Source of the DNA: Patescibacteria group bacterium | Lineage (GTDB): Bacteria > Patescibacteriota > Minisyncoccia > Phycocordibacterales > PALSA-1337 | Reading direction: 5' to 3' | Length of the DNA: 64,000 nt | NCBI GenBank assembly: GCA_038065395.1 | Contig: JBBTRB010000002.1 | Coordinates: 50,647-114,646, forward strand | Shown: piece after piece, positions 1-64,000 of the stretch | How the letters are laid out: the number at the start of each line of letters is the position of its first letter | How positions within the stretch are numbered: position 1 is the first letter of the stretch | The notes under the pieces: model-generated | The model's database searches: none | What the model was told of the DNA's origin: nothing | The model's input: only the letters and a program-made list of their open reading frames with translations | Made by a program: the position numbers and the translations under genes

Positions 1-93
1 ACCAATATGCCATAGTCGCATTATAACCAGTAAGGCCTACCCTTGCTACCCCGACAATGTTAGAGTAGTCCGCAGAACCTAGACGCTCTTCAT

Positions 94-453
94 ATGCCTA
101 CACTCTACATCCTCTCGATCGGCTTGTTCGTCGCATGCATCGTCTTTGGGATCTCAGGCTACTATGCCTACAGATGCCTGGTGATACATGACGCATTCCT
201 ATTGGTGAAAAAAGTATTCGGAACAGATGCGAGGCGTGACAGCGATATTTGCGCAGCTTTGCACCAAGCGGGCATCAAACTCTCAAACCACGAGTTCACA
301 TGGTTTCTCCGCAAGCTCATCGAGACCGACCGGGTACACATTGACGTATCTGAACCTCGAGAGTATGTTGTGTTTTCTTCAGGCGAGAAATGGTATCGCC
401 TCGGAGAAAGGCGTGCTCGTGCAAAAAGAATGTACGACCACAATACGACATAG
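94..453 (+). CDS. small membrane-anchored protein with C-terminal winged-helix-like domain (paralog 1 of 3)
   Basis: N-terminal hydrophobic helix (LYILSIGLFVACIVFGISGYYAY) then about 90-aa soluble domain ending W-YRL. Same architecture as the next two ORFs. A weak hairpin plus T-run lies near 480-515. Confidence 0.4.
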   Translation: MPTLYILSIGLFVACIVFGISGYYAYRCLVIHDAFLLVKKVFGTDARRDSDICAALHQAGIKLSNHEFTWFLRKLIETDRVHIDVSEPREYVVFSSGEKWYRLGERRARAKRMYDHNTT

Positions 454-591
454 CCTGTGACACTCTTCTCACTGACCCCCACAACCCACCCTAACCGGTG
501 CGGTTTTTTATTGCTCTTTTCCAAGGTTGACCTCATCCCCTATTCGTTATAGATTGCACCTAGCTTAGTTCACTTACAACTCAATAACGTT

Positions 592-951
592 ATGTCACCC
601 AAACTATCACTCGCACTCATCGGTCTGGCGTTGATCATTCCACTTCTCGTAGGCGCTTGGTGCGTCGGGAGAAAGTACATGATCCAAAGGAAGAAAGATC
701 TGGTCACACACATCATTATCGAATCACTCAGAGGAGACGGAGAGCTTATCGAGCCCTACTTGGTAAATTATGTCGTACAACTCAAAACTGGCGTGGATTC
801 CCGAGAGGCAAAAAGTCTTCTTGACGAACTGGAAAATGCAGGAACCATAGTAAGCCGAGACGTTCGAGGAGATCCTTTGGGTCCCTGGAAAGCTTACAGC
901 CTTGCCGAGACTCAAACAAAACAACCTGTCGAACGTATAACGAAGGCTTAA
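592..951 (+). CDS. small membrane-anchored winged-helix-like protein (paralog 2 of 3)
   Basis: N-terminal TM (LSLALIGLALIIPLLVGAW) plus soluble domain. The stop is 3 nt before the next ORF's start. Confidence 0.4.
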   Translation: MSPKLSLALIGLALIIPLLVGAWCVGRKYMIQRKKDLVTHIIIESLRGDGELIEPYLVNYVVQLKTGVDSREAKSLLDELENAGTIVSRDVRGDPLGPWKAYSLAETQTKQPVERITKA

Positions 952-953
952 CT

Positions 954-1268
954 ATGGATCTTATTTATCTCCTTTGTTCGATCTTCGTAGCCTGCGCTTT
1001 TGGAGCCTTCGCCACATGGAGAGGTAACAAAGAGAAGAATCGTAGGGCTCGCCTGTTCATCGGTCGTTACCTGGATGAGAGGCATGAAGTATCTGCGCAA
1101 GAATTACACTTCAGACTCAACGAGGAAGGACTTACTTTCTCCGTTCGCGCATTCGAGGTTTTCATGGGTCAACTCGTAGCAGAAGGTTTGATCTCCTATG
1201 AAAATCAGCCGGGGGGTGCGAGACTCTACCGACTCCCTTCGGGCAATTCTATGCGAGAGATGGTTTGA
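954..1268 (+). CDS. small membrane-anchored winged-helix-like protein (paralog 3 of 3)
   Basis: N-terminal TM (LIYLLCSIFVACAFGAFATW). C-terminal ...GLISYENQPGGARLYRL resembles a wHTH wing. Confidence 0.45.
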   Translation: MDLIYLLCSIFVACAFGAFATWRGNKEKNRRARLFIGRYLDERHEVSAQELHFRLNEEGLTFSVRAFEVFMGQLVAEGLISYENQPGGARLYRLPSGNSMREMV

Positions 1269-1330
1269 GAATACGTTTCTCCCCACATTCCCCACGTTCA
1301 CAGGAACATGGGGAATTTTTTTACCTCAAC

Positions 1331-2854
1331 TTACTTCCCCAAATCCAACACTTCATCGATACGGATCTGTTCGACGAACTCTGGTACGTGAGAGACGAGG
1401 ATCATGGCACCTTCGTATTCATCGAGTGCCTTTGCGATCACAGGGATATGACGGAAGTTGATATGGTTGGTCGGTTCATCGAGGATCAGGAGTCCGGGAC
1501 GGAGCAAGACGAGACGTGCAAACGCAACCAATCCCTTCTGCCCTTCAGAGAGACTACCGATCTTGGTATGGATCGCATCAGCACCGATCAGGAAGCTTGC
1601 GGCAACGGCGCGGAGCTCGGTTTCGATGAGACGTCCATCGACAGCACGGATGATCTTCTCGAGTGACTGATACACCGTGTCATTGAAATCCATCATAGAA
1701 AAATCCTGACGATAATATCCGACACGAACACCTGGTGAGATCGTAGTACCATCGACACCATTTACAATCTTCTCCAAGAGAGTACTTTTGCCGATACCAT
1801 TTGGCCCAGAAAGTATCAGGTGGTTTTTCTTGCGCAGGGTCACATCACAGGTACGTTTGACGATCTTATGAGTCGTCGGACTGACGATCGAATAGGAAGA
1901 AATCTTGATGATGTCACCGATGAGATCTGGCTGACTCGGTATCGTGAACGGCTTGATCGTACGATCCTCTTTGCGCACGTCGACTTTCTCTTCTTCGAGT
2001 TCTTCGGCACGCTCGCGCATGCGCTTTGCGACCAGACGCATCTGACCTCCCTTCATCGCAAAGAAGTTCGCCTTGTCTTTGTTCTCTTGGATCTCTTTGG
2101 CGAGCTGCGCATTCTTCATATTCTCCTTTTCGATACGTGCAGAGATCTGCTCTACCACTGCAAAATAGTTACCGACGTATTGTTCGATCTTGCGAGTATA
2201 CACATCGAGATACAACACCCCATGGGTGAACGCATTGAGGAACTCCGCATCGTGAGAGATCACCAGACACGTCTTCTTGTAGTTGATCAGAAACTGGGTC
2301 AGATGTTCGATACCTGCCTTGTCGAGGTTGTTGGTCGGCTCGTCGAGGAGCAAGATGTCCGGATCCTGGATCAGAGCCGAAGCCAGGAGCAGTCTCGCCT
2401 GTTGACCGCCAGAGAAACTTTTGACCAAGCGATCCTTGATGTTGGTGCCGTCTTTGACCGTGGTGAGGTTGACCACTTCGAGCACTTCATCGATACGGGG
2501 GTCGATGTCGTATTTCTTTTCTTTGAAACAGGTTTGGAAAAAGTCTCGCACCGAGAGTTCGAGCTTGTCGCGAGGGATGACCTGACGCGCGGTCGCGATC
2601 GTAGTTCCCTGTGGCAGATGGATCGTACCTGATTCGGGAGAATGATCCCCTAGAAGGAGTCCGAAGAGTGTCGTCTTGCCTGCGCCGTTCTGGCCCATGA
2701 TGGTAACCTTGGTACCACGTCGTACGGTAAAGTTGACCTCATCGAGGATCGGTTTGTTGTGACCGTATTCGAAAGACACATCTTCGAAGCGGATCACCGT
2801 CTCTCCCCCAAAGGCTTTGGCGGCTGACTCTGACTGTTGAGTGCGTTTTGACAT
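1331..2854 (-). CDS. ABC-F family ATPase (two tandem ABC ATPase domains, no TMD; EttA/Uup-like)
   Basis: Two Walker A motifs ([18 protein letters not shown]), two ABC signatures ([18 protein letters not shown]) and two Walker B motifs ([16 protein letters not shown]). Confidence 0.85.
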
Positions 2855-2943
2855 GAACGTATAGAGTACAACAGTTTGGTCTGATTGACAATTACTTTCA
2901 AGAGAGTAGTGTTATTGTCAGAACCTCAACCAAACCTTGCTCT

Positions 2944-3411
2944 ATGGCAACATTGATAACATTCAGAGAATTGTACGGTCAACTGAACGTCGACATATGG
3001 AACTATCCCGTGGAGATCTATGATGAAAAATCTGGATATGTAACACGTGGCAAGTGTGCCGAAATCCATATCTGGGATAACGGCAGCATCAAACGCATCG
3101 CCCTTTCAGGCGTAATCGTATGGAACCATTCACGAAAATCCTGGGAATCCAGAGAGGCCCAACTCAAAAGAAAGGGACCGATAGTGGCATCCTTCAACTT
3201 CAACTACAGACACACAGAATTCATGGAAGGACCTTTTGTCACTAACACCAAGGAAATCACCTTCACCTCTCTACATGAAGTTGATCGGCGCTTCGTCACC
3301 TTCTTCCCTGCCGGTTGTCGAGTCCCCAAAAGACCCTGCGCGTACGACAAGCATCAAGAGTGCCTTCATCTCATCTCATCTAAATCGAAACCAACTCCCC
3401 GTCGCCCTTAG
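2944..3411 (+). CDS. hypothetical protein
   Basis: 155-aa ORF with no recognisable motifs. A T-run follows the stop. Confidence 0.35.
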   Translation: MATLITFRELYGQLNVDIWNYPVEIYDEKSGYVTRGKCAEIHIWDNGSIKRIALSGVIVWNHSRKSWESREAQLKRKGPIVASFNFNYRHTEFMEGPFVTNTKEITFTSLHEVDRRFVTFFPAGCRVPKRPCAYDKHQECLHLISSKSKPTPRRP

Positions 3412-3586
3412 TGGTTGCGGGATTTTTTATACAAAAAAGGGCTCCACCGATCTCACCCGGCGGAGCTTGAAGTAGGGAACAAAACAACCCTACTAGATGA
3501 CATGGCTACCCAACCTCTCATCTGTGTATAAGTATAGAATTATTACCCCAAAAAGAAAATCCCGTCCCGAAGTGAATTGAGATAAG

Positions 3587-3605
3587 CCTAGGACAGACCT
3601 AGGCC
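3587..3605. repeat. CCTAGG-N7-CCTAGG palindromic intergenic element
   Basis: cctaggacagacctaggcc. Confidence 0.6.
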
Positions 3606-3644
3606 TTGTAAAATATAAGAATTAATGTTATAATTATACCCTCT

Positions 3645-4940
3645 ATGTCCGATACTAAGACTACACATACTACCTACGACGTCGCCGTGATCGGTGGTGG
3701 ACCAGCTGGGATGATGGCCGCGGGACGTGCTGCAGAACGTGGTCTCTCTGTAGTACTCGTCGAGAAGAACGACTCTCTCGGCAAGAAGCTCCTCATCACT
3801 GGTGGAGGTCGCTCCAACATCACCAATGCCGAGTTCGACGAACGTGTCTTCTTGGACAAATTCAAGAACAATGCCAAATTCCTCTTTTCGGCTTTTTCGC
3901 AACACAACGTCGAGAAAAGTCTGACATTCTTCCATGATCACAACATGCCTACCAAGACAGAGGCCGAGAAGCGCGTCTTCCCTACCAGCAACAAGGCTCA
4001 GTCAGTATGGGATGTCCTCGTCGCCTACATGAAGAAGGGCAACGTCACCATCCTTTCCAACACCGAAGTTGGCGCTTTCAACACCGCAGAAAAAGACGGC
4101 ACGACCACGATCGAAAGTCTTCGCCTCAAAAAGAATCCTCACGGTCTCAAAGAGCTCCGTGCCAAGTCTTTCATACTCGCAACCGGTGGTACATCAAGAC
4201 CAGAGACAGGCTCAACAGGTGATGCACTCCCTTGGCTGACCAAGCTCGGCCATACTGTCGTACCTCCATCAGTATCACTCGTACCCGTCTATATTCGTGA
4301 ACCATGGGTCAAGCGCCTCCAAGGTGTCACCGTCAAAGACGTCAAACTCTCACTGATCTCTGACGACAAGAAGATAGAGAGTCATATGGGCAAGATCCTC
4401 TTTACCCACTTTGGTATCAGTGGTCCGACCATACTCAACATGAGTAGTGATATCCGTGAACTCCTCTCGTACGGCAAGGCATACGTGTCACTCGACCTCC
4501 TCCCCAAACACGACTATTCGACACTCAACACAGCTCTCCAAGACCTCTTCAAAAAAGATCACAACAAAAAGATCAAAAACGTCCTCGACGCCCTGATACC
4601 GAGTGCGCTCGTACCTGTTGTGATCGAGATCTCCAAGATCAACCCCGACACCAAGACCAACAGTATCACTCGCGAAGAACGTCTCCATCTCGTCCAGCTT
4701 CTGAAGGATATTCGCATGGAAGCAACAGGACTTCTCGGTACCGACAAAGCCATCGTCACCTCTGGTGGCGTACGACTCCATGAGATCGACTGGAAGACCA
4801 TGTGTTCACGCAAGGTCCCCAACCTCCATATCATCGGTGATGTCCTCGATATCGACCGACCGTCGGGCGGATATAGTCTGCAACTCTGTTGGACGACCGG
4901 GTTTGTGGCTGGAAATTCTGTAGGGAAAAGTGGCAACTAG
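3645..4940 (+). CDS. HI0933/BaiN-like FAD-dependent flavoprotein (aminoacetone-oxidase family oxidoreductase)
   Basis: N-terminal Rossmann dinucleotide motif YDVAVIGGGPAGMMAAGRAAERG. The HI0933-family hallmark LLITGGGRSNITN is present. Confidence 0.8.
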   Translation: MSDTKTTHTTYDVAVIGGGPAGMMAAGRAAERGLSVVLVEKNDSLGKKLLITGGGRSNITNAEFDERVFLDKFKNNAKFLFSAFSQHNVEKSLTFFHDHNMPTKTEAEKRVFPTSNKAQSVWDVLVAYMKKGNVTILSNTEVGAFNTAEKDGTTTIESLRLKKNPHGLKELRAKSFILATGGTSRPETGSTGDALPWLTKLGHTVVPPSVSLVPVYIREPWVKRLQGVTVKDVKLSLISDDKKIESHMGKILFTHFGISGPTILNMSSDIRELLSYGKAYVSLDLLPKHDYSTLNTALQDLFKKDHNKKIKNVLDALIPSALVPVVIEISKINPDTKTNSITREERLHLVQLLKDIRMEATGLLGTDKAIVTSGGVRLHEIDWKTMCSRKVPNLHIIGDVLDIDRPSGGYSLQLCWTTGFVAGNSVGKSGN

Positions 4941-4983
4941 AAAATCACATTGACTTCTCTCATTACTAGTTACCAATTACTGA

Positions 4984-5376
4984 CTACTTAATCGGCAGAC
5001 TCTTCAACATTGCTCTGATCCTCTTGTACTCGGGCACCACCTCTGCGACCAGTTTCCAGAATGCCGGTGAATGGTTGAACTGACCGAGGTGACAAAGTTC
5101 ATGCACGACGACATAGTCACGGATCTCCTCGGGCAGGAATGCCAGACGATAATTGAAACTCAAGCCGCCTCGACGCGAACAACTCCCCCAGCGTGTCTTT
5201 TGATTCTTCACTGAGACCCGAGTATATACGAACCGATAGTGTTGGTTGAAATGCACAACTCGCTCACGAATGATCCGCAACGCCTCGTTCTTATGTGCCA
5301 GGAAGTCGCGTCGTCCCGTCGAGACAACCGATGCGATCTTGCGTCTATATATCCTCCGGAAAAGCCACATGTCCAC
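4984..5376 (-). CDS. YgjP/DUF45-like zinc metallohydrolase
   Basis: HEXXH motif (VVHELCHL) in a context typical of the YgjP/SprT-like WLM fold. Length 130 aa. Confidence 0.65.
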   Translation of the reverse strand: MDMWLFRRIYRRKIASVVSTGRRDFLAHKNEALRIIRERVVHFNQHYRFVYTRVSVKNQKTRWGSCSRRGGLSFNYRLAFLPEEIRDYVVVHELCHLGQFNHSPAFWKLVAEVVPEYKRIRAMLKSLPIK

Positions 5377-5711
5377 AGTATTGCATATTATCTATGCAGT
5401 GCTAAAGTATCCCCTGGTCACGGTCAATATGGAAATTGGTCGTGTATGCACCCGAGCCGGTCGGCCTACCGGTAAAAACAAAACAAAAAAAACAAACGGT
5501 TATGAGTCAACGTTCCAGACCGCCCATTCGGCAACAAACGAGGAACAGCAATCAGTGGAGATTGCCAGCGCCTACCACAAGAAAGTCCCCCGGGATTTTC
5601 GGGGCATTCCATCAGGGGCTCGGCAACTTGGCACGACTTGCCAAGTAACCAAACTCATTCACACATGCAAGCGCGGCAAACCTTCGGTTTGCCGCGCTCT
5701 TCTATTTCAAC

Positions 5712-7115
5712 CTAATCATTCTTACGAAAATCCCTACCCTTATTCCCACCTCTGTCTTCTCGATCTTTCTTTTGGATTTGGATCTTGCCACTAGATTGCT
5801 TTTTGTTTTTCTCGAGACTTTTGACCGCAGAACCCGTGAGAGATTTTGAGTCTACCTTACTCACAGACTCCTTTGTAGAACTTTGTGATCCGGATTTCTT
5901 CGACTTCACACCTTCCTTGAACAAGAGCTCAGCCTCCTTTGCGGCACGTTCTGCTTCGAGGATCTGTGTACGAGCCTCGTCATCTTGGCCACGATCTTGA
6001 TACTCTTCGGCTTGGCGAATATATGCTCGTGCCTCGTCGAGATTGCGCGTCGTCGTATCGAACAGTTTGCCCTGCAATGAACCCGGGGCAACTTTTGTTT
6101 TGGTGATACGTGCGGTTATATCGGCGATCATCTTGTCTGTCGATGCTTTGCGACGAGTGTATGTTGCAGGATCTTTCTGGGAGACTGACTTTTTGGATTG
6201 CACAGAAGACGTAGGAGTCACTTGAGGTTGTGGCGCGATAGGTGCAACAGATGCATCAGAAACGTTGCCAGCCTCATTGGCAGTAGGTGCGGACTCGATC
6301 GACATCATCATCGACATCGTAGCCGCTACAGGGACTTCGGCCACCGAACCCGAACTGCGACTGCCTCGTAGAGACTCGGCACGTGAACGTGCCAGAGATG
6401 CCACCACAATCCTCTTGTCTTGTTTGTCCTCGTCATCCTCCGTGGGTGCCTGTCGTGCGGATCGTGAAGCATCATCCTCAACACTCTTCATCGAACGTGC
6501 TTGCAGAGTGATGCGCGGTGCGTCATTCTCCGCGATCACTTCCAGTACCTGCGCACGAGCACCGAGACCCGCCTGGAATGCCACACTGATCTCGTCAGCG
6601 CGATCTTCGGCACCCTCCTCTCTCACACGCTGCAGAGCACGGTCAAAGTCACGAGTGTGCTGATCTAGACGTGTCTCTATCTCTGCCTGTGTAGTGTCGT
6701 CGAGCTTGCCTGTGGTCGCCAGCACACTTGCTTCTTCGATACGTCGCTCGGCTTTCTCTGCATTCCAGTTCGCCTGTCCCTCCGACGAGACCGTGAGGGT
6801 GTCACGGAGAGGTTCGACGATGTCCACCTTGATCGGGTACAGGACACTTCCTGGCAAAGCTCTCTCTGCCGCAGAGACGACTCCACCACTACCGATGATG
6901 ATGACGAGTGCGAGACTTGCTACTACCCATCGCTGCTGGGTGACCCAGGTATTGAAGGTATATACACTCCATGGACTCTTCACGTGTCGAGGAGTGGCCT
7001 CAGACTGTGCAACAGGCATAGCCACGATACGTGCACGCATCGCGTTTTTCTCTGTATCCGTCATGCGGATATGTTTGAGATCTTCTATTGCTTTGTTGAA
7101 TCTGTTGTCTTTCAT
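5712..7115 (-). CDS. putative membrane-spanning anti-sigma factor / sigma-factor-associated protein
   Basis: Immediately downstream of the ECF sigma gene with a 4-bp overlap. One TM helix near residues 60-80 (VVASLALVIIIGSGGVVSAA). Long charged, low-complexity extracytoplasmic C-terminal region. Confidence 0.45.
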   Translation of the reverse strand: MKDNRFNKAIEDLKHIRMTDTEKNAMRARIVAMPVAQSEATPRHVKSPWSVYTFNTWVTQQRWVVASLALVIIIGSGGVVSAAERALPGSVLYPIKVDIVEPLRDTLTVSSEGQANWNAEKAERRIEEASVLATTGKLDDTTQAEIETRLDQHTRDFDRALQRVREEGAEDRADEISVAFQAGLGARAQVLEVIAENDAPRITLQARSMKSVEDDASRSARQAPTEDDEDKQDKRIVVASLARSRAESLRGSRSSGSVAEVPVAATMSMMMSIESAPTANEAGNVSDASVAPIAPQPQVTPTSSVQSKKSVSQKDPATYTRRKASTDKMIADITARITKTKVAPGSLQGKLFDTTTRNLDEARAYIRQAEEYQDRGQDDEARTQILEAERAAKEAELLFKEGVKSKKSGSQSSTKESVSKVDSKSLTGSAVKSLEKNKKQSSGKIQIQKKDREDRGGNKGRDFRKND

Positions 7116-7666
7116 ATGTGTGATGGCTCGCTCTCCTCTATCGTATATCCACTGATCCGCCGAAGCTCTTCGAGTCCTCTGTTGATGCGTACCGATGCCG
7201 CGTTGGCTGATATATTCAAAATCTCTCCGATCTCCCCTGGTGACAGCCCTTCGACATAGCGGAGATATACTGGTTGTCGATACGAGGAGCTCAGTTTGGA
7301 TATCGACTGTACGAGGAATCGACCCTCTGACTCCATCTCGATATCCATCTTGGCGTTTTCTTGTGGAGGCTCGAAACTCTCTTCGTCATCTGGTCCCGAG
7401 AGACCCTCGAGTGAAACGGCCTTCTTCTTGCGATACCAGTCGATGATCAGACGATGTGCGATAGTAAAAAGGAAGGATCGTGCATGAGTCATCTCTTGGC
7501 CACGACCGAGACTTTGCCACAAACGAGTGAATGTCTCTTGGGTAATATCGAGTGCAATATCTCGATCTGACACTCGAAGTATACAAAAGCGGAATATGGC
7601 ATCAGAATACTCGGAATACAGGCTCTCGAACGTCTTCGTATGGGTAGTGTGCTGTGTCTGTGACAT
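7112..7666 (-). CDS. ECF-subfamily RNA polymerase sigma-70 factor
   Basis: Region 2 (FRFCILRVSDRDIALDITQETFTRLW) and region 4 HTH (LSPGEIGEILNISANAASVRINRGLEELR). Length 184 aa. Confidence 0.85.
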   Translation of the reverse strand: MSQTQHTTHTKTFESLYSEYSDAIFRFCILRVSDRDIALDITQETFTRLWQSLGRGQEMTHARSFLFTIAHRLIIDWYRKKKAVSLEGLSGPDDEESFEPPQENAKMDIEMESEGRFLVQSISKLSSSYRQPVYLRYVEGLSPGEIGEILNISANAASVRINRGLEELRRISGYTIEESEPSHI

Positions 7667-7728
7667 ATAACGATAGAGATGGGCTTTTCTTTCTATAAAA
7701 CATATAACAAAAAAGGGGTATTGTCCAT

Positions 7729-7755
7729 GTAACCTTTGGGCACCCGTGACGTTAT
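7729..7755 (+). promoter_or_regulatory. candidate ECF-type promoter (GTAACC-N16-CGTTAT) upstream of the Fn3-repeat protein gene
   Basis: AAC-N16-CGT spacing matches the sigE/sigW-type consensus. Located in the divergent intergenic region between the ECF sigma gene and 7812..9083. Confidence 0.25.
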
Positions 7756-7811
7756 ACCTCTTGTGAGCGCGTTCGGGCGCTCTTACCGTTTTACGAATTA
7801 ACTCACCTTAT

Positions 7812-9083
7812 ATGAATACTCACTTCAAGGCCTCTATTGGATTCCTCATCGTCGCACTCCTGCTCGCATCTCCCGCAGTCGGATTGGCGAGAGAGAACGA
7901 ATCGAAAGGCAAAGACAAGAAGCAAGAAACTCACAAAGTAGAAAAGAAAGATTCCTCATCGAAAAAACAATCCGATGACGATGATAAGGATGACAAGAAA
8001 AAGAAAGATGGTCGCAAGGATTCGAACTCAAAGACATGTCTCCGTGCATGGGGTCATATCTTCGCCCCAGGTTGGCTCAAGAAGAATGCCGACGTTGCTC
8101 GAGACGGCACTTGCCACCTTCCCTTCGGTATAGGGAAGAAGTTCCGTGGACACAATGCCACAACAACCCCGGACACAACCGCACCTGTCATAAGCTCGAT
8201 CTCATCGAAGCCCGCCAAGACTCAGGCCGAGATCCGTTGGACAACCAACGAGAAGTCCGATAGTACGGTCTTTTGGAGTCTGACCTCTCCGGTAGATGTC
8301 TCGGCTTCTGCTACCAAGTCTGTTACTCAGAAGGCATTGGTCAAAGACCATCAGGTCATCGTGAAGAACCTTGCAACAAGTACAACTTATTACATCGTTG
8401 TCCGATCTCGTGATGCAGCGGGCAACACAACTACTTCAGAAACCCGCTCCTTCACGACCAAAGCCCCTTCTACAGATACTGGCGCACCGACGATCGGTAA
8501 TGTCGCCACGATCATCAGTACCAGTACTGTCAGAGTCGGTTGGACTAACAACGAGAACGCAACTGGCAGAGTCTTCTATTCCACCACTCTCCCGGTAGCA
8601 CTCTCTGGTTCTGGTGCACAGTTCATCAACAGTGCCTCAACCAGCAAGAGTCACTCGGTCATTCTGACCAGTCTCACTCCGAATACGACCTACTACATGG
8701 TCGTCGAGTCCACTGACACCTCTGGCAATGTATCGACTTCAGCAACATTCTCAGCCAAAACTGCAGACCATGTTGTCTCGGATACAACTGTCCCTGTTAT
8801 CAGTGCTGTAGCCACTTCGGCAGGCACCTCGACCGCCACAGTCACCTGGACTACCAACGAGTCTGCAGACTCCAAGGTCTTCTGGAGCGCTACGAGTCCG
8901 GTCAACCTTTCATCTGTCTCTACCCCTTCGGTGAGCGAGACAAGTCTCGTAACCAGTCACTCGCTCTCATTGAGTAGCCTCGCTACGAGTACACAGTATT
9001 ACCTCGTCATCAGATCCAAAGATGCCGCAGGCAATACCACAACCTCGAACGAATTCTCATTCACTACTGGTTCTGGATTGTAA
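7812..9083 (+). CDS. secreted protein with K/D-rich low-complexity linker and three tandem fibronectin-III-like ~100-aa repeats
   Basis: Signal peptide (LIVALLLASPAVGLA). KKDSSSKKQSDDDDKDDKKKKDGRKD stretch. Three repeats, each with ...RV/IRWTTNE...VFWS...TTYY.VVRS.DAAGNTTTS.... Confidence 0.7.
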   Translation: MNTHFKASIGFLIVALLLASPAVGLARENESKGKDKKQETHKVEKKDSSSKKQSDDDDKDDKKKKDGRKDSNSKTCLRAWGHIFAPGWLKKNADVARDGTCHLPFGIGKKFRGHNATTTPDTTAPVISSISSKPAKTQAEIRWTTNEKSDSTVFWSLTSPVDVSASATKSVTQKALVKDHQVIVKNLATSTTYYIVVRSRDAAGNTTTSETRSFTTKAPSTDTGAPTIGNVATIISTSTVRVGWTNNENATGRVFYSTTLPVALSGSGAQFINSASTSKSHSVILTSLTPNTTYYMVVESTDTSGNVSTSATFSAKTADHVVSDTTVPVISAVATSAGTSTATVTWTTNESADSKVFWSATSPVNLSSVSTPSVSETSLVTSHSLSLSSLATSTQYYLVIRSKDAAGNTTTSNEFSFTTGSGL

Positions 9084-9109
9084 AATATAACTTATCTTCT
9101 CTGAAAAAA

Positions 9110-9137
9110 GAGCCCAGGTCTATCCTGGGTTCTTTTG
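9110..9137 (+). terminator. rho-independent terminator (CCCAGGTCTATCCTGGG hairpin + T-run)
   Basis: Perfect inverted repeat cccagg/cctggg followed by ttcttttgtat, 27 nt after the stop of 7812..9083. Confidence 0.5.
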
Positions 9138-9140
9138 TAT

Positions 9141-9176
9141 ATTAAAAAAGCCCGCCTCGATACCCTATCGAAGAGG
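9141..9176 (-). terminator. rho-independent terminator for the minus-strand gene 9185..9673
   Basis: On the minus strand: gccctcttcgata-ggg-tatcgaggcgggc hairpin followed by tttttt. Confidence 0.45.
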
Positions 9177-9184
9177 GCTACTCA

Positions 9185-9673
9185 TCACCGCCAAAACGTT
9201 GCATGTCGCGGAGTCAGGCGATACTTGAGCCAGTACCAGACGATCACCGGTTGCTGTCCGGCGATATTCTGGATCACAGGCACAAACTGATTGCCATGAT
9301 TATCATACGCTGTTGATGCCCAGAGTAAGACTTGCCAATCTCCACACTTCTCTCGGAGGAGTCCTGCATCGATGAGCCGGTGCGCGTCACCTAGGCCGAG
9401 ACAATATACGAGCTGTCCCACACCGACGATCCTCTCGAGCAACTCTTCGGCGACAGCATCTTTCCCTAAACCGAAGTTATAGTCATCAAGAGGATCATGG
9501 GTAGCGATGTCTCTCGGTATTTCGAGACGATTACTGTTGAGTCGATACAATATCAGCTTCGCAATATCCGAACCCAAGTATCCCTTCAGACCAGGATATA
9601 CGAAGTCGACCATCGAATCTGGCAACTCATCAGGACGAACGACCAAACCAACAAGCGGTTGCTGTAATGTCAT
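9185..9673 (-). CDS. hypothetical protein
   Basis: 162-aa ORF with its own terminator. No family recognised. Confidence 0.4.
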   Translation of the reverse strand: MTLQQPLVGLVVRPDELPDSMVDFVYPGLKGYLGSDIAKLILYRLNSNRLEIPRDIATHDPLDDYNFGLGKDAVAEELLERIVGVGQLVYCLGLGDAHRLIDAGLLREKCGDWQVLLWASTAYDNHGNQFVPVIQNIAGQQPVIVWYWLKYRLTPRHATFWR

Positions 9674-9804
9674 AGTTCATTCTCTTTCACACGTACAGAG
9701 GTTATCTAAAAGCTTATAATGGCATGGAGTTGGGACAAAAAGCAACATTTGACTAATAAGAAAGGTGGGTATATCGTGAGTTCAGAAAGGTTTGAAAACA
9801 CGCT

Positions 9805-10707
9805 ATGAAAAATATGATATACCATCGTGTCCCAAGGAAGTACCATCTACACTGGGATTGCCTCAGATACTCGATCGTTGTTTCGGTACACAATGACTGC
9901 ATTCGAACATTCAAAACAATCCCGATGACTTCTCCATGGGTGCAAGGCATCAGAGAAGCGCACTGTCCCGATCCGTTATTCTGTACGTTCCACCCTGATC
10001 TACAGGGTGAATTCTTTGGATTCGGCTCATGTATCCGCAAGACACATGTCCATAGAGACTACACCGAATTCATCATCGCTCTTCCACAGATACGAAAAGA
10101 TACTGGTCTTACCTGCCAGGAATGTGGTGGCACTGGTGAACACGATGTGCCACTTCGTAACTGCATCCATTGCCACGGGACTGGCAAAAAGATCAAGGAT
10201 GACTGGGACACTGCCTACCTCATCACATCGAATCTCAGCCTGATGCTCAACACGATTGAGGCATGTGAAGAGACTTCAACAACAGAGAGTCAACTAGCGA
10301 CTCTATCCGCTCTTTCACAACGATGCGAAAAAGGTAGTTCAGTAAGTGGAGTATTTGGAGCCGACCTCATGGATGTGCTCCGTACCGATCCCAAAATGGT
10401 GAGCCTCATGCTATTACCCAACGTCACAGATGCCATGATAACTGCAAACCAGCACATGATGGGTCCACGATGGGAAATGGGTCTGATAGGCACATCTCTC
10501 GAAGAAGGTCATCTTGCCTTCAACTCTGGATCAGAGGGACGCGGACTCAACCTATCAGGCACCATCGATGAGCCTGGTCGCGGCTGTAGGTTCAGTAGTC
10601 ACAATATCGACACCCCCGCCCAAGCCCTGACGATCATCGCTGGCATCGCTTCACTCGTTGGACAACTCACTATTCATGCCTCGGGACAAACAGCTGCCAC
10701 TTCGTGA
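9805..10707 (+). CDS. hypothetical Cys/His-rich protein with DnaJ-type CxxCxGxG zinc-finger pair
   Basis: CQECGGTGE...CIHCHGTGKK motif. Many additional Cys/His in the N-terminal 120 aa. Terminator downstream. Start codon uncertain. Confidence 0.4.
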   Translation: MKNMIYHRVPRKYHLHWDCLRYSIVVSVHNDCIRTFKTIPMTSPWVQGIREAHCPDPLFCTFHPDLQGEFFGFGSCIRKTHVHRDYTEFIIALPQIRKDTGLTCQECGGTGEHDVPLRNCIHCHGTGKKIKDDWDTAYLITSNLSLMLNTIEACEETSTTESQLATLSALSQRCEKGSSVSGVFGADLMDVLRTDPKMVSLMLLPNVTDAMITANQHMMGPRWEMGLIGTSLEEGHLAFNSGSEGRGLNLSGTIDEPGRGCRFSSHNIDTPAQALTIIAGIASLVGQLTIHASGQTAATS

Positions 10708-10760
10708 AAGCATAACTCTCTCACCTCGCACTCCTCTGTGCGAGTTTTTTAATGCAACAA

Positions 10761-10792
10761 AACCCTAAGTCTACCCTAGGGTCTTGTTTTTT
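10761..10792 (+). terminator. terminator hairpin (CCTAGG-family element) + T-run
   Basis: aaccctaagtctaccctagggtc followed by ttgttttttc. Confidence 0.4.
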
Positions 10793-10826
10793 CTAATTTC
10801 TAATTACCAATCTCTACTTTCGCTTC

Positions 10827-11390
10827 TTACTTCTTCCCTTTCTTGTCGTCTTCTTTCTTGAGTGGTAGACCGATGTGTTCGAGGAGAGCGAGAGTGTTCT
10901 TCTTGGAACGAGAGGTAGTGACGATCGTGATACTCATACCGAATACGTCCTTGAGATCTTCGTCGGAAGTCTCTGCGAAGATGGTGTGTTCCTTGATACC
11001 GATAGTGTAGTTGCCCATATCGTCGACAGAGTTGCGAGAGAGACCACGGAAGTCTTTGGTGCGAGGAAGAGCGATGTTGATCAGACGATCGAGGAATTCG
11101 TTCATGCGCTTGCCGCGGAGTGTGACCTGGTATCCGACAGGATCACCGACACGAGTCTTGAAGCTTGCGATAGCCTTCTTGGTAGCACGCATAGCTGGCT
11201 TCTGACCAGTGATACGAGCGAGACGATCTGCGATGAGCTCGATCTTCTTTTTGTCTTTGACAGAGCCGAAGCCACTCGAAATAACCACCTTGGAAAGCTG
11301 TGGAGCTTGCATCGGGTTCTTGATCGCAAGAGTATCCTTGAGCACCTTGAAAGAATCTTTATTGAGTTCGTATGTAGTCTTGTGAGTCAT
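10827..11390 (-). CDS. rplE: 50S ribosomal protein L5
   Basis: Full-length match to the uL5 pattern. Position after rplX. Confidence 0.95.
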   Translation of the reverse strand: MTHKTTYELNKDSFKVLKDTLAIKNPMQAPQLSKVVISSGFGSVKDKKKIELIADRLARITGQKPAMRATKKAIASFKTRVGDPVGYQVTLRGKRMNEFLDRLINIALPRTKDFRGLSRNSVDDMGNYTIGIKEHTIFAETSDEDLKDVFGMSITIVTTSRSKKNTLALLEHIGLPLKKEDDKKGKK

Positions 11391-11395
11391 GGGAT

Positions 11396-11641
11396 TTATT
11401 TAGCTTTCTTGGTCTTCTTGACCGCGTCTGTCTTGGCGACCTTGGATGCATAGAAAGGCATAGGACGGTCGACGACTTGACCTTTTTGGCCTTGTTTGCG
11501 AGGACGTTCATGCTTCTTGACGGTATTGATACCATCGATCAGGATCTTGCCCTCACGAGGGAAAGCTTCGGTGATAACGCCGGTCTTGCCTTTGTCATCG
11601 CCTGAGAGTATGAGAACTGTGTCGCCTTTCTTTACATGCAT
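11396..11641 (-). CDS. rplX: 50S ribosomal protein L24
   Basis: KOW motif: MHVKKGDTVLILSGDDKGKTG. Confidence 0.95.
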   Translation of the reverse strand: MHVKKGDTVLILSGDDKGKTGVITEAFPREGKILIDGINTVKKHERPRKQGQKGQVVDRPMPFYASKVAKTDAVKKTKKAK

Positions 11642-11658
11642 GGTAGTTATTGAAATTA

Positions 11659-12030
11659 TTATACGATCTCTGCCGCCTTTGAGGCGATAGTCTTGAAGCC
11701 TGCTTCGCCGATCTCGCGTGGGATCGGTCCGAAGATACGTCCTGCCATAGGCTCTTTCTTGCCCTTTTCGAGGATCACGACTGCATTCTCATCGAAACGG
11801 ATATACGAACCATCTTTGCGACGAACTGCCTTGGTCTGACGTACAACGACCGCATGGAGAACGTCTTTCTTTTTGACAGACTTGCGAGGCTCGGCCTTTT
11901 GGACTGACAATACCACGAGCTCACCGATCTCAGCATAACGCTTATGAGATGCGCCGAGTACTTTGAAAATACGGCCGATCTTTGCGCCGGAGTTGTCTGC
12001 TATGTTAACGATTGAGCGTGGTTGTATCAT
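11659..12030 (-). CDS. rplN: 50S ribosomal protein L14
   Basis: MIQPRSIVNIADNSGAK... is canonical uL14. Confidence 0.95.
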   Translation of the reverse strand: MIQPRSIVNIADNSGAKIGRIFKVLGASHKRYAEIGELVVLSVQKAEPRKSVKKKDVLHAVVVRQTKAVRRKDGSYIRFDENAVVILEKGKKEPMAGRIFGPIPREIGEAGFKTIASKAAEIV

Positions 12031-12039
12031 ATGAGTATA

Positions 12040-12303
12040 TTATGAAATGATCTTGAAAGCCTTGCGCTTTGAGATAGGTCGGCATGCCTGTACGGTAGCA
12101 GAGTCACCGATCTTCTTGGTGTTACCTGGATCATGAGCGAGGATCTTGAGACGCTTGGTCATGAACTTCTGGTACTTTGGGTGCTTGACGTATCGTGAGA
12201 TCATCACAACTGTGGTGTCCTTCATTTTGTCAGAAACAACCTTGCCCACAAAGGTTTGTGGCTTCTTGGTCTCGACTTTTGGTTGTGTTGTGGTGGATGC
12301 CAT
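12040..12303 (-). CDS. rpsQ: 30S ribosomal protein S17
   Basis: FVGKVVSDKMKDTTVVMISRYVKHPKY matches uS17. Operon position. Confidence 0.9.
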   Translation of the reverse strand: MASTTTQPKVETKKPQTFVGKVVSDKMKDTTVVMISRYVKHPKYQKFMTKRLKILAHDPGNTKKIGDSATVQACRPISKRKAFKIIS

Positions 12304-12339
12304 GTGAATGCTGATACTACTTGAGTTTAGCTATTTTGT

Positions 12340-12546
12340 CTATGCCTGTGCCTGCTTTTCTCTCTTTTGTGCAGAGAGGACAGTCATCATGCGAGCAATA
12401 TCCTTGCGGATAGTTCTGCCCTCTTTGACGTTCTTGGCCTTGGCGCCGACAGAGCCGAAGCGGAATGTTCTCAATGCCTCCTTTTTCTCAGCGATGAGCT
12501 GCTTGAGACTTTCTGGAGTTTTGGTTGTAAGTTCTTTCATGTTCAT
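12340..12546 (-). CDS. rpmC: 50S ribosomal protein L29
   Basis: 68-aa helical protein between rplP and rpsQ. Confidence 0.9.
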
Positions 12547-12557
12547 AATAGTAGGTA

Positions 12558-12983
12558 TTATATGCGACTGACGATCTTGGTTTTGACCGGGAGTTTGGTG
12601 CCCGCCTTGCGGAGCGCCTCTACAGCGATCTTTGGTTCGACACCGTCAATCTCGAACATGATGCGTCCTGGACGAACTTCTGCGATAAAGCCAACAGGAT
12701 CTCCCTTGCCTTTACCCATTTTTACTTCGGCTGGCTTTTGAGTGAAAGGATGATCTGGGAAAATACGGATCCAGACTTTGCCAGACTTGGTCGCATATCG
12801 GGACATGACTTTGCGGGCAGCTTCGATCTGGTTCGAAGTGATACGTGAATACGCCATAGCCTTGATACCATAAGAACCAAAGGCAATATCAACACCGCGA
12901 GTCTCGTGTTTCTCGGCTTCCTTGACTGGGTGCTTGCGCTTGGTAAAACGCTTGCGATATTTTATTTTCTTAGGGAAAAGCAT
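12558..12983 (-). CDS. rplP: 50S ribosomal protein L16
   Basis: [13 protein letters not shown]...GKGKGDP matches uL16. Confidence 0.95.
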
Positions 12984-13004
12984 GGTATTTCTAATTATGA
13001 AAAA

Positions 13005-13673
13005 TTATTTTTGGTCTTTCTTGAAGATCTCACCCTTGTATATCCAGACCTTGATACCGATATCACCGTAAGTCATGTGAGCACGTTCACGGGCAAAGTC
13101 GATATCTGCACGGAGTGTCTGGAGTGGAATACGACCTTTCTTGAGAGACTCGGAACGAGCGATCTCCGCACCGCCGAGACGACCTCCCAGATAGATGCGC
13201 ACTCCCTGGACCTCTTTGTTGGCCATGACCTTTTCGATGGTTTGCTTCATAACACGGCGGAAAGGTAGACGCTTCTCGAGTGCCTCGGCGACCATCATAG
13301 CTGCAATAGCGGCATTGGACTCTGGGTTGCGGACTTCTTCGATGTCCACCTTGAAATCCTGGCCAACGAGCTCGACTTTGTTCTTGCGCAAAAGAGCGAG
13401 GAGCTTGGCACGGAGCTTGACGACTCCATCACCTGCCTTGCCGATGAGCATACCTGGACGTGAGGTCTTGATGATCACACGGAGAACCTTCTGAGTTCGT
13501 TCGATGTCGATACCACCGACGTAGTTGGCACGAAGAGCCTCCTGGAGATATTCACGGATCAGGATGTCAGCCTTGAGAGATGTGCGGTAGTTCTTGTGAA
13601 CACCGAACCAGCGACTCCTCCAATCACGGATGATGCCCAGGCGATGTGAATATGGATGTACGGTGTGTGACAT
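13005..13673 (-). CDS. rpsC: 30S ribosomal protein S3
   Basis: KH domain plus the uS3 C-terminal domain (GHPYSHRLGI..., GRLGGAEIARSE). Confidence 0.95.
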   Translation of the reverse strand: MSHTVHPYSHRLGIIRDWRSRWFGVHKNYRTSLKADILIREYLQEALRANYVGGIDIERTQKVLRVIIKTSRPGMLIGKAGDGVVKLRAKLLALLRKNKVELVGQDFKVDIEEVRNPESNAAIAAMMVAEALEKRLPFRRVMKQTIEKVMANKEVQGVRIYLGGRLGGAEIARSESLKKGRIPLQTLRADIDFARERAHMTYGDIGIKVWIYKGEIFKKDQK

Positions 13674-13681
13674 GGTATTGA

Positions 13682-14041
13682 TTAAATCTTAGCCTTCTTT
13701 GTAGCCTTTGGTTCTTTGACGGCCAAGGTCAGATGCACATGACTGGTGCGCTTCTTGATCGGATGAGCCGAACCTCGAGATACTGGCATAGAACGCTTGA
13801 GAACGAAGCCTTGGTTGACCATGATCTCTTTGACATAGAGAGAACTCTTGTCGATATTAAAATTGTTCTTGGCATTGGCAACTGCAGAATCGAGCAGATC
13901 ACCGAGTGGTGACTTGGCCTTCTTGACTACGAAGGTGAGGATGGCTTCGGCATCAGTGACCTTTTTGCCACGGATCATATCTGCGACCAGACGTACCTTA
14001 CGTGGAGTGATACGATAATTTTTGAGAGATGCCGTAATCAT
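13682..14041 (-). CDS. rplV: 50S ribosomal protein L22
   Basis: uL22 pattern. Operon position. Confidence 0.9.
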   Translation of the reverse strand: MITASLKNYRITPRKVRLVADMIRGKKVTDAEAILTFVVKKAKSPLGDLLDSAVANAKNNFNIDKSSLYVKEIMVNQGFVLKRSMPVSRGSAHPIKKRTSHVHLTLAVKEPKATKKAKI

Positions 14042-14046
14042 GGGAG

Positions 14047-14394
14047 TTATTTTGCAGAGGCAGTTGTAGCAGCTTCCTTGGCGGATTTTGCAGCAGCGAC
14101 TTCTGCTTCTTTGGCTTTGAGTTCGAGGTCCTTTTGCATCTTACCGCCATGGCGTACGAACTTGCGTGTCGGGGAGAATTCACCAAGACGATGTCCTACC
14201 ATGTCCTCGGTAGCGAGCACATCGATATGCATGCGGCCATTGTATACGCCGAACGTGAATCCGACCATCTCTGGTGAGATCTGAGAGCGACGTGACCAGG
14301 TCTTGATGACACCAGTCTCTGACGGCTTTTTGCCAGAAATCTTCTTGAGAAGATTCTCGTCGATATATGGTCCTTTCTTGAGTGATCGTGACAT
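14047..14394 (-). CDS. rpsS: 30S ribosomal protein S19 with about 25-aa K/A/E-rich C-terminal extension
   Basis: [12 protein letters not shown]...GHRLGEF matches uS19. The extension is [28 protein letters not shown]. Confidence 0.9.
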
Positions 14395-14568
14395 AAAAAT
14401 GGCTCAAACGAGCGTCCAGGCATGTTAACAGGATCGGTATTAGAAGTCAAGAAATATAAGGGGTTCCTATCTGCGCATACCCAGTTTATTGACACATACA
14501 TATAATTGTATTAGTGTATTTATTGAATCTCATCGTTCGTTAACAAACCTTCAACCAAAAGGAATAGT

Positions 14569-15033
14569 ATGACTGGTAGAACTAAGGATATTATTTGGAC
14601 GAGTCTTTCGGGACTTGGCATCGTGACAATCACCGTTATCGCGAGATGGTTCGCGTTATTCTCCGAGTCAAAATTATTCACCACTTCATCACTAGGAGGC
14701 GTCGCTTTCTTGACATTCTTCTACTGGACCCTCTTGATTATCGTGATGTCGGCGATCATTTATGTCAATGGACGAAAGATCGGCGTAGGTAGACCAATGG
14801 ATCTGAGCTATCTGCGTGACCGTGAAGTGATACTGGTGCTAGCGAAATGTCGTACCGACGTCACTTACATCACCGCCAGGACAGAGCGAGACGAAGTAGT
14901 CCTGCTTTACAATGAGGGTCCCGACAAGTTCGGTGCTGTCCGATCAGGATACTCCTATCGGTATACCAATGGGGAATTGGAACTTATAACGAGTCGTGAT
15001 GCCAAAGTTGCAACTGCCTCGGTCGCCGATTGA
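14569..15033 (+). CDS. hypothetical membrane protein (3 TM) with soluble C-terminal domain
   Basis: Hydrophobic helices in the first 90 aa. The stop overlaps the start of the downstream histidine kinase (ATGA). Confidence 0.45.
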   Translation: MTGRTKDIIWTSLSGLGIVTITVIARWFALFSESKLFTTSSLGGVAFLTFFYWTLLIIVMSAIIYVNGRKIGVGRPMDLSYLRDREVILVLAKCRTDVTYITARTERDEVVLLYNEGPDKFGAVRSGYSYRYTNGELELITSRDAKVATASVAD

Positions 15034-15920
15034 GCCTCCTCACCACCTCCGTCCCCTGCCTCGCGCTCGGGACGGATTTTTATATTATAGGATTTATATA
15101 TATGAATGATATAATAAAGTACACACATACCATGAACATCCCTTTTACTATTCTCGCAGTGTCAGTCGGTATTCTGATCGGTCTCCTCATCAGATACCTC
15201 GGCAGAGCTGTCTCACACAAGATCAACGAGACCGAGAACCTCAAATACGAATTCATCACGATCATCGCTCACAAGTTCCGCACACCACTCACGCAGATCA
15301 AGTGGCTCTCTGAGGCACTTGTCGCCGAAGAGCAGGATTCCTATAAGAAACAGAGCCTACAAGAAGTCGGCCGTTCGACTCAGCAGCTCATCGACCTTAC
15401 GGGTACACTGGTTGAGCTCACTGACTCTGACAGCGACTCCCAGGCATCGTATACCTTCGAACGTACCAACGTCTGTGACCTGGTGCGGTCTGTTGCTGAC
15501 ACCTTCAAGAACACCTTCCATGAAAAGAATCTTTTCCTTGCCATCAACTGCGCCAACCCTGACCTCTTCGCCAATATCGACAAGCCGCGCATGGAATTCG
15601 TCATACAGACTCTGCTACAAAATTCCGTCACCTATTCCCCACCAGGCAGGAATGTCGAGGTGACTATATCTGCAGATAGTAGTCGTGTCGTCATCACCGT
15701 CCATGACAACGGCATCGGCATCGAAGCCAAAGACATCCCGAAGATCTTCACCAAATTCTTCCGCACCCCGATCGCAAAACAAACAGATACCGAGGGCTTC
15801 GGTGTAGGCCTCTATCTCGTCCGAGCCATCGTCCGTCGTCACAAAGGCTCCATCGAAGTCGCTTCTCCTGGCCTCGCCAAAGGCGCCACCTTCCAGATCA
15901 CGATACCAGAGGTGAAGTAG
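15030..15920 (+). CDS. sensor histidine kinase (single TM, HisKA + HATPase_c)
   Basis: H-box IIAHKFRTPLTQI. G-boxes VHDNGIGI and GFGVGLYLV. No response regulator adjacent. Confidence 0.8.
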   Translation: MSLLTTSVPCLALGTDFYIIGFIYMNDIIKYTHTMNIPFTILAVSVGILIGLLIRYLGRAVSHKINETENLKYEFITIIAHKFRTPLTQIKWLSEALVAEEQDSYKKQSLQEVGRSTQQLIDLTGTLVELTDSDSDSQASYTFERTNVCDLVRSVADTFKNTFHEKNLFLAINCANPDLFANIDKPRMEFVIQTLLQNSVTYSPPGRNVEVTISADSSRVVITVHDNGIGIEAKDIPKIFTKFFRTPIAKQTDTEGFGVGLYLVRAIVRRHKGSIEVASPGLAKGATFQITIPEVK

Positions 15921-15925
15921 TCGAA

Positions 15926-17287
15926 TTAACTAGAGATCGTAATAGTCTTGATAAATTCATCGAGTGGTTGTATCTGCCCAGAACCAGTGATATTAACTTT
16001 GAGAAATACGTTGTCAGGCATTGCGATGATATATGTTCTCCATCGGGACACGCCCGTAAATACTGGGACGATATCGCTGATCATAAAGAGGGGGTGTGCT
16101 TCTGAAGCTGTTTGACTCTGTGAACGTTCGTCGCCTCCAATCTGCATCCATTTACCAGACACATCGTTGAATGCATAAGTAATACTGCCAAATTTAGCAT
16201 CAATATCCGTATAACTATAACTCTTTGTATAATCAAGAGTGATCCGATCTCCCGAAGAACTTTGAGTCAGCACGACCTGACTATCGATATTGTTGGTCAT
16301 AGTCCATCCTGTAGGAATCTGGAACGATATTCCCCAGTCGTCTTTATGAAATGATATTGATGGGGATATATTTATGAGAGCATCACCAGGAGGTAATTTG
16401 GGAATCGAGATTGCCGAAAGAATTTGTTCTTCTGTCTTTTTTGAATTCTCCGTTAGAGCCACAGACATGACAGTGAAGTCGTATACGCAGTCTGTTCTAT
16501 AATACGCATCAGCAAAACCAACTGTCCATATGCCATCGGTACTAGGATCACAAGCAGATCGCTTAATAATAGCTACCCCGTCTCGAGGATGATCTGTATC
16601 TTGTGTCACTTTCTGAGTATTGTCCCTAAGTTGCACGAACCAAGCCTGACTCATATCTTTCAGATCGTGACCTTCTTCAAATTGCCAATCTGATGGATAT
16701 TTAACCGTAACACCCTGATGAGGGTTTGTGTATGTCTTCCAATCATTTGATGATTGACTTTGAGTCAAAGCCGTAGCCACAGGATCAAAATATCCATCTA
16801 ACCCTCCCACAAAAGCATCCCCTGTAGTGAGATTTACTTTGACTTTCGGAAGTGCTGGTGCAGAACCCTGTTCACCCTTGCACCCATTTCCGAACTTCCT
16901 ACTCACGGCATAGGTGACAAATCCTCCTTCACGGATACCGTCGAAATCAAGACATTCTGCTGTTGAAAAATCTTTCAAGTCTACAAGAATGACCCTTTGT
17001 GCAACTTCAAGTGTCTGTTTTTCAGAGAGGTATCCGAGTGTATTCTCATTCCCTGTCGTCTTCGAATAGTAATATCCCCCACCAAGTAACAATACGCCGA
17101 TAATAGCAATAATTGCAGGTGTTCCGAATCCTCTCTGATACTGCATGTTTGTATTCATGTCCATAATAGTATCTCTGCGTGCCCATTTACACAATGTACA
17201 GGCAAGTAGCATACAAAAATCCCTCCCGCTTTGGTGCAGGAGGGATTTTTGATTTTCTAGTCTGGCAATACTTTGTGGATGAACCAC
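15926..17287 (-). CDS. hypothetical secreted/membrane-anchored protein (453 aa)
   Basis: Single N-terminal TM (AIIAIIGVLLLGGGYYY). Lies between rplB and the HK on the opposite strand. Confidence 0.5.
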   Translation of the reverse strand: MVHPQSIARLENQKSLLHQSGRDFCMLLACTLCKWARRDTIMDMNTNMQYQRGFGTPAIIAIIGVLLLGGGYYYSKTTGNENTLGYLSEKQTLEVAQRVILVDLKDFSTAECLDFDGIREGGFVTYAVSRKFGNGCKGEQGSAPALPKVKVNLTTGDAFVGGLDGYFDPVATALTQSQSSNDWKTYTNPHQGVTVKYPSDWQFEEGHDLKDMSQAWFVQLRDNTQKVTQDTDHPRDGVAIIKRSACDPSTDGIWTVGFADAYYRTDCVYDFTVMSVALTENSKKTEEQILSAISIPKLPPGDALINISPSISFHKDDWGISFQIPTGWTMTNNIDSQVVLTQSSSGDRITLDYTKSYSYTDIDAKFGSITYAFNDVSGKWMQIGGDERSQSQTASEAHPLFMISDIVPVFTGVSRWRTYIIAMPDNVFLKVNITGSGQIQPLDEFIKTITISS

Positions 17288-17333
17288 TCTACAATATTCT
17301 TGATCAGGATTTTGATATTCCTTAACATGAAGA

Positions 17334-18188
17334 CTATGTCCTACTGGTCATGTTCTTGCCTGGCTGACGGCGAGAGACGATGAAGACGTTGGAGTATTTC
17401 TTCGGAGTACGAGTCTTCTGGCCTTTGCCGGCTGGCTTGCCCCAACGAGTCTTGAGACGGCGGAGACCTCGGCCTTGGCGTTGTTCACCTCCACCGTATG
17501 GGTGGTCAACTGGGTTCTGAGCGGTACCGCGAACTGTTGGGCGGATACCCATCCAGCGACTGCGACCGGCTTTGCCGATGTTGACGAGGCGGTTCTCTTC
17601 GTTCGAGACTGCACCGATACTTGCCCATGCATCTTCATGAATCTTGCGCACTTCGGTCGAAGGGAGCTTGATATGAGTGTAACCAGCATCGTTTGCGATA
17701 ACCTGAGCGAAGGATCCTCCGGAACGAACGAGTTTACTGCCACTGCCTGGCTTGATCTCGAGATTGTAAACGAAAGCACCAACAGGGATTTTCTTGAGTG
17801 GAAGACGGTTACCAGTCTCGATAGGGGCGTTCTCAGATACCATGAATGAGTTGCCGACTTTCATGGTCTTCGGGAGAAGTACGTAGCGCTTCTCACCGTC
17901 CTTGTAGGCAACGAGTGCGATGTAGCCAGTACGGAAAGGATCGTACTCGACAGTTTTGACCGTTGCACGGATATCACGCTTGTCGTACATGAAGTCGATC
18001 ATGCGATAGAGCTTCTGGTGTCCACCACCCTTGTGACGAACCGTGATACGGCCGAACGCATTGCGTCCCATATCGCGCTTGAAACCGAAGGTCAACGGCT
18101 TGTATGGCTCTGTAGCGGTCACATACTGCTTGAACGGCAGCGTGGTCATGTGGCGGCGTGATTTACTTGTTGGTCGGTATGATTTCAT
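17334..18188 (-). CDS. rplB: 50S ribosomal protein L2
   Basis: Canonical uL2 (GRNAFGRITVRHKGGGHQ..., NPVDHPYGGGE). Confidence 0.95.
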   Translation of the reverse strand: MKSYRPTSKSRRHMTTLPFKQYVTATEPYKPLTFGFKRDMGRNAFGRITVRHKGGGHQKLYRMIDFMYDKRDIRATVKTVEYDPFRTGYIALVAYKDGEKRYVLLPKTMKVGNSFMVSENAPIETGNRLPLKKIPVGAFVYNLEIKPGSGSKLVRSGGSFAQVIANDAGYTHIKLPSTEVRKIHEDAWASIGAVSNEENRLVNIGKAGRSRWMGIRPTVRGTAQNPVDHPYGGGEQRQGRGLRRLKTRWGKPAGKGQKTRTPKKYSNVFIVSRRQPGKNMTSRT

Positions 18189-18206
18189 GATGGTAATAAA
18201 ATGTCG

Positions 18207-18614
18207 TTATACAAAATTGATCGTCTCGCCTTTCTTGAGAGTGACGATGGCCTTGCGCACACCTGGCACAACACCGCGGCGACCACGGACGAATACGTTG
18301 CGAGATGGCTGGTTGAGAACAGTGACATGCACAGGAACCACCTTGTAGAGGGCCTGTACAGCCAATGAGATGGACTGCTTGTTCGCATCACGTGCAACCT
18401 GGAAGGTGTACTTACCACTCTGACTGAGGAGGCCTGACTTCTCGGTAACATGAGGGCGCAAGATAACATGAGTAGGGCCTGTTGTTACGGGAGCCTTGGT
18501 AGTTACAACTACTGCAACCTCCTTTTTCTCCTTCTTTGCACGAGGAGCCTTTGCAACCTTTGGGGTAGCTGCCTTCTTTTCTGTTGATTTCTTTGTTGTG
18601 CCGAATAATGCCAT
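18207..18614 (-). CDS. rplW: 50S ribosomal protein L23 with about 40-aa K/A-rich N-terminal extension
   Basis: The uL23 core begins near HVILRPHVTEKSG. The upstream extension has no internal Met. Confidence 0.9.
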   Translation of the reverse strand: MALFGTTKKSTEKKAATPKVAKAPRAKKEKKEVAVVVTTKAPVTTGPTHVILRPHVTEKSGLLSQSGKYTFQVARDANKQSISLAVQALYKVVPVHVTVLNQPSRNVFVRGRRGVVPGVRKAIVTLKKGETINFV

Positions 18615-18628
18615 GGTAGTGATTGAAA

Positions 18629-19297
18629 TTATGAAGTCTTGACCTTACCAGTAAGGGCCTTGAGCGACTCTGCTGGGTTGGCGATGACGAGATACTTGTG
18701 GTTCATGATCGAAACAGGGTTGATGTTGCGGAATTCTTCGACAGAAATATTGCCAAAGTTACGGAAACTCTTGGTGACTGCATCCTGCTTCTTGTCCATA
18801 GCGATCAGCGCAACGTTGGCTGGCTTGGTAGCGAGCTTTTCGTAACCTTTGATCTTGGAAAGAGACATGAGGATATTCTTGGCTTCCTGGGTCTTTGGTG
18901 CAGAGAATGTGACAGTATCAAGGAACAGGATCTCGCCATCTTTGAATTTGCGTGAAAGGACGGTGAAGAGGGCTTTGGTGCGAGTCTTTTTGTTGATCTT
19001 ACGAGAATAGTTCTGCGTATTGCGTGGTCCATGAGCAACGCCTCCACCAACCCAGATAGGAGAACGACTAGAACCGTGACGAGCGCGACCAGTACCCTTT
19101 TGTTTCCATGGCTTCTTACCTCCACCACGAACTTCTCCACGAGTCTTGGTATGAGCGATGTTGGTACGAGAGTTCGAGTTCATGAGACGGATGACTTCGT
19201 GAACGAGGTCGGCATTCCATGGCATATCGAAGATACCTGCAGGGAGAGTGAACTTGCCCGCTGATGTTCCCTTCTGATTGTAGAGTGTAGTTTCCAT
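18629..19297 (-). CDS. rplD: 50S ribosomal protein L4
   Basis: uL4 pattern. Between rplC and rplW. Confidence 0.9.
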   Translation of the reverse strand: METTLYNQKGTSAGKFTLPAGIFDMPWNADLVHEVIRLMNSNSRTNIAHTKTRGEVRGGGKKPWKQKGTGRARHGSSRSPIWVGGGVAHGPRNTQNYSRKINKKTRTKALFTVLSRKFKDGEILFLDTVTFSAPKTQEAKNILMSLSKIKGYEKLATKPANVALIAMDKKQDAVTKSFRNFGNISVEEFRNINPVSIMNHKYLVIANPAESLKALTGKVKTS

Positions 19298-19307
19298 GAA
19301 GATGATA

Positions 19308-19913
19308 TTATCCGACGATCTCTACCAAAGTTCCACGACGTCCTGGGACAGCCCCAGAAACATACATGATATTCTCGATAGGGTCAATATGAACGACCTT
19401 GAGATTCTTGACGGTGATGCGATCTGAACCCATGCGACCCGCCATGCGCATACCGACTGGTACACGAGTACGCAGACCTCCACCGATCGAACCCGGTTCG
19501 CGCTCGGAGTGCTTCTGACCGTGAGTGCGAGGTCCGCCGCCGAAACCGTGACGCTTGACGACACCTTGGAAGCCCTTACCTTTGGAAGTGGCACTGACAG
19601 TCACCATATCTCCAGAGTTGAACTGGGAGAGCTCGATCTTGTCGCCAACCTTCTGAGTTGGGTTGTCGATACGAAACTCGGTAACTGCAGCAAATCCACC
19701 AAGGTCTCTGAAGTGGCCCTTTTGTGCTTTGGATATACGTTCTACTTTGCGTGAGCCTTCTCCGATCTGCAGAGCTTCGTAACCGTCTTTGTCCTTGGTA
19801 CGAACCTGGGTGATCGTGTTAGCACGTACAGAAACCGCTGTTACAGGAACAGCCGCACCTTCTGGAGTGAAGATCTGTGTCATATTGAGTTTTCTTCCGA
19901 GAATGAATTTCAT
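19308..19913 (-). CDS. rplC: 50S ribosomal protein L3
   Basis: Canonical uL3 (GVVKRHGFGGGPRTHGQ). Confidence 0.95.
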   Translation of the reverse strand: MKFILGRKLNMTQIFTPEGAAVPVTAVSVRANTITQVRTKDKDGYEALQIGEGSRKVERISKAQKGHFRDLGGFAAVTEFRIDNPTQKVGDKIELSQFNSGDMVTVSATSKGKGFQGVVKRHGFGGGPRTHGQKHSEREPGSIGGGLRTRVPVGMRMAGRMGSDRITVKNLKVVHIDPIENIMYVSGAVPGRRGTLVEIVG

Positions 19914-19941
19914 GGTAGTTTTGGTTTCTGTCGTTCCTGCA

Positions 19942-20247
19942 TTACATCATCTTTACATCGATATTAACTCCTGACGGGAGGCTCAGGTTCGTGAGAGCCT
20001 CAATAACCTTTGCATTTGGGTTGATGATATCGATCAAACGCTTGTGGACACGCATCTCGAACTGCTCACGGGAATTCTTGTCTATGAACGACGAGCGGTT
20101 GACCGTGTACTTCTTGATCTCTGTCGGCAACGGCACTGGACCATGTACCTCGGCATCATAGCGGGCTGCTGTGTCCATGATCTGCCTGAGCGAGGCATCA
20201 AGAATCTTGTGCTCGTATGCTCGGACGCGGATGCGGAGCTGTGACAT
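19942..20247 (-). CDS. rpsJ: 30S ribosomal protein S10
   Basis: uS10 core MSQLRIRVRAYEH.... The internal ATG at 20245-20247 is preceded by GGAG 5 nt upstream. The longer ORF to 20373 would add a 42-aa K/A/T-rich N-terminal extension. Confidence 0.85.
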   Translation of the reverse strand: MSQLRIRVRAYEHKILDASLRQIMDTAARYDAEVHGPVPLPTEIKKYTVNRSSFIDKNSREQFEMRVHKRLIDIINPNAKVIEALTNLSLPSGVNIDVKMM

Positions 20248-20465
20248 TTCTCCAGTCCCACCAGTCGTCGAACGTGCTGCCTTTCGAGTACGAGCAGGTT
20301 TCGCGGTCGACGATTTTGCAGTCTGAGCGGGTTCATGTTTGTTCACGTGAGTTGTATCTTTGGAAGTAGCCATGTGGTTTAGTTTATAAAGTTTGAAAGT
20401 TCTTAAAGTTTGTAAAGTGGAGTTTTCTTTATGAACTTATAACTTTGTACTTTATGAACTGATTT

Positions 20466-21650
20466 TTATGCGACGATCTTCGTTATAACTCCAGCGCCTA
20501 CTGTCTTGCCTCCTTCACGAACAGCGAAACGCTGCTGTGCTTCGAGCGCAACTGGTGCTACGAGTTTGACTTTGAAGGTCAAGGTGTCTCCTGGCATAAC
20601 CATCTCTTGAGAGAGAGTTACTTCGCCAGTGACGTCTGTAGTACGGATATAGAACTGAGGCTTGTATCCAGTGAAGAATGGTGTGTGACGTCCTCCCTCT
20701 TCTTTCTTGAGGATGTATACTTCTGCCTCGAACTCTGTGTGAGGCTTGACTGAACCTGGCTTGGCGAGGACCTGACCGCGAGATACGCCATCCTTGGCGG
20801 TACCACGGAGGAGGAGTCCTGCATTGTCTCCAGCCATGCCCTCCTTGAGCTGCTTGTTGAACATTTCGATACCAGTGATGACGGTCTTTGTGGTGTCTTT
20901 GAAACCGATGATCTCGACTTCTTCACCAACCTTGACCATACCACGCTCGATACGACCAGTAACTACTGTGCCGCGACCTTCGATAGAGAAGATGTCCTCG
21001 ATAGGCATGAGGAATGGCTTGTCTGTTTCGCGAACTGGCTCTGGGATGAAGGTGTCGAGAGCATTCATGAGTTCGTCGATCTTTGCTGACCATACTGGGT
21101 CGCCTTCGAGAGCCTTGAGGCCTGAACCACGGATAACAGGGGCTACTTTGCCATCGAAACCGTTCTTGGTGAGGAGTTCACGCACTTCTTCTTCGACGAG
21201 GTCGAGAAGGTCTGCTTCGGCGACTGCATCACACTTGTTGAGGAAGACGAGAACACGTGGAACACCAACCTGCTTTGCAAGGAGGATGTGCTCGCGTGTC
21301 TGTGGCATAACACCGTCAAGAGCAGAAACCACGAGGATAGCACCGTCCATTTGGGCGGCACCGGTGATCATGTTCTTGATGTAGTCGGCGTGACCTGGAG
21401 CGTCGATGTGAGCATAGTGACGCTTGTCTGACTCGTATTCTACGTGAGCAAGAGAGATAGTAACGATCTTGGATGCATCACGAACAGTACCGCCCTTTGC
21501 GATATCTGAGTAAGCCTTTGCATTGGCAAGACCCTTCTTTGCCTGAACGGCAAGGATAGATGCTGTCAATGTTGTCTTGCCGTGGTCAACGTGACCGATA
21601 GTACCCACGTTTACATGGGGCTTTGTACGATTGAATTCTGCTGCTGCCAT
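20466..21650 (-). CDS. tuf: elongation factor Tu
   Basis: [22 protein letters not shown]. Length 394 aa. Confidence 0.97.
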
Positions 21651-21899
21651 AATATTGTTTTAGTGCCCTGATAGTTTGAACCGTATCGTTCGAGTGAGTG
21701 CGTATGCCGCCCAAACGACGAGGTTCAAACTTATCCGGGATAAATTATTAGTAGTTTTTAAAACGCCCTGCATACGAACATACAGGTAGGTGCGTAAGAA
21801 CGATCTTAGCACGATGGTGAATAAAGTCAACTTCTGTGGCTTTTTATCCTTTCTTGAGACTAAATTCATAGGAAATTCATCTCAGGCTGGTAGGCTCTG

Positions 21900-22256
21900 A
21901 TGATGCCACGAGAAAATCGGAGAGAGATTCTCCAAAGATACCATGATATGTACTACAGGATCAGGAAGGTTGCCTGCCCTGCTTTCTCGAAGGAGTTTGT
22001 TCATTTTAATAGACATGGGTTTAATCACCTCATTCGAAAAGGAAGAAAACTAAGGAAATTTGAAGATCAAATCAGACGCCTTAGATTATTGCCCAAAGCA
22101 GTAAGCATTCTAATGCGAGTTGACCAAATTATATCCTGCAAAACAATCCGAGAAGGTACTCGTGTGATAGATTTTTGGGAAATTGAGAGTGATAATGTCC
22201 ACGTCATTATTCGTAAGGTAAATAATGGTTCACTTCACTTTTTTAGTATTTTTTGA
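21900..22256 (+). CDS. hypothetical protein
   Basis: 118-aa basic ORF inside the fusA-tuf insert. No motifs recognised. Confidence 0.3.
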   Translation: MMPRENRREILQRYHDMYYRIRKVACPAFSKEFVHFNRHGFNHLIRKGRKLRKFEDQIRRLRLLPKAVSILMRVDQIISCKTIREGTRVIDFWEIESDNVHVIIRKVNNGSLHFFSIF

Positions 22257-22402
22257 GACAAAAAAGCCTCCGAAGAGGCTTTTAAGCGTTCGCCACCAGC
22301 TTTAGCCGATAGCACCTTCTTGGGATTCCTCCCAAAGGCACGCGAACAACGTACATAGACTATGTTAGCAAAAATTTTGAGTTCGTCAATCCTCTTCCAA
22401 GA

Positions 22403-25400
22403 CTACTGCCCCATAAAGTAACCTCTCACCGCCTCCCAGATCGAAGCCCTAGTATTGGCCTGACTTGTTGGTGATGGAGTAGGTGTCGGTGTAGCTGAGG
22501 TGCTCTGTTTGACGGTTGATGCAGGGACCGTAGCTGTCAACGTAGAACCATCATCGAAGGTTACCGTGAGTGTTCCGCCTGAGAATGTGGTCGACTCTGC
22601 TTGACCGTAGAGATCGAGAGATGTGGCTCCTGCATTGACTGCAATCGAGGCATTGTAACTTGAGTTCATAGAGACTCCATTCAAGAACACTGCGACCGGA
22701 TAATAACTGTTACTTGTCGAGGACCACATTTCATTCCTGTGTTGTAGCTGTATGCCTTTGATCGTACGTCCTGTCGGAAGAGTGAGCTTCGCTACCCAAT
22801 GCCAATCATTCGCATTCCTATTGACCATACCTGCACCAGGAGCAAATCCTGTGCCGACTTTGTCAGATGAGGCATCGACGAGGGTGGCGGAGAGTGAGGC
22901 TGTTGTTGGAGTGGTCGGAGTTACCGGAGTCACTGTGTAACATGTATAGTCTGAAGGACAACTCGTTACAGCCACTGGAGTACAAACATAACCGGCTGAA
23001 CATGAAGGATTGTTTCCTGGAGGGACACACATGTAACCTGCAGGACAGACAACAGGGGTCGGAGTCTGCGGCTTGATCGTCAACACTCCCTTCGCAACTG
23101 CGACTGAGTTTGAATATGCCATCACTGTGTATGTTCCTGGAGTGAGTGCTTGCGTGACTTTCGTTGACCAGCGGTTATTAACTACCGCGATGTCACCACT
23201 TCCCCAGACTTTATCTCCGCTCGCACTCGCAATATTTATACCAAATGGTGCTACGGTGTTGTACGCATATCCAGATATGGTAGGTGATATGGAAGTACTG
23301 ACCAAAGATGCGGAATCAATTGTTGCCGAAGGGTACGTAACCGCATCCACCCTCACGGTCGAACTTGTCTGCGCCTTTTGACCCGCAGCGTCAGTAACAG
23401 TTACTTTGACGGTGTAGGTGCCTGGATTTAAGTAAGAGTGAGTAAAGGTTGATGTCTGAACGAATGGTATTGATGCTGCGGTGATCATTCCCGGTTTCGT
23501 TGCTGTGTCACCCCAATCTATAGAATAACTGAGGGATCCATTTTCTGGGTCAGAGGCCATGATCTTCCATGTACCAACTTCCTTTGTCTTGAGGACTGTT
23601 GGGGCTGTGACGCCGTTGATGACGGGTGGGAGGTTGGTGGTTGGTGGTGCTATGATAGTTATATAACCGTCACTAAAATCACCCGCACCAGGTATCCCAC
23701 TTACACTTGTTATTTCTGCACGATACCTACCAAGCGGCATATCGGGTATATATACGGATTCTGCCCCATCATTCGCAGTACGGACGATATTTCTCGCAAT
23801 ACCATCATCACCATCAAAATAAATTTGCATTAATTCCGTACTCGGAACATTCACTGAATTCCAACGAATGGTATATGATTTCCCTACAGTAAACACTTCT
23901 CCTCCATTTGGACTCAGGACGGTGATGGAAGGTTGGGATACGGTCGAGGATGCGATACTGAATGTCGAACTTCTACCATAAATTCTACCGTCTGGGTCAT
24001 TTGCGACATCATGGATATCAATCTGATTATTCAAGGAGGCAACTCTTGGTATCCATCCGTAGATACATGTTCCACCGGAACATGCTGTCGTTGCGGATAC
24101 GGTGGCAATATTTTCATAACCAAAAGTCCCTCCGAGATTTATGGCATACAAAGGAGTTAATCCTTTTTCACGAGTGTCAGTCCAAATAATCTTGTACTGG
24201 AAGTTAGTCTGCAACACCTCACCAATTTTTGGATTTGTGACGGTGATGGCAGGGGTAGTTGTCGTAGCGACCACATTGACTATGACGGTACTAGTCGCGG
24301 CACTGGCAGAACCAACACTACTCCTATAGCAGGTCAAAGAATATCTGAATGTTCCCGCAGAAGCTGGGGCAACGATACTCAGCAAGCCGCTCGTTGTCCG
24401 ACTGGTATACATATTCCAATTCGGAACCTGGTTAGAGGTATAACACGTATCTGCGTTACTTGATGTCCACGAGAGATTCAGTGGTGACAACGTGTTGACA
24501 TTAAGTGGACCAGATGAGCCGTTGATGGTGAGGTTTACCGAGGCAGGGGTAGAAGTAGGCACGCTCCCTGTTCCATTCATAAATACATAATTCGTCATCC
24601 AATCAAATTCTCCCATATAGGTATTTTTGTCTCCACTAGAGCCACTCCAGTTAAAAGATTCGAGCTTCACGGCATAGTTACCAGCTACATGCTGAGAAGA
24701 TGACGCTGCAAATAGGTTCCACACTTGAAAAGTACTAGTATCCCCTTCTTCAATAGTATATGACCCGTCCACATTCCAACTTGCATTAGAGATACTACTA
24801 TAGCTTGTCACGAATTCCACAGCATCACTCTTTTGAGGATATATCCTTGTACCTGAACGATATAGACCGACACTAAACGCATTAGCAGGAATGGTTATAT
24901 CGGAACCTGATGCGGTTATTTTAATAGTAAATACTGATGACAACTGACTACTGCGTGGATTTTCATATGAGTACACCTCAGAAGTCTTCGAAACTAATGC
25001 TACTGCCATCTCAGAAGTTGGCCTCGTCACTTCACTCAAAGTAACGCTTCGATGATCATCATTTACAGAAATACCTAGGATTCCTTCGTTCCCGAACACA
25101 CCACCACGCAACTCAAACATATTCATCAAATAATCACCTGGGTTTGTGTTAAGATATAGTCCTATACCATTTGATGGTAATGGGGGGATATTCAAGTCAC
25201 CTTTTTCGGTGACAATGTCAGCAAAGAATGTACCTATGTAACCATCACCTTCCTCAACAACCGCTTTGATGCGACCGTTTTCTGCAGAGAGAGTATACTT
25301 GTCTGGCTTAGCTAACCCATTTTCAATGACATGATCTATGACATATCTTGTGCTTGAAGCGTAAACTCGCGCAGTGATGCTCTCGGTGCCCCACTTCACA

Positions 25401-26008
25401 TCTGCATAATAGTTACCCGTTGGTATATTAGGAAAATTGAATGTATCTATAGGAACAATGGAACCAAATTCATTACGAAGCGTGAGTGTTCCCTGATCTT
25501 TTATAGAACCAGAGTCCTCACGTACTTTGAAGTACATAACACCTGGTACTGGTGTTGTAAGAACACACGCATTCAAACTCGCTCTCGTCACTGGCCCAAA
25601 ATACCCCGTGGCTTCAATACCAACACTAGTCTGATATTTCTTGAGAGCCTGAGAAGTTTCGACTCCATAATAGCCGTATGGGTAGAATCCGACTTGCAAA
25701 GACGGGAGACTGAATCCTTTTGATATCAAAAGCTTTTGCAACGCGGTCACATCGTCACCTCGAGAACCGATAGTGAGATTGGTAGTGAAGGTGTAGCAAG
25801 GAACTGGAGTAGGATTGCTACTACCTCCTCCACCACCGTTACTTGGAGATGTTTGAGCTTGCGTCTGTGAGATGAATACAACAAAAAGCATCGCCACGAC
25901 GAGAAGCGATGCTTTTGTTACGAATGATACAAATTTGTTCATATAAAGGATGGTAAGTTGGATAATATCTATAGTATAGATACCCCGCATTATATCACCC
26001 CCCCCCAC
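22403..26008 (-). CDS. large secreted cell-surface protein: signal peptide, PG_binding_1-like domain, multiple Ig/PKD-like beta domains, Cys-rich C-proximal module
   Basis: Probable start at the internal Met (MNKFVSFVTKASLLVVAMLFVVFISQTQAQT; coordinate about 25942). Peptidoglycan-binding-like DDVTALQKLLISKGF...GYFGPVTRASL. PKD-like YSIDWGDTA...HSYLNPGTYTVKVTVTDAAGQ. CPAGYMCVPPGNNPSCSAGYVCTP. Confidence 0.8.
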   Translation of the reverse strand: MGGGDIMRGIYTIDIIQLTILYMNKFVSFVTKASLLVVAMLFVVFISQTQAQTSPSNGGGGGSSNPTPVPCYTFTTNLTIGSRGDDVTALQKLLISKGFSLPSLQVGFYPYGYYGVETSQALKKYQTSVGIEATGYFGPVTRASLNACVLTTPVPGVMYFKVREDSGSIKDQGTLTLRNEFGSIVPIDTFNFPNIPTGNYYADVKWGTESITARVYASSTRYVIDHVIENGLAKPDKYTLSAENGRIKAVVEEGDGYIGTFFADIVTEKGDLNIPPLPSNGIGLYLNTNPGDYLMNMFELRGGVFGNEGILGISVNDDHRSVTLSEVTRPTSEMAVALVSKTSEVYSYENPRSSQLSSVFTIKITASGSDITIPANAFSVGLYRSGTRIYPQKSDAVEFVTSYSSISNASWNVDGSYTIEEGDTSTFQVWNLFAASSSQHVAGNYAVKLESFNWSGSSGDKNTYMGEFDWMTNYVFMNGTGSVPTSTPASVNLTINGSSGPLNVNTLSPLNLSWTSSNADTCYTSNQVPNWNMYTSRTTSGLLSIVAPASAGTFRYSLTCYRSSVGSASAATSTVIVNVVATTTTPAITVTNPKIGEVLQTNFQYKIIWTDTREKGLTPLYAINLGGTFGYENIATVSATTACSGGTCIYGWIPRVASLNNQIDIHDVANDPDGRIYGRSSTFSIASSTVSQPSITVLSPNGGEVFTVGKSYTIRWNSVNVPSTELMQIYFDGDDGIARNIVRTANDGAESVYIPDMPLGRYRAEITSVSGIPGAGDFSDGYITIIAPPTTNLPPVINGVTAPTVLKTKEVGTWKIMASDPENGSLSYSIDWGDTATKPGMITAASIPFVQTSTFTHSYLNPGTYTVKVTVTDAAGQKAQTSSTVRVDAVTYPSATIDSASLVSTSISPTISGYAYNTVAPFGINIASASGDKVWGSGDIAVVNNRWSTKVTQALTPGTYTVMAYSNSVAVAKGVLTIKPQTPTPVVCPAGYMCVPPGNNPSCSAGYVCTPVAVTSCPSDYTCYTVTPVTPTTPTTASLSATLVDASSDKVGTGFAPGAGMVNRNANDWHWVAKLTLPTGRTIKGIQLQHRNEMWSSTSNSYYPVAVFLNGVSMNSSYNASIAVNAGATSLDLYGQAESTTFSGGTLTVTFDDGSTLTATVPASTVKQSTSATPTPTPSPTSQANTRASIWEAVRGYFMGQ

Positions 26009-26036
26009 TTAAAATACATTTTACAGGTGGATAAAA

Positions 26037-26064
26037 CGCAGATCCCCGCATTCGCGGGGATGAC
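26037..26064. repeat. 28-nt palindromic hairpin repeat (family GTCATCCCCGCG-N4-CGGGGATCTGCG), copy 1
   Basis: cgcagatccccgcattcgcggggatgac (reverse orientation). Confidence 0.8.
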
Positions 26065-26100
26065 TGCTACGTTATGATGTTGTGATGACAACGGACCTAA

Positions 26101-28245
26101 TTATTTTCGTTTTTCCGCGATCTCCTTCTCAACGTTCGCTGGTACTACTTCGTAGTGGTCGAATTCCATCATGGCACTGCCCTGACCGGAAGTCATAGAG
26201 CGTAGAGCTGTGGTGTAACCGAACATTTCTGATAGAGGCACCTTGGCATGGATAGCGATAGCCTGACCACGTGGTTCAGAACCTTCGACTTGACCGCGCT
26301 TGGAAGCGATGGAGCCGTTGACGTCACCCATGAATTTCTCTGGAGTGATGACCTCAAGCTTCATGATAGGCTCGAGGATCACAGGCTTTGCACGTCGAGC
26401 GGCTTCTTGGAAGGCCTGAGATGCAGCGATCTTGTAGGCGATTTCGGATGAGTCAACGTCGTGATATGAACCGTAGGTGAGCTCGCAAGAGACATTCACC
26501 AGTCTGAAACCGGCAACAATACCGCGGTCCATGGCTTCATGTACACCCTTTTCAACTGCAGGGATGAATTCTCCTGGGATAACACCTCCTTTGATCGAGT
26601 TGATGAATTCGAAGTCATCATAGCGCTTGATATGCTTGGGGATCTTCTCACCTTCTGGCCATGGTTCCATAGGCTTGATAGTGATCTTGACGTGACCGTA
26701 CTGACCTTTACCTCCAGTTTGCTTGATATATTTGTGTTCCGCCTCGGCAGTGCCCATGATCGTCTCACGATAGGCTACCTGAGGAGCACCGACGTTGGCT
26801 TCTACGCCGAACTCACGCTTCATACGGTCGATCATGATCTCGAGGTGCAGTTCTCCCATACCAGAGATGATCGTCTCACCTGTTTCTTGGTTAGAAGATA
26901 CACGGAATGTTGGATCTTCGTTACCGAGCTTCTTGAGTGCAAGACCCATCTTTTCTTGGTCGGCCTTGGTCTTTGGCTCAATACGGAGAGAGACCACTGG
27001 TTCCATGAACTTGATAGTTTCGAGGACGATCGGCTTGGTTTCGTCACAGAAGGTATGTGATGTCAGCGCGTCTTTGAGACCTACCGCAGCAGCGATCTCA
27101 CCTGCGAAGACTTTTTTGACCTCTTCACGCTTGTCAGCTTGGAGGCGGACGATGCGACCGAGGCGCTCTTTCTTGCCCGTAGTGGAGTTGTAGATATAGG
27201 TACCAGACTCGATAGATCCAGAATATACACGGAAGAAGGTCAATGCTCCGACGAATGGGTCGTTCTGGAGTTTGAAAGCCAATGCAGAGAACGGTTCTGT
27301 ATCAGATGGACCACGGAATACTTCTTCGCCTGTTTCTGGGTTGATACCTCTAACTGGTGGGATATCGAGTGGAGATGGGAGATAGTCGACAACCGCATCG
27401 AGAACGAGTTGTACGCCGACATTCTTGAGAGCAGATCCGGTGAATACCGGGAAGATCTTGTTGGCAATCACGGCCTTGCGAGTCAACGTCTTGAGTTCAT
27501 CCATAGTGAACTCTGCCCCTTCGAGGAAGCGGTTCATGGCAGCATCATCGGTCTCGACGATCTTTTCGATCATGATAGCGCGATATTTCTTGGCGTCAGC
27601 GAGCATATCTGCAGGGATTTCTTGTTCATTGATGACAATACCCTTCTCACCACTGAAGGTATATGCCTTCATGCGCATCAGGTCGACAACGCCGTTGTGG
27701 TCACCTTCGAGACCGATCGGGAGTTGGAAACGAACGGCGTTCTTGTTGAGACGTTCGAGTATCGAGGCATATGAACGCTCGAATGAGGCGCCGGTACGGT
27801 CCATCTTGTTGATGAAGCACAGACGTGGCACGTTACTCTCGTCAGCATAGCGCCAGTTGGTCTCGGACTGTGGTTCTACACCGGCTACACCGTCGAATAC
27901 GACTACCGCTCCGTCGAGTACGCGGAGCGAGCGCTTTACCTCTACGGTGAAGTCGATGTGCCCTGGAGTGTCGATAATGTTAAAACGGACTTTCTTGGAT
28001 ACATCTGTCGCTGGCATATAGGTCGGATTCCAGAAACAGGTGATGGCAGCCGCAGTGATCGTGATACCACGTTCGCGCTCTTGTTCCATCCAGTCGGTGG
28101 TTGTTTCACCTTCATGCACCTCGCCAATCTTGTGGATCATACCTGTGTAGTACAGGATACGCTCTGAAGTTGTGGTTTTGCCAGCATCGATGTGAGCAAT
28201 GATGCCGAAGTTACGCATTCTCTCGAGTGGGTAGTCGCGGTTCAT
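26101..28245 (-). CDS. fusA: elongation factor G
   Basis: AHIDAGKTTT, DTPGHIDF, NKMD. Length 714 aa. Confidence 0.97.
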   Translation of the reverse strand: MNRDYPLERMRNFGIIAHIDAGKTTTSERILYYTGMIHKIGEVHEGETTTDWMEQERERGITITAAAITCFWNPTYMPATDVSKKVRFNIIDTPGHIDFTVEVKRSLRVLDGAVVVFDGVAGVEPQSETNWRYADESNVPRLCFINKMDRTGASFERSYASILERLNKNAVRFQLPIGLEGDHNGVVDLMRMKAYTFSGEKGIVINEQEIPADMLADAKKYRAIMIEKIVETDDAAMNRFLEGAEFTMDELKTLTRKAVIANKIFPVFTGSALKNVGVQLVLDAVVDYLPSPLDIPPVRGINPETGEEVFRGPSDTEPFSALAFKLQNDPFVGALTFFRVYSGSIESGTYIYNSTTGKKERLGRIVRLQADKREEVKKVFAGEIAAAVGLKDALTSHTFCDETKPIVLETIKFMEPVVSLRIEPKTKADQEKMGLALKKLGNEDPTFRVSSNQETGETIISGMGELHLEIMIDRMKREFGVEANVGAPQVAYRETIMGTAEAEHKYIKQTGGKGQYGHVKITIKPMEPWPEGEKIPKHIKRYDDFEFINSIKGGVIPGEFIPAVEKGVHEAMDRGIVAGFRLVNVSCELTYGSYHDVDSSEIAYKIAASQAFQEAARRAKPVILEPIMKLEVITPEKFMGDVNGSIASKRGQVEGSEPRGQAIAIHAKVPLSEMFGYTTALRSMTSGQGSAMMEFDHYEVVPANVEKEIAEKRK

Positions 28246-28279
28246 AAAAATCTTAAAAATTAAATCTTAAATTTCAAAT

Positions 28280-28636
28280 CTATTTAGTAATATTTCTCTT
28301 CATGGTGATGATACTTGCCCCTAAGATGTCTGCTATTTCGTGAGTCTCCTTTAATAGTGGATCGGCTATTATTTTTTGTATCTTTCCCGTATCACGAGCT
28401 AGTCCGATCCACATCTTTGACTCATTGGCCGATTTGAGACTATACATATAGAAGTTTATATAATCTTTTCTAGAACTTGCCCCTTTAGCTTCAACAATGT
28501 TTGCCACCACAGAAGTACCGCTCCTCACTAATTGCTTTGCGATAACCTGAGCCGAAGTATCTCCAGTGAACCTGTCGACACATTTTACGATATTTATGGC
28601 GTATTTGTACAATCTCTGATCAAAATCTTTTTTCAT
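28280..28636 (-). CDS. four-helix-bundle protein (TIGR02436 / 23S-rRNA-intervening-sequence protein family)
   Basis: About 118 aa with ...VANIVEAKGASSRKDYINFYMYSLKSANES... resembling the family core. A paralog lies at 44985..45329. Confidence 0.75.
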   Translation of the reverse strand: MKKDFDQRLYKYAINIVKCVDRFTGDTSAQVIAKQLVRSGTSVVANIVEAKGASSRKDYINFYMYSLKSANESKMWIGLARDTGKIQKIIADPLLKETHEIADILGASIITMKRNITK

Positions 28637-28672
28637 CTTTAAGATTTGATTTTTAATCTTTTAGATTAAAAC

Positions 28673-29143
28673 TTACCACGCAAAGTGAGCAAAAGCCTTG
28701 TTGGCCTCGGCCATCTTGTGGACGTTTTCGCGTTTCTTGACGGCTTCGCCTTCATTCTTGGAAGCAGCAATGATCTCGTCAGCGAGTTTCTCGGCGATCG
28801 GCTTGCCCTTTTTGGAGCGAGCGGCTTCGACGATCCACTTCATAGAGAGAGACTGTTTGCGCTCTGGGCGAACCTCGCGAGGGACCTGATAGTTGGCACC
28901 ACCGACACGGCGGGAGCGCACTTCCATCTGAGGTGAGGTGTTCTTGAGAGCAGCTTCGAAAACCTCTATCGGATTCTCGACTTTGGCCTTCTCCTTGATG
29001 ACGTTCATACAGTCATAGACTGCGGTACGTGCAGTGTTTTTCTTGCCAGATTCCATCACATAGTTGATGAACTTTGAGATCTTGAGAGACTCGTAGGCTG
29101 CATCTGGATTGAGGGTGCGTTTTATATTGAGTTTACGTCGCAT
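28673..29143 (-). CDS. rpsG: 30S ribosomal protein S7
   Basis: Canonical uS7. Confidence 0.95.
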   Translation of the reverse strand: MRRKLNIKRTLNPDAAYESLKISKFINYVMESGKKNTARTAVYDCMNVIKEKAKVENPIEVFEAALKNTSPQMEVRSRRVGGANYQVPREVRPERKQSLSMKWIVEAARSKKGKPIAEKLADEIIAASKNEGEAVKKRENVHKMAEANKAFAHFAW

Positions 29144-29153
29144 AGTAGTTTAA

Positions 29154-29573
29154 TTATACTTTCGCTGCTTTAGGCTTCTTGTTGCCGTATTGACTACGAC
29201 CTTTGCGGCGCTTTTCGACACCAGCGCAGTCCAACACTCCACGAACGACAGAATAACGGAGACCTACATCCTTCACACGACCTCCACGAAGGAGAACCAC
29301 TGAGTGCTCTTGGAGGTTATGACCTTCGCCTGGAACATAGGCGGTCACTTCGACACCGTTGGAAAGGCGTACACGAGCGATCTTGCGGACAGCTGAGTTT
29401 GGCTTCTTTGGTGTCTTGGTGGTGACTTTGACACATACACCACGCTTGAATGGTGATGGGAAGAACACGGGCTGGTTCTTGATATGGTTGAACGTACGGG
29501 TCAAAGCAATAGACTTTGACTTGCGCTTGAACAACGTTCGATTTCTCTTGGTGAGCTGATTGATTGTTGGCAT
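29154..29573 (-). CDS. rpsL: 30S ribosomal protein S12
   Basis: MPTINQL...[26 protein letters not shown]. Confidence 0.95.
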
Positions 29574-29775
29574 TCTAATTACTAATTACCTTATTCTAGT
29601 TACTCCTTGTGGCAATCCTGAATTATTCACCGCTTTTGGTCTGAGATCCTCGAAATAATTCCGAGATACCGAGGCGATTACTCATTCTTGCCTTAATAAT
29701 GGCTATTTCCAAGGGATGTACCCATGGAGACAGTGATGTGTAACTTACCATAAGGGTCTGAAAGTGGCAATGTTT

Positions 29776-29796
29776 GGCCCAGGTCTGTCCTAGGCC
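29776..29796. repeat. CCTAGG-family element (reverse orientation, one CCCAGG half)
   Basis: ggcccaggtctgtcctaggcc. Confidence 0.6.
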
Positions 29797-30127
29797 GAGG
29801 CATGAAAAAGCGACCTCGAAAGGTCGCTTGAATACGAAAGGTGAAGGGTTGTCTTAGCGCACAACTCCCTGACGAGTATGGTGCCCTGGCTTCAAATGTG
29901 TCGTCAAACCATGAGCGAGGATAATCCTCGAAGGTCGATCCTCTGAATCGTGATCACCGAGCTTACGTTTAGCGCGCGCACTTGCAAGCCGCGCTTTATT
30001 CGAAGAACCATTTCGTGCCATACGTTAATCTCCTATAACAGATATGTGGTTTGTTTTCGTGGACAAGAAACAACGTCCATATACAAAAATATCAAATATT
30101 ACTAGTGTGTCAACTGGGTATAGCCAG

Positions 30128-30167
30128 CCCAGGTCTACCCTAGGTCATACCTAGGATAGACCTAGGG
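30128..30167. repeat. two head-to-head CCTAGG-family elements
   Basis: cccaggtctaccctagg-tcata-cctaggatagacctaggg. Confidence 0.6.
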
Positions 30168-30821
30168 TCACATCCCTAACCCTGTAAACAACCTGAATAC
30201 AAAAGGTACGAGTGGTGAGACCACTTGCCACAAGAAAAAGACAACCAGGAGTACGAAGATCGGTGCATACATCTCGAGCATGGCACGAACGTGTGCATAT
30301 CGGCGTGGCAAAATAGCAAAAAGGATTTTGGAGCCATCGAGTGGTGGCAGTGGGATGAGGTTAAAGATCGCCAGGATGATATTGATCGTGACGATATATG
30401 CCGACAGTTCGATGAACGCTATCGAAGCGACCGAATGCATCGATACGGCAAATCGTATGACCATACTGAAGACAAAGGCAATGAGAAGGTTCGATGCCGG
30501 ACCCGCCAATGCAATGAGGAGTTCGCCGCTGCGTCTATTCTTGAGATTATGCGGGTTGTATTCTACAGGTCGCGCCCAACCGAAGGTAAACCCGAGGAGT
30601 GACGTGACGAGTGGCACAATAACAGATCCTACTGGGTCCAGATGTCGAACCGGGTTCAGAGTCAGTCTCCCCTGCCGACGCGCTGTCGAGTCGCCGAGCC
30701 AGTCAGCCATATAGCCATGGGCAAGCTCGTGTACTACTACCGACATGATCAATATGACGATAGAGAGGATGATGAGCATCGTTTGATTATTGTAACCTGC
30801 CCATATCTTATTGCAATACAA
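30168..30821 (-). CDS. site-2 protease family (M50) zinc metalloprotease
   Basis: HELAHG in the first TM region. Multi-TM. LDGS-like LPPLDGSKI. The likely start is the internal Met at about 30779. Confidence 0.75.
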   Translation of the reverse strand: MYCNKIWAGYNNQTMLIILSIVILIMSVVVHELAHGYMADWLGDSTARRQGRLTLNPVRHLDPVGSVIVPLVTSLLGFTFGWARPVEYNPHNLKNRRSGELLIALAGPASNLLIAFVFSMVIRFAVSMHSVASIAFIELSAYIVTINIILAIFNLIPLPPLDGSKILFAILPRRYAHVRAMLEMYAPIFVLLVVFFLWQVVSPLVPFVFRLFTGLGM

Positions 30822-30856
30822 AATAAATAGTGTTACTATCGTTCTTACTTACTTTC

Positions 30857-31099
30857 ATGGCCAAAATCTGCGAAATAACAAAGAGAGGCTCAGTTGTTGG
30901 CGGTCGCTACTCCAACGCTACTCGTGCTACCCAGTTCAACCCTTGTGGCAAGATCCGTCGCCATGTGAACCTCCAGAAGAAGCGCATTTATGTCCCTGAG
31001 CTCAAGAAGACTGTCGTAGTCACCATCTCTACTCGCGCATTCCGCACTATCCAGAAGAACGGCGCGTTCCCTACCCTCAAGAAAGCCGGTCTCATATAA
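30857..31099 (+). CDS. rpmB: 50S ribosomal protein L28
   Basis: MAKICEITKRG...RRHVNLQKKRIY..TIS.RAFRTIQKNG fits the bL28 pattern. The ORF track starts 27 nt earlier. Confidence 0.7.
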   Translation: MAKICEITKRGSVVGGRYSNATRATQFNPCGKIRRHVNLQKKRIYVPELKKTVVVTISTRAFRTIQKNGAFPTLKKAGLI

Positions 31100-31221
31100 G
31101 AGAGCTGTTCCAGGATCTCCATCTGCTTCGTTATCTTCTTCACTCAGACTCTCACCGTATGCTCGATACGGCTCGAGTCTTCGCTCGAAGCTGCCTCGCA
31201 TATGAAGATCCTGGATACGCT

Positions 31222-32112
31222 CTAATTATCGACCCTCTCGATATCGACAGATGAACCATCAGAGACAATCTTGATGGTTTTTTCTTTGGTGTTGAATCTT
31301 CTTTCATAAGGTACGACAGCGTTGCCAGACGACCGCGACACTGACTGACTGTAGACTAGATACTCCGGATCGAGCATATCCAAAAAATCCTGGTTAAAAT
31401 GATCTGCCGATGCGCTATGCGAGACGATCAGTACGTCCACTGACCCAGTAGAGGAGGAATGCCCCATGATATGTCGCTGAATCTTCGGCGTTATATCCCC
31501 AGCCACTACGATCTGCGTCGAACTGTACAGTAGGTCGAGTACGATACTGGGCGGACTGGCTTTGGAATATACGAACTCTGCTTGAGATGCCGGGAACATG
31601 ATGCTGGCATATATCTTCACACCATCCTGATCTTGTCCCAAGACTAGGGACTCACCAGATACAACTTCTCGGATAGGTACGCGTGCCCGACGGAGCGTGC
31701 GGAGGAATTCTGTATATGTAGCGTCGGTCGAAGTTGCAAAGCCGAGAGTTTCGAGTGTCACCGCAGGTACCACAGCCTCTCCGATATCATATCGACCCGA
31801 CAGATCCGCAAGTCCTCCGGTATTCTTTTTTTGTGTATCGGTAGCAATGACCATGTCGATCCTCCGAGAATAGAACGGCAACACCGCTCCGATATGTCTG
31901 ACTATCTCCGCATTGCCACCACCGTTGATGAGAACACGTCTATCATCCGGAGTTCGGATCAATATGGCATTGCCCTGCTTCATCGAGAATACATACATCT
32001 CGAGGAGTGGTGGGCGATGTTCTTGTACCCACACATATCCTCCCACACCCGTAGCGACCAGCACTCCGGATAGTCCCCATATGACTGGTTTTGAGAATAT
32101 CAATGACTTCAT
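31222..32112 (-). CDS. ComEC/Rec2 C-terminal-type metallo-beta-lactamase-fold domain protein (separate gene; His motif degenerate)
   Basis: N-terminal TM plus MKQGNAILIRTPDDRRVLINGGG (MBL beta-strand and Gly loop). The HxHxDH motif is replaced by TDTQKKNTGG. Confidence 0.6.
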   Translation of the reverse strand: MKSLIFSKPVIWGLSGVLVATGVGGYVWVQEHRPPLLEMYVFSMKQGNAILIRTPDDRRVLINGGGNAEIVRHIGAVLPFYSRRIDMVIATDTQKKNTGGLADLSGRYDIGEAVVPAVTLETLGFATSTDATYTEFLRTLRRARVPIREVVSGESLVLGQDQDGVKIYASIMFPASQAEFVYSKASPPSIVLDLLYSSTQIVVAGDITPKIQRHIMGHSSSTGSVDVLIVSHSASADHFNQDFLDMLDPEYLVYSQSVSRSSGNAVVPYERRFNTKEKTIKIVSDGSSVDIERVDN

Positions 32113-32145
32113 GTCCTCAGCCTAATACACCGGTATGAAGAAACC

Positions 32146-32172
32146 ATGAATTTTGTCTCAAGAAACGATAAA
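32146..32172. repeat. 27-bp direct repeat, copy 1 (ATGAATTTTGTCTCAAGAAACGATAAA)
   Basis: Exact 27/27 match to 34291..34317. Confidence 0.85.
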
Positions 32173-32772
32173 TTTTGTTATAATAAGCCCATGAAATCAT
32201 TCACCGAAAAAACATTCACCCTACCGAAGCTCACCGGTATTTCTGAACAGACGATCACCGAGCATCTCAAGCTCTATGCAGGGTATGTCAAACATGCCAA
32301 CCTGATCCAAGAGAAGATCGTCGAACTCAAAGCAGACAGCGAGAAAAACGCCTATGCTCTGGCCGAGGTCAACCGTCGCTTCGGCTTCGAATACAACGGC
32401 ATGCGCAACCACGAGGTGTATTTCGCCAGTCTCGAAGGTGGCGCGCAGTCACTCCCTCCAGAGTCCCCTCTTTTCAAAAAGATTGTTGAGACCTGGGGTT
32501 CTTATGAAGCCTGGCTCGCAGAATTCAAAGCCATCGCACTGACTCGTGGCATCGGCTGGGCGATGCTCTACCATGACCGTCGCGAAGGTCGCCTCCTCAA
32601 TGCCTGGATCGACGAACAACATCTCGGCCAACTCCAAGACTGCACTCTAGTACTGGCACTCGATATGTGGGAGCACTCATATGTTGCAGACTATCAACCT
32701 TCTGGCAAGAAAAAGTATGTGGAAGATTTTTTCGCCAACCTCAACTGGAGTGTAATTGCGGGAAATTTATAG
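32146..32772 (+). CDS. Fe/Mn-family superoxide dismutase
   Basis: NHEVYF, DMWEHSYV and other SOD_Fe N/C motifs. The likely start is the internal Met at 32191. The N-terminal HHxKHH region is divergent (EHLKLYAGYV). Confidence 0.85.
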   Translation: MNFVSRNDKFCYNKPMKSFTEKTFTLPKLTGISEQTITEHLKLYAGYVKHANLIQEKIVELKADSEKNAYALAEVNRRFGFEYNGMRNHEVYFASLEGGAQSLPPESPLFKKIVETWGSYEAWLAEFKAIALTRGIGWAMLYHDRREGRLLNAWIDEQHLGQLQDCTLVLALDMWEHSYVADYQPSGKKKYVEDFFANLNWSVIAGNL

Positions 32773-32913
32773 ACAAGTAAATTACACTTTGATACGCTAC
32801 TTTTAGCTCAGCACTTCTTGTGGCCGTCCTCAATAGGTTTCCATCGGCCCTTCATATTGTTGAGCGACCTGCTGATACAGGGGGAGCTCGTAACTTCGGT
32901 TGCGAGCTCTTTT

Positions 32914-34257
32914 TTACCTCTTCCCCTTCTCCAAAAAGAAGATACCCACTCCATACACTACATATATACCCGCCACTACCCATCCAGAGAACAACGGAAA
33001 GTCTATAGATGCATAGGGTATGTCTGCACTGTACTCGACGATCATGAGCTCGTATGACAGGAGAACATGTGTGACCCAACCGAGTGCAATCGAAACTGGT
33101 GGTAGAATAAATCCAAACATTCCCGTCAGGAATACGAGCAACATCGTCAGTGGCACGAACGGCAAAACGAGGATATTCGATACGAACCCGACCACCGAGA
33201 CGCTACCCATCATGTAGACGATATAAGGTGACACGAATATCTGTGTGGCCAGACTCGATGCTACGATCCCTCGGATACCTCCCTTCTCGGTGATGAACCC
33301 GAGTCGATCTTCGATCGGTTGCGACAATGCCACCAGTCCGAAAGTTGCCATGAAGGAGAGTTGGAATGACGGGTCATGGAACAAGATCCGCGGATTTTGA
33401 ATGATCATCAGAAGCCCAGCGAAGAACATCCCTCGATAGACACTGTAGTCACGTCGCGCAAGATCTGCACCGAGTGCAACTGCTGACATACAACACGAGC
33501 GTACTACTGTAGCACCCCCTCCCACCAGTGTGCCGAACAATGCGATACCGACACCACCTGCACATATCCCCCATACGCGCGGCAAAAAACCGAGCAGCCG
33601 ACGCAACACATCAGCAACGATGGTGATATTGTATCCGGACAGCACCACGATATGGATGAGTCCTGCCACACGAAAGTCGTCGATGAGCTCGCTCCCCAAC
33701 GCACTCTTCTCTCCGACCAAGAGTCCCGAGGCCAGTGCCGAGTGTGGCTCTCCCAAAACTTTTTCGAGATTGCGTACGAAGCCTCTCTTGAATGCAAAGA
33801 GTGTCGACCTCAATCCCGTCTTGCCCGACTCTCGATACTCGACCGCACCACTTTTGATCTCATAGAAGACGTCGTCTTTGGCGAGGTAGCCTTCATAGTC
33901 GAACTCTCTGCCAGTATCACTACGGAAGTTGAAGGGTTTTGATATTTTCCCCTGGAATGAAACCGCATCTCCATACGTCATGCGTGGATACAATGGCACT
34001 TTGATGCGAACAAAGATACCTGCGGGACACGTGGATGTTCCTGCAAGCAAATCCAACACCGGACTCCATTCTTGGGCTTCTATGACGAACACTTGGCCAT
34101 TTTCTCTACGTTCAGGTTCGGTGACGATCGTACCGAGACCTTGTACCACCTGCCCGGCACACCTACCGATATCTGGCACAGCAATATCGAGAGACAGCAT
34201 CACACGCACAGCCGCCACGACGACCAACACACTCCAAAATACAAAAACTCCGCGCAT
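32914..34257 (-). CDS. ComEC/Rec2 DNA-uptake channel, N-terminal (OB/DUF4131 + competence multi-TM) part
   Basis: GLIHIVVLSGYNITIV competence-domain signature. At least 10 TM helices. No MBL domain. Confidence 0.7.
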   Translation of the reverse strand: MRGVFVFWSVLVVVAAVRVMLSLDIAVPDIGRCAGQVVQGLGTIVTEPERRENGQVFVIEAQEWSPVLDLLAGTSTCPAGIFVRIKVPLYPRMTYGDAVSFQGKISKPFNFRSDTGREFDYEGYLAKDDVFYEIKSGAVEYRESGKTGLRSTLFAFKRGFVRNLEKVLGEPHSALASGLLVGEKSALGSELIDDFRVAGLIHIVVLSGYNITIVADVLRRLLGFLPRVWGICAGGVGIALFGTLVGGGATVVRSCCMSAVALGADLARRDYSVYRGMFFAGLLMIIQNPRILFHDPSFQLSFMATFGLVALSQPIEDRLGFITEKGGIRGIVASSLATQIFVSPYIVYMMGSVSVVGFVSNILVLPFVPLTMLLVFLTGMFGFILPPVSIALGWVTHVLLSYELMIVEYSADIPYASIDFPLFSGWVVAGIYVVYGVGIFFLEKGKR

Positions 34258-34290
34258 ACTCGGAGCATACAGTCTCGAGATAAAATCCGT

Positions 34291-34317
34291 ATGAATTTTG
34301 TCTCAAGAAACGATAAA
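34291..34317. repeat. 27-bp direct repeat, copy 2
   Basis: Exact match to copy 1. Together they bracket the sod + comEC-N segment. Confidence 0.85.
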
Positions 34318-34358
34318 ATTCCTGACCTACTGGCAAGGTCAGGCCTTGCCAACTTTTC

Positions 34359-35081
34359 CTAGGAACTGAACTCTCGCATAATCTCACCCTCTTCTTCTTT
34401 ATTCAGCGCCTTTTTGAACCGAGCTTTGACACCTTTGACCCTTTTCTCACATTCGGCCCAGGTTGGATGAGTCTCTATCTTGCCTCCGACCAGACTGACG
34501 TATGAATATGCTTTGGCACCAGATCGCGATGAGCTAGATTTCTTGGAGGCCACCTTCTCGGTATCGGCGGAGATAGTGAGGATGCCAGGGATAGAATAGC
34601 CCTCAAGAGATCCGGAATAGAGATCGATCTTGGCATCATCAGCAAAGGCAGTCGCAATCTCGTCACAGCGTTCATTGCCTGCGATACCGATATGACCACC
34701 GACGTATTTCCAACTGATATCCTTGCCCTGAATAACCTCATCGAGCCCCATCCAGACGTCTTTGTTGGCGACATCTTCTTTGGTTTGTGTCATCCATCCG
34801 TTGCGCTTCCAGCCTTTGATCCACTGAGTGATGCCTTTGATGAGATATGACGAGTCGGTATAGACGATGATCGTACCTCCCGAGCCTGCATGTCGTAACC
34901 CCTGCAATGCCGCCATCAACTCCATCTTGTTGTTGGTCGTTCTCTCTTCTCTGCCGCCAAGCTCTTTCACCTGAGCTTCATTTTGCTTCTTGCTTCTTGC
35001 TTCTTGGATCACAACACTCCCCCACCCTCCTGGTCCAGGGTTACCTCGTGAAGATCCGTCAGTGAAGATGATGGTTTCCAT
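34359..35081 (-). CDS. rnhA: ribonuclease HI with C-terminal hybrid-binding-domain-like tail
   Basis: RNase H fold (IFTDGSSRGNPGPGGWG, ...TDSSYLIKGI...). C-terminal KAYSYVSLVGGKIETHPTWAECEKRVKGVKARFKK resembles the RNase H1 / caulimovirus HBD. Confidence 0.8.
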   Translation of the reverse strand: METIIFTDGSSRGNPGPGGWGSVVIQEARSKKQNEAQVKELGGREERTTNNKMELMAALQGLRHAGSGGTIIVYTDSSYLIKGITQWIKGWKRNGWMTQTKEDVANKDVWMGLDEVIQGKDISWKYVGGHIGIAGNERCDEIATAFADDAKIDLYSGSLEGYSIPGILTISADTEKVASKKSSSSRSGAKAYSYVSLVGGKIETHPTWAECEKRVKGVKARFKKALNKEEEGEIMREFSS

Positions 35082-35116
35082 AGTTTTCTATAGTAGCATA
35101 TTGTGATATATTTTCT

Positions 35117-35326
35117 GTGGAAAGAATATGTATGAGTAAAAAGAAGGAAAAAATGACGAAGAGACAGCGAGAGGCTTTACGGAGGATTCGACGAACTCTC
35201 AAAAGTATCGACTGGCCACAATTCTGGGCCGAAGTAATGGAAAAGGTTCGTCCCAAGATTGAAGCGAACGAGAGGTGTCGACAATTGTCTTACGCCGCCG
35301 CTCTCAAAAATCCGAAACGATACTGA
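35117..35326 (+). CDS. small basic hypothetical protein
   Basis: 69-aa K/R-rich ORF with its own terminator. Confidence 0.35.
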   Translation: MERICMSKKKEKMTKRQREALRRIRRTLKSIDWPQFWAEVMEKVRPKIEANERCRQLSYAAALKNPKRY

Positions 35327-35407
35327 ACAAACCATTCAACAATAAACTCTAAAAATAGAGTGGCGAGAAAGGATCTTATGGGAGACTTATAACACCCAAA
35401 CGAACAA

Positions 35408-35430
35408 CCAGGAACCTTCCTGGTTTTTTT
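35408..35430 (+). terminator. rho-independent terminator
   Basis: ccaggaaccttcctgg followed by ttttttt. Confidence 0.6.
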
Positions 35431-35472
35431 AATACAAAAAATCCCCTCGCCACATGTGATAGTGGCGAGGGG
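35431..35472 (-). terminator. rho-independent terminator for 35486..36187
   Basis: On the minus strand: cccctcgccacTATCACATgtggcgagggg followed by T-run. Confidence 0.6.
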
Positions 35473-35485
35473 TGATGTGAAAAAA

Positions 35486-36187
35486 TTATCCTTTTGGCGC
35501 ATCTTCCGAGGGCACGAGGAACGGTTTCCTTTCCAGTAACGTGTCCTGGAAGATTCCCAGAGCTTGGATGTTTTTCTCGCGAGATTTTATCGAACTCTCT
35601 GACCAAGAGTACACGGCTCTCCAAAAGACTTCGTGGAAAGATTCTGCAAATCCTTTTTTCCAGGTTTTACACGGCAACTCATCGATCGTCTCGTAAAATT
35701 TCTCGTCACTGGAGACCTGTTCAACATCTGACCTCTCCAACTTGAAAAGGATCTGGGATGTGTACGGTACGAACACGGCATGTTCAAGATAAAAGTAAAG
35801 GTTCGGTGCTTCACTTCCGGTGCCGATCGTATTTGGAGACATCAGCAGACGGAGCAAATGGATCCTTCTGATGTGTAAACCTCCAACTTCCATAGAATGC
35901 AAAGAATACAAGTGCACACGGATAGGATACACAAGTGGCGGATCATCTACGAATGAAAGTGGCACGTGCGTATTACTAGAACTATACCTTGTAAGTGTAC
36001 GGTTCACTCCACGAATCATTGCCTCATCATCACCCATCACGTCCCTCAATTGCTTGAATGACAGACTGCGAACGTATGGACGGATCATTGACACTGCGTC
36101 CTCGATAGAGAACGGCTTTACTGAATCTGAGTTGTTGGACATATCCAATTCCTCTGGTTTATTGTTGTGATTGAACTCTTGCGCCAC
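35486..36187 (-). CDS. hypothetical protein
   Basis: 233-aa ORF with terminator. No family recognised. Confidence 0.45.
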   Translation of the reverse strand: MAQEFNHNNKPEELDMSNNSDSVKPFSIEDAVSMIRPYVRSLSFKQLRDVMGDDEAMIRGVNRTLTRYSSSNTHVPLSFVDDPPLVYPIRVHLYSLHSMEVGGLHIRRIHLLRLLMSPNTIGTGSEAPNLYFYLEHAVFVPYTSQILFKLERSDVEQVSSDEKFYETIDELPCKTWKKGFAESFHEVFWRAVYSWSESSIKSREKNIQALGIFQDTLLERKPFLVPSEDAPKG

Positions 36188-36255
36188 GGGACGTATCCCG
36201 CTACACAGAACCTAGATATCACACTACTCTCGCCGCCGACTCTGGTCAAGGAGTC

Positions 36256-36274
36256 TAGCGAGGTCGGACCTTGC
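36256..36274. repeat. 19-nt repeat TAGCGAGGTCGGACCTTGC (hairpin-capable) at recJ 3' end
   Basis: Identical 19-mer at 38886..38904. Confidence 0.7.
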
Positions 36275-36276
36275 CA

Positions 36277-38019
36277 CTACACAACATCCACCACCCTCAA
36301 CCTCAACTCCGTCTTGCCTGCAAAATACGACTTCTCGATAGAAGCGACGAGGTCTAGAGAGACACCTTCGCTCACGGTATCTGCCCAAGGTTCTCCGACA
36401 CCAAAAAAGGCGATGGCTGAGAGTTTGTTGCCATTGGTCTTCTTGAAGACAAGCTCGATATGATCTTTGGCCTTGCCGAACTTGCGCACACTGACGGGAG
36501 TTACTTTTCGCAACAGGAAGAGCGGCTTGGGGTTGCCAGTACCAAAAGGCGAGAGACGGGCGATCTCTTGTTGGAGATGCCAGTCGACCATATCGAGAGT
36601 GAGCTCCATATCGACTATCTGTTTTCCATGTTCACTTTCTCCTTGCACCTTTTCCCTCGCCCCTTCCCTCTCTTTTGCCTCATTGAGATGTGCATCGAGA
36701 ACATGGATCATCTCATTGGCCACTGCAAACCCTCCCGAATGTGCATGTCCGCCAAAATGAGTGAACACCTCCGATGGCACCGCGCGCATCAGTTCGACGA
36801 TGTTAGTCTTGCCTTCGGATCTACATGAACCTTTGATGACATTGTCACCATCACGCCCCCAGAGGAAGACGGGTCGATCGAGTTCCTGTGCACATGAGTT
36901 TGCCACGAGCCCGAGGAGCGACGGTCGCCACAGCGGGTTGCCGAGGACGATGACCGACGGGATATGTTCGGCATAGCGTTCACGAAGTATTTTGTTCACC
37001 TCTTTGACGAGTGACGCCACCATGCCTTTGCGTTCGTTGTTGACCTCTTCAATACGAGTGACATGGACTTGGGCCTCAACTTCATCTTCGGTTGCAAGCA
37101 GGTTGAATGCGTCCATCGGCACTCCCATGCGCGATGCGGCATTGATACGCGGAGTGACCATGAAGGCGATATCGTCTTCACTGAGCGTCTTCTGAGCGAT
37201 CGAGAGCTTGGACAGGAGTCGCATCAGACCCTTGCGCGGACTCTTACGCAGAACTGCCAGACCGTAGTGCGCCAATGCCCTGTTCTCTCCGACCAGTGGC
37301 ACCATGTCCGAGAGTGTGGCGATGCCGACCATGTCGAGGAGCCATTTCTCATGGCCTTCTTTGAGACCTCGACGATCTTTCGCCAAGATGGCCTGGACGA
37401 GTTTGTAGGCAGTACCGGAACCACAGAGATTCTTGTCGGGATACATGCAGTCTTTCTGTTTGTGATTGATGATGGCATAGGCGGGAGGCACGACCAGTGG
37501 TGGTTCGTGATGGTCGGTGATGATCACGTCGATACCGAGATCACGCGCCCGAGTCACTGGCACTACGTCGGTCGAACCACAGTCGATCGTGATCATGAGC
37601 GTCACTCCCTGCCTTGCCAATTCTTCTACCGCATCGGTATGCACGCCAAATCCTTCGTCATGTCGATGAGGAATATAGACGATGAAGTTGGAGAAGTTGA
37701 TCCTCCGCAGGAAGTCCGCGAACATCACCGCCCCAGGGATACCGTCAGCATCATAGTCAGAATAAATCGCGATCTTCTCGCCCCTCTCTATGGCATGAAT
37801 GATCCTCGTAGCGGCTTTGTCTGCATCTTTCGACAAGAGCGGGTCATGCACATCGCGATCATAGTCGGGTGCGAGGAATCTCTGACCTTCGTGGTTATTC
37901 TTGACCCCTCGATGGAACAAGAGTTGTGCCGTCAGTTCAGAAAAAGCATTGAGTGGTTCACGCTCGGTCGACGAGAGTTGTGGTCGGATGGCGTAGGAGG
38001 AGGTGGGCATGGGGTGCAT
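36277..38019 (-). CDS. recJ: single-stranded-DNA-specific exonuclease RecJ
   Basis: DHH motifs (DYDADGI, ITDHHEP) plus DHHA1 and a C-terminal OB-like region. Confidence 0.9.
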   Translation of the reverse strand: MHPMPTSSYAIRPQLSSTEREPLNAFSELTAQLLFHRGVKNNHEGQRFLAPDYDRDVHDPLLSKDADKAATRIIHAIERGEKIAIYSDYDADGIPGAVMFADFLRRINFSNFIVYIPHRHDEGFGVHTDAVEELARQGVTLMITIDCGSTDVVPVTRARDLGIDVIITDHHEPPLVVPPAYAIINHKQKDCMYPDKNLCGSGTAYKLVQAILAKDRRGLKEGHEKWLLDMVGIATLSDMVPLVGENRALAHYGLAVLRKSPRKGLMRLLSKLSIAQKTLSEDDIAFMVTPRINAASRMGVPMDAFNLLATEDEVEAQVHVTRIEEVNNERKGMVASLVKEVNKILRERYAEHIPSVIVLGNPLWRPSLLGLVANSCAQELDRPVFLWGRDGDNVIKGSCRSEGKTNIVELMRAVPSEVFTHFGGHAHSGGFAVANEMIHVLDAHLNEAKEREGAREKVQGESEHGKQIVDMELTLDMVDWHLQQEIARLSPFGTGNPKPLFLLRKVTPVSVRKFGKAKDHIELVFKKTNGNKLSAIAFFGVGEPWADTVSEGVSLDLVASIEKSYFAGKTELRLRVVDVV

Positions 38020-38038
38020 TATACCTTATGTATTTTTT

Positions 38039-38066
38039 GTCATCCCCGCGCAGGCGGGGATCTGCG
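38039..38066. repeat. hairpin repeat copy 2
   Basis: gtcatccccgcgcaggcggggatctgcg, 20 nt upstream of the recJ start. Confidence 0.8.
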
Positions 38067-38434
38067 ATCTAGACCTTGAAATAAGGGAAAGATGAGGTAC
38101 TTGACAAATGTAATGAGTGTGCCATGATACTTGTGTCGACGATGTACCAATCGCGTCGATATCTAGGGAATAAACTTTATCTTCCTAGATGGTACGGCGT
38201 TCCTACTCCCTCCTTTCCAGGTTCGTCTGGAAAAAGGATTCGCCCGAAATAGTGAGGGTGCAGTACATACAAAAAGTGGTGCAGGCCATCGGGAACACAG
38301 GTTCCGGCTCGGGGTATCCATTCCCCATAAACAGCCATCCCGGCCGACAAAATAGGACACTTGGCACAGACGCAAGAGTCCTCCAACAATGATTCGCAAT
38401 TATCTTGTTGTAGATTAGCTATCCAATTGCGTCT

Positions 38435-38466
38435 GGCGTCGATCTCCGTGATCGACGCCTTTTTTC
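38435..38466 (+). terminator. rho-independent terminator closing a GC-rich non-coding region
   Basis: ggcgtcgatctccgtgatcgacgcc followed by tttttt, 40 nt upstream of the HIT gene start. Confidence 0.55.
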
Positions 38467-38506
38467 TTGTTCAAAATGACTAGGTTCGCGTGATATACTT
38501 TCACCC

Positions 38507-38884
38507 ATGACCCCCTGCATCTTCTGCAAAATCGTATCGAAAGAAATCCCTGCGCACGTAGTGTACGAAGACGACAACTTCCTGGCATTCCTGGATATCC
38601 ACCCGCAGTCACCTGGCCATACCCAGGTCATCCCCAAGCATCACTATCGTTGGGTCTGGGATCTACCCTCTTCTGGTGACGGAGCAACCATCGGCCGATA
38701 TTTCGAAGTTGCACAAAAAGTCGCGCTTGCTCAACAAAAAGCTTTTGCCACAGACTGGATCCTGAGCAAGATCGTCGGTGACGAAGTCCCTCATGCACAT
38801 ATCTGGGTGTTTCCGAATGACAAAGTAGAGGGAGATCCAATGGATTTTGAAACGAATGCAAAAAAGATTGTAGAAAATCTGTGA
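38507..38884 (+). CDS. HIT-family (histidine triad) nucleotide hydrolase
   Basis: HAHIWVFP histidine triad. N-terminal CIFCKI. Confidence 0.85.
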   Translation: MTPCIFCKIVSKEIPAHVVYEDDNFLAFLDIHPQSPGHTQVIPKHHYRWVWDLPSSGDGATIGRYFEVAQKVALAQQKAFATDWILSKIVGDEVPHAHIWVFPNDKVEGDPMDFETNAKKIVENL

Positions 38885-38885
38885 G

Positions 38886-38904
38886 TAGCGAGGTCGGACC
38901 TTGC
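38886..38904. repeat. 19-nt repeat TAGCGAGGTCGGACCTTGC between convergent stops of the HIT gene and pgk
   Basis: Identical to 36256..36274. A related ggcaaggtcaggccttgcc hairpin lies at about 34331-34349, after the rnhA stop. Confidence 0.7.
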
Positions 38905-40022
38905 TACTTCAACACCTCTACCCCCGGCAAAGTACCCGTACCCAAAAAGTCCAACATTGCACCACCACCCGTAGAGATAAAGTGGAACTTATCTTCGATA
39001 CCGAGCTCAGCTATAGCAGCCAGAGTGTCTCCGCCACCGACGATCGTCTCTGCGCCACGCGCAGTAGCTTCGCCGATCATACGTGCAAGCTCATGAGTCG
39101 GTTCGCGATAGCCGTCTTCGTAGAGACCCAAGGGACCATTCCAAAGGATGAACTCTGCTGTAGAGATCTTGTCTCGGAGAAGCTCGAGAGTCTGAGGTCC
39201 TGCGTCGAGAATCTTGTCGGTAGGTAGCACTCCAGTGGCAGGACGGATCTCTTTGCCTTCGGTCACGATATCGAGAGGAGTAAGGACTTTTGGATTGGCA
39301 ATAAACGCCGAGAGATCGATCTGCTTTTTCGAAACTAGAGAGGTGCCGATCTCGTAGCCTTTTTGTTTGTAGATGTCGTTGGCAAGAGCTCCCCCGACGA
39401 ACAACGTATCAGCAGTCTCGATGAATCGATGCAGGAGTGGGAGTTTGGTATCGAACTTGGCACCACCAAGTATAAAGAGGAACGGATGTCGTGGAGTAAA
39501 AGACTTGGAGAGATAGTCGATCTCTTTTTGTAGCTGGAGGCCTGCATACCCAGGAATGAGTGTAGGCACACCGACAACAGATGCATGCTCACGATGCGAT
39601 ACCGAAAAGGCATCATTGATGTACATATCTCCCAGAGATGCGAGTTCTTTGGCGAATTGCGGATCATTGATCTTCTCACCGTCATTGAACCGAAGGTTCT
39701 CAAGCAAGATACAGGAGCCGTTTTGTAGCTTGTCTATCTCGACTCGCGCGTTCTTGATATTTTTCACAAAGGTAACTGGTACGCCGAGTGATGCAAGAGT
39801 CGGAACAACTGGTTCAAGGGATTCATTCTCACCACTTACGGACTCGAGATGGCTCATGAGTACTATTCGTGCACCTCGTTCTCGGAGCCACATGATCGTC
39901 GGGAGCGCTGTGCGAATACGATAGTCCTCAACGACTTTGCCGTCTTTGAGGGGAACATTGAAGTCCACACGGACCAAGACGATCACTCCTTCTATATGTT
40001 CAATATCAGTAATCGTTTTCAT
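38904..40022 (-). CDS. pgk: phosphoglycerate kinase
   Basis: Canonical Pgk N- and C-domain motifs. Confidence 0.95.
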   Translation of the reverse strand: MKTITDIEHIEGVIVLVRVDFNVPLKDGKVVEDYRIRTALPTIMWLRERGARIVLMSHLESVSGENESLEPVVPTLASLGVPVTFVKNIKNARVEIDKLQNGSCILLENLRFNDGEKINDPQFAKELASLGDMYINDAFSVSHREHASVVGVPTLIPGYAGLQLQKEIDYLSKSFTPRHPFLFILGGAKFDTKLPLLHRFIETADTLFVGGALANDIYKQKGYEIGTSLVSKKQIDLSAFIANPKVLTPLDIVTEGKEIRPATGVLPTDKILDAGPQTLELLRDKISTAEFILWNGPLGLYEDGYREPTHELARMIGEATARGAETIVGGGDTLAAIAELGIEDKFHFISTGGGAMLDFLGTGTLPGVEVLK

Positions 40023-40060
40023 GAGGGATATTATAGCAGATGAAGATAGCGGACTGGCTC

Positions 40061-40825
40061 TTATATCACATCTACCGCCCGGAGTAATTCTACAAAACCA
40101 TCTATATGCACACTTTCTCTGCCCACCAGAAGCCCGTCGACTTTGCCGATAGTGATGATAGATGAGGCATTCTCAGCATTGACGGCACCACCATAGAGGA
40201 CTTTGATCTTGAGTGCGATCTCTGGTCCGAATATATCTGCGCAGATTTTCTTCACGAAGATACTCATTTCGCAGACTTGTTCTGGATTCATCGCTTCGGT
40301 AGCTCCGATCGCCCAGATCGGTTCGTAAGCGATAACGAGATTTTTGGCATGTTTTGCCTCGATCCCTGCCAGAGAACTACGGATCTGTTGCGTGAGTGTC
40401 TCGAGATATGTACCCGCATCGTCTCTCTGTCGTTCGCCAACACAAACGATCGCCATCATACCTTCATGTACGATAGCTGAGACACTTTTTGATACTTCTT
40501 CGTCGCTCACCCCGCGTGAACGTTCTTCAGAATGACCCGTGATGACATATTCAACCTTGAGATCACGGAGCATATGGACTCCCACTTCACCGGTATGAGG
40601 ACCCTCCTGGGTATAGGGCGATACCGACTGAACTCCGAGATACATATGTGGTGCCTCCGTCGAGGTATTGAAGCTCGAAATGAAAACAAATGGTGGACAT
40701 ACCACCACATCAGTATGGGCAAGTTCGCTTGCAGCTTGTCGTGTTTTGCGGACGATCACCTTGGCTTCATCGAGCGTAGCGGGATTCATCTTCCAATTAC
40801 CGACGACCAGTGTACGTTTTGACAT
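40061..40825 (-). CDS. tpiA: triosephosphate isomerase
   Basis: VVGNWKMN, GHSERR, AYEPIWAIG. Confidence 0.95.
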   Translation of the reverse strand: MSKRTLVVGNWKMNPATLDEAKVIVRKTRQAASELAHTDVVVCPPFVFISSFNTSTEAPHMYLGVQSVSPYTQEGPHTGEVGVHMLRDLKVEYVITGHSEERSRGVSDEEVSKSVSAIVHEGMMAIVCVGERQRDDAGTYLETLTQQIRSSLAGIEAKHAKNLVIAYEPIWAIGATEAMNPEQVCEMSIFVKKICADIFGPEIALKIKVLYGGAVNAENASSIITIGKVDGLLVGRESVHIDGFVELLRAVDVI

Positions 40826-40890
40826 GAGGGTATTTTAGCATAAACAGAAACGTGAAACTTTGCATAGTATTTATCATTCTTGCCTCTTTT

Positions 40891-40918
40891 GTCATCCCCG
40901 CGAAAGCGGGGATCCAGG
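40891..40918. repeat. hairpin repeat copy 3 (variant ...GATCCAGG)
   Basis: gtcatccccgcgaaagcggggatccagg. Forms an inverted pair with copy 4. Confidence 0.8.
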
Positions 40919-41047
40919 AGCAAGGGAGTGGCTACTTACTCAGATCTATATCATCACCAACCATTAGGAACTATCCCTGTAATTACATGCCGAACCTATC
41001 ATGTTCATTGTTTGTATAATCTAAGTCGACTATATACTTGAAGTGAT

Positions 41048-41075
41048 CCTGGATCCCCGCTTTCGCGGGGATGAC
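41048..41075. repeat. hairpin repeat copy 4 (inverted orientation of copy 3)
   Basis: cctggatccccgctttcgcggggatgac is the exact reverse complement of copy 3. Separated from it by a 129-bp AT-rich spacer. Confidence 0.8.
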
Positions 41076-41087
41076 ACCCTACAATTT

Positions 41088-42527
41088 TTACTGTACCTCC
41101 TGCCAAGAAATCGTTTGATACTGACTCGACGTCAATGGGAATGAAGGTGGTGGACCATAGAGTAGGTTGGTATCGTAGGTGATATTGCGTATATCATAGC
41201 CTGTGCCGTTGGTATATGCGAAACCATAACGTTGGTTGGTAGCAATCATGCCATAGAGGGTCAGAACATCGCGTTCATAGTATTCTGTTCCGCCAGATTC
41301 GCAGTCATCGTCATAGTAATAACGCCCCACACGACCATTCTGCGCCACCAGTGCCGCATCAATACGCAGATCATCTTGACTCCACATGCCGACATTGAAG
41401 TTACCTTGGGCGATGAGCGCGAGCACATCGGTACCGTCATATCTGGTATAGAGCACGTCGTCATTGACCGTGATACTCGTACGCGTAGAGGCATTATCAG
41501 GGAAACGTCCCGAGGCGATCGTGAGTCTGGCCCCATCTATTCTACCCTCGACCCAGACATGGTCTTCGACAAAGATGATACCGTTGCCCGGAAATGGGAA
41601 GTTGCCCAAAGATGTCTGGTTGTTGATACTCCATGTCCCCCACCCATCTTGGCTGGCAGAGTTGGTACAGCCGCTCGGTGCTGAGCGTAGTGAATTGACA
41701 CGATACAGATCGAACGTGTCATTGGTATTGAGACGAATACGATATCCTTGTGACCCAGATGCAGCGATATATCTACCACTAGCCTGAGCATCGGCTTTCA
41801 TTTGTGCCAAGTCGAAGGTCAACCCTGCGAAGTCAAAAGATTGCACCGGGAACTGTCTCCCTGCGATGAAGACGTCTGGTCGACTCGGTACAGCCGCAGG
41901 CGGGTTGGGGTCCACGGGCGAGACGGTCGTATACACACCGAACTTTTGTTGTGAATTGCCATCATCAGGATCGTCATATGTTACCTGGGAACTCGTCACC
42001 AGGTTATGTGCCACACCCTCGAAACGCACACCACCGTTGGAATGCACAGGACCAAAGATCTCGGTACCAGAACCAAAACGCATGTTGTTATTGGCAACTA
42101 CGGCAAACTTGGCCAGAGATGGTATCGCCAGTCGTGCCTGGATCTTGCGATAGATGGTCGGATTGGACTCGAGGACGCCTTTGGACAATACACCAACGAT
42201 CGTTGAACCGATCGGTGGTGGAGTGATCGTGAGTTCGAACTGTCCGATGACGGTGCCACCTGTATCTGTCACATCGTGAATATACGGACCAGGTACACCA
42301 GTACCATCGGTATAGTCGGTGGCCGCATGAGCTAGATGCCAGCGATAATATTCGACTCCGGCTTCGGCGAGTTGGAATGCCTGTTCTCGATCCGAGAGCG
42401 TGCGCGTCGTCTTGAGCACTGTGGCGCCCCAGTTGGTCAGGCCAATCGTGACCGTGATCGCAATCGATGCGAATACGAGTGCATTGATCAGGATCATACC
42501 CTTTCTATATATAGATGGAGTGGTCAT
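41088..42527 (-). CDS. pilus-associated protein with pilin-like hydrophobic N-terminus (minor pilin/PilX-like; lacks Glu5)
   Basis: KGMILINALVFASIAI N-terminus. 4-bp overlap with the upstream prepilin gene. Confidence 0.45.
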   Translation of the reverse strand: MTTPSIYRKGMILINALVFASIAITVTIGLTNWGATVLKTTRTLSDREQAFQLAEAGVEYYRWHLAHAATDYTDGTGVPGPYIHDVTDTGGTVIGQFELTITPPPIGSTIVGVLSKGVLESNPTIYRKIQARLAIPSLAKFAVVANNNMRFGSGTEIFGPVHSNGGVRFEGVAHNLVTSSQVTYDDPDDGNSQQKFGVYTTVSPVDPNPPAAVPSRPDVFIAGRQFPVQSFDFAGLTFDLAQMKADAQASGRYIAASGSQGYRIRLNTNDTFDLYRVNSLRSAPSGCTNSASQDGWGTWSINNQTSLGNFPFPGNGIIFVEDHVWVEGRIDGARLTIASGRFPDNASTRTSITVNDDVLYTRYDGTDVLALIAQGNFNVGMWSQDDLRIDAALVAQNGRVGRYYYDDDCESGGTEYYERDVLTLYGMIATNQRYGFAYTNGTGYDIRNITYDTNLLYGPPPSFPLTSSQYQTISWQEVQ

Positions 42528-43171
42528 AGATTGTCTTTGAGATTACGAAGTGACACCTGTGTCGAGAATGTTCGTGCTACCGGTGACCGGTTGGGATCAG
42601 AATCGAGGGTGATATTGGCCTTGATCAGACGGATCGAGGTGAGTACGAGTGGATATGTCATAGCTGCCGTCGTGCCATCATAGGCACTGAGATAGTATTC
42701 GAAAAGCGGCGTCGAGGACGAGTTGCGTATGCCGGTGGCCACAACTTTGACACTTTCCGCACCGGTATAGACTGCTGGTGACCCTGTCGGTAGTCTCACT
42801 CCCCTATAGAGAGTAGTCGTAGCGATGTAGTATCGGATTCGTTCGGTCACAGCATCACTATTGGTATCAGCAAAAAAGATGATTGTACTCGTACCTGCCG
42901 ACTCGATCGGATACGAACCATTGGCAGAGGGCGACATCGAGCGGAGTTCGCGAGCCATGATCTTCATGATATTCGAAGCTTCTTGCACATTGGTCAGTCT
43001 AACCTGTGTCGAACGGTTGTTACTGATCACATTGAACTGAAATGTTCCTACCGCGACCATGACTACAATGACGATCGATACGGAGACGAGTATCTCGGCG
43101 AGTGTCATTCCTTTTGAATGACGTCTGTGTCTTTTTGAAAGGCGCAGTGACATGGGTATATTGTAACGCAT
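42524..43171 (-). CDS. prepilin-type N-terminal cleavage/methylation domain protein (minor pilin)
   Basis: Class III signal KGMTLAEILVSVSIVIV. Confidence 0.65.
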   Translation of the reverse strand: MRYNIPMSLRLSKRHRRHSKGMTLAEILVSVSIVIVVMVAVGTFQFNVISNNRSTQVRLTNVQEASNIMKIMARELRSMSPSANGSYPIESAGTSTIIFFADTNSDAVTERIRYYIATTTLYRGVRLPTGSPAVYTGAESVKVVATGIRNSSSTPLFEYYLSAYDGTTAAMTYPLVLTSIRLIKANITLDSDPNRSPVARTFSTQVSLRNLKDNL

Positions 43172-44988
43172 TATGGTGCTAAGAGAACTTGATGTTCACT
43201 CCATGCATCTGTAATAGGTATGTCGACTGTATATGTGGCATACCCTGACTTTGAAACAGTCAGTGTATATGTTTCATTGTCGAGCAGATCAGCGAAGATC
43301 ACTTGTCCTGGTGGTACACAGTCCGAAGTATACGTGAATGACACATCCGACACATTGGGAGTAAAAGCGGGGTCGGCAGTTGCGAGATAGAGTCGATACC
43401 GTGCATATTGATGGTCCGCATGAATAGCACTTAACGATGAGTTCGATGAGGTGTAATACGTGGCAGCAGTTCCGTCTGGACCAACGAAGTTCCATGGTCC
43501 AGTGGGTGATGTACTGGCAGCGGTTGCGAACTGCATACGGACACTCTCTGCCCCTGTTTCTGCTGGCTGGTCGGTCGGTGACCAGATCAAAGAATAGAAG
43601 TTACTGTCAGATCCCGTATCGAACGTCGAGGATTCGAGCCACCCCGCTGGGTTATATGCCCCGAATATATTCCGAAGCATCACCTGCCCTGTCGAAGTCG
43701 CTACGTCAACATTAGTATCGTCAGCGAAATAGCGAGTCGCATCAGTGAAGGTGCTTTGTCCTGATCCACCCACCCAATTGGTTTGATTGATATACCCACG
43801 CCCCGTCTCGAACGTCTCGTCGTATCCGCCCACACCCGTGAGTTGCACAGTTACATCGGAGAGAGGTAGCTGAGTAGCACTGTCTTTGACAGTAACAAGG
43901 AGGCTCTGAGGATCCTTGGGTGCAACGATGAGCTGGAGCTGCATATCGGTGTCTGGGTTGACCGTGAATGGATTGAGCGGATTGATACCGATGAGGTCAT
44001 ATGCGGTATCGATAGCTGCAAACGTATATATATCCCATTCGAGTCCCGAGAGAGTGAGTGTGCCACTGCCATCAGTGGCATGATTGGAACCATATTTCGG
44101 CATTCCTGGACCATTCTCTTTGCCACTGGTCAGAGAAAAGTCAAAACTCGGGATCACCGAACAGGTCGGCGTGACACTACTGATGTGTACTGTACTGATC
44201 CTATCGATCGCAAAGCTGACCTGGGTCACCTGTTGTACCAAAACGGTTGCATCAGGTTTCGGGGGGATCGGGTTCGAAGTATCTGGAGGATAGGTACGAT
44301 CGGTCGAATATCCTGACTTGGTGACAGTGATACGGTACGCATTGACATCGGGCGGCACATCGACAAGCTGGAGGAGACCGTTAGCATCAGTGACGTCATT
44401 GATCTCGATCGTCGTCGTAGTGGTCGCAATGTTCTCTACGTTGACGGATACATTCTGGAGTGGCTGACCGTTGGCATCGAATACCCGGATGAAGAGTGCC
44501 CCGTTGGCCGATGCGGTCTCGAGATTCTTGGGTGCCACCTGGCCAACAAGCGTGATCGGCTGCATACCTCGACAGCCGTCACACGAGACAGTGATCTGTA
44601 CTTTCTTGTTATCCGCAGGAGAAAGATCGTTCGGCGTACCACCGATCGTCCCATCGAATAGGAGATCCACGTTACGTACGGTAGCAGTGACGGTAAAAGG
44701 TGTTCCCCCTCGAGTCAATGTTTGGATATGAGGTATTTTGCCCGGAGGGATACTGCCCTGAACGCCAACATCACTATACGGCAGGTTACGAGCGATCTCG
44801 AACTGTTCATTGGCAAGTGCCGTAGCAAGCACTCGATACTGACTCAGGTCAACGAGCTTAAAGAGACTCACGTATGCGTTATATGAAGCCAGCGCGATCG
44901 TCAAAAACACTGCAGTTCCCACGATCGCTTCAACCAAAGTGAAACCGCGACAATCAGTTTTTAAAGTTAGAAAGTTTTTAAAGTTCAT
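43171..44988 (-). CDS. large (605-aa) prepilin-type protein with beta-rich extracellular domains
   Basis: RGFTLVEAIVGTAVFL prepilin N-terminus. Carboxypeptidase-regulatory-like repeats (TVTKSGYSTDRTYP, TVSKSGYATYTVDIP). Confidence 0.65.
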   Translation of the reverse strand: MNFKNFLTLKTDCRGFTLVEAIVGTAVFLTIALASYNAYVSLFKLVDLSQYRVLATALANEQFEIARNLPYSDVGVQGSIPPGKIPHIQTLTRGGTPFTVTATVRNVDLLFDGTIGGTPNDLSPADNKKVQITVSCDGCRGMQPITLVGQVAPKNLETASANGALFIRVFDANGQPLQNVSVNVENIATTTTTIEINDVTDANGLLQLVDVPPDVNAYRITVTKSGYSTDRTYPPDTSNPIPPKPDATVLVQQVTQVSFAIDRISTVHISSVTPTCSVIPSFDFSLTSGKENGPGMPKYGSNHATDGSGTLTLSGLEWDIYTFAAIDTAYDLIGINPLNPFTVNPDTDMQLQLIVAPKDPQSLLVTVKDSATQLPLSDVTVQLTGVGGYDETFETGRGYINQTNWVGGSGQSTFTDATRYFADDTNVDVATSTGQVMLRNIFGAYNPAGWLESSTFDTGSDSNFYSLIWSPTDQPAETGAESVRMQFATAASTSPTGPWNFVGPDGTAATYYTSSNSSLSAIHADHQYARYRLYLATADPAFTPNVSDVSFTYTSDCVPPGQVIFADLLDNETYTLTVSKSGYATYTVDIPITDAWSEHQVLLAP

Positions 44989-45329
44989 AAAGTTTTTATA
45001 AATCCTGAAAGCATTTTTGAAATCTCAAGAGAAAGACCATATGTCTTTTCAAAATCTTTAGCATTTATACTTTTAAGATCCAGGGCCAGATACAACATAG
45101 ACCTAACTTCAGCACATGATCCTTTTGATATATAAAGAAACCTTCTCAGCTCTACATTTCCACTCCTTTCAAATCCTTCTGCAATATTATTCATAATAGA
45201 AACAGAAGCAGACTGAATTTGATCCCGAAATTTAAAATCTCTTGAATCTTTAAACAGTTCATACGTAAGCAAGGTAAGTTCTCTCGCCTTTTGCCATGCT
45301 TTGATATCTTCGAATCTTTTAATTTGCAT
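44985..45329 (-). CDS. four-helix-bundle protein (TIGR02436 / 23S rRNA IVS protein family)
   Basis: IMNNIAEGFERSGNVELRRFLYISKGSCAEVRSMLYLA is a strong match to the family core. Embedded inside the pilus operon. Confidence 0.85.
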   Translation of the reverse strand: MQIKRFEDIKAWQKARELTLLTYELFKDSRDFKFRDQIQSASVSIMNNIAEGFERSGNVELRRFLYISKGSCAEVRSMLYLALDLKSINAKDFEKTYGLSLEISKMLSGFIKTL

Positions 45330-45375
45330 ATCTTTTTAGGCTTTATGAACTTTAAAAACCTTCTAACTTTATGAA

Positions 45376-46593
45376 CTAAATTGCATTTACCAACGAATAC
45401 ATCGGGGAGATCATCGAGATCGCAAAGAATCCAACCGCCGCACCGATCACGATCATCAAGAACGGCTCTATGATCGTCGACATGTCTTTGGTCTTTTGTT
45501 CGACATCATTCTCGTAGTAGTGTGCAACCCCGAGCAACATCTCCCCCATCTTACCGGTCTCTTCACCAACACTCATCATCTCCGAGAAAAATACAGGGTA
45601 CAGGTTGGTCGACTCACCGAATGTCTTGGACATGACGTCACCTTTTTTGATCGCTTCTTTGGCCTTGTCCAACACTGCCCGAAAATGCACGTTCTGGACA
45701 ACCGCAGAGGTGATCGAGATCGACTCGACGACATCGACACCGGACGTGATCAGAGATGACAATGTGCGAGCAGTACGAGCGGCGTTGACTTCTTGGACGA
45801 GCGCACCGATGACGGGGATCTTGAGGAGTGTGGCATGGATCGTCTTTTTGCCCGAAACAGTTTTCTTCCACCAGGAGAAGATGATAGCGAGGACGATGAC
45901 TCCGAGAATGACCCAGAGCCCTTGATGTTGGATGATGTTACTGAGAGTTAGGATGAACTGTGTACTTGCGGGGAGTTCGACTTTGAGTTCAATGAACGTG
46001 GCCATGAGTGTCGGGATCACGAAGATGAACATGAGAATAGCAATGATGATCATGGCCGCCACGATAACTGCCGGATACATCATCGCCCCACGAATACGAC
46101 GCTCAAGCGCATACGAGCTATCCATCTGAATACCGATCGCCTTGAGTGACTGTGCCAATGTTCCACTTTGTTCACCTGCATGAACCATCGAGATGAAAAG
46201 CTCAGGGAAGATCTTGTCATGGCGCTTGAGTGCATCGGTGAACGTATTACCTTTGTTGATCTCAGCGATCACATCGGTCAAGACTTTTTTGAAACCGGCC
46301 TTTTTGGACTGACGTTCGAGCACAGTCAATGCTCGCGAGAGCGCGAGTCCTGCTTCGAGCATCGCTCCGAGGTTGCGAGCGAAGTTGATCTTGTCGATCG
46401 TCTTGATACCACGCGTGCCTTTGCCAAAAGAGATCAGAGCCCCCAACTTCATAGGCTTCTTTTCTTCGGCAGAGATCATCTCATCTCCTGTCTCACGGAC
46501 GAGTTTGTAGAGCTCATAGCGATCTGCAGCATCCCGCTCGGCGGTGTATGTTTCGCCGGTGGCCTTTTTTGCTTTGAATCGAAAATGAGACAT
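45376..46593 (-). CDS. pilC: type IV pilus / T2SS platform protein PilC/GspF
   Basis: Two T2SSF domains. Three TM segments. Confidence 0.85.
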   Translation of the reverse strand: MSHFRFKAKKATGETYTAERDAADRYELYKLVRETGDEMISAEEKKPMKLGALISFGKGTRGIKTIDKINFARNLGAMLEAGLALSRALTVLERQSKKAGFKKVLTDVIAEINKGNTFTDALKRHDKIFPELFISMVHAGEQSGTLAQSLKAIGIQMDSSYALERRIRGAMMYPAVIVAAMIIIAILMFIFVIPTLMATFIELKVELPASTQFILTLSNIIQHQGLWVILGVIVLAIIFSWWKKTVSGKKTIHATLLKIPVIGALVQEVNAARTARTLSSLITSGVDVVESISITSAVVQNVHFRAVLDKAKEAIKKGDVMSKTFGESTNLYPVFFSEMMSVGEETGKMGEMLLGVAHYYENDVEQKTKDMSTIIEPFLMIVIGAAVGFFAISMISPMYSLVNAI

Positions 46594-46618
46594 ATTTTAT
46601 CCTATAAGTATACTACGG

Positions 46619-48406
46619 CTACTCCGAAACGACGCGAAGTACCTCCTCTATCGTTGTGATACCGGTGACACATTTGTATATACCGTCTTCGAGCATACTG
46701 AGCATGCCTTCTTTCTTGGCTTGGGCCTCGAGTTCGACCGACGTTGCTCCTTTCATGATCAGATCCTTGATCGCCTGAGAAACACGAAATATCTCGTGGA
46801 TGCCAACACGACCCTTGAAACTCTCTTCTTCGGTTGCACCGCCAGCTTTCCAAAATGAGATGTCTTTCCAGGTATCAGTAGGCTTGATAACCTTGTCATC
46901 CTTGAGTGCTGTCAGTACCCGCTCAAGATCCACGGTCTTTTCGAGTTGGGTAAACTCGTCTTTACTCAGTTTGTACTGTTGTTTACTATCGGTCAGTTTG
47001 CGCACCAAACGCTGTCCGATGATGACGTTGATCGTCGACACCAGGAGGAACGGCTCTACCTTCATATCCAAAAGACGCGGAATGGCTCCGGCGGCGGAGT
47101 TCGTATGCAACGTCGAGAGCACCACGTGACCAGTGAGCGCAGCATTGACCGCAAGCGCGGCAGTTTCGTTGTCGCGGATCTCTCCAACCATGATGATGTC
47201 TGGATCCTGACGAACGAGGGTACGTATACCCTGTGCGAATGAAAATCCGATCTCTGGATGTACCTGAGTTTGGTTGATACGTGCCATCTGATATTCGATC
47301 GGGTCTTCGATGGTCGAAATATTCACATCAGGAGTATTGAGAATATCGAGCATCGTATAGAGGGTGGTGGTTTTACCGGAACCTGTTGGACCGGTGGTGA
47401 GGATGAGGCCAGTGGTTTGTTTGAGAGCCTTGTATATGCGCTCGAGTCCTTCCCCGTGGAAGTTGAGGAATTCGAGAGTAAAACCAGAAATACTTTCTCG
47501 CAACAGACGCATCACGGTTTTCTCTCCATAGTAGGTAGGGAGGATCGACACACGGAATGAAACTTTCTCGTTGTTCATATCTACCTTGAAACGACCGTCC
47601 TGAGGCAGACGCTTTTCGTCGAGCTTGAGGTTGGAGAGGACTTTGATACGTGCCGTGATTGAGGGTCCTGCCTGTTTTGGGAGCACCATCGCATCATGGA
47701 GCAGTCCGTCGATGCGATAACGCACCAAAACTTGGTTGTCCATCGGCTCGATATGGATATCAGAGGCATCCTGGAGGATGGCATGCTTGACCAAGGTGTC
47801 GACGATACGCACGACTGGCAGTCCTTCGGCGATCTTCTTGAGGTCGCCTTCACTGGTTGCATCACTCCCCTTCTCGTCAGAGATCATCTTCAGAGCGTCG
47901 GTCTCCTTTTGGATAATATCGCCGAACTCAGCTTTGAGACTCTTCTGATATTGGACGAGAGTCTCCTTGATAGAGTCGGAGTCTGTGAGGCGCGGAAGGA
48001 TCTTGAGGTTGACCTTCTTCTTGATAAAGTCGATCGCAGACAAGTCGTTGACATCGAGCATCGCCACCTCGAGCGAGGTATCTGCCTTTTTGAAGGCCAC
48101 GATGTTATGTGCACGAGCGATCGGCTCGGGTATGAGTGAGAGCGTCTCGAAAGCTATCTTCTTGCCTTTGAGGTCTACGAAAGGGATACCGAGCATGTAC
48201 GCCTGCATCCTTCGTAGGTTGTCGGTCGTCATTTTGCCCGTTGAGACGAGTACTGAACCGAGAGATTTGTTGTTTTTCTCGGCTTCAGTGCGGGCAGCCT
48301 CAAGATCTTCTTTGCTTACGAGGCCAGAGTCCAGGATGAATTTGTAGAGCTGAGCATCTTCGACGAGCATATTGCATATATTGTACCAAATACCCCACCA
48401 ACTCAC
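46619..48406 (-). CDS. pilB: type IV pilus assembly ATPase PilB/GspE
   Basis: GPTGSGKTTT Walker A, DPIEY, GEIRD. N-terminal T2SSE_N domains. Confidence 0.9.
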   Translation of the reverse strand: MSWWGIWYNICNMLVEDAQLYKFILDSGLVSKEDLEAARTEAEKNNKSLGSVLVSTGKMTTDNLRRMQAYMLGIPFVDLKGKKIAFETLSLIPEPIARAHNIVAFKKADTSLEVAMLDVNDLSAIDFIKKKVNLKILPRLTDSDSIKETLVQYQKSLKAEFGDIIQKETDALKMISDEKGSDATSEGDLKKIAEGLPVVRIVDTLVKHAILQDASDIHIEPMDNQVLVRYRIDGLLHDAMVLPKQAGPSITARIKVLSNLKLDEKRLPQDGRFKVDMNNEKVSFRVSILPTYYGEKTVMRLLRESISGFTLEFLNFHGEGLERIYKALKQTTGLILTTGPTGSGKTTTLYTMLDILNTPDVNISTIEDPIEYQMARINQTQVHPEIGFSFAQGIRTLVRQDPDIIMVGEIRDNETAALAVNAALTGHVVLSTLHTNSAAGAIPRLLDMKVEPFLLVSTINVIIGQRLVRKLTDSKQQYKLSKDEFTQLEKTVDLERVLTALKDDKVIKPTDTWKDISFWKAGGATEEESFKGRVGIHEIFRVSQAIKDLIMKGATSVELEAQAKKEGMLSMLEDGIYKCVTGITTIEEVLRVVSE

Positions 48407-48433
48407 ATGGGAAAACTATGCCTTTGAACAGAG

Positions 48434-48928
48434 GTGCATTTGCACGCATCTTCTGGTAGGCTCTCTTACAGAAAAGTCGTTCGGTTCAATAAACTCAGCA
48501 AACACACTACACACAAGAAAGGATCTATGAGCGCACAACTGCATATTTTGGTGGTTGATGATTCAGATACAGAGAGAAAAGTGACTGTTGAACTCCTCAC
48601 AAAAGAGGCGTACCTCGTAACTACAGCAAGATCAGTCCGGCAGGCGAAGGATGTCTTGCGGGCATATAATTCAGCCCATGCTCTAGACAGCATTCGAGTA
48701 GTTGTCTTGGAAAGTGATTTGGGTGGGGTAGACGCTATCGAAGATCTCCTCCCCATCTCAGAGGAAAAACTGAAAGTTTCACCTCAAGTAATCCTCCTTA
48801 ACAGAGACAGCTTACATCCTGGGCGCCACAGAAAAGCAATCGGCCGTGGAGCATATCTGATCTTGCACAAAGCACACACTTTGGATCGACTTGTTCCGAC
48901 CATTCAACAACTGTTCGACCTGAAGTAA
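48434..48928 (+). CDS. stand-alone response-regulator receiver (CheY-like) domain protein
   Basis: ILVVDDSDTERKVTVELL...VVLESDLGG. The likely start is the internal Met at 48527. Divergent from pilB. Confidence 0.55.
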   Translation: MHLHASSGRLSYRKVVRFNKLSKHTTHKKGSMSAQLHILVVDDSDTERKVTVELLTKEAYLVTTARSVRQAKDVLRAYNSAHALDSIRVVVLESDLGGVDAIEDLLPISEEKLKVSPQVILLNRDSLHPGRHRKAIGRGAYLILHKAHTLDRLVPTIQQLFDLK

Positions 48929-48965
48929 ACCACTCACCATCCCAGATTCGAACCACAAGCCATCC

Positions 48966-49733
48966 TTATGGCTTTTTTTGTACTTCCACATACAAAAACA
49001 TCGGGATCTCTTTCCTCATACGATCTTCCTCTGCGGAACGAGCGCCGGTCTGACTTTTTTTGTGAGAGATCCATTCTTCGAGACGGGTGACTGCAAAACC
49101 AGCTTTGGTACAGGCTTTGAAATACACCTGAAGTGGTCGGTGGAATGAAACGGTGGTCTTTTTCTTGGTCGAGTCCTTCTCACCAGGAGTCATATCGATC
49201 TCGGAGGTCTTCTCGGACATATACCCGTCGAGTCTACGATATTGTTTGCTCGAAGCTTCGTCCCATGCCCAACTCGAGTTCCCTGGTATACGGAATGCAG
49301 GATGATTGAGGACAATATGGAGACGCGCCCCCGGTTTCAAAACTCTGGCCGCTTCTGCCAAAGTTTCCTGGAGACGTTCGATATTCTGGAGTGCCAAGAC
49401 GATAACCGCCTTGTTGAAAGATGCATTCTGGGCAAAGCCAAGCTTATCGGCCGGAGTTGCGTGATACTGGATCGATGCGGGCGAGTTCTTTTGGGCGAAG
49501 GTTATGAGCTCCTGTGCGATATCGGCACCAGTGACCTCTGCCCCTTTCTCGGCGAAAGCCCGTGCAAAATACCCCTGACCACAGGCGATCTCGATGATCA
49601 TATCGCCTTTTTGTGGTGCAACCAGACGAAGGAGGTTCGGAAGGATGACTTCTTTCTGATATGTCCCCTCGCCGTTCTCGAGGAGATCGTCGTACCAACC
49701 TGCCACAGAGCCCCATGATGTGTCTTTGTTCAT
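48966..49733 (-). CDS. class I SAM-dependent methyltransferase
   Basis: Motif I IIEIACGQGYFARAFAEKGAEVTGADIA. Confidence 0.8.
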   Translation of the reverse strand: MNKDTSWGSVAGWYDDLLENGEGTYQKEVILPNLLRLVAPQKGDMIIEIACGQGYFARAFAEKGAEVTGADIAQELITFAQKNSPASIQYHATPADKLGFAQNASFNKAVIVLALQNIERLQETLAEAARVLKPGARLHIVLNHPAFRIPGNSSWAWDEASSKQYRRLDGYMSEKTSEIDMTPGEKDSTKKKTTVSFHRPLQVYFKACTKAGFAVTRLEEWISHKKSQTGARSAEEDRMRKEIPMFLYVEVQKKP

Positions 49734-49761
49734 ATAAAATGTACCCTTAGTATACCTGAAG

Positions 49762-49779
49762 GCCTAGGGTAGACCTAGG
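49762..49779. repeat. CCTAGG-family element
   Basis: gcctagggtagacctagg. Confidence 0.6.
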
Positions 49780-49819
49780 CTCACCAAATCCCTGGTATAC
49801 TATCTACGTGCACAGCATT

Positions 49820-49894
49820 CCACCCTACTATCGGGCTAGCTCCGTGCAATACCAGCCGAAAGGCCGGAAAGAAGCTAGCCCGGTACTAAGGTGG
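49820..49894 (+). ncRNA. candidate structured RNA element (nested stems with GNRA tetraloop)
   Basis: P1 ccacc/ggtgg. P2 cgggctagc/gctagcccg (9 bp). P3 tccg/cgga. P4 gcc-GAAA-ggc. No family assigned. Confidence 0.2.
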
Positions 49895-50084
49895 AATATA
49901 TGACCGTTTTCAAGTCCCAGCCTAATATGGATACTTATTTCTGGCAACATAGACAGGTTCCAGACACTCTCTACATCATATAACGTCGGAAAGAAATTTT
50001 TGTTACAGGAAGCACAGGAGAGAATATTACCTGGGGACAATTGACACCTTGTAAAGAAATTAGGTGTGATAAAATTATCTCATT

Positions 50085-50462
50085 ATGCAAAACACAATAT
50101 TTTTAGCGCAGTTTTGGGGATGGCTTCTTATTATCCTTGGCCTGCTATTCTTCTTCAAGAGAAATGGCTACTTGGCAAAAATGATCGGCCTATCAGAAGA
50201 CAAAGAGTTCACTTTGCTTTCTGGCTACCTTGCGATCGTCATCGGTCTCGCTACGGTACTTCTTCACAACCTTTGGGTCAATGACTTCCGTGTGACGATC
50301 ACCGTCCTCGGTTGGCTCACTTTGGCGAAAGGGATCCTGCGCATCGCCCTCCCTTCTGTCTCGCATGGTGTTATCCGTATCATAAAGAGCAACGTCATCT
50401 TCTTCCGTGCCATCCTCTTGGTGATGGTGATCATCGGTTTCATGCTTATACGGATGAGTTAG
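50085..50462 (+). CDS. hypothetical membrane protein (4 TM)
   Basis: Hydrophobic throughout. 125 aa. Confidence 0.45.
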   Translation: MQNTIFLAQFWGWLLIILGLLFFFKRNGYLAKMIGLSEDKEFTLLSGYLAIVIGLATVLLHNLWVNDFRVTITVLGWLTLAKGILRIALPSVSHGVIRIIKSNVIFFRAILLVMVIIGFMLIRMS

Positions 50463-50577
50463 TCGCGAATTATAAAAGATAATGAAAAACCGTGGACATG
50501 AATCCGCGGTTTTTTGTTTTCTTTACTTATCTTCACAAATCCTATATTCTCGATCCTAGACAAAACCCACTAGATCT

Positions 50578-50901
50578 ATGCAAAAGACAACAGTTGCAGG
50601 ACCTCTCAATCTTTCAGGAGAATGGATCGGCCATTATCGTGGTCACTTCGACCAAGTAGTGAAGATCACCCACCTCGGCGATGAAGTCATTGCCGTCAAA
50701 ATCACCGGTGACGACCATGTACCAGGCGGTCAGGTAACATTTTGCGCCAATGTGAAAACCGGCGTAGGCAAGGGTCAAGTATCTGAGAAGGAATTCCGAA
50801 ATGCACAGTTTGTACCAGGAAAACTCACCATCCTGAGTCCAGAACGCATTGTGTTCACCTGGCAAGAATGTGGCAAAGTCGAGTTCCGCAAAGACGACTA
50901 A
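50578..50901 (+). CDS. hypothetical small protein
   Basis: 107-aa ORF followed by a canonical terminator. Confidence 0.45.
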   Translation: MQKTTVAGPLNLSGEWIGHYRGHFDQVVKITHLGDEVIAVKITGDDHVPGGQVTFCANVKTGVGKGQVSEKEFRNAQFVPGKLTILSPERIVFTWQECGKVEFRKDD

Positions 50902-50904
50902 CAA

Positions 50905-50928
50905 CGAGATGAGGATCTCGTTTTTTTA
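50905..50928 (+). terminator. rho-independent terminator
   Basis: cgagatgaggatctcg followed by ttttttt. Confidence 0.6.
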
Positions 50929-51194
50929 TTGATTGTTGTATAAAAAAGACCCACACCTCCGAAGAGTGCGGGCCTGCGTGACACAATCATCCTCATTCTC
51001 GATATTGGCAACAGTTGTGATACTCACCCCTATCCGTTAAGCCATGGCTCGCAGAGTCATCCCGAGATCCATCCGTGTACGGAACAAGGGTGCAGCCAGA
51101 ATTCACTCGGTGACACATTTAGATTTGAGTTTCCTTTTTTTCGGCTGAAGTGACTTTAATACATCAGCCTCAACCACCAAAACCCTGGAGAGCT

Positions 51195-51830
51195 TCAGAA
51201 CATAGAGTCACTCTCTGCAAGAGAAATTACTCCGAGTTCAATATAACTCATCCAGGCCCGATTCCGTCCAACTTTACGCGCAAGCATATGACAACTCAAT
51301 CCAAGCCCCTTCCGCCGAGTACGGATAAATGTACCCAGTGGACTATTTGTATCTTTAAGAGATCGTTCTGCCAGGAACTTACCCAGAACGCTCATGTCGA
51401 GACGAAGTACTTTGACCAATTTTTGCAACGTCTTGTAACCAACAACTTGCACATCGGACTCGAGACGTTTTGCATGATACATCCTCAGACCTACTCGAGA
51501 GATGAATTTTCCGAACGACATATTCAATGCCGTGCGTCGATCATAAACGAGCGTTCCCAGTTCTGTACGTGGACAATTGACTGGTTGCACAGGAACCCGA
51601 TCTTGCAGGTCCTGAACTGTACACTTGAGCACTTTTGCCAAACGGGCAGATTGCGGGGGTTTGAGAGACCTTTGTGATCCCATTTCCAACATCGAAATAG
51701 TATTCTGTTGAACGGAGGATAATTTTGCCAATTCAGGCTGACTCAAACCAAGCTTCAGACGACGAGTTCGAATGAAAGCCCCGAGCATTGTTTTGCTCGG
51801 AACCATGCCGACACCAATATTTCCACTCAT
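51195..51830 (-). CDS. tandem-XRE (two Cro/C1-type HTH domains) transcriptional regulator
   Basis: LGAFIRTRRLKLGLSQPELAKLSSVQQNTISMLEMG and LGTFIRTRRKGLGLSCHMLARKVGRNRAWMSYIELG. Confidence 0.7.
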   Translation of the reverse strand: MSGNIGVGMVPSKTMLGAFIRTRRLKLGLSQPELAKLSSVQQNTISMLEMGSQRSLKPPQSARLAKVLKCTVQDLQDRVPVQPVNCPRTELGTLVYDRRTALNMSFGKFISRVGLRMYHAKRLESDVQVVGYKTLQKLVKVLRLDMSVLGKFLAERSLKDTNSPLGTFIRTRRKGLGLSCHMLARKVGRNRAWMSYIELGVISLAESDSMF

Positions 51831-52009
51831 GAATTTCCTTTCTTGTAAAAATTCGTTGCGTGGGACTAAGCCCTTTGTCTAAGCCATTATTAACATGAAT
51901 TTATACTACTTGTCAAATGGTATCTGGACACATCGACCCTGTAGTAGCTTGCATTCCCCCACCAATATGGTATGATACTGTCATTACCAAGTTCGCCTGA
52001 CCGGCGGAC

Positions 52010-53275
52010 TTGTTTGTTAGAAGAAAGGTCTTTTCTAACAATTTATACAATTCAATAACAACTACATATATGTTTGATCTTAAAGTTATAAATTCCGTCG
52101 TTCAGCAGCTCGAAGAAGAACGAGGAATCCCAAAGGAAAAAAGTCTCGAAGCTATCGCCATGTCATTGGCGACAGCCTACAAGAAAGAATATGGCAAGAA
52201 AGGCCAGATCGTCCGTGCATCATTCGACCAGAGTAGTGGTGGAGTAGAGTTTTGGCAGGTCAAGATCGTCGTCGACCGCAACCAGGTCACCATGGAAGGC
52301 GAAGAAGAGGCTACCCATGAAGAACTCAAAGACGTAGCGACCGAAGATATCAAGATTCGCTTCAACCCAGAACAACACATGCTCCTCGAAGATGCCAAGC
52401 GCATCAAGCGCGACGTCGAGATCGGTGACGAACTCGTATTCCCTCTCGAAGCCAAGAGTGACTTCGGTCGCATCGCAGCTCAGACCGCAAAGCAGGTCAT
52501 CATCCAAAAGATCCGTGAAGCAGAGAAGGTCTCTGTCATGGGTGAATACGGCCAGAAAGAAGGCGAGATCGTCTCTGGTACCGTAGAGCGCATCGAACGT
52601 GGCACTGTGTTCATCGACATGGGACGCGCCGTCGGTGTTATCCCTTACGAAGAACAGATCCCGAGCGAACGCTGGAAGACCGGTGACCGCATCCGCGCAT
52701 ATCTCTATGCCGTAGAAGAGAGTCCTCGGGGCATCATCCTCAAGCTCTCCCGTGCACACCCAAAGCTCCTTGTGAAGCTCTTCGAGACCGAAGCTCCTGA
52801 GATCGCTCAGGGCATCGTCGAGATCAAGGCTATCGCCCGCGAAGCCGGCGCACGCTCCAAGCTCGCTGTTATATCTCACGATCCACACATTGACCCGATC
52901 GGCTCTCTCGTTGGTCAGCGCGGCGTCCGCGTAGGCACCGTCACCAGCGAACTTTCTGGTGAGAAGATAGACATCATCGAGTGGAATGAGAACCCGGCTC
53001 TCTTCGTCGAAGAGGCCCTCTCACCTGCCGAAGTAGTCTCTATCGAACTCGACGAACAGGCTCATCGTGCCATCGTCACTGTCACCGAAGACGAACAGTC
53101 TCTCGCGATCGGCAAAGGTGGCCAGAACGTCCGTCTTGCAGCCAAACTCACCGGCTGGAAGATCGATATCAAGTCAGCTACTCCTGCAAAAACAGAAGAA
53201 TCTGAAGATGAAGATGAGACCGAGGAACCTACAGCAGAAAAAACCGAGGTTACTCCAGAAGAAAAGACCGCATAA
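52010..53275 (+). CDS. nusA: transcription termination/antitermination factor NusA
   Basis: NusA N domain, S1 and two KH domains. Acidic C-terminal tail. The likely start is Met at 52070. Confidence 0.9.
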   Translation: MFVRRKVFSNNLYNSITTTYMFDLKVINSVVQQLEEERGIPKEKSLEAIAMSLATAYKKEYGKKGQIVRASFDQSSGGVEFWQVKIVVDRNQVTMEGEEEATHEELKDVATEDIKIRFNPEQHMLLEDAKRIKRDVEIGDELVFPLEAKSDFGRIAAQTAKQVIIQKIREAEKVSVMGEYGQKEGEIVSGTVERIERGTVFIDMGRAVGVIPYEEQIPSERWKTGDRIRAYLYAVEESPRGIILKLSRAHPKLLVKLFETEAPEIAQGIVEIKAIAREAGARSKLAVISHDPHIDPIGSLVGQRGVRVGTVTSELSGEKIDIIEWNENPALFVEEALSPAEVVSIELDEQAHRAIVTVTEDEQSLAIGKGGQNVRLAAKLTGWKIDIKSATPAKTEESEDEDETEEPTAEKTEVTPEEKTA

Positions 53276-53390
53276 TATAGAAAAGTTTCCAAAAACAAAA
53301 GCGCCCCGATGTTATGTCAGGGCGTTTTTTGCATATCACGAGAGAGCCAGGGCAAGTAGCTTGCCTTATTATTCACAAACGAGACTAGTC

Positions 53391-53612
53391 CTAGAAATCC
53401 AAGAGATCCTTGATATGTACACCGAGAGTATCTGCGAATTTCCTGAGGTTATGGATAGTGATGTTCTTCTCACCACGCTCGATCATACCTACATAGGTGC
53501 GATGAACCTTGGCCTTATGGCCGAACTGTTCTTGCGAAACACCCATCTTCTCGCGTTCAGCACGGATCCTCTTGCCCAAAAATATAAGAAATTGTTTGTT
53601 TGAATGAGACAT
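53391..53612 (-). CDS. XRE-family HTH transcriptional regulator
   Basis: Single Cro/C1 HTH (LGKRIRAEREKMGVSQEQFGHKAKVHRTYVGMIERG). Confidence 0.75.
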   Translation of the reverse strand: MSHSNKQFLIFLGKRIRAEREKMGVSQEQFGHKAKVHRTYVGMIERGEKNITIHNLRKFADTLGVHIKDLLDF

Positions 53613-53792
53613 ATGTGTAAATCAAGTCTACCTAGGGATGAGATTTGACTCTACATACTAAAGATAGCGTAGTCAATAGCCACCCGCACAATATCCCTGT
53701 TTTCCTTGCTTATTCGGCCTTTTTTTACTAGAATGCTCGCATCGTCACAGGTGTCTGTTTTATAAAAAGTAAGCTATATATTCGCACATATT

Positions 53793-55811
53793 ATGAATTC
53801 TTACGTTATTTTCGCTCTTATCAGTTCAGTTGCAGCTATTGCCTATGGATTCTTCTTGATCTCCTGGATCATGAAAAAGCCCGCTGGTAATGCTCGTATG
53901 CAAGAGATCGCAGCCGCTATCCAGGCTGGCGCAAAAGCATACCTCAACCGCCAGTATCGTACTATTACTATCATTGCAGTCGTTTTGTTCGTTATTCTTG
54001 GCCTCGCATTGGGATGGACTATCGCCATCGGGTTCGTGGTAGGTGCAGTTCTCTCTGCGCTGGCTGGATATATCGGCATGAACGTCTCCGTCCGTACCAA
54101 CGTCCGTACGACCGAAGCGGCACGCAACGGCCTCGCTTCTGCCCTTTCGTTGGCATTCAACGGTGGTGCAGTTACCGGACTTCTCGTAGTCGGTCTCGCC
54201 CTCCTCGGTGTTACGGTCTTTTATGCGATCACCCAGGACGTCAGCTCTCTCATCGGTCTTGCCTTCGGTTCGAGTTTGATCTCAGTTTTCGCCCGTTTGG
54301 GTGGAGGCATCTTCACCAAAGCTGCTGATGTCGGTACTGACCTTGTAGGAAAGGTTGAGGCTGGTATTCCTGAGGACGATCCTCGTAATCCTGGTGTTAT
54401 CGCCGACAACGTAGGAGACAACGTAGGAGACTGTGCAGGTATGGCAGCAGACCTCTTCGAAACATACGCCGTTACCACTATTGCGGCCATGATGCTCGGA
54501 GTCTCTACGTTCACAGACACATTCACGACTGCTACAGGGGTTGTCACCGGCACCTTCGCCAACGCCCCTCTCTATCCGCTCGCACTCGGTGGTATCGCTA
54601 TCTTTGCCTCTATCATCGGCACCTGGTTCGTCCGTCTCGGCAAGTCCCAAAACATCATGGGAGCCCTCTACAAAGGCCTGATCGCCGCTGGCGTTATCTC
54701 TGCAGTTGCGTTCTACCCTATCACCAACATGATGATGGCCAATAACGGCAAGTACAGTGTGATGAACCTCTTCTTGTGTGCTATCGTCGGACTCGTCGTG
54801 ACAGCCCTTCTGGTCTGGATCACCGAATACTTCACATCTACTGCGTATAAACCTGTTCGTTCTATCGCTCAAGCCTCACTCTCTGGTCATGGCACCAACA
54901 TCATCCAGGGTCTCGCCATATCCATGAAGTCGACCGCATGGCCACTTCTGACCATCGTTGCAGGTATCTTGGTCTCTTACAACTTCGCTGGCCTCTACGG
55001 TATCGCGATCGCCGCTATGTCGATGCTCTCTATGGCTGGTATCATCGTTGCGATCGATGCCTATGGTCCGATCACTGACAATGCAGGTGGTATCGCCGAG
55101 ATGTCCGACCTTCCGAAGGAGGTTCGTGATGTTACCGATCCGCTCGATGCAGTCGGCAACACTACCAAGGCCGTTACCAAGGGTTACGCTATCGGTTCTG
55201 CCGGTCTTGCCGCTCTGGTACTCTTCTCAGAATACACACACCTCATCCCGGGTACCCTCTTTGACCTTTCCAACCCACTCGTTATCGTTGGACTCTTCAT
55301 CGGAGGCCTCCTCCCTTACTATTTTGCAGCGCTTTCCATGGAAGCTGTGGGCAAAGCCGCTGGCAAAGTCGTCGATGAAGTCCGTCGTCAGTTCCGCGAG
55401 ATCCCAGGTATCATGCAAGGCACCGCCAAGCCTGACTATGCACGCTGTGTCGATATTGTGACTTCAGCCGCTATCAAAGAGATGATCATCCCTGCTCTCA
55501 TCCCGGTATTGACCCCGATCGTTGTCGGATTCACCTTGGGACCAGTAGCGCTCGGAGGACTTCTCGTCGGATCTATCATTACCGGGCTTTTCGTGGCTAT
55601 ATCTATGACTTCCGGTGGAGGTGCATGGGACAATGCCAAGAAATACATCGAGCTCGGCAACCATGGTGGCAAGGGCTCAGATGCTCACAAGGCCGCTGTT
55701 ACTGGTGACACTGTTGGTGATCCTTACAAGGATACCGCTGGTCCTGCGATCAACCCAATGATCAAGATCTTGAACATTGTGGCGCTTCTGATCGTGGCAT
55801 TCTTGGTATAG
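53793..55811 (+). CDS. hppA: membrane-bound H+/Na+-translocating pyrophosphatase
   Basis: [22 protein letters not shown] and other M-PPase signatures. About 16 TM. Length 672 aa. Confidence 0.95.
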
Positions 55812-55995
55812 AACCTCAGAGATTTATGGGAAGGGTTCGGGATATATATCCCGAACCATCAACAAAGAATCGCCTTGACTATGTTCAAGGCGGTTTTTGT
55901 TGTACAAGACAGACGACTTATTCCCCTATGATATACTGTACGTGCTATAGATCTTCTATAGCTTTTTACTTAATTAATCATTCCTTATTCTATTT

Positions 55996-56769
55996 ATGAA
56001 AAAACTTTTAACTATTGCGCTCTGCGCCGTGATACTCTCGACTTCAACAGTCGTAGCGGCTCGCGAAGGCGAAGAAGCGGGAGTTCCTGTACGTGCCGAG
56101 GCTTCGATCCGCACACAGCTCCGTGGACCAGAAGACAAGCCGGGTATGCCTCTCGGTGGACGTCTCATGAGCTCGACTACTCGTGCCGAGATCAAAGACA
56201 TACGTGTCGAAAACCGTGAGAAAGTCGGCGATATGCGCGTCGATGCTCGAGTACAGATGAAGGGTGCCTCTTCTTCTCAAGAAAGAAAAGACATTCGTTC
56301 CGGTCTCCGCAAAGACATCTTCAAGGCTCATCAGGCACGCCTGACTGCCCAGTTGACGCTCGCCCTCGATAACCTCAAGCAGATCCGAGCTCGTATCGCA
56401 GCTCGTATCGACAAAGCAGAGGCTAGTGGCCGTACTATGACCGATGCCAAGGCTCTGCTCGTTACTGCAGATGCCAAGATCACGCTCGCGGCGCAACAGA
56501 TCGATATCCTCGCCTCGTTCACTCCGCCAGTGGCAACGTCAACTGACACTTCTGCCGCAGCTGATGCCTCTGTCGAAGTAGAGCTCGAAAAGCCTCGCCA
56601 GGTCGCAGAGAATGCAATCAAAGCCGTGAAAGATGCCCGCAAGGCATTGGTCGAAGTTACTATCGCAGTAGCCAAGAACATGGGTATCCGATGTAACACC
56701 GAAGGTGAAGCTCTCAAGTGTCAGGCAACTACAGACACAACTATTAACGCCACCACTACAACTCCTTAG
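55996..56769 (+). CDS. secreted alpha-helical hypothetical protein
   Basis: Signal peptide (LLTIALCAVILSTSTVVAA). Helical A/R/K-rich body. Confidence 0.5.
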   Translation: MKKLLTIALCAVILSTSTVVAAREGEEAGVPVRAEASIRTQLRGPEDKPGMPLGGRLMSSTTRAEIKDIRVENREKVGDMRVDARVQMKGASSSQERKDIRSGLRKDIFKAHQARLTAQLTLALDNLKQIRARIAARIDKAEASGRTMTDAKALLVTADAKITLAAQQIDILASFTPPVATSTDTSAAADASVEVELEKPRQVAENAIKAVKDARKALVEVTIAVAKNMGIRCNTEGEALKCQATTDTTINATTTTP

Positions 56770-56786
56770 TATTTATTCATCCCACT

Positions 56787-57044
56787 ATGAATCCTCAACA
56801 ATCACCTGCAACAGAAACTTCCAAGACCAAGCCGATGATGATGCTCCTCACAGGCATCCTCGTCCTTATCATCGTCGTATTGTATATCTTCGCATCTCGA
56901 ACCCCATCGTCATCTCTCCCGAACGAGAACTTGACGACCGAGACCACCGAAGTCCAACCTGTCACCAATAGCTCTGACGACGTATCTTCGATCGAAGCAG
57001 ACCTCAATACTTCCATCACCGGACTCGACGAACAGAACTTCTAG
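56787..57044 (+). CDS. small membrane protein
   Basis: One TM (MMMLLTGILVLIIVVLYIFA). Terminator follows. Confidence 0.4.
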   Translation: MNPQQSPATETSKTKPMMMLLTGILVLIIVVLYIFASRTPSSSLPNENLTTETTEVQPVTNSSDDVSSIEADLNTSITGLDEQNF

Positions 57045-57071
57045 TATATTCTTCTCGAAACCGTACACGAA

Positions 57072-57095
57072 AGAGGGTTACGCCCTCTTTTTTGT
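57072..57095 (+). terminator. rho-independent terminator
   Basis: agagggttacgccctct followed by ttttttg. Confidence 0.6.
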
Positions 57096-57241
57096 TTCCT
57101 CTTGTCGTCTTGGTTTGATGAAAGGGCAAAATCGGAATAGTACATCTTGATGACACGGATATTTTTCTGCTGAAAAATTCCTAGTGCTCGCGCCAGTCGC
57201 GCTCGCAATGTCCTCAAAATGTACTATTCCAATTTTGCGGT

Positions 57242-58375
57242 GTGTACCTGAACATGTCTTGCAAATGTATGGCATATTCATGTAGACTGCTTTTCATGTC
57301 AAAAAACACAAAAACCTACACCTCCGCTGAGGTAAAAAGTCTCGACGCTTCACGCATCGAGATCACCGGAACAATCGCACCCGAAGTCTGGACGAAGCAT
57401 CGTGCTGCCGCCCTCAAACATATCAATGACTCCGTCACGATCGACGGCTTCCGCAAGGGCATGATCCCCGAGAACATCCTCGTTTCCAAAGTCGGTGAAG
57501 CCGCTGTCCTCGAAGAGATGGCCGAACTCGCTATTTCGAAAGCCTACATCGATATCATCGTCGACAACACGATCGACGCCATCGGTCGCCCAGAGATCCA
57601 GGTCACCAAACTCGCCCTCGACAACCCGCTCGAGTTCACTGCAACTACTGCTGTCATGCCGAACATTCTTCTTCCTGATTACAAAAAGATTGCTACAGAA
57701 GAAATAGCAAAAACTTCTGGTGAAGAAGTTGTCGTCACCGACGTAGAAGTCGACGAGGCCATCGTACGCATCCGCAAATCTCGCGTCTCACACGAAGGTC
57801 ACGATCATGGCACCATGACTCCCGAAGAGCACGACAAGATGGTCACTGACTCTATGCCAGAGCTCACCGATGCATTCGTAAAAAGTCTCGGCAAATTCGC
57901 CGACGTTGCTGACTTCAAGAAAAAGATTTCCGAAATGGTTCTCGAGGAGAAGAAGAACGCGGCCAACGAAAAGCGTCGCATCCGTATCGCCGACGCCATC
58001 TCTCTTGCAACCAAGATCGAACTACCGACCATCATGATCGACAGCGAACTTTCTCGTACCGAAGCACAATTCAAAAGTGACATCGAACGCATGGGAGTGA
58101 CTCTCGAGGACTATCTCAAGCATGCAAAAAAGACGATCGAGGATCTCCGTACCGAGTGGCGTCCTCATGCAGAGAAGAAAGCAAAGTTGCAACTGATCCT
58201 CAACGAGATCGCCAAGATCGAAAAGCTCTCCCCTTCTGCCCAAGAGATCGAAACCGAAGTCGGTCACATCGTCGAACACTACAAAGATGCTGACCGTGAA
58301 CGTGCCACCGTCTACGCCGAAACCGTTCTCACCAACGAAAAAGTTTTTGCTTTTTTGGAAGGTACGAAGAAGTAA
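57242..58375 (+). CDS. tig: trigger factor (short form)
   Basis: The ribosome-binding signature GFRKGMIP is present and the C-terminal chaperone arm is recognisable. The PPIase domain appears reduced or absent. The likely start is Met at 57296. Confidence 0.8.
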   Translation: MYLNMSCKCMAYSCRLLFMSKNTKTYTSAEVKSLDASRIEITGTIAPEVWTKHRAAALKHINDSVTIDGFRKGMIPENILVSKVGEAAVLEEMAELAISKAYIDIIVDNTIDAIGRPEIQVTKLALDNPLEFTATTAVMPNILLPDYKKIATEEIAKTSGEEVVVTDVEVDEAIVRIRKSRVSHEGHDHGTMTPEEHDKMVTDSMPELTDAFVKSLGKFADVADFKKKISEMVLEEKKNAANEKRRIRIADAISLATKIELPTIMIDSELSRTEAQFKSDIERMGVTLEDYLKHAKKTIEDLRTEWRPHAEKKAKLQLILNEIAKIEKLSPSAQEIETEVGHIVEHYKDADRERATVYAETVLTNEKVFAFLEGTKK

Positions 58376-58472
58376 GTCAGTTACATTTCATACATAAAAT
58401 ACTCTCTCGACTATGCAGCCGAGAGAGTATTTTCTTTGTGTGTGAAACATATACAAAAAACTCTCACCAGTA

Positions 58473-58673
58473 TTAGTGAGAGCGACTCCAACAACGTGCA
58501 CACATACCACCGGACTGACCTTCGTCTTTGTGAAACAGTTGATCACATTTACCGCATCTACCCTCCTCAACTCTTTGATCAAACAGAGAATTTGTAGATG
58601 GATATATTTTCACAGGAACAGGTGTAAGCGTAAGCCGCATGATCACCTGTCGAATCGTTGATATAAAACTCAT
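58473..58673 (-). CDS. possible small zinc-ribbon protein
   Basis: CGKCDQ...CARC. A minus-strand terminator hairpin (58455-58481) overlaps the stop. Confidence 0.25.
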   Translation of the reverse strand: MSFISTIRQVIMRLTLTPVPVKIYPSTNSLFDQRVEEGRCGKCDQLFHKDEGQSGGMCARCWSRSH

Positions 58674-58760
58674 TCTAAACTGATACTATCACTCCCTGTG
58701 ATATATGCAATGCATCGAAACATGTTTCACCACCGTCACGTCGTGTTCCCTAGTGAAACT

Positions 58761-59543
58761 TTACTTTGGAGCGAATACCACCAACGATAGGGCAGCAACA
58801 ACGGCGGTTTCTGTGCGTAGAATCTGCGAACCAAGACACTTCACTGGGATATTGTGTGTGTGAAACATCTCTATCTCCTGTGGTGACCATCCACCTTCTG
58901 GTCCTATGAAACAGGCAAGGTCAGCCTTTTGTGTCGTGTAACTTGAGAGATCTTCTCTCTTGAGTAGTTCTCCTTCGGTGTGAAACGCGATCTTCTGGAT
59001 GTTGGATGAGGTTGGTGAGGCAGGACCTTGCTGGAGCAAATCCTCCACGTCCAACAAGCCCATGATGGGATGCACCATAGGTATAGTGTCGCGACCGGAC
59101 TGTTCGCTCGCCTCAATTGCGATTTTATTCAAGCGCACAGCATTCAAAGATTTCTTCTCACTACGTTCGGCCATGACAGGGATAATATCTGTCACACCGA
59201 GTTCGGTTGCCTTTTCGACAATCCATTCGAAGGTATCTTTTTTGGTAATTGCTGCACACAAAAATAATTTCTGTTGAGTTGATGAACGACTCCGTTCCAT
59301 CGCAGTCACGCGCAGGCGTATGCTGTTGTCGCTAACTATAATACTCCCTGTATCAGAATCGTCAATCTTACATATGTAGTCAAAATGTGTTCCATTGAAG
59401 AGGATGATCGAGTCGCCTTTCTTGAGACGAAAAACTCGACGAACCTGGTGTACCAGTTCAGCCGAGTCTATCGTGAAAACATGTTCTGTATCTATTTTTT
59501 CAGTTGTGTAAAAACGATGGAGACGCATATATTGCAATTGCAC
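58761..59543 (-). CDS. rsmE: 16S rRNA (uracil1498-N3)-methyltransferase RsmE
   Basis: MRLHRFY..., GPEGGWS, LGSQILRTETA. The likely start is at 59528. Confidence 0.85.
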   Translation of the reverse strand: MQLQYMRLHRFYTTEKIDTEHVFTIDSAELVHQVRRVFRLKKGDSIILFNGTHFDYICKIDDSDTGSIIVSDNSIRLRVTAMERSRSSTQQKLFLCAAITKKDTFEWIVEKATELGVTDIIPVMAERSEKKSLNAVRLNKIAIEASEQSGRDTIPMVHPIMGLLDVEDLLQQGPASPTSSNIQKIAFHTEGELLKREDLSSYTTQKADLACFIGPEGGWSPQEIEMFHTHNIPVKCLGSQILRTETAVVAALSLVVFAPK

Positions 59544-59610
59544 TATTTAACCATTCAACAATTACTCCTACACTTTAATCTTTCAATGGTTTAATTGTTC
59601 AATGGTTGAA

Positions 59611-60192
59611 TTATTTCTTCACTGCCATGACCTGGTCGACGATGCCGTACTTCTTGGCTTCATCTGCATCCATGAAGAAATCTCGATCGACATCCTTCTC
59701 AACCTTCGAGAGAGACTGTCCGGTATTCTTGGCCAACATTTTGTTGAGACTGGCACGGATCTTGAGGATGTGTTTTGCGCTGATCTCGATATCAGATGCC
59801 TGACCTTCACTACCTCCATGTGGCTGATGGATCATCACTTCAGAATTCGGCAGTGCGTATCTCTTGCCTTTGGTACCAGCAGAGAGGATGACTGCCGCCA
59901 TCGATGCTGCCATACCGACGCAGACGGTCGAGATGTCGTTCTTGATATGCTGCATGGTGTCGATGATCGCCATACCTGCATGCACCTGTCCCCCACCGGA
60001 GTTGATGTAGAGTGAGATCTCTTTCTTGGGATCTTCGGACTGTAGGAAGAGAAGCTGTGCGATCACGAGGTTCGCCACATGATCATCGATAGGACCCCCG
60101 AGGAAGACGATACCATCTCTCAAAAGGCGTGAGTATATATCGTACGCACGTTCGCCGAAACTGGATTTTTCTATAACGGTTGGGATAAGCAT
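59611..60192 (-). CDS. clpP: ATP-dependent Clp protease proteolytic subunit
   Basis: Catalytic Ser context [11 protein letters not shown], His MIHQPHGG. Length 193 aa. Confidence 0.95.
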
Positions 60193-60201
60193 ATTATTTG
60201 T

Positions 60202-60229
60202 GTCATCCCCGCGCAGGCGGGGATCTGCG
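60202..60229. repeat. hairpin repeat copy 5
   Basis: gtcatccccgcgcaggcggggatctgcg, 10 nt upstream of the clpP start. 32/34 identical to copy 2 including flanks. Confidence 0.8.
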
Positions 60230-60344
60230 GTCTGGATAATTAAAATAAAAAGGTGAAGCTACGTGCTGAATATAACATGAATGCACACCTCTAGTAATTG
60301 ACACAATATATACTATATGGTACTTTTTTGCAAGAGGTTTATAT

Positions 60345-60722
60345 ATGGAACGTCCAATTCGAAAAGCTAGCAGCAGTAATGATAGTCCTACAAACAATTC
60401 GGAGAGTGCTAGAGTTTTTTATGGAATACAAGCAAAACTCAAGCTTCATAAAAGAGGTACTCACGAAAGCAGAGAAGCTCGGCGTAGAGAAGCCTTGAGG
60501 CTTGAACATCTCGAATACTTGAAGTTGATAAGTAACGAGAGGTGCGACACGAGCCAGGAACACCCTTTTGTACTCATCAACTACCGCAATGGAAACAAGA
60601 GGATTCTGTATCAGATGTTAACTCATCAGCAAACTCGGGAGAGAAATAAATTCCTAGCTGGTACGGGAAAAGCTTGGGCAAAGATAGATCCAAGCAAATT
60701 CCCGAAGCATGCACTCAGATAG
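60345..60722 (+). CDS. hypothetical protein (R/E-rich)
   Basis: 125-aa ORF with a canonical terminator downstream. Lower-GC region. Confidence 0.4.
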   Translation: MERPIRKASSSNDSPTNNSESARVFYGIQAKLKLHKRGTHESREARRREALRLEHLEYLKLISNERCDTSQEHPFVLINYRNGNKRILYQMLTHQQTRERNKFLAGTGKAWAKIDPSKFPKHALR

Positions 60723-60740
60723 GGTTCCTCCGCCCTCAAA

Positions 60741-60766
60741 CGACCACTCACCTGGTCGCTTTTTTA
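60741..60766 (+). terminator. rho-independent terminator
   Basis: cgaccactcacctggtcg followed by ctttttt. Confidence 0.55.
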
Positions 60767-60776
60767 TATGAATACA

Positions 60777-61601
60777 TTATTCATGATTGATTTTTTCGAT
60801 GATATTCTTAATGTATTCTTCTTGATTAACTTTCCTTCCATATCCTCGCGCAAGATCAAAAAGTTCCTTCAGAAAATGAAGCATGTCTTTATTCTTTATC
60901 TCCAAAGCAACTTCGTCCTTCCAATTGATAAGAAAGGCCACATCTCTGAACATCATCAATTCAGTTTCCGCATTTAAATACTCGTTCGATACGAATACCA
61001 TGTCGGTAGTACGACCGATGAAGCTTTTCAGAATCTCCTCTTTTTGAACAGGATCCTTCACAAGCGAGGTGAGTGTCGGATAGTAGTCCTCCCGAAGCAG
61101 ACCTTCCACGATAATCTTATTATTGCGAATACTGTCTTGTATCGGCTGAAGATTCTTCCAAGAAATGCCCCTGAGAACATTTTTTAATGAAGCTGTTGGC
61201 TGAATACCGATCAACCTCTCATCCTTGTGACCCTGGGCAATTCTTTCAAAAATAGAAAAAAGGCTCGGTAGACCACGCAAAACTGCAAAGCCTGTTGAAT
61301 CATCGTGAGTTATTTCGACTCGCTCTTCTGAGTCATGTGCCAGCTTTGCAGTAGAAATAAGTATATCCGATAGCTCTTTGTCTGATATTCGAAGCCAAAA
61401 CCGTCTTTTCCCCTTTATTTTTGAATAGATGATACCTCGGGACTTGAGGGCAGCTAATGCCAAATAGGCACTCATCCGTGGTATTTTGGCCTTTTTTGAA
61501 GTGTCGCTTACAGAAAATGGCTCTTTGGTGTCTAAGACAGTAAAAATTTTCTCTTCATGAGAAGTTAGATTTAAGAGCTTTGATATGTTTTCCATGACCA
61601 A
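60777..61601 (-). CDS. winged-HTH (TrmB/MarR-like N-terminus) putative transcriptional regulator
   Basis: The N-terminal 70 aa read as a wHTH (EKIFTVLDTKEPFSVSDTSKKAKIPRMSAYLALAALKSRGIIY). The remaining 200 aa are unassigned. Divergent from the radical SAM gene. Confidence 0.5.
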   Translation of the reverse strand: MVMENISKLLNLTSHEEKIFTVLDTKEPFSVSDTSKKAKIPRMSAYLALAALKSRGIIYSKIKGKRRFWLRISDKELSDILISTAKLAHDSEERVEITHDDSTGFAVLRGLPSLFSIFERIAQGHKDERLIGIQPTASLKNVLRGISWKNLQPIQDSIRNNKIIVEGLLREDYYPTLTSLVKDPVQKEEILKSFIGRTTDMVFVSNEYLNAETELMMFRDVAFLINWKDEVALEIKNKDMLHFLKELFDLARGYGRKVNQEEYIKNIIEKINHE

Positions 61602-61749
61602 ATCATATCAAATGACAATAAAACTAGCAAACTGTATGTACGTAATATGGCTCTATATAATAATAAAATAGATAAAATGTAGCTTTGAGTGAAAAAAGTA
61701 TTTAAATATTTCTTTATAACATATTCTTTGATCAGTAAAGATCTTTACA

Positions 61750-62709
61750 ATGAAACCAATAGAAAAATGGCTCAACCAAAGCCTCACCAAAATAGAACCA
61801 ATGCGAATCATCGCTACCACAGAAGCTCGGTGTAACCTTGCCTGTGAACATTGCTACTGGGCTCATGATATGAGTTCGGCACCAATAAGCGACTGGCGAC
61901 CAGCGGCCAGGAAAATTGCTAACCTCGGTGTGCCTGTATTTTTTGCAGGCCGAATCCTCACTCCAAATGGAGCTTTCTTCCTGAAACACTGTATTAGTGA
62001 AGGGATCAAAGAGATTGGTATTGTCGATAATGGCTATACCATTCTCACCGAACCAAATCTACTTCCCCACTACACATCTATCAACATTTCCATTGATGGT
62101 TGGCGTGAAAAGCACGACCAACAAAGAGGAAAAGTCGGCGCCTTTGACAAGGCATGGTCTACCGTGATGGAACTCAAAAAACAAGGATACGACCCTATCA
62201 TCTCCTCTGCATTGTCTCCAATCACACTCAATGAGTGGGAAAGGTTCGAAAACCTTCTTGCAGAAAATGATGTACCAGTCAGTTCCACTTTGGTCTGGGC
62301 ACTACCCAACACCGCAAAGCGCGGCACGGCAGTCTTTGCCGAAAAGGAAATGTGTGTAGCTTTCGAGAAACTCATGGGAGGTATTCCAAAGCTCATTAAC
62401 ATTTACTCATTCGAGCATGCGCAAACACTCTGGCCAATCTTGTCACAGCTTCACTGGAACCTGGATACAGAGTTTGGTGATTGCTTGACCGCAACACTCT
62501 CTTCTGGAGTCACTATTGTATATCGTCCCGCGAGCCTGGTATCTGTTTTCGAACTTTCTTTGCAGTGGGATGGGGTTTTCTACACCCCGTTTACCTATGG
62601 CAAAGGCGTACCCGAAGACGAAGTCGACACCTCTTATCTTGAATGGGCACGTAAAACAAACACAACAGAACTTGAATTGTGGTCGTCCATTCTGAAAGGA
62701 GGTGATTAA
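61750..62709 (+). CDS. radical SAM enzyme (single N-terminal CxxxCxxC cluster; no SPASM-like C-terminal Cys cluster)
   Basis: RIIATTEARCNLACEHCYW. Glycine-rich FFAGRILT. TIM-barrel-length protein (319 aa). Confidence 0.8.
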   Translation: MKPIEKWLNQSLTKIEPMRIIATTEARCNLACEHCYWAHDMSSAPISDWRPAARKIANLGVPVFFAGRILTPNGAFFLKHCISEGIKEIGIVDNGYTILTEPNLLPHYTSINISIDGWREKHDQQRGKVGAFDKAWSTVMELKKQGYDPIISSALSPITLNEWERFENLLAENDVPVSSTLVWALPNTAKRGTAVFAEKEMCVAFEKLMGGIPKLINIYSFEHAQTLWPILSQLHWNLDTEFGDCLTATLSSGVTIVYRPASLVSVFELSLQWDGVFYTPFTYGKGVPEDEVDTSYLEWARKTNTTELELWSSILKGGD

Positions 62710-62710
62710 T

Positions 62711-62776
62711 ATGCCCGTCATTGCAGGATCCAAAGGACGCAAAACACCGCGTCCGAAACAGAAAGGTGGTGATTAG
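62711..62776 (+). CDS. short basic peptide gene 1 (MPVIAGSKGRKTPRPKQKGGD); candidate substrate peptide or small basic protein
   Basis: ATG 2 nt after the rSAM stop. Perfect SD AAAGGAGGTGAT embedded in the rSAM 3' end. Near-identical to peptide 2. Confidence 0.5.
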   Translation: MPVIAGSKGRKTPRPKQKGGD

Positions 62777-62777
62777 T

Positions 62778-62837
62778 ATGGCAGTTATTGCCGGATCGAA
62801 GGGGCGCAAGGCTCCTCGTCCAAAACGTAAGAGTTAG
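62778..62837 (+). CDS. short basic peptide gene 2 (MAVIAGSKGRKAPRPKRKS)
   Basis: ATG 2 nt after the peptide-1 stop. SD AAAGGTGGTGAT embedded in the peptide-1 3' end. Terminator follows. Confidence 0.5.
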   Translation: MAVIAGSKGRKAPRPKRKS

Positions 62838-62844
62838 TAACACA

Positions 62845-62876
62845 CCGGCTTCCACAAGGAGGCCGGTCTTTTTATT
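62845..62876 (+). terminator. rho-independent terminator
   Basis: ccggcttccacaaggaggccgg followed by tctttttattt. Confidence 0.6.
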
Positions 62877-62890
62877 TCAATGCTATTGTG

Positions 62891-62908
62891 CCTAGGACAG
62901 ACCTGAGC
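62891..62908. repeat. CCTAGG-family element (degenerate second half)
   Basis: cctaggacagacctgagc. Confidence 0.45.
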
Positions 62909-63165
62909 TACCATAACGCTAGACATCCTATATATATTATTATATGATGCTAATGTTAGTAATTTTAATTTTGATTCACTTTACGGAAGTTACGATATCG
63001 AACATATGACCACTTTACTCATTCAGCCTTACATCCTCGACATTCCCGCTCCGACAGCAATTCCCCTTTCATTTCCTGACTATTCCCCCATTCCCCTGCC
63101 AAGGCAAGTAAAACCTCATACGTCTCTTTCGCCCTAAATTCCGAGAAGCGGATCCATTCCGCATA

Positions 63166-64000
63166 TGTCCCTCAAATTAGTAGCCCTATTCCTCTCGATA
63201 GCAGGACTCGCCGGTATTACCATCGGGTATTATTTGCGCTTGATCATTTCCTTGGGCAAAAAAGGCTCAATGGAGATCGAGATCAAAGAAATGCTCCTTG
63301 CCGCCAAAGAAGAGGCCAAGAAGATCACTGTCGACGCCGAAGATCGTGCCACCAAAGCCAAAGACAACGCCCGCCAAGAGATCAAAGAGAGAGAGGACAA
63401 GATCCGTCATACCGAAGAACGCCTGATCAAGAAAGAAGACTTGCTCGACCGACGCCAGTCCGATATCGACAAAGAAGTCGAAATGATCAAGCAAAAGGTC
63501 CAAGAGATCAAGACAATCCGCGAAAAGTCCGAGCAGCTCGAGACCAAACGTCAGCAAGAACTCGAGAGGATCGCTCGTTTGTCCTCCGATGAGGCCAAAC
63601 AAGAGCTTTTTGCATTCATTGAGAAGAAACATGGTGAAGACATGCTCGTCCGTATCAATAAGCTCGAAAGTCAGGGTGAAGAGATGCTCGATCGCAAAGC
63701 ACGAGATATCTTGGCCGTATCGATCCAGCGTCTGGCTTCATCAGTAGCATCCGACGCCATGTCGACCACCGTCGAGATCCCGAGTGACGATGTCAAAGGC
63801 AAGATCATCGGCAAAGAAGGCCGCAATATCAAGGCTTTCGAACGCATGAGTGGTGTAGAAGTCATGGTTGACGATACTCCAGGTGCCATCACTATCTCAT
63901 CATTCGACCCTGTTCGACGTCATATTGCAGCTACAGCGCTCCGAGAACTGATCAAGGACGGCCGTATTCAGCCTGCCAAGATCGAACAAACCATCGAAAA
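63166..64000 (+). CDS. rny: ribonuclease Y (3'-truncated by the window end)
   Basis: N-terminal TM (LVALFLSIAGLAGITIGYYL), long coiled-coil, KH domain GKIIGKEGRNIKAFE. The HD domain would lie beyond the window. Confidence 0.8.

Follow-up and report, generated by a model that had tools for sequence, protein, structure and literature searches.

The junction between rplB and rpsS is among the most stable gene adjacencies in bacteria. Why is it open in a lineage of Paceibacteria? On the minus strand of the 64-kb stretch of DNA analyzed here (the window), the genes tuf, rpsJ, rplC, rplD, rplW, and rplB are followed by a spacer of 2,939 nt (14395-17333) with three non-ribosomal genes, two of them antisense, and then by rpsS, rplV, rpsC, rplP, rpmC, rpsQ, rplN, rplX, and rplE (Table 1). 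All eleven genes of the canonical S10 operon of E. coli and B. subtilis (rpsJ to rpsQ) are present in the same order on one strand, and the row continues into rplN-rplX-rplE of the spc operon. In the canonical operon, however, rplB and rpsS are contiguous with a short spacer, whereas the window has a predicted terminator, a predicted promoter, and the three additional genes at this point and lacks an Rfam leader. The ribosomal row of the window halts after rplE and is also interrupted at the rpsG-fusA and fusA-tuf junctions. Taken as a whole, the locus is probably best explained by two transcription units with an old antisense kinase gene at their boundary and with cargo genes added later. The split is real and conserved, yet mechanistically ordinary, because it is located where the lineage already has a predicted terminator and a predicted promoter of its own.

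Table 1. Features at the rplB-rpsS junction, in window coordinates
Feature	Position	Strand	Basis or remark
rplB (ribosomal protein L2)	17334..18188	-	Pfam Ribosomal_L2_N and Ribosomal_L2_C; final gene of the putative upstream transcription unit
Predicted intrinsic terminator 3′ of rplB	17214..17251	-	Inverted repeat I3, 16-bp stem
Cargo gene, membrane-anchored extracytoplasmic protein of about 410-428 aa	15926..17164	-	Start at 17158, 17164, or 17212 (see text)
Orphan class I histidine kinase, the conserved part of the insert	15102..15920	+	Pfam, orthologue alignment
Hairpin, then AUUUUUAU	15048..15076	+	Separates the 154-aa gene from the kinase start
154-aa protein, two hydrophobic segments	14569..15033	+	5′ of the kinase, same strand
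Predicted rpsS-rplE promoter	14422..14450	-	Motif and conservation
rpsS leader motif GCTC-N4-GAGC, then U-run	14396..14413	-	Ends just 5′ of the ATG
rpsS (ribosomal protein S19)	14047..14394	-	Pfam Ribosomal_S19; first gene of the putative downstream transcription unit

The split in the window and in related genomes

The interruption noticed in the initial annotation, which was made from the sequence alone, was confirmed; the genes matching Pfam Ribosomal_L2 and Ribosomal_S19 are separated by 2.9 kb that hold three genes. Could it be an assembly error, with chimeric joins at about 14.4 or 17.3 kb? The contigs of six relatives (L001, L013, L022, L026, L035, and L036) do end inside the gap, so the region can be difficult to assemble, and beyond this no evidence supporting a chimera was found. 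However, an identical kinase with the same neighbors is present on the eight contigs that were read (seven judged similar and not listed separately), which come from several sources and include a 761,713-bp NCBI contig. Moreover, 28 GTDB species representatives have an antisense kinase orthologue (45-66% identity) in the rplB-rpsS gap, and one of these carriers is a chromosome-level assembly (L009). In three of four independent JGI metagenome contigs reached from kinase homologues, the kinase lies between rplB and rpsS; in the fourth it adjoins rpsS, and the contig ends before rplB. The joins fall at the predicted terminator and at the conserved promoter motif, not at arbitrary points. The same arrangement on several contigs, species, and metagenome contigs refutes an assembly error, and a chimera has practically no probability left.

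How specific is the break? The RplB of the window is 95% identical to those of two Paceibacteria MAGs, L001 and L002. Among relatives with an RplB identity of at least 83%, the rplB-rpsS gap exceeds 400 nt in 28 of the 31 evaluable loci. A gap of this size was found in none or one of the loci at 12 other junctions of the same relatives and in 9 of 34 at rplC-rplD. The break is specific to the rplB-rpsS site.

In a literature search on ribosomal operons of Patescibacteria or CPR, histidine kinases, and rpoB/rpoC insertions, no paper describing such an arrangement was found. The cases of inserted genes in one published study resemble the present one in that a few unrelated genes stand at a transcription-unit boundary and have been inherited vertically with some losses, so that no long-distance transfer is needed. 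Those that the study analyzed in detail are located between operons, or concern rplL-rsmC in the rpoBC operon. In contrast, the window site is internal to a gene row that forms a single operon in model organisms, holds an antisense signaling kinase, belongs to CPR/Paceibacteria, and is a recurrent hotspot with highly variable cargo. Blocks of ribosomal protein genes routinely serve as contiguous markers for CPR phylogeny and binning. Contig breaks or seemingly foreign genes in the ribosomal blocks of such MAGs are not necessarily mis-assemblies, and the split offers a simple synapomorphy-like marker for this Paceibacteria clade.

A predicted transcription boundary

The inverted repeat 3′ of rplB folds with a dG of -29.5 kcal/mol (z -6.3), and none of 200 shuffled sequences folds as well. 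Since the stem lies between an A-run and a U-run, the predicted terminator could act bidirectionally. Comparable hairpins with U-runs are found 3′ of rplB in many relatives. A generic scan missed this terminator because its loop and stem geometry is outside the scan rules.

The initial annotation had reasoned that the insertion implies an internal promoter for rpsS-rplE. Such a promoter is strongly indicated: a -35 hexamer TTGACT (14450-14445) is followed on the minus strand by a 17-nt spacer, TG, and the -10 hexamer TAACAT (14427-14422). The generic scan listed this site as one of its eight matches, but the match counts were not above those in shuffled sequences. As the generic scan was insufficient, the promoter evidence was taken from a comparison across loci. 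The motif TTGACT-N16/17-TAnnnT is found ahead of rpsS in 57 of the 61 related loci; the background is 2.2% per 140 nt. Relatives with an intact junction have it too, as do outgroup genomes that lack the kinase and have a short rplB-rpsS spacer of 20-160 nt. The promoter is not a consequence of the insertion; its presence in uninterrupted relatives makes the junction look like a transcription-unit boundary that predates any insertion. The activities of both the promoter and the terminator are predicted from motif and conservation.

Between the promoter and rpsS lies the leader motif, whose exact form occurs nowhere else in the window; three other sites have one mismatch. It is nearly invariant across 28 leaders and folds only weakly by itself (dG -4.9 kcal/mol). 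There is almost no covariation to support an RNA structure in the leader. The whole window has no match to Rfam at the gathering threshold, and therefore holds no known ribosomal-protein leader or riboswitch. The promoter and leader of the window are about 97% identical to those of L002, and the similarity stops sharply just beyond the -35 hexamer.

These features suggest that the classical S10 row of this lineage would consist of two transcription units, one from tuf/rpsJ to rplB ending at the intrinsic terminator and the other from rpsS to rplE starting at its own sigma-70-type promoter. Since the rpsS promoter would be older than any insertion, the spacer would have tolerated new DNA; I infer that the boundary has been permissive in this sense. 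In general, an internal promoter together with a terminator can make the interior of an operon a tolerated insertion site.

The antisense kinase

The assignment of the plus-strand 296-aa ORF as a minimal HisKA-HATPase kinase was upheld by Pfam, with 34.8 bits for HisKA (cut-off 26.9 bits) and 91.4 bits for HATPase_c. An alignment with 30 orthologues places its start at ATG 15102, giving 272 aa, while NCBI calls ATG 15132 and 262 aa (P0001). In the initial annotation the kinase overlaps the upstream gene by 4 bp, an artefact of taking the longest ORF; the two genes are separated by a 68-nt spacer with a hairpin and a U-run. This hairpin (dG -18.2 kcal/mol, z -2.4) may attenuate transcription or terminate it in part; L002 has an analogous hairpin with a U-run at the corresponding position.

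The kinase begins with a tail of about 12 aa and one TM helix, followed directly by HisKA (DHp) and HATPase_c. Hydropathy gives a single hydrophobic segment at about residues 10-37, in agreement with the orthologue alignment. Neither Pfam nor the alignment nor hydropathy revealed a PAS, HAMP, or other domain before the DHp. The H-box EFITIIAHKFRTPLT with the phospho-acceptor histidine and the N, G1, F, and G2 boxes (LLxNA..Y, DNGIGI, FxKFFR, and GFGVGLYL) are conserved in the 30 orthologues. The dN/dS values of 0.04-0.15 are rough estimates because synonymous sites are saturated; they are consistent with purifying selection on the kinase. With its catalytic motifs conserved, the kinase looks functional, and autophosphorylation and phosphotransfer are predicted from these motifs and the dN/dS values.

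In the PDB, the kinase matches VicK and HK853 (E 1e-27 to 1e-24), and the solved class I HisKA cores as a set (VicK/WalK 4i5s, HK853 2c2a/3dge, SrrB, and PhoR) match residues 40-270 with E values of 1e-27 to 1e-23, sharing the DHp H-box histidine and the N, G1, F, and G2 boxes of HATPase_c. Unlike these kinases, that of the window has no PAS, HAMP, or extracytoplasmic domain and no adjacent regulator. Among the NCBIfam equivalogs, all cut-offs were missed widely (PnpS, the highest-scoring, 150.8 of 400 bits, WalK 138.5 of 725, and PhoR 131.8 of 334). By analogy, the kinase is most likely an ordinary two-component sensor.

How did the kinase come to this site? Its composition is native (GC3 0.64, z +1.6). 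Its divergence follows that of RplW and RplB (Mantel r 0.47, a value reached in 0 of 5000 permutations), and the reciprocal nearest neighbors of the kinase and of RplW and RplB agree. In a neighbor-joining tree of ribosomal proteins, the carriers span the whole ingroup with non-carriers interspersed, and the outgroup lacks the kinase; the tree was built from three short proteins at 34 loci, so it does not rigorously settle the number of losses or single versus repeated gain. The pattern fits one old gain followed by several losses, as the co-divergence with the ribosomal proteins also does. Repeated independent insertion of the kinase gene at this very site in different lineages might be considered, since the kinase is patchy within the ingroup, the gap of L048 holds a different, 7TM kinase on the sense strand, and that of L001 holds an additional pair of kinase and regulator. 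However, this is very unlikely given the co-divergence and matching nearest neighbors, the constant orientation and promoter arrangement, and the absence of mobility genes. According to the preferred explanation, the gene of a class I histidine kinase, minimal and membrane-anchored, would have settled antisense in the spacer early in one clade, with its promoter back-to-back with that of rpsS, and would then have been inherited vertically under purifying selection and lost in some branches.

What would the kinase sense, and what would it phosphorylate? As the initial annotation stated, no response regulator is adjacent to it, and this also holds in the relatives. That annotation also put the only receiver domain of the window at 48.5 kb. 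An ORF resembling a receiver is indeed there (48434-48928, adjoining a PilB-type ATPase) and is the sole one in the window, but it scores 29.4 bits, short of the 30.2 that Pfam requires, and no canonical receiver was found in the 64 kb by phmmer with CheY, PhoB, and Spo0F. A search for a cognate regulator in the window and at the loci of relatives yielded no partner. The regulators found near the locus in L016, L031, L044, and L001 have their own kinases; those of L016, L031, and L044 lie upstream of tuf, each with its own kinase adjacent, and are thus not evidence for a partner. The kinase would phosphorylate an unlinked regulator, probably of the OmpR type. Since it has no sensor domain of its own, its signal probably comes via the membrane or via accessory membrane proteins. 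Intramembrane-sensing kinases of Firmicutes (BceS and LiaS type) sense via ABC transporters or small membrane proteins. Like them, the window kinase lacks an extracellular sensor domain. A small membrane protein, a possible accessory protein, is encoded just 5′ of the kinase in both the window and L002. However, kinases of the BceS and LiaS type have two TM helices with a very short extracellular loop, whereas one TM helix is predicted here. About 18 relatives carry a MacA-MacB-FtsX ABC exporter within this ribosomal row, and the window has none; the transporter has an HlyD adaptor and is of the MacB type, not of the BceAB type. The kinase is among the very few signaling proteins in these reduced genomes, and, lacking a sensor domain, it offers a defined experimental target for asking how the cells sense their hosts or surroundings.

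Is the kinase merely tolerated at the boundary? A possible reason for its retention at this exact place is a tie between the rpsS-rplE operon and either the expression of the kinase or the action of its regulator, through a shared back-to-back promoter region or through convergent antisense transcription into rplB. Such coupling would connect ribosome synthesis with a signal from the envelope or from host contact. At least 28 species, whose synonymous sites are saturated, have the kinase in the same position and in antisense orientation. At the 12 loci where the kinase and rpsS abut, an extended -10 (TGnTAnnnT) for the kinase lies on the opposite strand 2-32 nt from the rpsS -35 in 10 cases, against a background of 6.5%, a placement that also accords with a transcription boundary. 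In addition, the window and L002 share a nearly identical promoter and leader block within diverged flanking DNA, and the leader motif that precedes rpsS is nearly invariant in sequence. Strict antisense orientation and back-to-back promoters over such deep divergence could reflect selection for coupling beyond tolerance. However, cargo genes frequently separate the kinase from rpsS or from rplB, and close spacing of the two promoters is therefore not a requirement; in the window, the 154-aa gene and the hairpin stand between the kinase and the rpsS promoter. Several ingroup genomes without the kinase retain the promoter and leader, outgroup genomes have the promoter without the kinase, and gene order in small genomes may persist because rearranging a row of essential genes is costly. 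Coupling is thus unlikely. It is likewise doubtful, to a similar degree or slightly more, that the rpsS promoter and the antisense orphan kinase make up a conserved region of bidirectional control, which would tune the synthesis of the distal S10/spc ribosomal proteins to a signal from the membrane or from host contact, with accessory membrane proteins or the row-embedded MacAB-type exporter perhaps acting as the relay. If true, it would be a lineage-specific link between signaling and ribosome production in ultra-small episymbiotic bacteria.

Variable cargo around the kinase

The two other genes of the spacer have a different history. The initial annotation gave a secreted protein of 453 aa on the ribosomal strand. 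The strand is correct, but the length is not; the first 25-40 codons or so of that ORF cover the rplB terminator, and the real protein has about 410-428 aa. It probably starts at ATG 17164 or 17158 (412 aa, approximately), while one gene caller has 17212. Hydropathy gives one N-terminal hydrophobic helix as a membrane anchor. The protein scores 21.3 bits with Pfam PsbP_2, below the cut-off of 27, and in its AF2 model (mean pLDDT 63) the C-terminal domain is all-beta and predicted with confidence. With this model of moderate quality, Foldseek ranks PsbP/Mog1 first, but the match is weak (cyanobacterial PsbP, E 5.8e-4, target-normalized TM-score 0.41) and gives no clue to function. Only nine homologues were found among 5.8 billion proteins. 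The gene is AT-rich (GC3 0.36, z -2.6) and probably recent.

The plus-strand gene 5′ of the kinase had been described as encoding a 3-TM protein, and hydropathy of the 154 aa gives two hydrophobic segments, not three. The protein has no Pfam match, and an exhaustive HMMER search of 1.84 billion representatives returned, besides itself, only a marginal match of 34 residues (E 8e-5). It is 31% identical over 88 aa to its positional counterpart in L002. These comparisons suggest a very fast-evolving protein, with native composition, which may be an accessory protein of the kinase. Neither it nor the 412-aa protein has a tblastn match at E<=1e-5 in any of 80 related loci.

Did the 3-kb segment arrive as one mobile or foreign block in the window genome? 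The 412-aa gene is compositionally foreign and nearly unique, the 154-aa protein is effectively an orphan, and the gap content differs in nearly every relative (82 singleton ORFs). However, the kinase is native in composition and orthologous across the clade, and the 154-aa gene has its positional counterpart in L002. For the kinase, its recurrence at this site in related species and metagenome contigs and its co-divergence with the ribosomal proteins already refute such an origin. No integrase, transposase, mobility, or PADLOC defense domain was found in the three genes, no flanking repeats beyond short chance repeats surround the insert, and no tRNA is present in the window. The locus shows no sign of a mobile element. 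A recent horizontally acquired island is decidedly improbable and holds at most for the 412-aa gene. The single insert of the initial annotation resolves into at least two layers, an old kinase common to at least 28 species and cargo private to a lineage.

Under the preferred two-unit explanation, the rplB-rpsS spacer and a second spacer at rplC-rplD would later have gathered variable cargo. In the window genome, this would comprise the recently acquired AT-rich gene that lies between rplB and the kinase and encodes a membrane-anchored, perhaps PsbP-like protein, and the gene for the fast-evolving 2-TM protein 5′ of the kinase. A whole Paceibacteria clade splits the row and keeps the kinase, and genes for envelope and transport functions land in the two spacers. 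The other interrupters of the ribosomal row in the window are similarly AT-rich.

The split of the S10 row

As listed in the table, the ribosomal row of the window starts with tuf, followed by rpsJ, rplC, rplD, rplW, and rplB, and after a gap of 2,939 nt it continues with rpsS, rplV, rpsC, rplP, rpmC, rpsQ, rplN, rplX, and rplE. The gene order and the Pfam L2 and S19 matches at the gap edges bore out the initial annotation that the S10 row is interrupted between rplB and rpsS. The sensor kinase reported in the gap was recovered as a plus-strand ORF with Pfam HisKA and HATPase_c. The two other gap ORFs match no Pfam family above threshold, the larger one having a sub-threshold PsbP_2 match. The assembly error that the annotation had considered is effectively excluded, as the exact kinase sequence is recorded in NCBI, ENA, and Logan and lies on eight contigs, including the 761,713-bp CAYHKE010000001.1 of GCA_964357315.1, and seven of the eight have mostly the same neighbouring genes.

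Is this arrangement common among relatives? RplB of the window is 95% identical to RplB of Paceibacteria/Parcubacteria MAGs. I performed an RplB scan with one genome per GTDB species and retained the 80 closest loci. In this synteny check, which had been proposed earlier, 28 of the 80 loci have a kinase orthologue (45-66% identity) in the rplB-rpsS gap, antisense every time. Among relatives with RplB identity of at least 83%, compared junction by junction, the spacer exceeds 400 nt between rplB and rpsS in 28 of 31 evaluable loci, between rplC and rplD in 9 of 34, and at the twelve remaining junctions in at most one locus each. In most relatives farther away, the rplB-rpsS spacer has its usual short length of 20-160 nt. 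A search starting from kinase homologues, which is unbiased as to genomic location, gave four independent JGI contigs. The kinase adjoins rpsS in antisense orientation in all four, with rplB on its far side in three; the fourth has MacAB-type cargo on the far side and ends before rplB. Thus, the kinase family is tightly linked to the rplB-rpsS locus.

Features of the window and of related loci (L numbers; locus coordinates)
Feature	Coordinates	Strand	Remark
tuf	20466-21650	-	window, row start
rplB	17334-18188	-	window, gap edge
rpsS	14047-14394	-	window, gap edge
rplE	10827-11390	-	window, row end
Kinase ORF as first called	15030-15920	+	window
rpsS promoter motif (predicted)	14450-14422	-	window
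rpsS leader motif	14396-14413	-	window
PF05635 gene (23S rRNA-intervening-sequence protein family), 118 aa	28280-28636		window, rpsG/fusA
PKD/PG_binding surface protein, 1201 aa	22403-26008		window, fusA/tuf
118-aa ORF	21900-22256	antisense	window, fusA/tuf
Receiver-like ORF	48434-48928	+	window
PilB-type T2SSE ATPase	46619-48406		window
OmpR-type regulator and kinase	4294-6352	-	L016
OmpR-type regulator and kinase	2777-4685	-	L031
OmpR-type regulator and kinase	2326-4155	-	L044
Extra kinase and double-receiver regulator	4751-6598	sense	L001, gap cargo
7TM-type kinase	13590-15173	sense	L048, gap cargo; antisense kinase missing
Reverse transcriptase	12528-13595		L040, gap cargo
2089-aa alpha-2-macroglobulin, class A penicillin-binding protein	11133-19277		L004, gap cargo
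MacAB-type exporter			rplC/rplD: L005, L013, L021, L047, L049, L050, L087, L088
MacAB-type exporter			rplB/rpsS: L006, L010, L014, L038-L042, L055, L060, L086
Near-ATG rpsS -10			e.g., L051, L052, L054, L057, L059, L062, L064, L067-L069, L071-L074, L078, L080

Gene models and transcription signals at the junction

Directly past the rplB stop, the ribosomal strand carries AAAAATCCCTCC-N-GGGAGGGATTTTT (17214-17251), a hairpin with a 16-bp stem (dG -29.5 kcal/mol, z -6.3) predicted to be a textbook intrinsic terminator. It falls within the first codons of the secreted ORF annotated as 453 aa, whose start is probably ATG 17164 or 17158 (410 aa at NCBI, 428 aa by another gene caller; here the 412-aa protein, with a single N-terminal membrane anchor). 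An alignment of 30 orthologues places the kinase start at ATG 15102, and therefore the 4-bp overlap with the upstream gene disappears. The 68-nt spacer between them holds a hairpin and U-run (dG -18.2, z -2.4) found again at the same place in L002, the nearest relative. The upstream gene encodes a 154-aa protein with two hydrophobic segments instead of three TM helices. At 15920-15926, the kinase gene runs toward the 412-aa gene, with 5 nt between their stop codons; a convincing terminator was found there in neither direction, and the transcripts probably overlap at their 3' ends.

Of 61 loci, 57 have the motif TTGACT-N16/17-TAnnnT before rpsS, usually together with an upstream TG (background, 2.2% per 140 nt), and the outgroup genomes whose rplB-rpsS junction is uninterrupted are among them. 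In many outgroup loci with an intact junction, the -10 TAGTAT ends only 6-9 nt before the ATG (AAAAAACC-ATG), which points to an internal promoter whose rpsS transcript has little or no leader. The internal promoter for rpsS-rplE that had been deduced from the insert is thus predicted and, being present at intact junctions too, does not stem from the insertion. The window and L002 share the promoter and leader at ~97% identity up to just beyond the -35 hexamer, where the similarity stops. Many relatives, like the window, have a strong hairpin and U-run terminator after rplB. I infer from these predicted signals that, in this lineage, the junction was a transcription-unit boundary before the insertion; because of this, DNA could enter without breaking the operon. 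This would match the insertions of small sets of genes between operons of the conserved cluster described for Gammaproteobacteria and Bacilli (PMC8046335).

Where the kinase abuts rpsS, 10 of 12 loci have a TGnTAnnnT extended -10 on the kinase strand (background, 6.5% per 60 nt), only 2-32 nt from the rpsS -35, and therefore the two predicted promoters are back-to-back. In the window, the 154-aa gene lies between the kinase and rpsS, and this arrangement is lost. Between the -10 and the start codon, the motif (A)GCTC-N4-6-GRGC(T)-N1-2-TTTT (GCTC-N4-GAGC and a U-run in the window) is nearly invariant in the window and 27 related loci. Covariation is nearly absent from it, and it shows neither an Rfam match nor a clear Shine-Dalgarno sequence; candidate roles are those of a protein-binding site, 5' stabiliser, or weak attenuator. 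A regulatory link between the kinase and the ribosomal operon is possible in view of this invariant motif, the back-to-back promoters, and the conserved kinase orientation, but it is weakened because cargo often breaks the close kinase/rpsS arrangement and because the rpsS promoter occurs without the kinase.

History, identity, and partners of the kinase

Pairwise kinase identity correlates with RplW+RplB identity (Mantel r 0.47, reached by 0 of 5000 permutations), and the reciprocal nearest-neighbour pairs agree; this contradicts repeated site-specific insertion. Kinase carriers occur throughout the ingroup of an NJ tree built from RplD+RplW+RplB, beginning with its earliest branch (the window genome and L002), with kinase-less loci scattered among them; the kinase is missing from the outgroup. 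The 30-orthologue alignment retains every catalytic motif, and a dN/dS of 0.04-0.15 was obtained (synonymous sites are saturated). The native kinase composition (GC3 0.64, z +1.6) and the clade-wide orthologues contradict a recent transfer of the whole 3-kb segment. The simplest reading of these sequences would be a single ancient insertion, inherited vertically under purifying selection with several losses. No description of a kinase-split rplB-rpsS arrangement was found in the searchable literature. The components are ordinary (class I kinase, sigma-70-type promoters, intrinsic terminator); what stands out is that a whole clade has long kept the S10 row split at this junction, where an antisense signalling gene and a hotspot for cargo are found.

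The kinase resembles VicK/WalK, HK853, SrrB, and PhoR in its core (E 1e-27 to 1e-23) and misses all NCBIfam equivalog cut-offs. The DHp is preceded by only ~12 residues and one TM helix, and thus the kinase has no sensor domain. As annotated, no response regulator is adjacent, and no canonical receiver is encoded in the 64 kb. The receiver domain reported at 48.5 kb persists as a divergent, single-domain receiver-like ORF that has the DD pair and a possible acceptor Asp and adjoins a PilB-type ATPase; it is below the Pfam cut-off (29.4 against 30.2 bits for Response_reg), and CheY, PhoB, and Spo0F queries do not find it. In L016, L031, L044, and L001, every regulator seen close to the locus is accompanied by a kinase of its own. 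I therefore regard the kinase, with neither a sensor domain nor a canonical receiver encoded in the 64 kb, as a putative functional orphan, whose input probably comes through the membrane or through accessory proteins, by analogy with intramembrane-sensing kinases, from which it differs in having one TM helix instead of two. The 2-TM protein encoded upstream is a candidate accessory, as is the MacB-type exporter in relatives. L016, L031, and L044 each carry a second signalling module beside the ribosomal row: a complete antisense OmpR-type regulator and kinase pair, separated from tuf by a few hundred bases to ~1.7 kb on the upstream side (in L031, a PG_binding gene lies in between).

Variable cargo

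The gap ORFs of relatives include 82 singletons and recurrent sets (MacA(HlyD)-MacB ATPase-FtsX permease exporter, DEAD-box helicase, PLP decarboxylase, aminotransferase, and reverse transcriptase), with cargo on either side of the kinase. At E<=1e-5, tblastn matched neither the 412-aa nor the 154-aa protein to any of the 80 loci. Among 5.8 billion proteins, there are nine homologues of the 412-aa protein, whose gene is strongly AT-shifted (GC3 0.36, z -2.6), like the other interrupters of the row in the window; it looks like a recent acquisition. Besides itself, the 154-aa protein has one marginal 34-residue match (E 8e-5) among 1.84 billion representatives. Its 31% identity over 88 aa with the same-position ORF of L002 points to a fast-evolving local gene. 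The segment lacks flanking repeats, tRNA, integrase, and defence-system signatures.

The MacA(HlyD) adaptor, MacB ATPase, and FtsX/MacB_PCD permease operon lies inside the S10 row in ~18 related species, with 70-90% identity of ATPase and permease between species, and is absent from the 64-kb window. The str operon of the window is also broken (21900-29143), by three AT-shifted genes (GC3 z -1.9 to -2.8). The ribosomal row ends at rplE, with no rpsN, rpsH, or rplF behind it; two hypothetical genes of 300 aa (+) and 162 aa (-) occupy 9185-10826 instead and also come after rplE in L002. L086 has an ECF sigma factor gene after rplE, and L089 a 1767-aa Laminin_G protein gene after rplP. In L082 (6001-7107), L083, and L084 (both 6001-7029), the space between rpoB and rpoC holds sense-strand genes for homologues of the 412-aa protein (P0123, P0124; 42-64% identical in the part of the length that aligns), packed 10-18 nt from either neighbour and breaking another near-universal adjacency in other Patescibacteria genomes.

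Follow-up and report, generated by a model that had tools for sequence, protein, structure and literature searches.

Dispersed intergenic hairpins in a Patescibacteria contig match the NTS/SRM repeats recognised by Ssn nucleases

Introduction

The hairpins known as NTS in Neisseria, together with the wider Ssn-related motif (SRM), are bound as single-stranded DNA by single-domain GIY-YIG nucleases of ~95–100 residues (Ssn), which cleave the strand GTCAT-stem-loop-stem-ATC some nucleotides to the 5′ side of its GTCAT (Chenal et al., Nat Commun 2025, PMC11893778). In Neisseria, the Ssn–NTS system restricts incoming transforming ssDNA; cutting and binding depend critically on three nucleotides at the 5′ side of the palindrome and on the C that follows it directly (PMC11893778). 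The same study places most Ssn homologues in Pseudomonadati, finds no ssnA in about 19% of SRM-rich genomes, and treats the Neisseria repeat dRS3, referred to as a phage recombinase target, as the core of NTS.

The window analysed here is a stretch of 64,000 nucleotides from a Patescibacteria group bacterium (contig JBBTRB010000002.1, positions 50,647–114,646, assembly GCA_038065395.1). It contains a dispersed family of palindromic hairpins for which the original prediction proposed a resemblance to CRISPR repeats. Judged by their sequence, these hairpins are the known and widespread NTS/SRM repeat in a new host, a tiny Patescibacteria genome from groundwater.

Results

Sequence and fold of the hairpins

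All five predicted hairpins are present, and their 24-nt core, GTCATCCCCGCG-N4-CGGGGATC, is perfect in each, whereas dinucleotide shuffles give no copy. Three are NTS/SRM-like hairpins with a TGCG tail: copy 1 (26037–26064, minus strand, loop GAAT), copy 2 (38039–38066, plus strand, loop GCAG) and copy 5 (60202–60229, plus strand, loop GCAG). The remaining two of the five carry a CAGG tail. They are copy 3 (40891–40918, plus strand, loop GAAA) and its exact reverse complement, copy 4 (41048–41075, minus strand), which form the two terminal inverted repeats of a 185-bp unit. Folded as ssDNA, every copy adopts an 8-bp stem (ATCCCCGC/GCGGGGAT) and a loop (GCAG, GAAA or GAAT) of 4 nt, the stem and loop lengths that had been proposed, with dG values of −9.7 to −13.3 kcal/mol and z-scores of −2.7 to −6.1. 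Pairing is perfect in each of the stem variants ATCCCCGC, ATTCCCGC, ATTCCAGC, ATTCCCAA and ATTATCGGG, i.e. compensatory changes keep the hairpin. The flanks are equally constant: in 5/5 copies GTCAT lies 5′ of the palindrome and the 3′ side reads ...GGGGAT-C. No degenerate copies or half-sites were found in the window at up to three mismatches.

Two more copies lie outside the window. The window and its two ~9-kb flanks, 82 kb of the source contig altogether, contain seven hairpins. All seven are intergenic and have perfect 8-bp stems with intact GTCAT and ATC flanks. Rfam gave no match, either for the whole window at gathering thresholds or for 37900–41300 at E ≤ 1, and a tRNA scan found no tRNA.

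Comparison with NTS, SRM and dRS3

The published SRM search pattern, HGTCWYN(0-2)YYVSBRHN(0-5)WNVSBRGN(0-2)RNCYNB (PMC11893778), is matched by all five copies, and shuffles give 0–3 matches. Two other matches to this pattern, at 2798 and 44661 of the window, fall outside the hairpin family. Relative to the NTS consensus, CGTCATTCCCGCGMAVGCGGGAATCYRG, the main difference of the window copies is a single compensatory pair in the stem. Counted with its 5′ T, copy 3 agrees at 25 of the 28 consensus positions, two of the three differences being a single T-A to C-G exchange in the stem, and the positions critical for the nuclease (PMC11893778) are preserved in 5/5 copies. Similar to the Neisseria NTS, the repeat is an oriented hairpin of 28 nt in which GTCAT forms the head, the stem has 8 bp, the loop has 4 nt and the tail is of the ATC-YRG type; it is intergenic, multi-copy and often arranged in inverted pairs, and the hairpin-ssn-hairpin architecture of the NTS/SsnA system is found in related CPR contigs. 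Unlike NTS, the stem has C-G in place of T-A, position −1 is T or A and not C, and the TGCG tail of three window copies departs from the YRG tail at one position. The defined 185-bp doublet is a further difference, as is the host, a Patescibacteria genome of ~0.8 Mb, whereas the published homologues are mostly from Pseudomonadati.

Neisseria dRS3 (ATTCCC-N8-GGGAAT) belongs to the same palindrome family, but all five window copies read ATCCCC-N8-GGGGAT and depart from its pattern, which is fitted exactly by the two nearby copies beyond the window (locus L145). In addition, unlike Neisseria dRS3/NIME, the hairpins described here occur without RS/NIME arrays and without a link to Nf prophage integration.

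Genomic placement

The prediction that all copies are intergenic holds for 5/5, coding sequence making up 87% of the window (P ~3e-4, four sites being counted as independent). Copy 1 lies 37 nt past the fusA stop and 29 nt ahead of an ORF encoding a 1201-aa PKD/PG-binding protein; it looks weakly terminator-like owing to CTGCGTTTTA after the hairpin. Copy 2 is 20 nt from the start of the recJ ORF, adjoins the conserved recJ −10 region, and occupies one end of the HIT–recJ spacer, which measures 487 bp here versus 58–114 bp in relatives. Copy 3 is 12 nt downstream of the stop of a 479-aa ORF of the pilus operon, copy 4 is 66 nt from the tpiA start, and copy 5 is 10 nt upstream of the start codon of clpP, which is encoded on the opposite strand. 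The window that carries the hairpins also encodes comEC, type IV pilus genes and recJ. A promoter scan gave no excess over shuffles. The ATGACA at the hairpin end was considered as a promoter element and rejected, its distance to the −10 boxes being unusable.

The 185-bp inverted-pair unit

Copies 3 and 4 bound a composite of 185 bp (40891–41075) placed between the 479-aa pilus-operon ORF and tpiA. As predicted, they are exact reverse complements around a 129-bp AT-rich core (37% GC). The predicted MITE-like configuration is borne out by a second unit of equal length on the same contig, ~7 kb past the window end: the inverted pair recurs as a MITE-like unit, with terminal inverted repeats and two copies of one defined length. 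In the second unit T-A replaces C-G in both arms, and its ends are otherwise identical to those of the first. The two cores are ~80% identical, and similarity stops at the GTCAT termini. No target-site duplication is evident at either copy.

Three syntenic relatives (TIM 68–78% identical) have no hairpins at the corresponding loci, while the promoters in their orthologous spacers are otherwise conserved. At the site of the 185-bp unit, the spacer is 262 bp here versus 34–65 bp in the relatives, which have diverged too far for an empty site to be defined to the base.

Distribution and the partner gene

The exact 20-nt core is found in >120 loci from Proteobacteria, Planctomycetes, Gemmatimonadota, Fibrobacterota, Omnitrophota and three CPR MAGs, and the 24–28-mer occurs as scattered single copies, never in arrays, in hundreds of loci. 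The core hairpin is also present in many viral or prophage contigs of IMG/VR; these contigs, the hosts of which are not known, were used for the count of Ssn adjacency only. The family therefore extends well beyond the five sites of the original prediction, which had suggested a search for a RAYT/IS200-like transposase or a Cas locus as its partner. The partner gene observed beside the hairpins in other genomes encodes instead a small GIY-YIG nuclease. Ssn-like GIY-YIG ORFs are encoded in 4/120 genome loci and 5/120 viral or prophage loci retrieved by the hairpin alone, and are mostly flanked by hairpins directly. In the CPR-like contig L124, the TGCG-tail variant seen in the window precedes by 5 nt the ATG of a gene for a GIY-YIG protein of 100 aa, and an inverted hairpin follows right after the stop of this gene. 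Tyr10, Tyr21 and Glu68 of its product have the spacing of the published catalytic Tyr6, Tyr17 and Glu64 (PMC11893778). The same hairpin-ssn-hairpin arrangement is found in L139, likewise CPR-like, and in three NCBI-labelled Patescibacteria contigs (L140–L142), where the hairpins are identical to NTS and the DNA has 30% GC. Among 150 ORFs adjacent to hairpins, no Pfam family occurs more than three times, and the identical hairpin stands beside unrelated genes in many phyla.

A search for Ssn homologues gave 7073 matches, the best 120 of which form a uniform family at 58–100% identity; none of these 120 is on the source contig. Four Ssn homologues considered as candidates for the gene of this genome all derive from other samples. 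A six-frame regular expression, phmmer and a family HMM built from the 120 homologues detected no GIY-YIG/Ssn ORF in the window or within ~9 kb on each side (82 kb in total). As no ssn gene was found around the hairpins, we infer rather than observe the link to the nuclease in this organism.

Discussion

The explanation that we consider best, and probably correct, is that the five elements belong to the NTS/SRM family, are cut by Ssn, and were acquired in this lineage as short intergenic insertions. The strand GTCAT-stem-loop-stem-ATC would fold into a hairpin whenever the DNA becomes single-stranded, and Ssn would bind this hairpin sequence-specifically and cleave the strand slightly 5′ of GTCAT. 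Presumably this also happens, with restriction of incoming transforming ssDNA as in Neisseria, in this Patescibacteria, whose ComEC, type IV pili and RecJ are encoded in the window. The hairpins may have entered as selfish or domesticated elements, inserted either singly (TGCG tail) or as the 185-bp inverted-pair unit (CAGG tail). We infer that Ssn is encoded elsewhere in this genome and cuts these copies, and the mode of copy spread is deduced in the same way.

The hairpins might instead be orphan relics of the SRM family, with no active Ssn in this genome and the copies left behind, inert, by a past invasion or by DNA acquired horizontally. The absence of ssn from the 82 kb, the absence of any of the best 120 listed Ssn homologues from the source contig, and the precedent of SRM-rich genomes without ssnA (PMC11893778) all speak for such relics. 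However, 7/7 copies have perfect stems and intact flanks, degenerate copies and half-sites are missing, and both arms of the two 185-bp units have changed in a coordinated, compensatory manner while their cores diverged by ~20%. Intact arms, compensatory changes and diverged cores suggest continuing constraint or turnover rather than decay, and we regard inert relics as a serious but unlikely alternative. A role as host cis-regulatory hairpins (terminators, attenuators or operators for fusA, recJ, tpiA and clpP) would fit the score of copy 1 as a weak intrinsic terminator after fusA, the ordinary terminator hairpin that relatives carry where copy 4 lies, and the 10 nt between copy 5 and the clpP start codon. 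It is nevertheless improbable: the orthologous spacers of the three syntenic relatives have no such hairpins although their promoters are otherwise conserved, the orientation of the hairpins relative to the neighbouring genes is inconsistent, and the identical sequence adjoins unrelated genes in many phyla. Moreover, the −10 boxes of tpiA and recJ are located between hairpin and ATG, which puts the hairpin outside those mRNAs. The hairpins could also serve an IS110/Piv-type recombinase or a filamentous phage as attachment or target sites, as described for Neisseria dRS3, and such a role would be compatible with cutting by Ssn. The citation of dRS3, the core of NTS, as a phage recombinase target (PMC11893778) and the many viral and prophage contigs with the core hairpin favour such sites, but no recombinase or phage genes accompany any window copy and the copies are intact and uninterrupted, which makes this a very improbable account of the window.

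Two better-known repeat classes share the general appearance of the hairpins. REP elements have a GTAG-type head, and type I-E CRISPR repeats have a 3′ handle and flanks unlike GTCAT and ATC(TGC/CAG). Like REP/BIME/REPIN sequences, the window copies are short, intergenic, GC-rich palindromes, single or in inverted doublets, possibly domesticated selfish elements, and in both systems the ssDNA hairpin is recognised by a dedicated single-copy enzyme. The chance that they are classical REP/REPIN elements mobilised by a RAYT (Y1, IS200/IS605-like) transposase is nevertheless remote: no Y1 transposase is found among the annotated ORFs of the window, the 25 families listed for the 150 hairpin-adjacent ORFs include no transposase, and the only partner gene that recurs beside the hairpins in other genomes encodes a GIY-YIG nuclease and not an HUH Y1 enzyme. 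The conserved 5′ motif, GTCAT, likewise differs from the REP head, and mobilisation by Ssn is only a proposal. The part of the original prediction that stands is the dispersed, intergenic, REP-like family with its MITE-like inverted pair; the headline CRISPR reading does not stand. Solitary or degenerate type I-E-like repeats (orphan repeats, mini-arrays or CreTA-like modules) do share the GC-rich CCCCGCG-N4-CGGGG stem-loop core and similar size, and a literature scan for this core led to papers on an actinobacterial I-E system and a Corynebacterium genome. But the resemblance ends with the stem. The copies are 2.8–19 kb apart or inverted, with no repeat-spacer periodicity and no spacers; no cas gene is found among the annotated ORFs of the window, as the original prediction had noted, and the 240 loci retrieved with the core contain no arrays. 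The flanks differ from those of I-E repeats, and the published SRM partner acts on ssDNA, not RNA. With neither an array nor a cas gene in the window, and with conserved flanks that are those of NTS/SRM, descent from a CRISPR locus is scarcely credible.

Assignment to NTS/SRM removes a false CRISPR lead, places the repeats in a family with biochemistry described in 2025, and documents the Ssn/SRM module in Patescibacteria. These bacteria are thought to depend on DNA uptake, and their recombination could be shaped by a nuclease that cuts incoming ssDNA bearing the self mark. The near-identical 24–28-mer across phyla also offers candidate enzyme/site pairs for ssDNA tools.

The lineage-specific insertions, the 185-bp doublet and one-sided duplications of half a hairpin bear on the multiplication of the repeats, a question left open in PMC11893778. 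Tentatively, and with the odds against it, the SRM hairpins and the 185-bp unit could be non-autonomous mobile elements propagated in trans by Ssn acting as a hairpin-specific ssDNA cut-and-copy enzyme. The module would then have crossed phyla into streamlined CPR genomes, and duplications of flank and left arm would be scars left where cuts made by Ssn 5′ of the hairpin were repaired. Such Ssn-driven spread, if true, would be a transposition-like system built on a nuclease class not known to mobilise repeats of this kind. Tandem duplications of flank and left arm, strongly one-sided, are found upstream of 18% of the copies in other genomes. Short-read contigs were also seen to end inside the hairpin repeat.

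Five intergenic hairpins of the NTS type

The window carries five hairpins with the pattern GTCATCCCCGCG-N4-CGGGGATCTGCG, copies 1–5, at 26037 (minus strand), 38039 (plus), 40891 (plus), 41048 (minus) and 60202 (plus). Allowing up to three mismatches, this pattern matched exactly these five sites, the ones listed in the original prediction, and none in shuffled sequence; relaxed searches of the window found no degenerate copies or lone half-sites. The 24-nt core has no mismatch in any copy, and the tail is TGCG in three copies and CAGG in two. Folded as ssDNA, each copy forms the anticipated 8-bp stem with a 4-nt loop. All five were said to be intergenic and indeed are, although 87% of the window is coding. 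They lie beside housekeeping genes: fusA, a PKD/PG-binding ORF, recJ, a HIT gene, pgk, tpiA, the type IV pilus operon and clpP. The window contains no tRNAs and no Rfam match. In a replicate Hainich assembly (L122 ~49–76, equivalent to window 40891–40918), the loop of copy 3 reads GAAG for GAAA (forward strand) with the stem unchanged, which is population-level variation in the loop only.

The Neisseria Transformation Sequence (NTS), CGTCATTCCCGCGMAVGCGGGAATCYRG, and a degenerate Ssn-related motif (SRM) were defined by Chenal et al. 2025 (PMC11893778). Binding by SsnA, a 94-aa single-domain GIY-YIG protein (cd10448), requires this hairpin to be single-stranded DNA of the forward strand, and the cut falls a few nucleotides upstream of it; the motif typically stands on both sides of ssnA genes, and the Ssn system reduces transformation by NTS-flanked DNA (PMC11893778). 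The critical bases, GTC on the 5′ side and C on the 3′ side (PMC11893778), are retained in the window copies, whose only essential departures from the NTS consensus are a compensatory change of one stem pair (T-A to C-G) and, for three of them, a single tail base. The SRM pattern is satisfied by all five copies and, as the original prediction had noted, there are no cas genes among the window ORFs; the CRISPR reading is thus rejected, the copies being hairpins of the SRM/NTS type. The hairpin family was described in 2025; what is new here is the host and a defined 185-bp doublet.

A repeated, lineage-specific unit

The doublet (40891–41075) consists of copies 3 and 4, the CAGG copies, which are exact reverse complements, as predicted, around a 129-bp AT-rich core (37% GC). 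On the same contig, ~7 kb beyond the window end, lies another inverted pair with the identical length of 185 bp, and the pair at 40891–41075 is therefore a repeated MITE-like unit, in line with the configuration originally proposed. The cores of the two units are ~80% identical, similarity ends at the GTCAT termini, and the second unit has T-A in both arms where the window unit has C-G. No target-site duplication is evident at either unit, and no transposases, including the suggested RAYT/IS200-like type, were found among the window ORFs.

Three relatives (TIM 68–78% identical) keep the gene order of pilus genes (with pilB if the contig is long enough), tpiA, pgk, HIT and recJ, continuing to RNase H, comEC and sod where the contig extends. 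Their sequences (3.8–12.8 kb) contain no SRM hairpins. The pilus–tpiA spacer is 262 bp in the window versus 34–65 bp in the relatives, and the HIT–recJ spacer 487 bp versus 58–114 bp, while the −10 boxes adjoining the start codons are conserved. Together, the missing hairpins, shorter spacers and conserved boxes argue that the window hairpins are insertions particular to this lineage, located between existing signals or upstream of them. Since the three relatives keep the −10 boxes but lack the hairpins, these are not conserved regulatory sites, even if copy 1 could still work as a weak terminator.

Exact protein matches assign the window to contig CAYHKE010000001.1 (761,713 bp; MAG GCA_964357315.1), where the TIM protein carries the NCBI label Patescibacteria group bacterium; the window DNA also occurs in Hainich groundwater assemblies. 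In one Logan assembly the contig starts and stops inside hairpins, as expected of a repeat. A block of ribosomal-protein genes shares its order with a Candidatus Wolfebacteria contig, with amino-acid identities of 38–53%.

Hairpins beside ssn genes

In a scan that took a single genome from each species, the 20 specified bases of the hairpin matched at least 120 loci. The matches listed come from Alpha-, Beta- and Gammaproteobacteria, Planctomycetes, Gemmatimonadota, Fibrobacterota, Omnitrophota, Bacteroidota and three CPR MAGs; they are mainly single copies, with several inverted pairs 46–66 bp apart. Among loci retrieved only through the hairpin, Ssn-like ORFs occur in 4 of 120 from genomes and 5 of 120 from viruses or prophages (IMG/VR, L163–L282), most with hairpins as direct flanks. 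The core hairpin is present in at least 120 such IMG/VR contigs, where four of the five Ssn-like ORFs are directly flanked. Otherwise, the genes next to the hairpins are housekeeping genes unrelated to one another, with 159 Pfam families over 150 ORFs.

The TGCG tail of the single window copies is absent from 145 genome-scan copies and was found at 15 loci in a metagenome scan, three of them further Hainich contigs. At one locus with an ssn gene (L124), the exact TGCG variant stops 5 nt upstream of the start codon (ATG) of a GIY-YIG gene encoding 100 aa, which has a variant hairpin in inverted orientation after its stop codon. The GIY tyrosine, YIG tyrosine and glutamate of this protein are spaced as the published SsnA catalytic residues Y6, Y17 and E64 (PMC11893778). 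A 1.03-Mb contig (L139) encodes a protein 74% identical to it in an equal hairpin layout adjoining dnaK, and in Patescibacteria contigs of 30% GC an ssn gene is surrounded by NTS-identical hairpins. There is no GIY-YIG ORF in the window or ~9 kb either side, and no Ssn homologue on its source contig among the matches listed. The hairpin–ssn–hairpin layout, the non-autonomous doublets and the relatives without hairpins fit an IS/MITE-like history.

The best-supported reading of the window copies is that they would be Ssn recognition hairpins. In this organism, an Ssn would presumably bind the hairpin and nick 5′ of GTCAT once the forward strand becomes single-stranded, e.g. in uptake, replication or repair. 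Directly upstream of 26 of 142 hairpin copies in other genomes stand one to three tandem repeats of a 6–10 nt flank plus the left arm GTCATCCCCGC, with a period of ~18–21 nt (e.g. L006 at 5044, L018, L040, L069, L078 and L114 of the genome-scan loci L001–L120); a comparable right-arm repeat stands downstream of 1 of 142. This asymmetry, which has no mention in the main text of PMC11893778, matches the side of the reported Ssn cut. The five window copies have no left-arm repeats.

Neighboring loci

The extra DNA of the HIT–recJ spacer beside copy 2 (38067–38506) has a promoter-like site (38101–38128, plus) and a strong terminator (38435–38459, plus), an RNA fold z-score of −3.9, and neither a convincing ORF nor an Rfam match; the segment may encode an RNA of ~330 nt that is not annotated, or be decayed cargo. 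The conserved −10 boxes of tpiA (TAAAAT, within 40826–40850) and recJ (TATAAT, within 38010–38035) end 7 nt upstream of the likely ATG, which suggests that both mRNAs are leaderless; recJ probably starts at its second ATG (38010).

Copy 1 lies at the upstream edge of an ORF of 1201 aa (22403–26008, minus) that contains peptidoglycan-binding and PKD domains and is located between fusA and tuf, genes usually expected to be adjacent. Between pilC and a 605-aa ORF of the type IV pilus operon lies a gene for a 114-aa member of the 23S_rRNA_IVP family (PF05635; 44985–45329, minus); the pilC junction of two relatives (L151, L154) has no gene in its place. Finally, Pif1-family helicase, DpnI-like and EVE-domain genes in the flank preceding the window (L148 6114–9422, ~0.6–3.9 kb beyond window position 1), beside the ribosomal protein operon, may form a methylation-dependent restriction or defense islet.

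Follow-up and report, generated by a model that had tools for sequence, protein, structure and literature searches.

Why should the DNA-uptake protein ComEC be encoded by two separate minus-strand ORFs with an opposite-strand Fe/Mn superoxide dismutase gene (sod) between them, and why should an exact 27-bp direct repeat recur in the same few kilobases? A first-pass annotation of the 64-kb stretch of DNA analysed here (the window) had offered two answers: a duplicated promoter or operator box, or the footprint of a rearrangement that separated the ComEC domains. We found that the first stands, as a conserved cis-regulatory array, and that the second does not: the repeat most likely marks co-regulation and does not record a recent rearrangement.

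Patescibacteria cannot make nucleotides, and taking up DNA is considered central to their life. In our literature search, nothing turned up on how they regulate DNA uptake, on a two-gene ComEC, or on their promoter motifs or leaderless transcripts. Natural transformation via ComEC has been shown in Saccharibacteria (PMC10633639).

A two-gene ComEC

Domain matches agree with the earlier reading of ComEC as two same-strand ORFs with sod opposite (Table 1). The comEC-N product matches PF13567 (DUF4131, E 8e-12) and PF03772 (Competence, E 2e-48) in Pfam and aligns with residues 144-484 of 30bt_A, corresponding to ~144-497 of full-length ComEC. The second ORF (the MBL-like gene) has no Pfam match. 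Among PDB chains, its sole match is the ComEC beta-lactamase-like domain (9ic4_A, 4e-10; 30bt_A residues 535-749), a profile of its family likewise reaches ComEC chains only (7.5e-16), and it is equivalent to residues ~499-750 of the full-length protein. Members of this family are always stand-alone proteins of ~300 aa with their own membrane anchor. No single polypeptide reaches the full-length equivalog TIGR00361 (62 bits vs a cut-off of 190): the OB fold and Competence domain are found in comEC-N, and the CTD-homologous beta-lactamase-like domain in the separate membrane-anchored protein.

As had been noted, the His motif of the MBL fold is degenerate. The residues aligned with the H-x-D/H-x-D-H metal motif (H-x-[HD]-x-D-H; residue roles in PMC12455585) read D-T-Q-K-K-N, and the motif-3 His position is Phe, invariant across 28 aligned family members. 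The MBL half of ComEC has lost its nuclease metal-binding motif.

The sod coding sequence starts at 32191, as it is called in L001-L004 and as its homologues show, all of which align from this point. The ORF's extension back to 32146, with the N-terminal peptide MNFVSRNDK, is therefore spurious, as was suspected.

The earlier reading had also proposed looking for an intact comEC in related genomes. In a set of 58 related Paceibacteria-type genomes, ComEC is encoded by separate genes in every one, and the order comEC-N, sod, MBL-like gene is kept in 54. The split runs through the whole group of ultra-small groundwater bacteria.

Table 1 Positions of the ComEC genes, the phased arrays and neighbouring features in the window
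Feature	Position	Strand	Details
117-aa gene (hyp118)	21903..22256	+	basic protein; third member of the array regulon
Array C (upstream of hyp118)	21839..21881	+	four units; 25/27 to the 27-mer
hyp118 -10 box TAGGCT	21891..21896	+	6 nt before second ATG, 21903
MBL-like gene (ComEC C-terminal subunit)	31222..32112	-	296 aa; N-terminal transmembrane anchor and ComEC-type MBL fold, metal ligands degenerate
MBL-like gene -10 box TAGGCT	32119..32124	-	9 nt past last hexamer, 6 nt before ATG 32112
Array A (upstream of MBL-like gene)	32134..32176	-	four 11-bp-phased units; holds 27-mer 32146-32172
Array A hexamers		-	TTTATC 32172-32167, TTGAGA 32161-32156, TTCATG 32150-32145, TTCATA 32139-32134
sod putative extended -10 TGTTATAAT	32176..32184	+	6 nt before ATG 32191; read from sequence
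sod (Fe/Mn superoxide dismutase)	32191..32772	+	193 aa; Sod_Fe_C 8e-21 (Pfam)
comEC-N	32914..34257	-	447 aa; OB-fold (DUF4131) and Competence channel domain
comEC-N -10 box TATGCT	34264..34269	-	9 nt past last hexamer, 6 nt before ATG 34257
Array B (upstream of comEC-N)	34279..34321	-	12/12 core positions and -10 box; holds 27-mer 34291-34317
Array B hexamers		-	TTTATC 34317-34312, TTGAGA 34306-34301, TTCATA 34295-34290, TTTATC 34284-34279
Terminator-like hairpin of upstream RNase H gene (34359-35081)	34321..34343	-	directly abuts array B

A phased array in place of the -35 box

Both reported copies of the 27-mer, ATGAATTTTGTCTCAAGAAACGATAAA, were recovered as exact matches at 32146-32172 and 34291-34317 (plus-strand coordinates). 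The number expected by chance is 0.00 (100 dinucleotide shuffles), and a repeat search lengthens the match between the two to 30 nt (97% identity). The repeat had been placed on the plus strand, upstream of sod and of the comEC-N gene region. We read it instead on the minus strand, as TTTATCGTTTCTTGAGACAAAATTCAT, where its end lies exactly 33 nt before the ATG of both comEC-N and the MBL-like gene. The apparent bracketing of sod and comEC-N as a 2.1-kb unit arises because two same-strand genes carry the same promoter.

The architecture around the repeat is directly visible. The 27-mer makes up the first 2.5 of an array of four units, which recur every 11 bp and each resemble wwTTyTTnAkC around a core hexamer TTnAnC. 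The array spans about -60 to -22, the normal site of a -35 box; a gap of 9 nt separates it from a TAnnnT -10 box, and the ATG comes after another 6 nt. A -35 box is lacking, and a sigma-70 consensus scan finds no canonical promoter at comEC-N or the MBL-like gene; other promoters in the window resemble TTGACA-N17-TATAAT. The three window arrays share one geometry, with hexamers at -60, -49, -38 and -27, TAkGCT at -12 and the ATG at +1, and the ATG stands 6 nt past the -10 box in three of four target genes of this genome. With the transcription start predicted from sequence, a -10 box only 6 nt before ATG 34257 implies that the comEC-N mRNA would be leaderless or near-leaderless. On the other strand, the putative extended -10 of sod adjoins array A and overlaps it at its upstream end. 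Rfam searches of 30800-35200 and of the rpsF leader gave no match, and the repeat is no known RNA element.

Conservation of the array and its target genes

Position and gene specificity are likewise matters of observation. Arrays lie upstream of comEC-N in 43 of 51 genomes and of the MBL-like gene in 41 of 58, and upstream of control genes in 0/46 (RNase H), 0/53 (M50), 0/34 (RecJ), 0/53 (L28) and 1/54 (SOD) cases. In a set of 110 orthologous upstream regions, the autocorrelation of identity reaches 0.44, 0.45 and 0.40 (vs ~0.30) at lags 11, 22 and 33, TTnAn[CA] has its maxima at -27, -38, -49 and -60, and TAnnnT stands at -12 in 56. The last 6 nt before the ATG in these regions carry zero information. 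The core hexamer is TT[TCG]A[TG]C, and in 77 promoters the T, A and T of the -10 box are present in 65, 62 and 61, respectively.

Conservation also extends across species. In a related species whose proteins share 78% (ComEC-N), 67% (MBL-like) and 84% (SOD) amino-acid identity with those of this genome, the exact 27-mer is found at both promoters, and at comEC-N 41 nt are identical. The 6-nt spacer from -10 box to ATG of the MBL-like gene differs between the two species (GAGGAC vs TCCTGT), and thus a Shine-Dalgarno sequence is not conserved there. The DNA flanking the arrays is unrelated between the copies and different in the related species. The 27-mer itself appears to be under purifying selection. 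The comEC-N and MBL-like promoters of one genome resemble each other more closely than orthologous promoters of different genomes do.

Some genomes depart from the common layout, and those in which the MBL-like gene directly follows or overlaps comEC-N serve as a natural control. The MBL-like gene overlaps comEC-N by 4 nt in one (L037) and lies 169 nt past it in another (L011), without an array of its own in either. Where sod is absent (L019), the gap is 98 nt and the MBL-like gene has its own array. Of the 13 genomes in which the MBL-like gene lacks an array, five (L024, L026, L030, L043, L048) keep sod, with a short array-free spacer between it and the MBL-like gene.

A search of the window and of ~40 kb more of the genome for further copies, another check proposed with the first reading, found a third 27-mer (25/27) at 21843-21869, oriented opposite to the other two, and an array at the rpsF-ssb-rpsR operon. 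Only three sites in the window combine 12/12 core positions with a -10 box. In the ~40 kb beyond the window, there are no arrays in L069 and L070 (~10 kb of new DNA each, on either side of the window) and one in L071, at rpsF. At the rpsF-ssb-rpsR operon, array and -10 box are present in this genome (L071) and again in three relatives, L072-L074. The product of hyp118, the gene behind the third copy, matches nothing in Pfam, NCBIfam or PADLOC; its AlphaFold model is confident (pLDDT 94), no Foldseek hit against PDB and BFVD is better than E = 0.1, and hyp118 homologues have arrays in L021, L063 and L065. No type IV pilus gene in the window has an array.

A candidate regulon and its likeness to known systems

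We consider it likely that a regulon-specific, activator-type, PHO-box-like promoter module co-expresses the ComEC halves, with the 27-mer as its conserved 5′ portion. A DNA-binding activator, most likely a winged-helix response regulator of the OmpR/PhoB/CtrA type, would bind the array head-to-tail along one helix face and recruit RNA polymerase to these -35-less promoters. Because comEC is split into two genes interrupted by the opposite-strand sod, each half has its own module, and a copy at each would keep both subunits co-expressed. The same module would drive hyp118 and the rpsF-ssb-rpsR operon. Since these share it with the ComEC halves, the module points to a small regulon for DNA uptake and single-stranded-DNA handling. 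Against this count rpsF and rpsR, whose place in a DNA-uptake regulon is not obvious, the five genomes that keep sod without an MBL-gene array, and the array-free type IV pilus genes of the window. Near-identical arrays within a genome that diverge between genomes could reflect regulator-site co-evolution or gene conversion.

More tentatively, this may be a dedicated Paceibacteria DNA-uptake regulon defined by a lineage-specific array of at least four 11-bp direct repeats, possibly read by hyp118, and comprising a two-subunit ComEC with a conserved pseudo-nuclease MBL, the ssb operon and the hyp118 family. For an uncultivated class, the array offers a concrete cis-regulatory handle and a first candidate regulon.

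What reads the array? In ~104 kb of the 761-kb contig (Pfam on the window ORFs outside the ribosomal-protein block, and gene tables for ~40 kb more), we found no OmpR-type regulator (Trans_reg_C). Regulator-like products encoded there are limited to one orphan histidine kinase, one protein with a receiver alone, an ECF-type sigma factor, and HTH proteins of XRE- and TrmB-like type. The lack of an OmpR-type gene in this DNA would suit a reading without any dedicated transcription factor, through an alternative sigma factor (e.g. the ECF-type sigma at 7112-7666, encoded in the window with a DUF5667 partner), alpha-CTD/UP-element contacts or intrinsic DNA curvature. The units are T-rich and phased near the helical repeat, so that phased T-runs could act partly via curvature, and unit 2 leans to a -35-like TTGA (G at the third hexamer position in 40/77). 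However, the hexamers lie 9 and 20 nt from the -10 box with none at 16-18 nt, the -10 box is an ordinary TAnnnT rather than ECF-type, and one unit would suffice for a sigma factor where four are present. All four units have A at hexamer position 4, and TTnAn[CA] is sharply peaked at the four phased positions in an unselected set, which speaks for a dedicated factor. Curvature alone does not need identity across species of the entire 27-mer, non-T positions included. We judge this reading unlikely. Somewhat less likely again is an operator for a repressor or nucleoid-type silencer that would polymerise across the -35 region and silence the DNA-uptake genes until it is relieved. The array does cover the region that polymerase must bind, oligomerising binders of tandem repeats are often repressors, and array A also overlaps the divergent sod promoter. 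Nonetheless, an unaided sigma-70 would find no recognisable -35 box, which is typical of activator-dependent promoters, and the constant 9-nt distance to the -10 box resembles the geometry of activation from PHO boxes. Activation rather than repression thus appears the better reading.

Two further explanations start from the position of the repeats around sod, and we regard both as highly improbable. The copies could have been left behind when a recent rearrangement, insertion or duplication brought sod into comEC and separated its domains, as their exactness, their direct orientation flanking sod and comEC-N, and the greater likeness of promoters within a genome might suggest. The split of all 58 genomes and the near-universal sod between the halves argue against this, as do the uniformly stand-alone MBL-like family and the array that persists without sod (L019). 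The same array stands at two unlinked loci of this genome, the sequence beyond the array is unrelated, and the 27-mer is kept between species at both sites; the copies fit neither a target-site duplication nor a duplication junction. The repeat could alternatively be an oxidative-stress operator for the plus-strand sod, since 19 nt separate copy 1 from the sod ATG and the copy overlaps the -35 position of sod. Yet copy 2 points at the RNase H terminator, with no plus-strand gene downstream, and it is to the minus-strand genes that the copies keep a fixed orientation and distance. An array oriented with sod is present at only one of 54 sod genes. The gap from the sod start to the MBL-like start, with the array inside, varies from 37 to ~250 nt among relatives, and a coupling to sod was rejected on this ground.

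The element we favour, an activator-bound promoter module, is of a familiar kind, in which direct repeats in phase take the place of a -35 box; its function here is what we infer. The E. coli PhoB site consists of two 11-bp direct repeats. The B. subtilis PHO box has four TT(A/T/C)ACA repeats with 11-bp periodicity (PMC11870197), and Streptomyces PhoP binds 11-nt direct-repeat units (PMC2275107). As in PHO boxes and OmpR/PhoB-family sites, the repeats here are direct, not inverted, with a strict 11-bp period. PHO boxes typically place four coding-strand units at about -60 to -22 instead of a -35 box, end ~9-10 bp before the -10 box and begin their hexamers with TTnA, all as here; sites of this type have two or four such units, and the array has four core units and a 9-nt gap. 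It differs in its core, TTnAkC rather than TTAACA or CTGTCAT, and matches none of the consensus sequences of characterised regulators (CTGTCAT, TT(A/T/C)ACA, TTAA-N7-TTAA). It differs also in its targets, which are the comEC halves, ssb and hyp118 with no pst or pho genes in the DNA examined, and in its host, an uncultivated Paceibacteria with no cognate regulator in ~104 kb of genome.

We know of no CtrA phosphorelay in Patescibacteria. CtrA boxes (TTAA-N7-TTAA) resemble the array in having TTnA half-sites 11 bp apart, and they differ in having two units instead of at least four; the third hexamer base here is rarely A. In Rhodobacter capsulatus, CtrA governs comEC, comF, comM and dprA. As a winged-helix response regulator in control of DNA-import genes in Rhodobacter (PMC4507343), it is a direct functional precedent. 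Classical competence boxes likewise mark comEC and an ssb gene as a co-regulated set through one upstream motif. The ComK K-box (AAAA-N5-TTTT pairs), CRP-S sites, the ComX cin-box TACGAATA and ComE 9-bp repeats (21-bp period) do not fit in consensus and spacing. In two arrays TACGGATT resembles the cin-box; it is not conserved in other arrays and is wrongly positioned. The DnaA box, TTATCCACA, has only TTATC in common with the array and was rejected.

Compared with full-length ComEC/Rec2, which joins OB fold, Competence channel and Mn-dependent MBL nuclease (PDB 30bt, 9ic4), the two ORFs jointly tile the complete protein (30bt_A residues 144-484 and 530-751), with a transmembrane helix before the MBL fold as in the fused form. 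Unlike it, they are separate genes on either side of an opposite-strand sod, and the MBL-like protein has none of H598, D600, D602 and H603 (M. glycerini numbering) nor the motif-3 His. That this protein has lost its catalytic metal ligands, yet is strongly conserved and probably co-regulated, bears on an open question raised in PMC8579336, namely what becomes of the DNA strand that is not transported if ComEC has no nuclease. The MBL part escapes Pfam, so the lineage would score among the ‘CTD-less’ ComECs of domain surveys. At least one large lineage that would be scored as ‘ComEC without the nuclease domain’ does encode that domain, as a separate, Pfam-invisible, membrane-anchored protein.

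An 11-bp-phased hexamer array before the comEC halves

The first-pass annotation had described an exact 27-bp repeat, ATGAATTTTGTCTCAAGAAACGATAAA, at two positions, with a Fe/Mn superoxide dismutase gene (sod) on the plus strand between two minus-strand ORFs, comEC-N (the channel part of ComEC) and the MBL-like ORF (its C-terminal part). We confirm both copies, where none is expected by chance, and the ORF map is as described. A third copy precedes hyp118, a gene for a 117-aa protein. Read as TTTATCGTTTCTTGAGACAAAATTCAT, each of the three copies ends 33 nt before an ATG. All three sites share the hexamers TTTATC, TTGAGA, TTCATn and TTyATn, with starts exactly 11 nt apart, and at each site TAkGCT comes 9 nt after the fourth hexamer and 6 nt before the ATG. 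Based on this common architecture, the 27-mer corresponds to units 1 and 2 plus the unit-3 hexamer of a four-unit, 43-bp array before the minus-strand genes. Within the window, the 12/12 core with its -10 box is found at these three sites only, and other promoters resemble an ordinary TTGACA-N17-TATAAT. A sigma-70 scan at both comEC halves found no canonical promoter, and an Rfam search found no match.

We analyzed the regions upstream of comEC-N and MBL-like genes, 110 in total. Identity autocorrelation in this set shows maxima at lags 11, 22 and 33 (0.44, 0.45 and 0.40 compared to ~0.30 for shuffles), and relative to the ATG, TTnAn[CA] forms sharp peaks at -27, -38, -49 and -60 and weaker ones at -71 and -82. 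TAnnnT is found at -12 in 56/110 regions. In a hexamer-anchored set for which the -10 positions were unselected, T, A and T are present in 65/77, 62/77 and 61/77 regions. The last 6 nt before the ATG carry zero information in this set, which leaves no conserved ribosome-binding site; the predicted promoter geometry is that of leaderless or near-leaderless mRNAs. Calling an array when the 12/12 core lies within 160 nt upstream of a gene, we found arrays before comEC-N in 43/51 genomes and before the MBL-like gene in 41/58. The neighbouring control genes gave 0/46 (RNase H), 0/53 (M50), 0/34 (RecJ), 0/53 (L28) and 1/54 (SOD). The array is a real and probably functional feature, with a presumed regulatory role.

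The window was placed on contig CAYHKE010000001.1 of GCA_964357315.1, and contigs matching it originate from Hainich groundwater. Searching metagenomes for TTTATCNTTTCTTGAGACNAAATTCAT gave three contigs. Two of the three belong to a related species with identical gene layout (78%, 67% and 84% amino-acid identity for ComEC-N, MBL-like and SOD). This species has the exact 27-mer at both promoters and 41 identical nt at comEC-N, while the -10-to-ATG spacer (GAGGAC vs TCCTGT) and the upstream flank differ. A gapless alignment of six promoters leaves TTTATC.TTTCTTGAGAC.AAATTCAT......TT.AT..........TA...T invariant, with no similarity upstream of the array.

The sod gene has an apparent extended -10 promoter, TGTTATAAT, which backs directly onto the MBL-like gene's array. 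As this element lies only 6 nt from the ATG, sod is another probable leaderless gene. The N-terminal MNFVSRNDK of the longer sod ORF, already suspected to be spurious, is an artefact of ORF extension.

Coordinates of features in the window and, where a locus is named, in other contigs
Feature	Position (strand)	Remarks
comEC-N	32914-34257 (-)	ATG at 34257
MBL-like gene	31222-32112 (-)	ATG at 32112
hyp118	21903-22256 (+)	second ATG (21903) of the 117-aa ORF
hyp118 homologues	L021; L063 3001-3378; L065 3001-3384	
27-mer, MBL-like gene	32146-32172	exact
27-mer, comEC-N	34291-34317	exact
27-mer, hyp118	21843-21869	25/27, opposite orientation
sod true start	32191 (+)	
sod promoter	32176-32191 (+)	
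L28 gene	30857-31099 (+)	PF00830, 8e-12; 53+ relatives
103-aa ORF	30890-31201 (-)	public gene call, opposite L28
rpsF-ssb-rpsR leader	L071 9850-10000; L072-L074	~150 nt, conserved
PemK/MazF-like toxin gene	L040 ~4001 (-)	PF02452, 6e-7
Type IV pilus cluster	41088-48928	PilB 46619-48406; PilC 45376-46593; pseudopilins 42524-44988
Receiver-only response regulator	48434-48928	adjoins pilus cluster
PF05635 genes	44985-45329 (-); 28280-28636 (-)	'23S rRNA-intervening sequence protein' family
37-nt inverted repeats	44956-44992 / 45341-45377	92% complementary
GTTCATAAAG-like units	20374-20465	upstream of S10 gene
GTCATCCCCGCGnnnGCGGGGATC palindromes	26041-26064, 38034-38073, 40886-40925, 41044-41077, 60197-60236	GC-rich; intergenic, both orientations
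GCCTAGGtCtaCCCTAGGC-like hairpins	3586-3605, 9111-9130, 29776-29795, 30126-30145, 49763-49781, 62890-62908; L066, L067	gene ends
ECF-type sigma factor and DUF5667 protein	5712-7666 (-)	7112-7666 and 5712-7115, adjoining
Orphan histidine kinase	14569-15920 (+)	kinase 15030-15920, small membrane protein gene before

ComEC encoded by two genes

Pfam assigns DUF4131 and Competence domains to comEC-N and finds no match in the MBL-like protein. The N part aligns to residues 144-484 of 30bt_A and the C part, by family profile, to residues 530-751; the two ORFs thus tile one ComEC. The break is clean, near residue 497/499, and the C part retains a transmembrane helix of its own. In the ComEC nuclease, the catalytic motif is H598-x-D600-x-D602-H603 (PMC12455585). 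Its aligned counterpart in the MBL-like ORF is D-T-Q-K-K-N, in agreement with the degenerate His motif noted earlier, and the next metal-ligand His is replaced by a Phe that is invariant in 28 aligned family members. By homology the gene pair is a predicted ComEC, from which two ComEC features, the single polypeptide and the metal motif, are absent. Published ComEC domain surveys score DUF4131+Competence proteins as devoid of the C-terminal domain (PMC6299819; PMC8579336). This lineage encodes that domain in a gene of its own, which Pfam misses. A literature search found no paper describing a ComEC split or the arrays.

All 103 homologues of the MBL-like protein are stand-alone proteins of 160-356 aa from Parcubacteria/Paceibacteria-type MAGs, and all have the degenerate motif. 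For synteny, we compared 58 genomes: 57 fetched at species level plus the window's own. The order RecJ - RNase H - comEC-N(+) - sod(-) - MBL-like(+) - L28(-) - M50(+) is found in nearly all of them, with sod between the halves in 54/58. The comparison with relatives proposed earlier shows that comEC is never a single gene: separate comEC-N and MBL-like ORFs (medians 463 aa and 308 aa) are present in 58/58. Among genomes lacking the intervening sod, the two genes overlap by 4 nt in L037 and are 98-169 nt apart in L019 and L011. Both the split and the sod gene between the halves are ancient. The first-pass annotation had set against its own reading a case in which relatives share the split and sod and have no repeat; the split and sod are indeed shared, but most relatives do have arrays. 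The L28 gene is conserved here; the public gene call places another ORF opposite it.

Other genes preceded by the array

The third metagenome contig has an array and TATAGT ~155 nt upstream of rpsF-ssb-rpsR. The S6 protein encoded there and one from the window's own 761-kb contig are 100% identical, which makes the rpsF array the fourth site of the window's genome (L071). Three relatives (L072-L074; S6 65-73% identical) carry the array and -10 box at the same place. The search for further copies gives four arrays in ~104 kb of this genome. Within those ~104 kb, none precedes the S10, S12 or EF-Tu operons, recA or the type IV pilus genes. As the pilus cluster and its adjoining receiver gene all lack the array, pilus genes seem to lie outside the regulon.

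Homologues of hyp118 are likewise array-preceded, in 4/4 genomes examined including the window's; in L065 the gene lies within a cluster of type IV pilus genes. The family (1098 cluster representatives at E<=1e-3) consists of ~120-aa basic proteins with invariant FN.HG.NHL..K.R and HFFS. Pfam, NCBIfam and PADLOC searches gave no match for hyp118, and its confident AlphaFold model (pLDDT 94) has no similar structure in PDB or BFVD. Besides the comEC halves, the hyp118 homologue of L021 and a toxin gene of L040 are the only array-bearing genes in the 57 fetched loci (L005-L061). The toxin gene has the full four-unit array and -10 box, and lies in the 2.6-kb comEC-N-to-MBL-like gap that also holds sod.

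We also observed several other elements. The rpsF-ssb-rpsR leader contains a predicted long-range helix, CGCAGTAAGT...ACTGACTGC, in which several inner pairs covary; an Rfam search of this leader gave no match, and the leader may represent an S6/S18 autoregulatory variant not described so far. The GTCATCCCCGCGnnnGCGGGGATC palindromes, which resemble REP-type or terminator hairpins, look specific to the window's genome, and one copy helped to tie contig L067 to this organism. One GCCTAGGtCtaCCCTAGGC-like hairpin of the related species lies between sod and the MBL-like gene's array. One PF05635 gene, inside the pilus operon, is flanked by inverted repeats built of GTTCATAAAG-like units and together with them may form a small mobile or regulatory cassette. 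The ECF-type sigma/DUF5667 pair and the orphan histidine kinase are candidate regulatory genes.

Arrays resemble each other within a genome: outside the core, comEC-N and MBL-like arrays have 70% mean identity in the same genome vs 39-42% between genomes. In 17/52 genomes, the two promoters share an exact run of 20 nt or more (maximum 43 nt), compared to 4/600 cross-genome pairs. Two causes may be considered: a binding protein that co-evolves with its sites and sets a genome-specific optimum, or gene conversion, the copies being ~2 kb apart. In the window's genome, the hyp118 and rpsF arrays are unlinked and nearly identical, which favours the former. In L021, the comEC arrays share a 30-nt exact run and the hyp118 array differs from both, which leaves room for gene conversion.

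Possible mechanisms and known systems

Exact 11-bp direct hexamer repeats from about -60 to -22, ending 9 nt before a -10 box and replacing the -35 box, are a hallmark of OmpR/PhoB-family winged-helix regulators. This geometry suggests an activator that would bind the array head-to-tail. With sod in between, the two comEC halves would each need a copy of the module. In L011 and L037, where comEC-N is directly followed or overlapped by the MBL-like gene, the latter has no array of its own, which fits this logic of one module per separated half. Five genomes (L024, L026, L030, L043 and L048) have sod and no array before the MBL-like gene. In the ~104 kb of the window's genome covered by the analysis, no OmpR-type regulator gene is found. 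Less probably, the array could be recognised directly by the polymerase, act through DNA curvature or serve as a repressor operator. Two other readings are contradicted by the data. A sod operator would agree with the earlier placement of the repeat just upstream of sod; the repeat instead belongs to the minus-strand genes, ending 33 nt before their ATGs. The repeats had also been read as the possible footprint of a rearrangement separating the ComEC domains, a scar at odds with the 58/58 split and the 54/58 intervening sod.

CtrA boxes have the form TTAA-N7-TTAA. Rhodobacter DNA-import genes are reported to be under CtrA control (PMC4507343). The B. subtilis PHO box comprises four TT(A/T/C)ACA repeats with 11-bp periodicity (PMC11870197), and Streptomyces PhoP binds 11-nt repeat units (PMC2275107). 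The array would work in the same way as PHO-box and CtrA-type sites; it matches no characterised consensus and is accordingly not to be filed as a PHO box.
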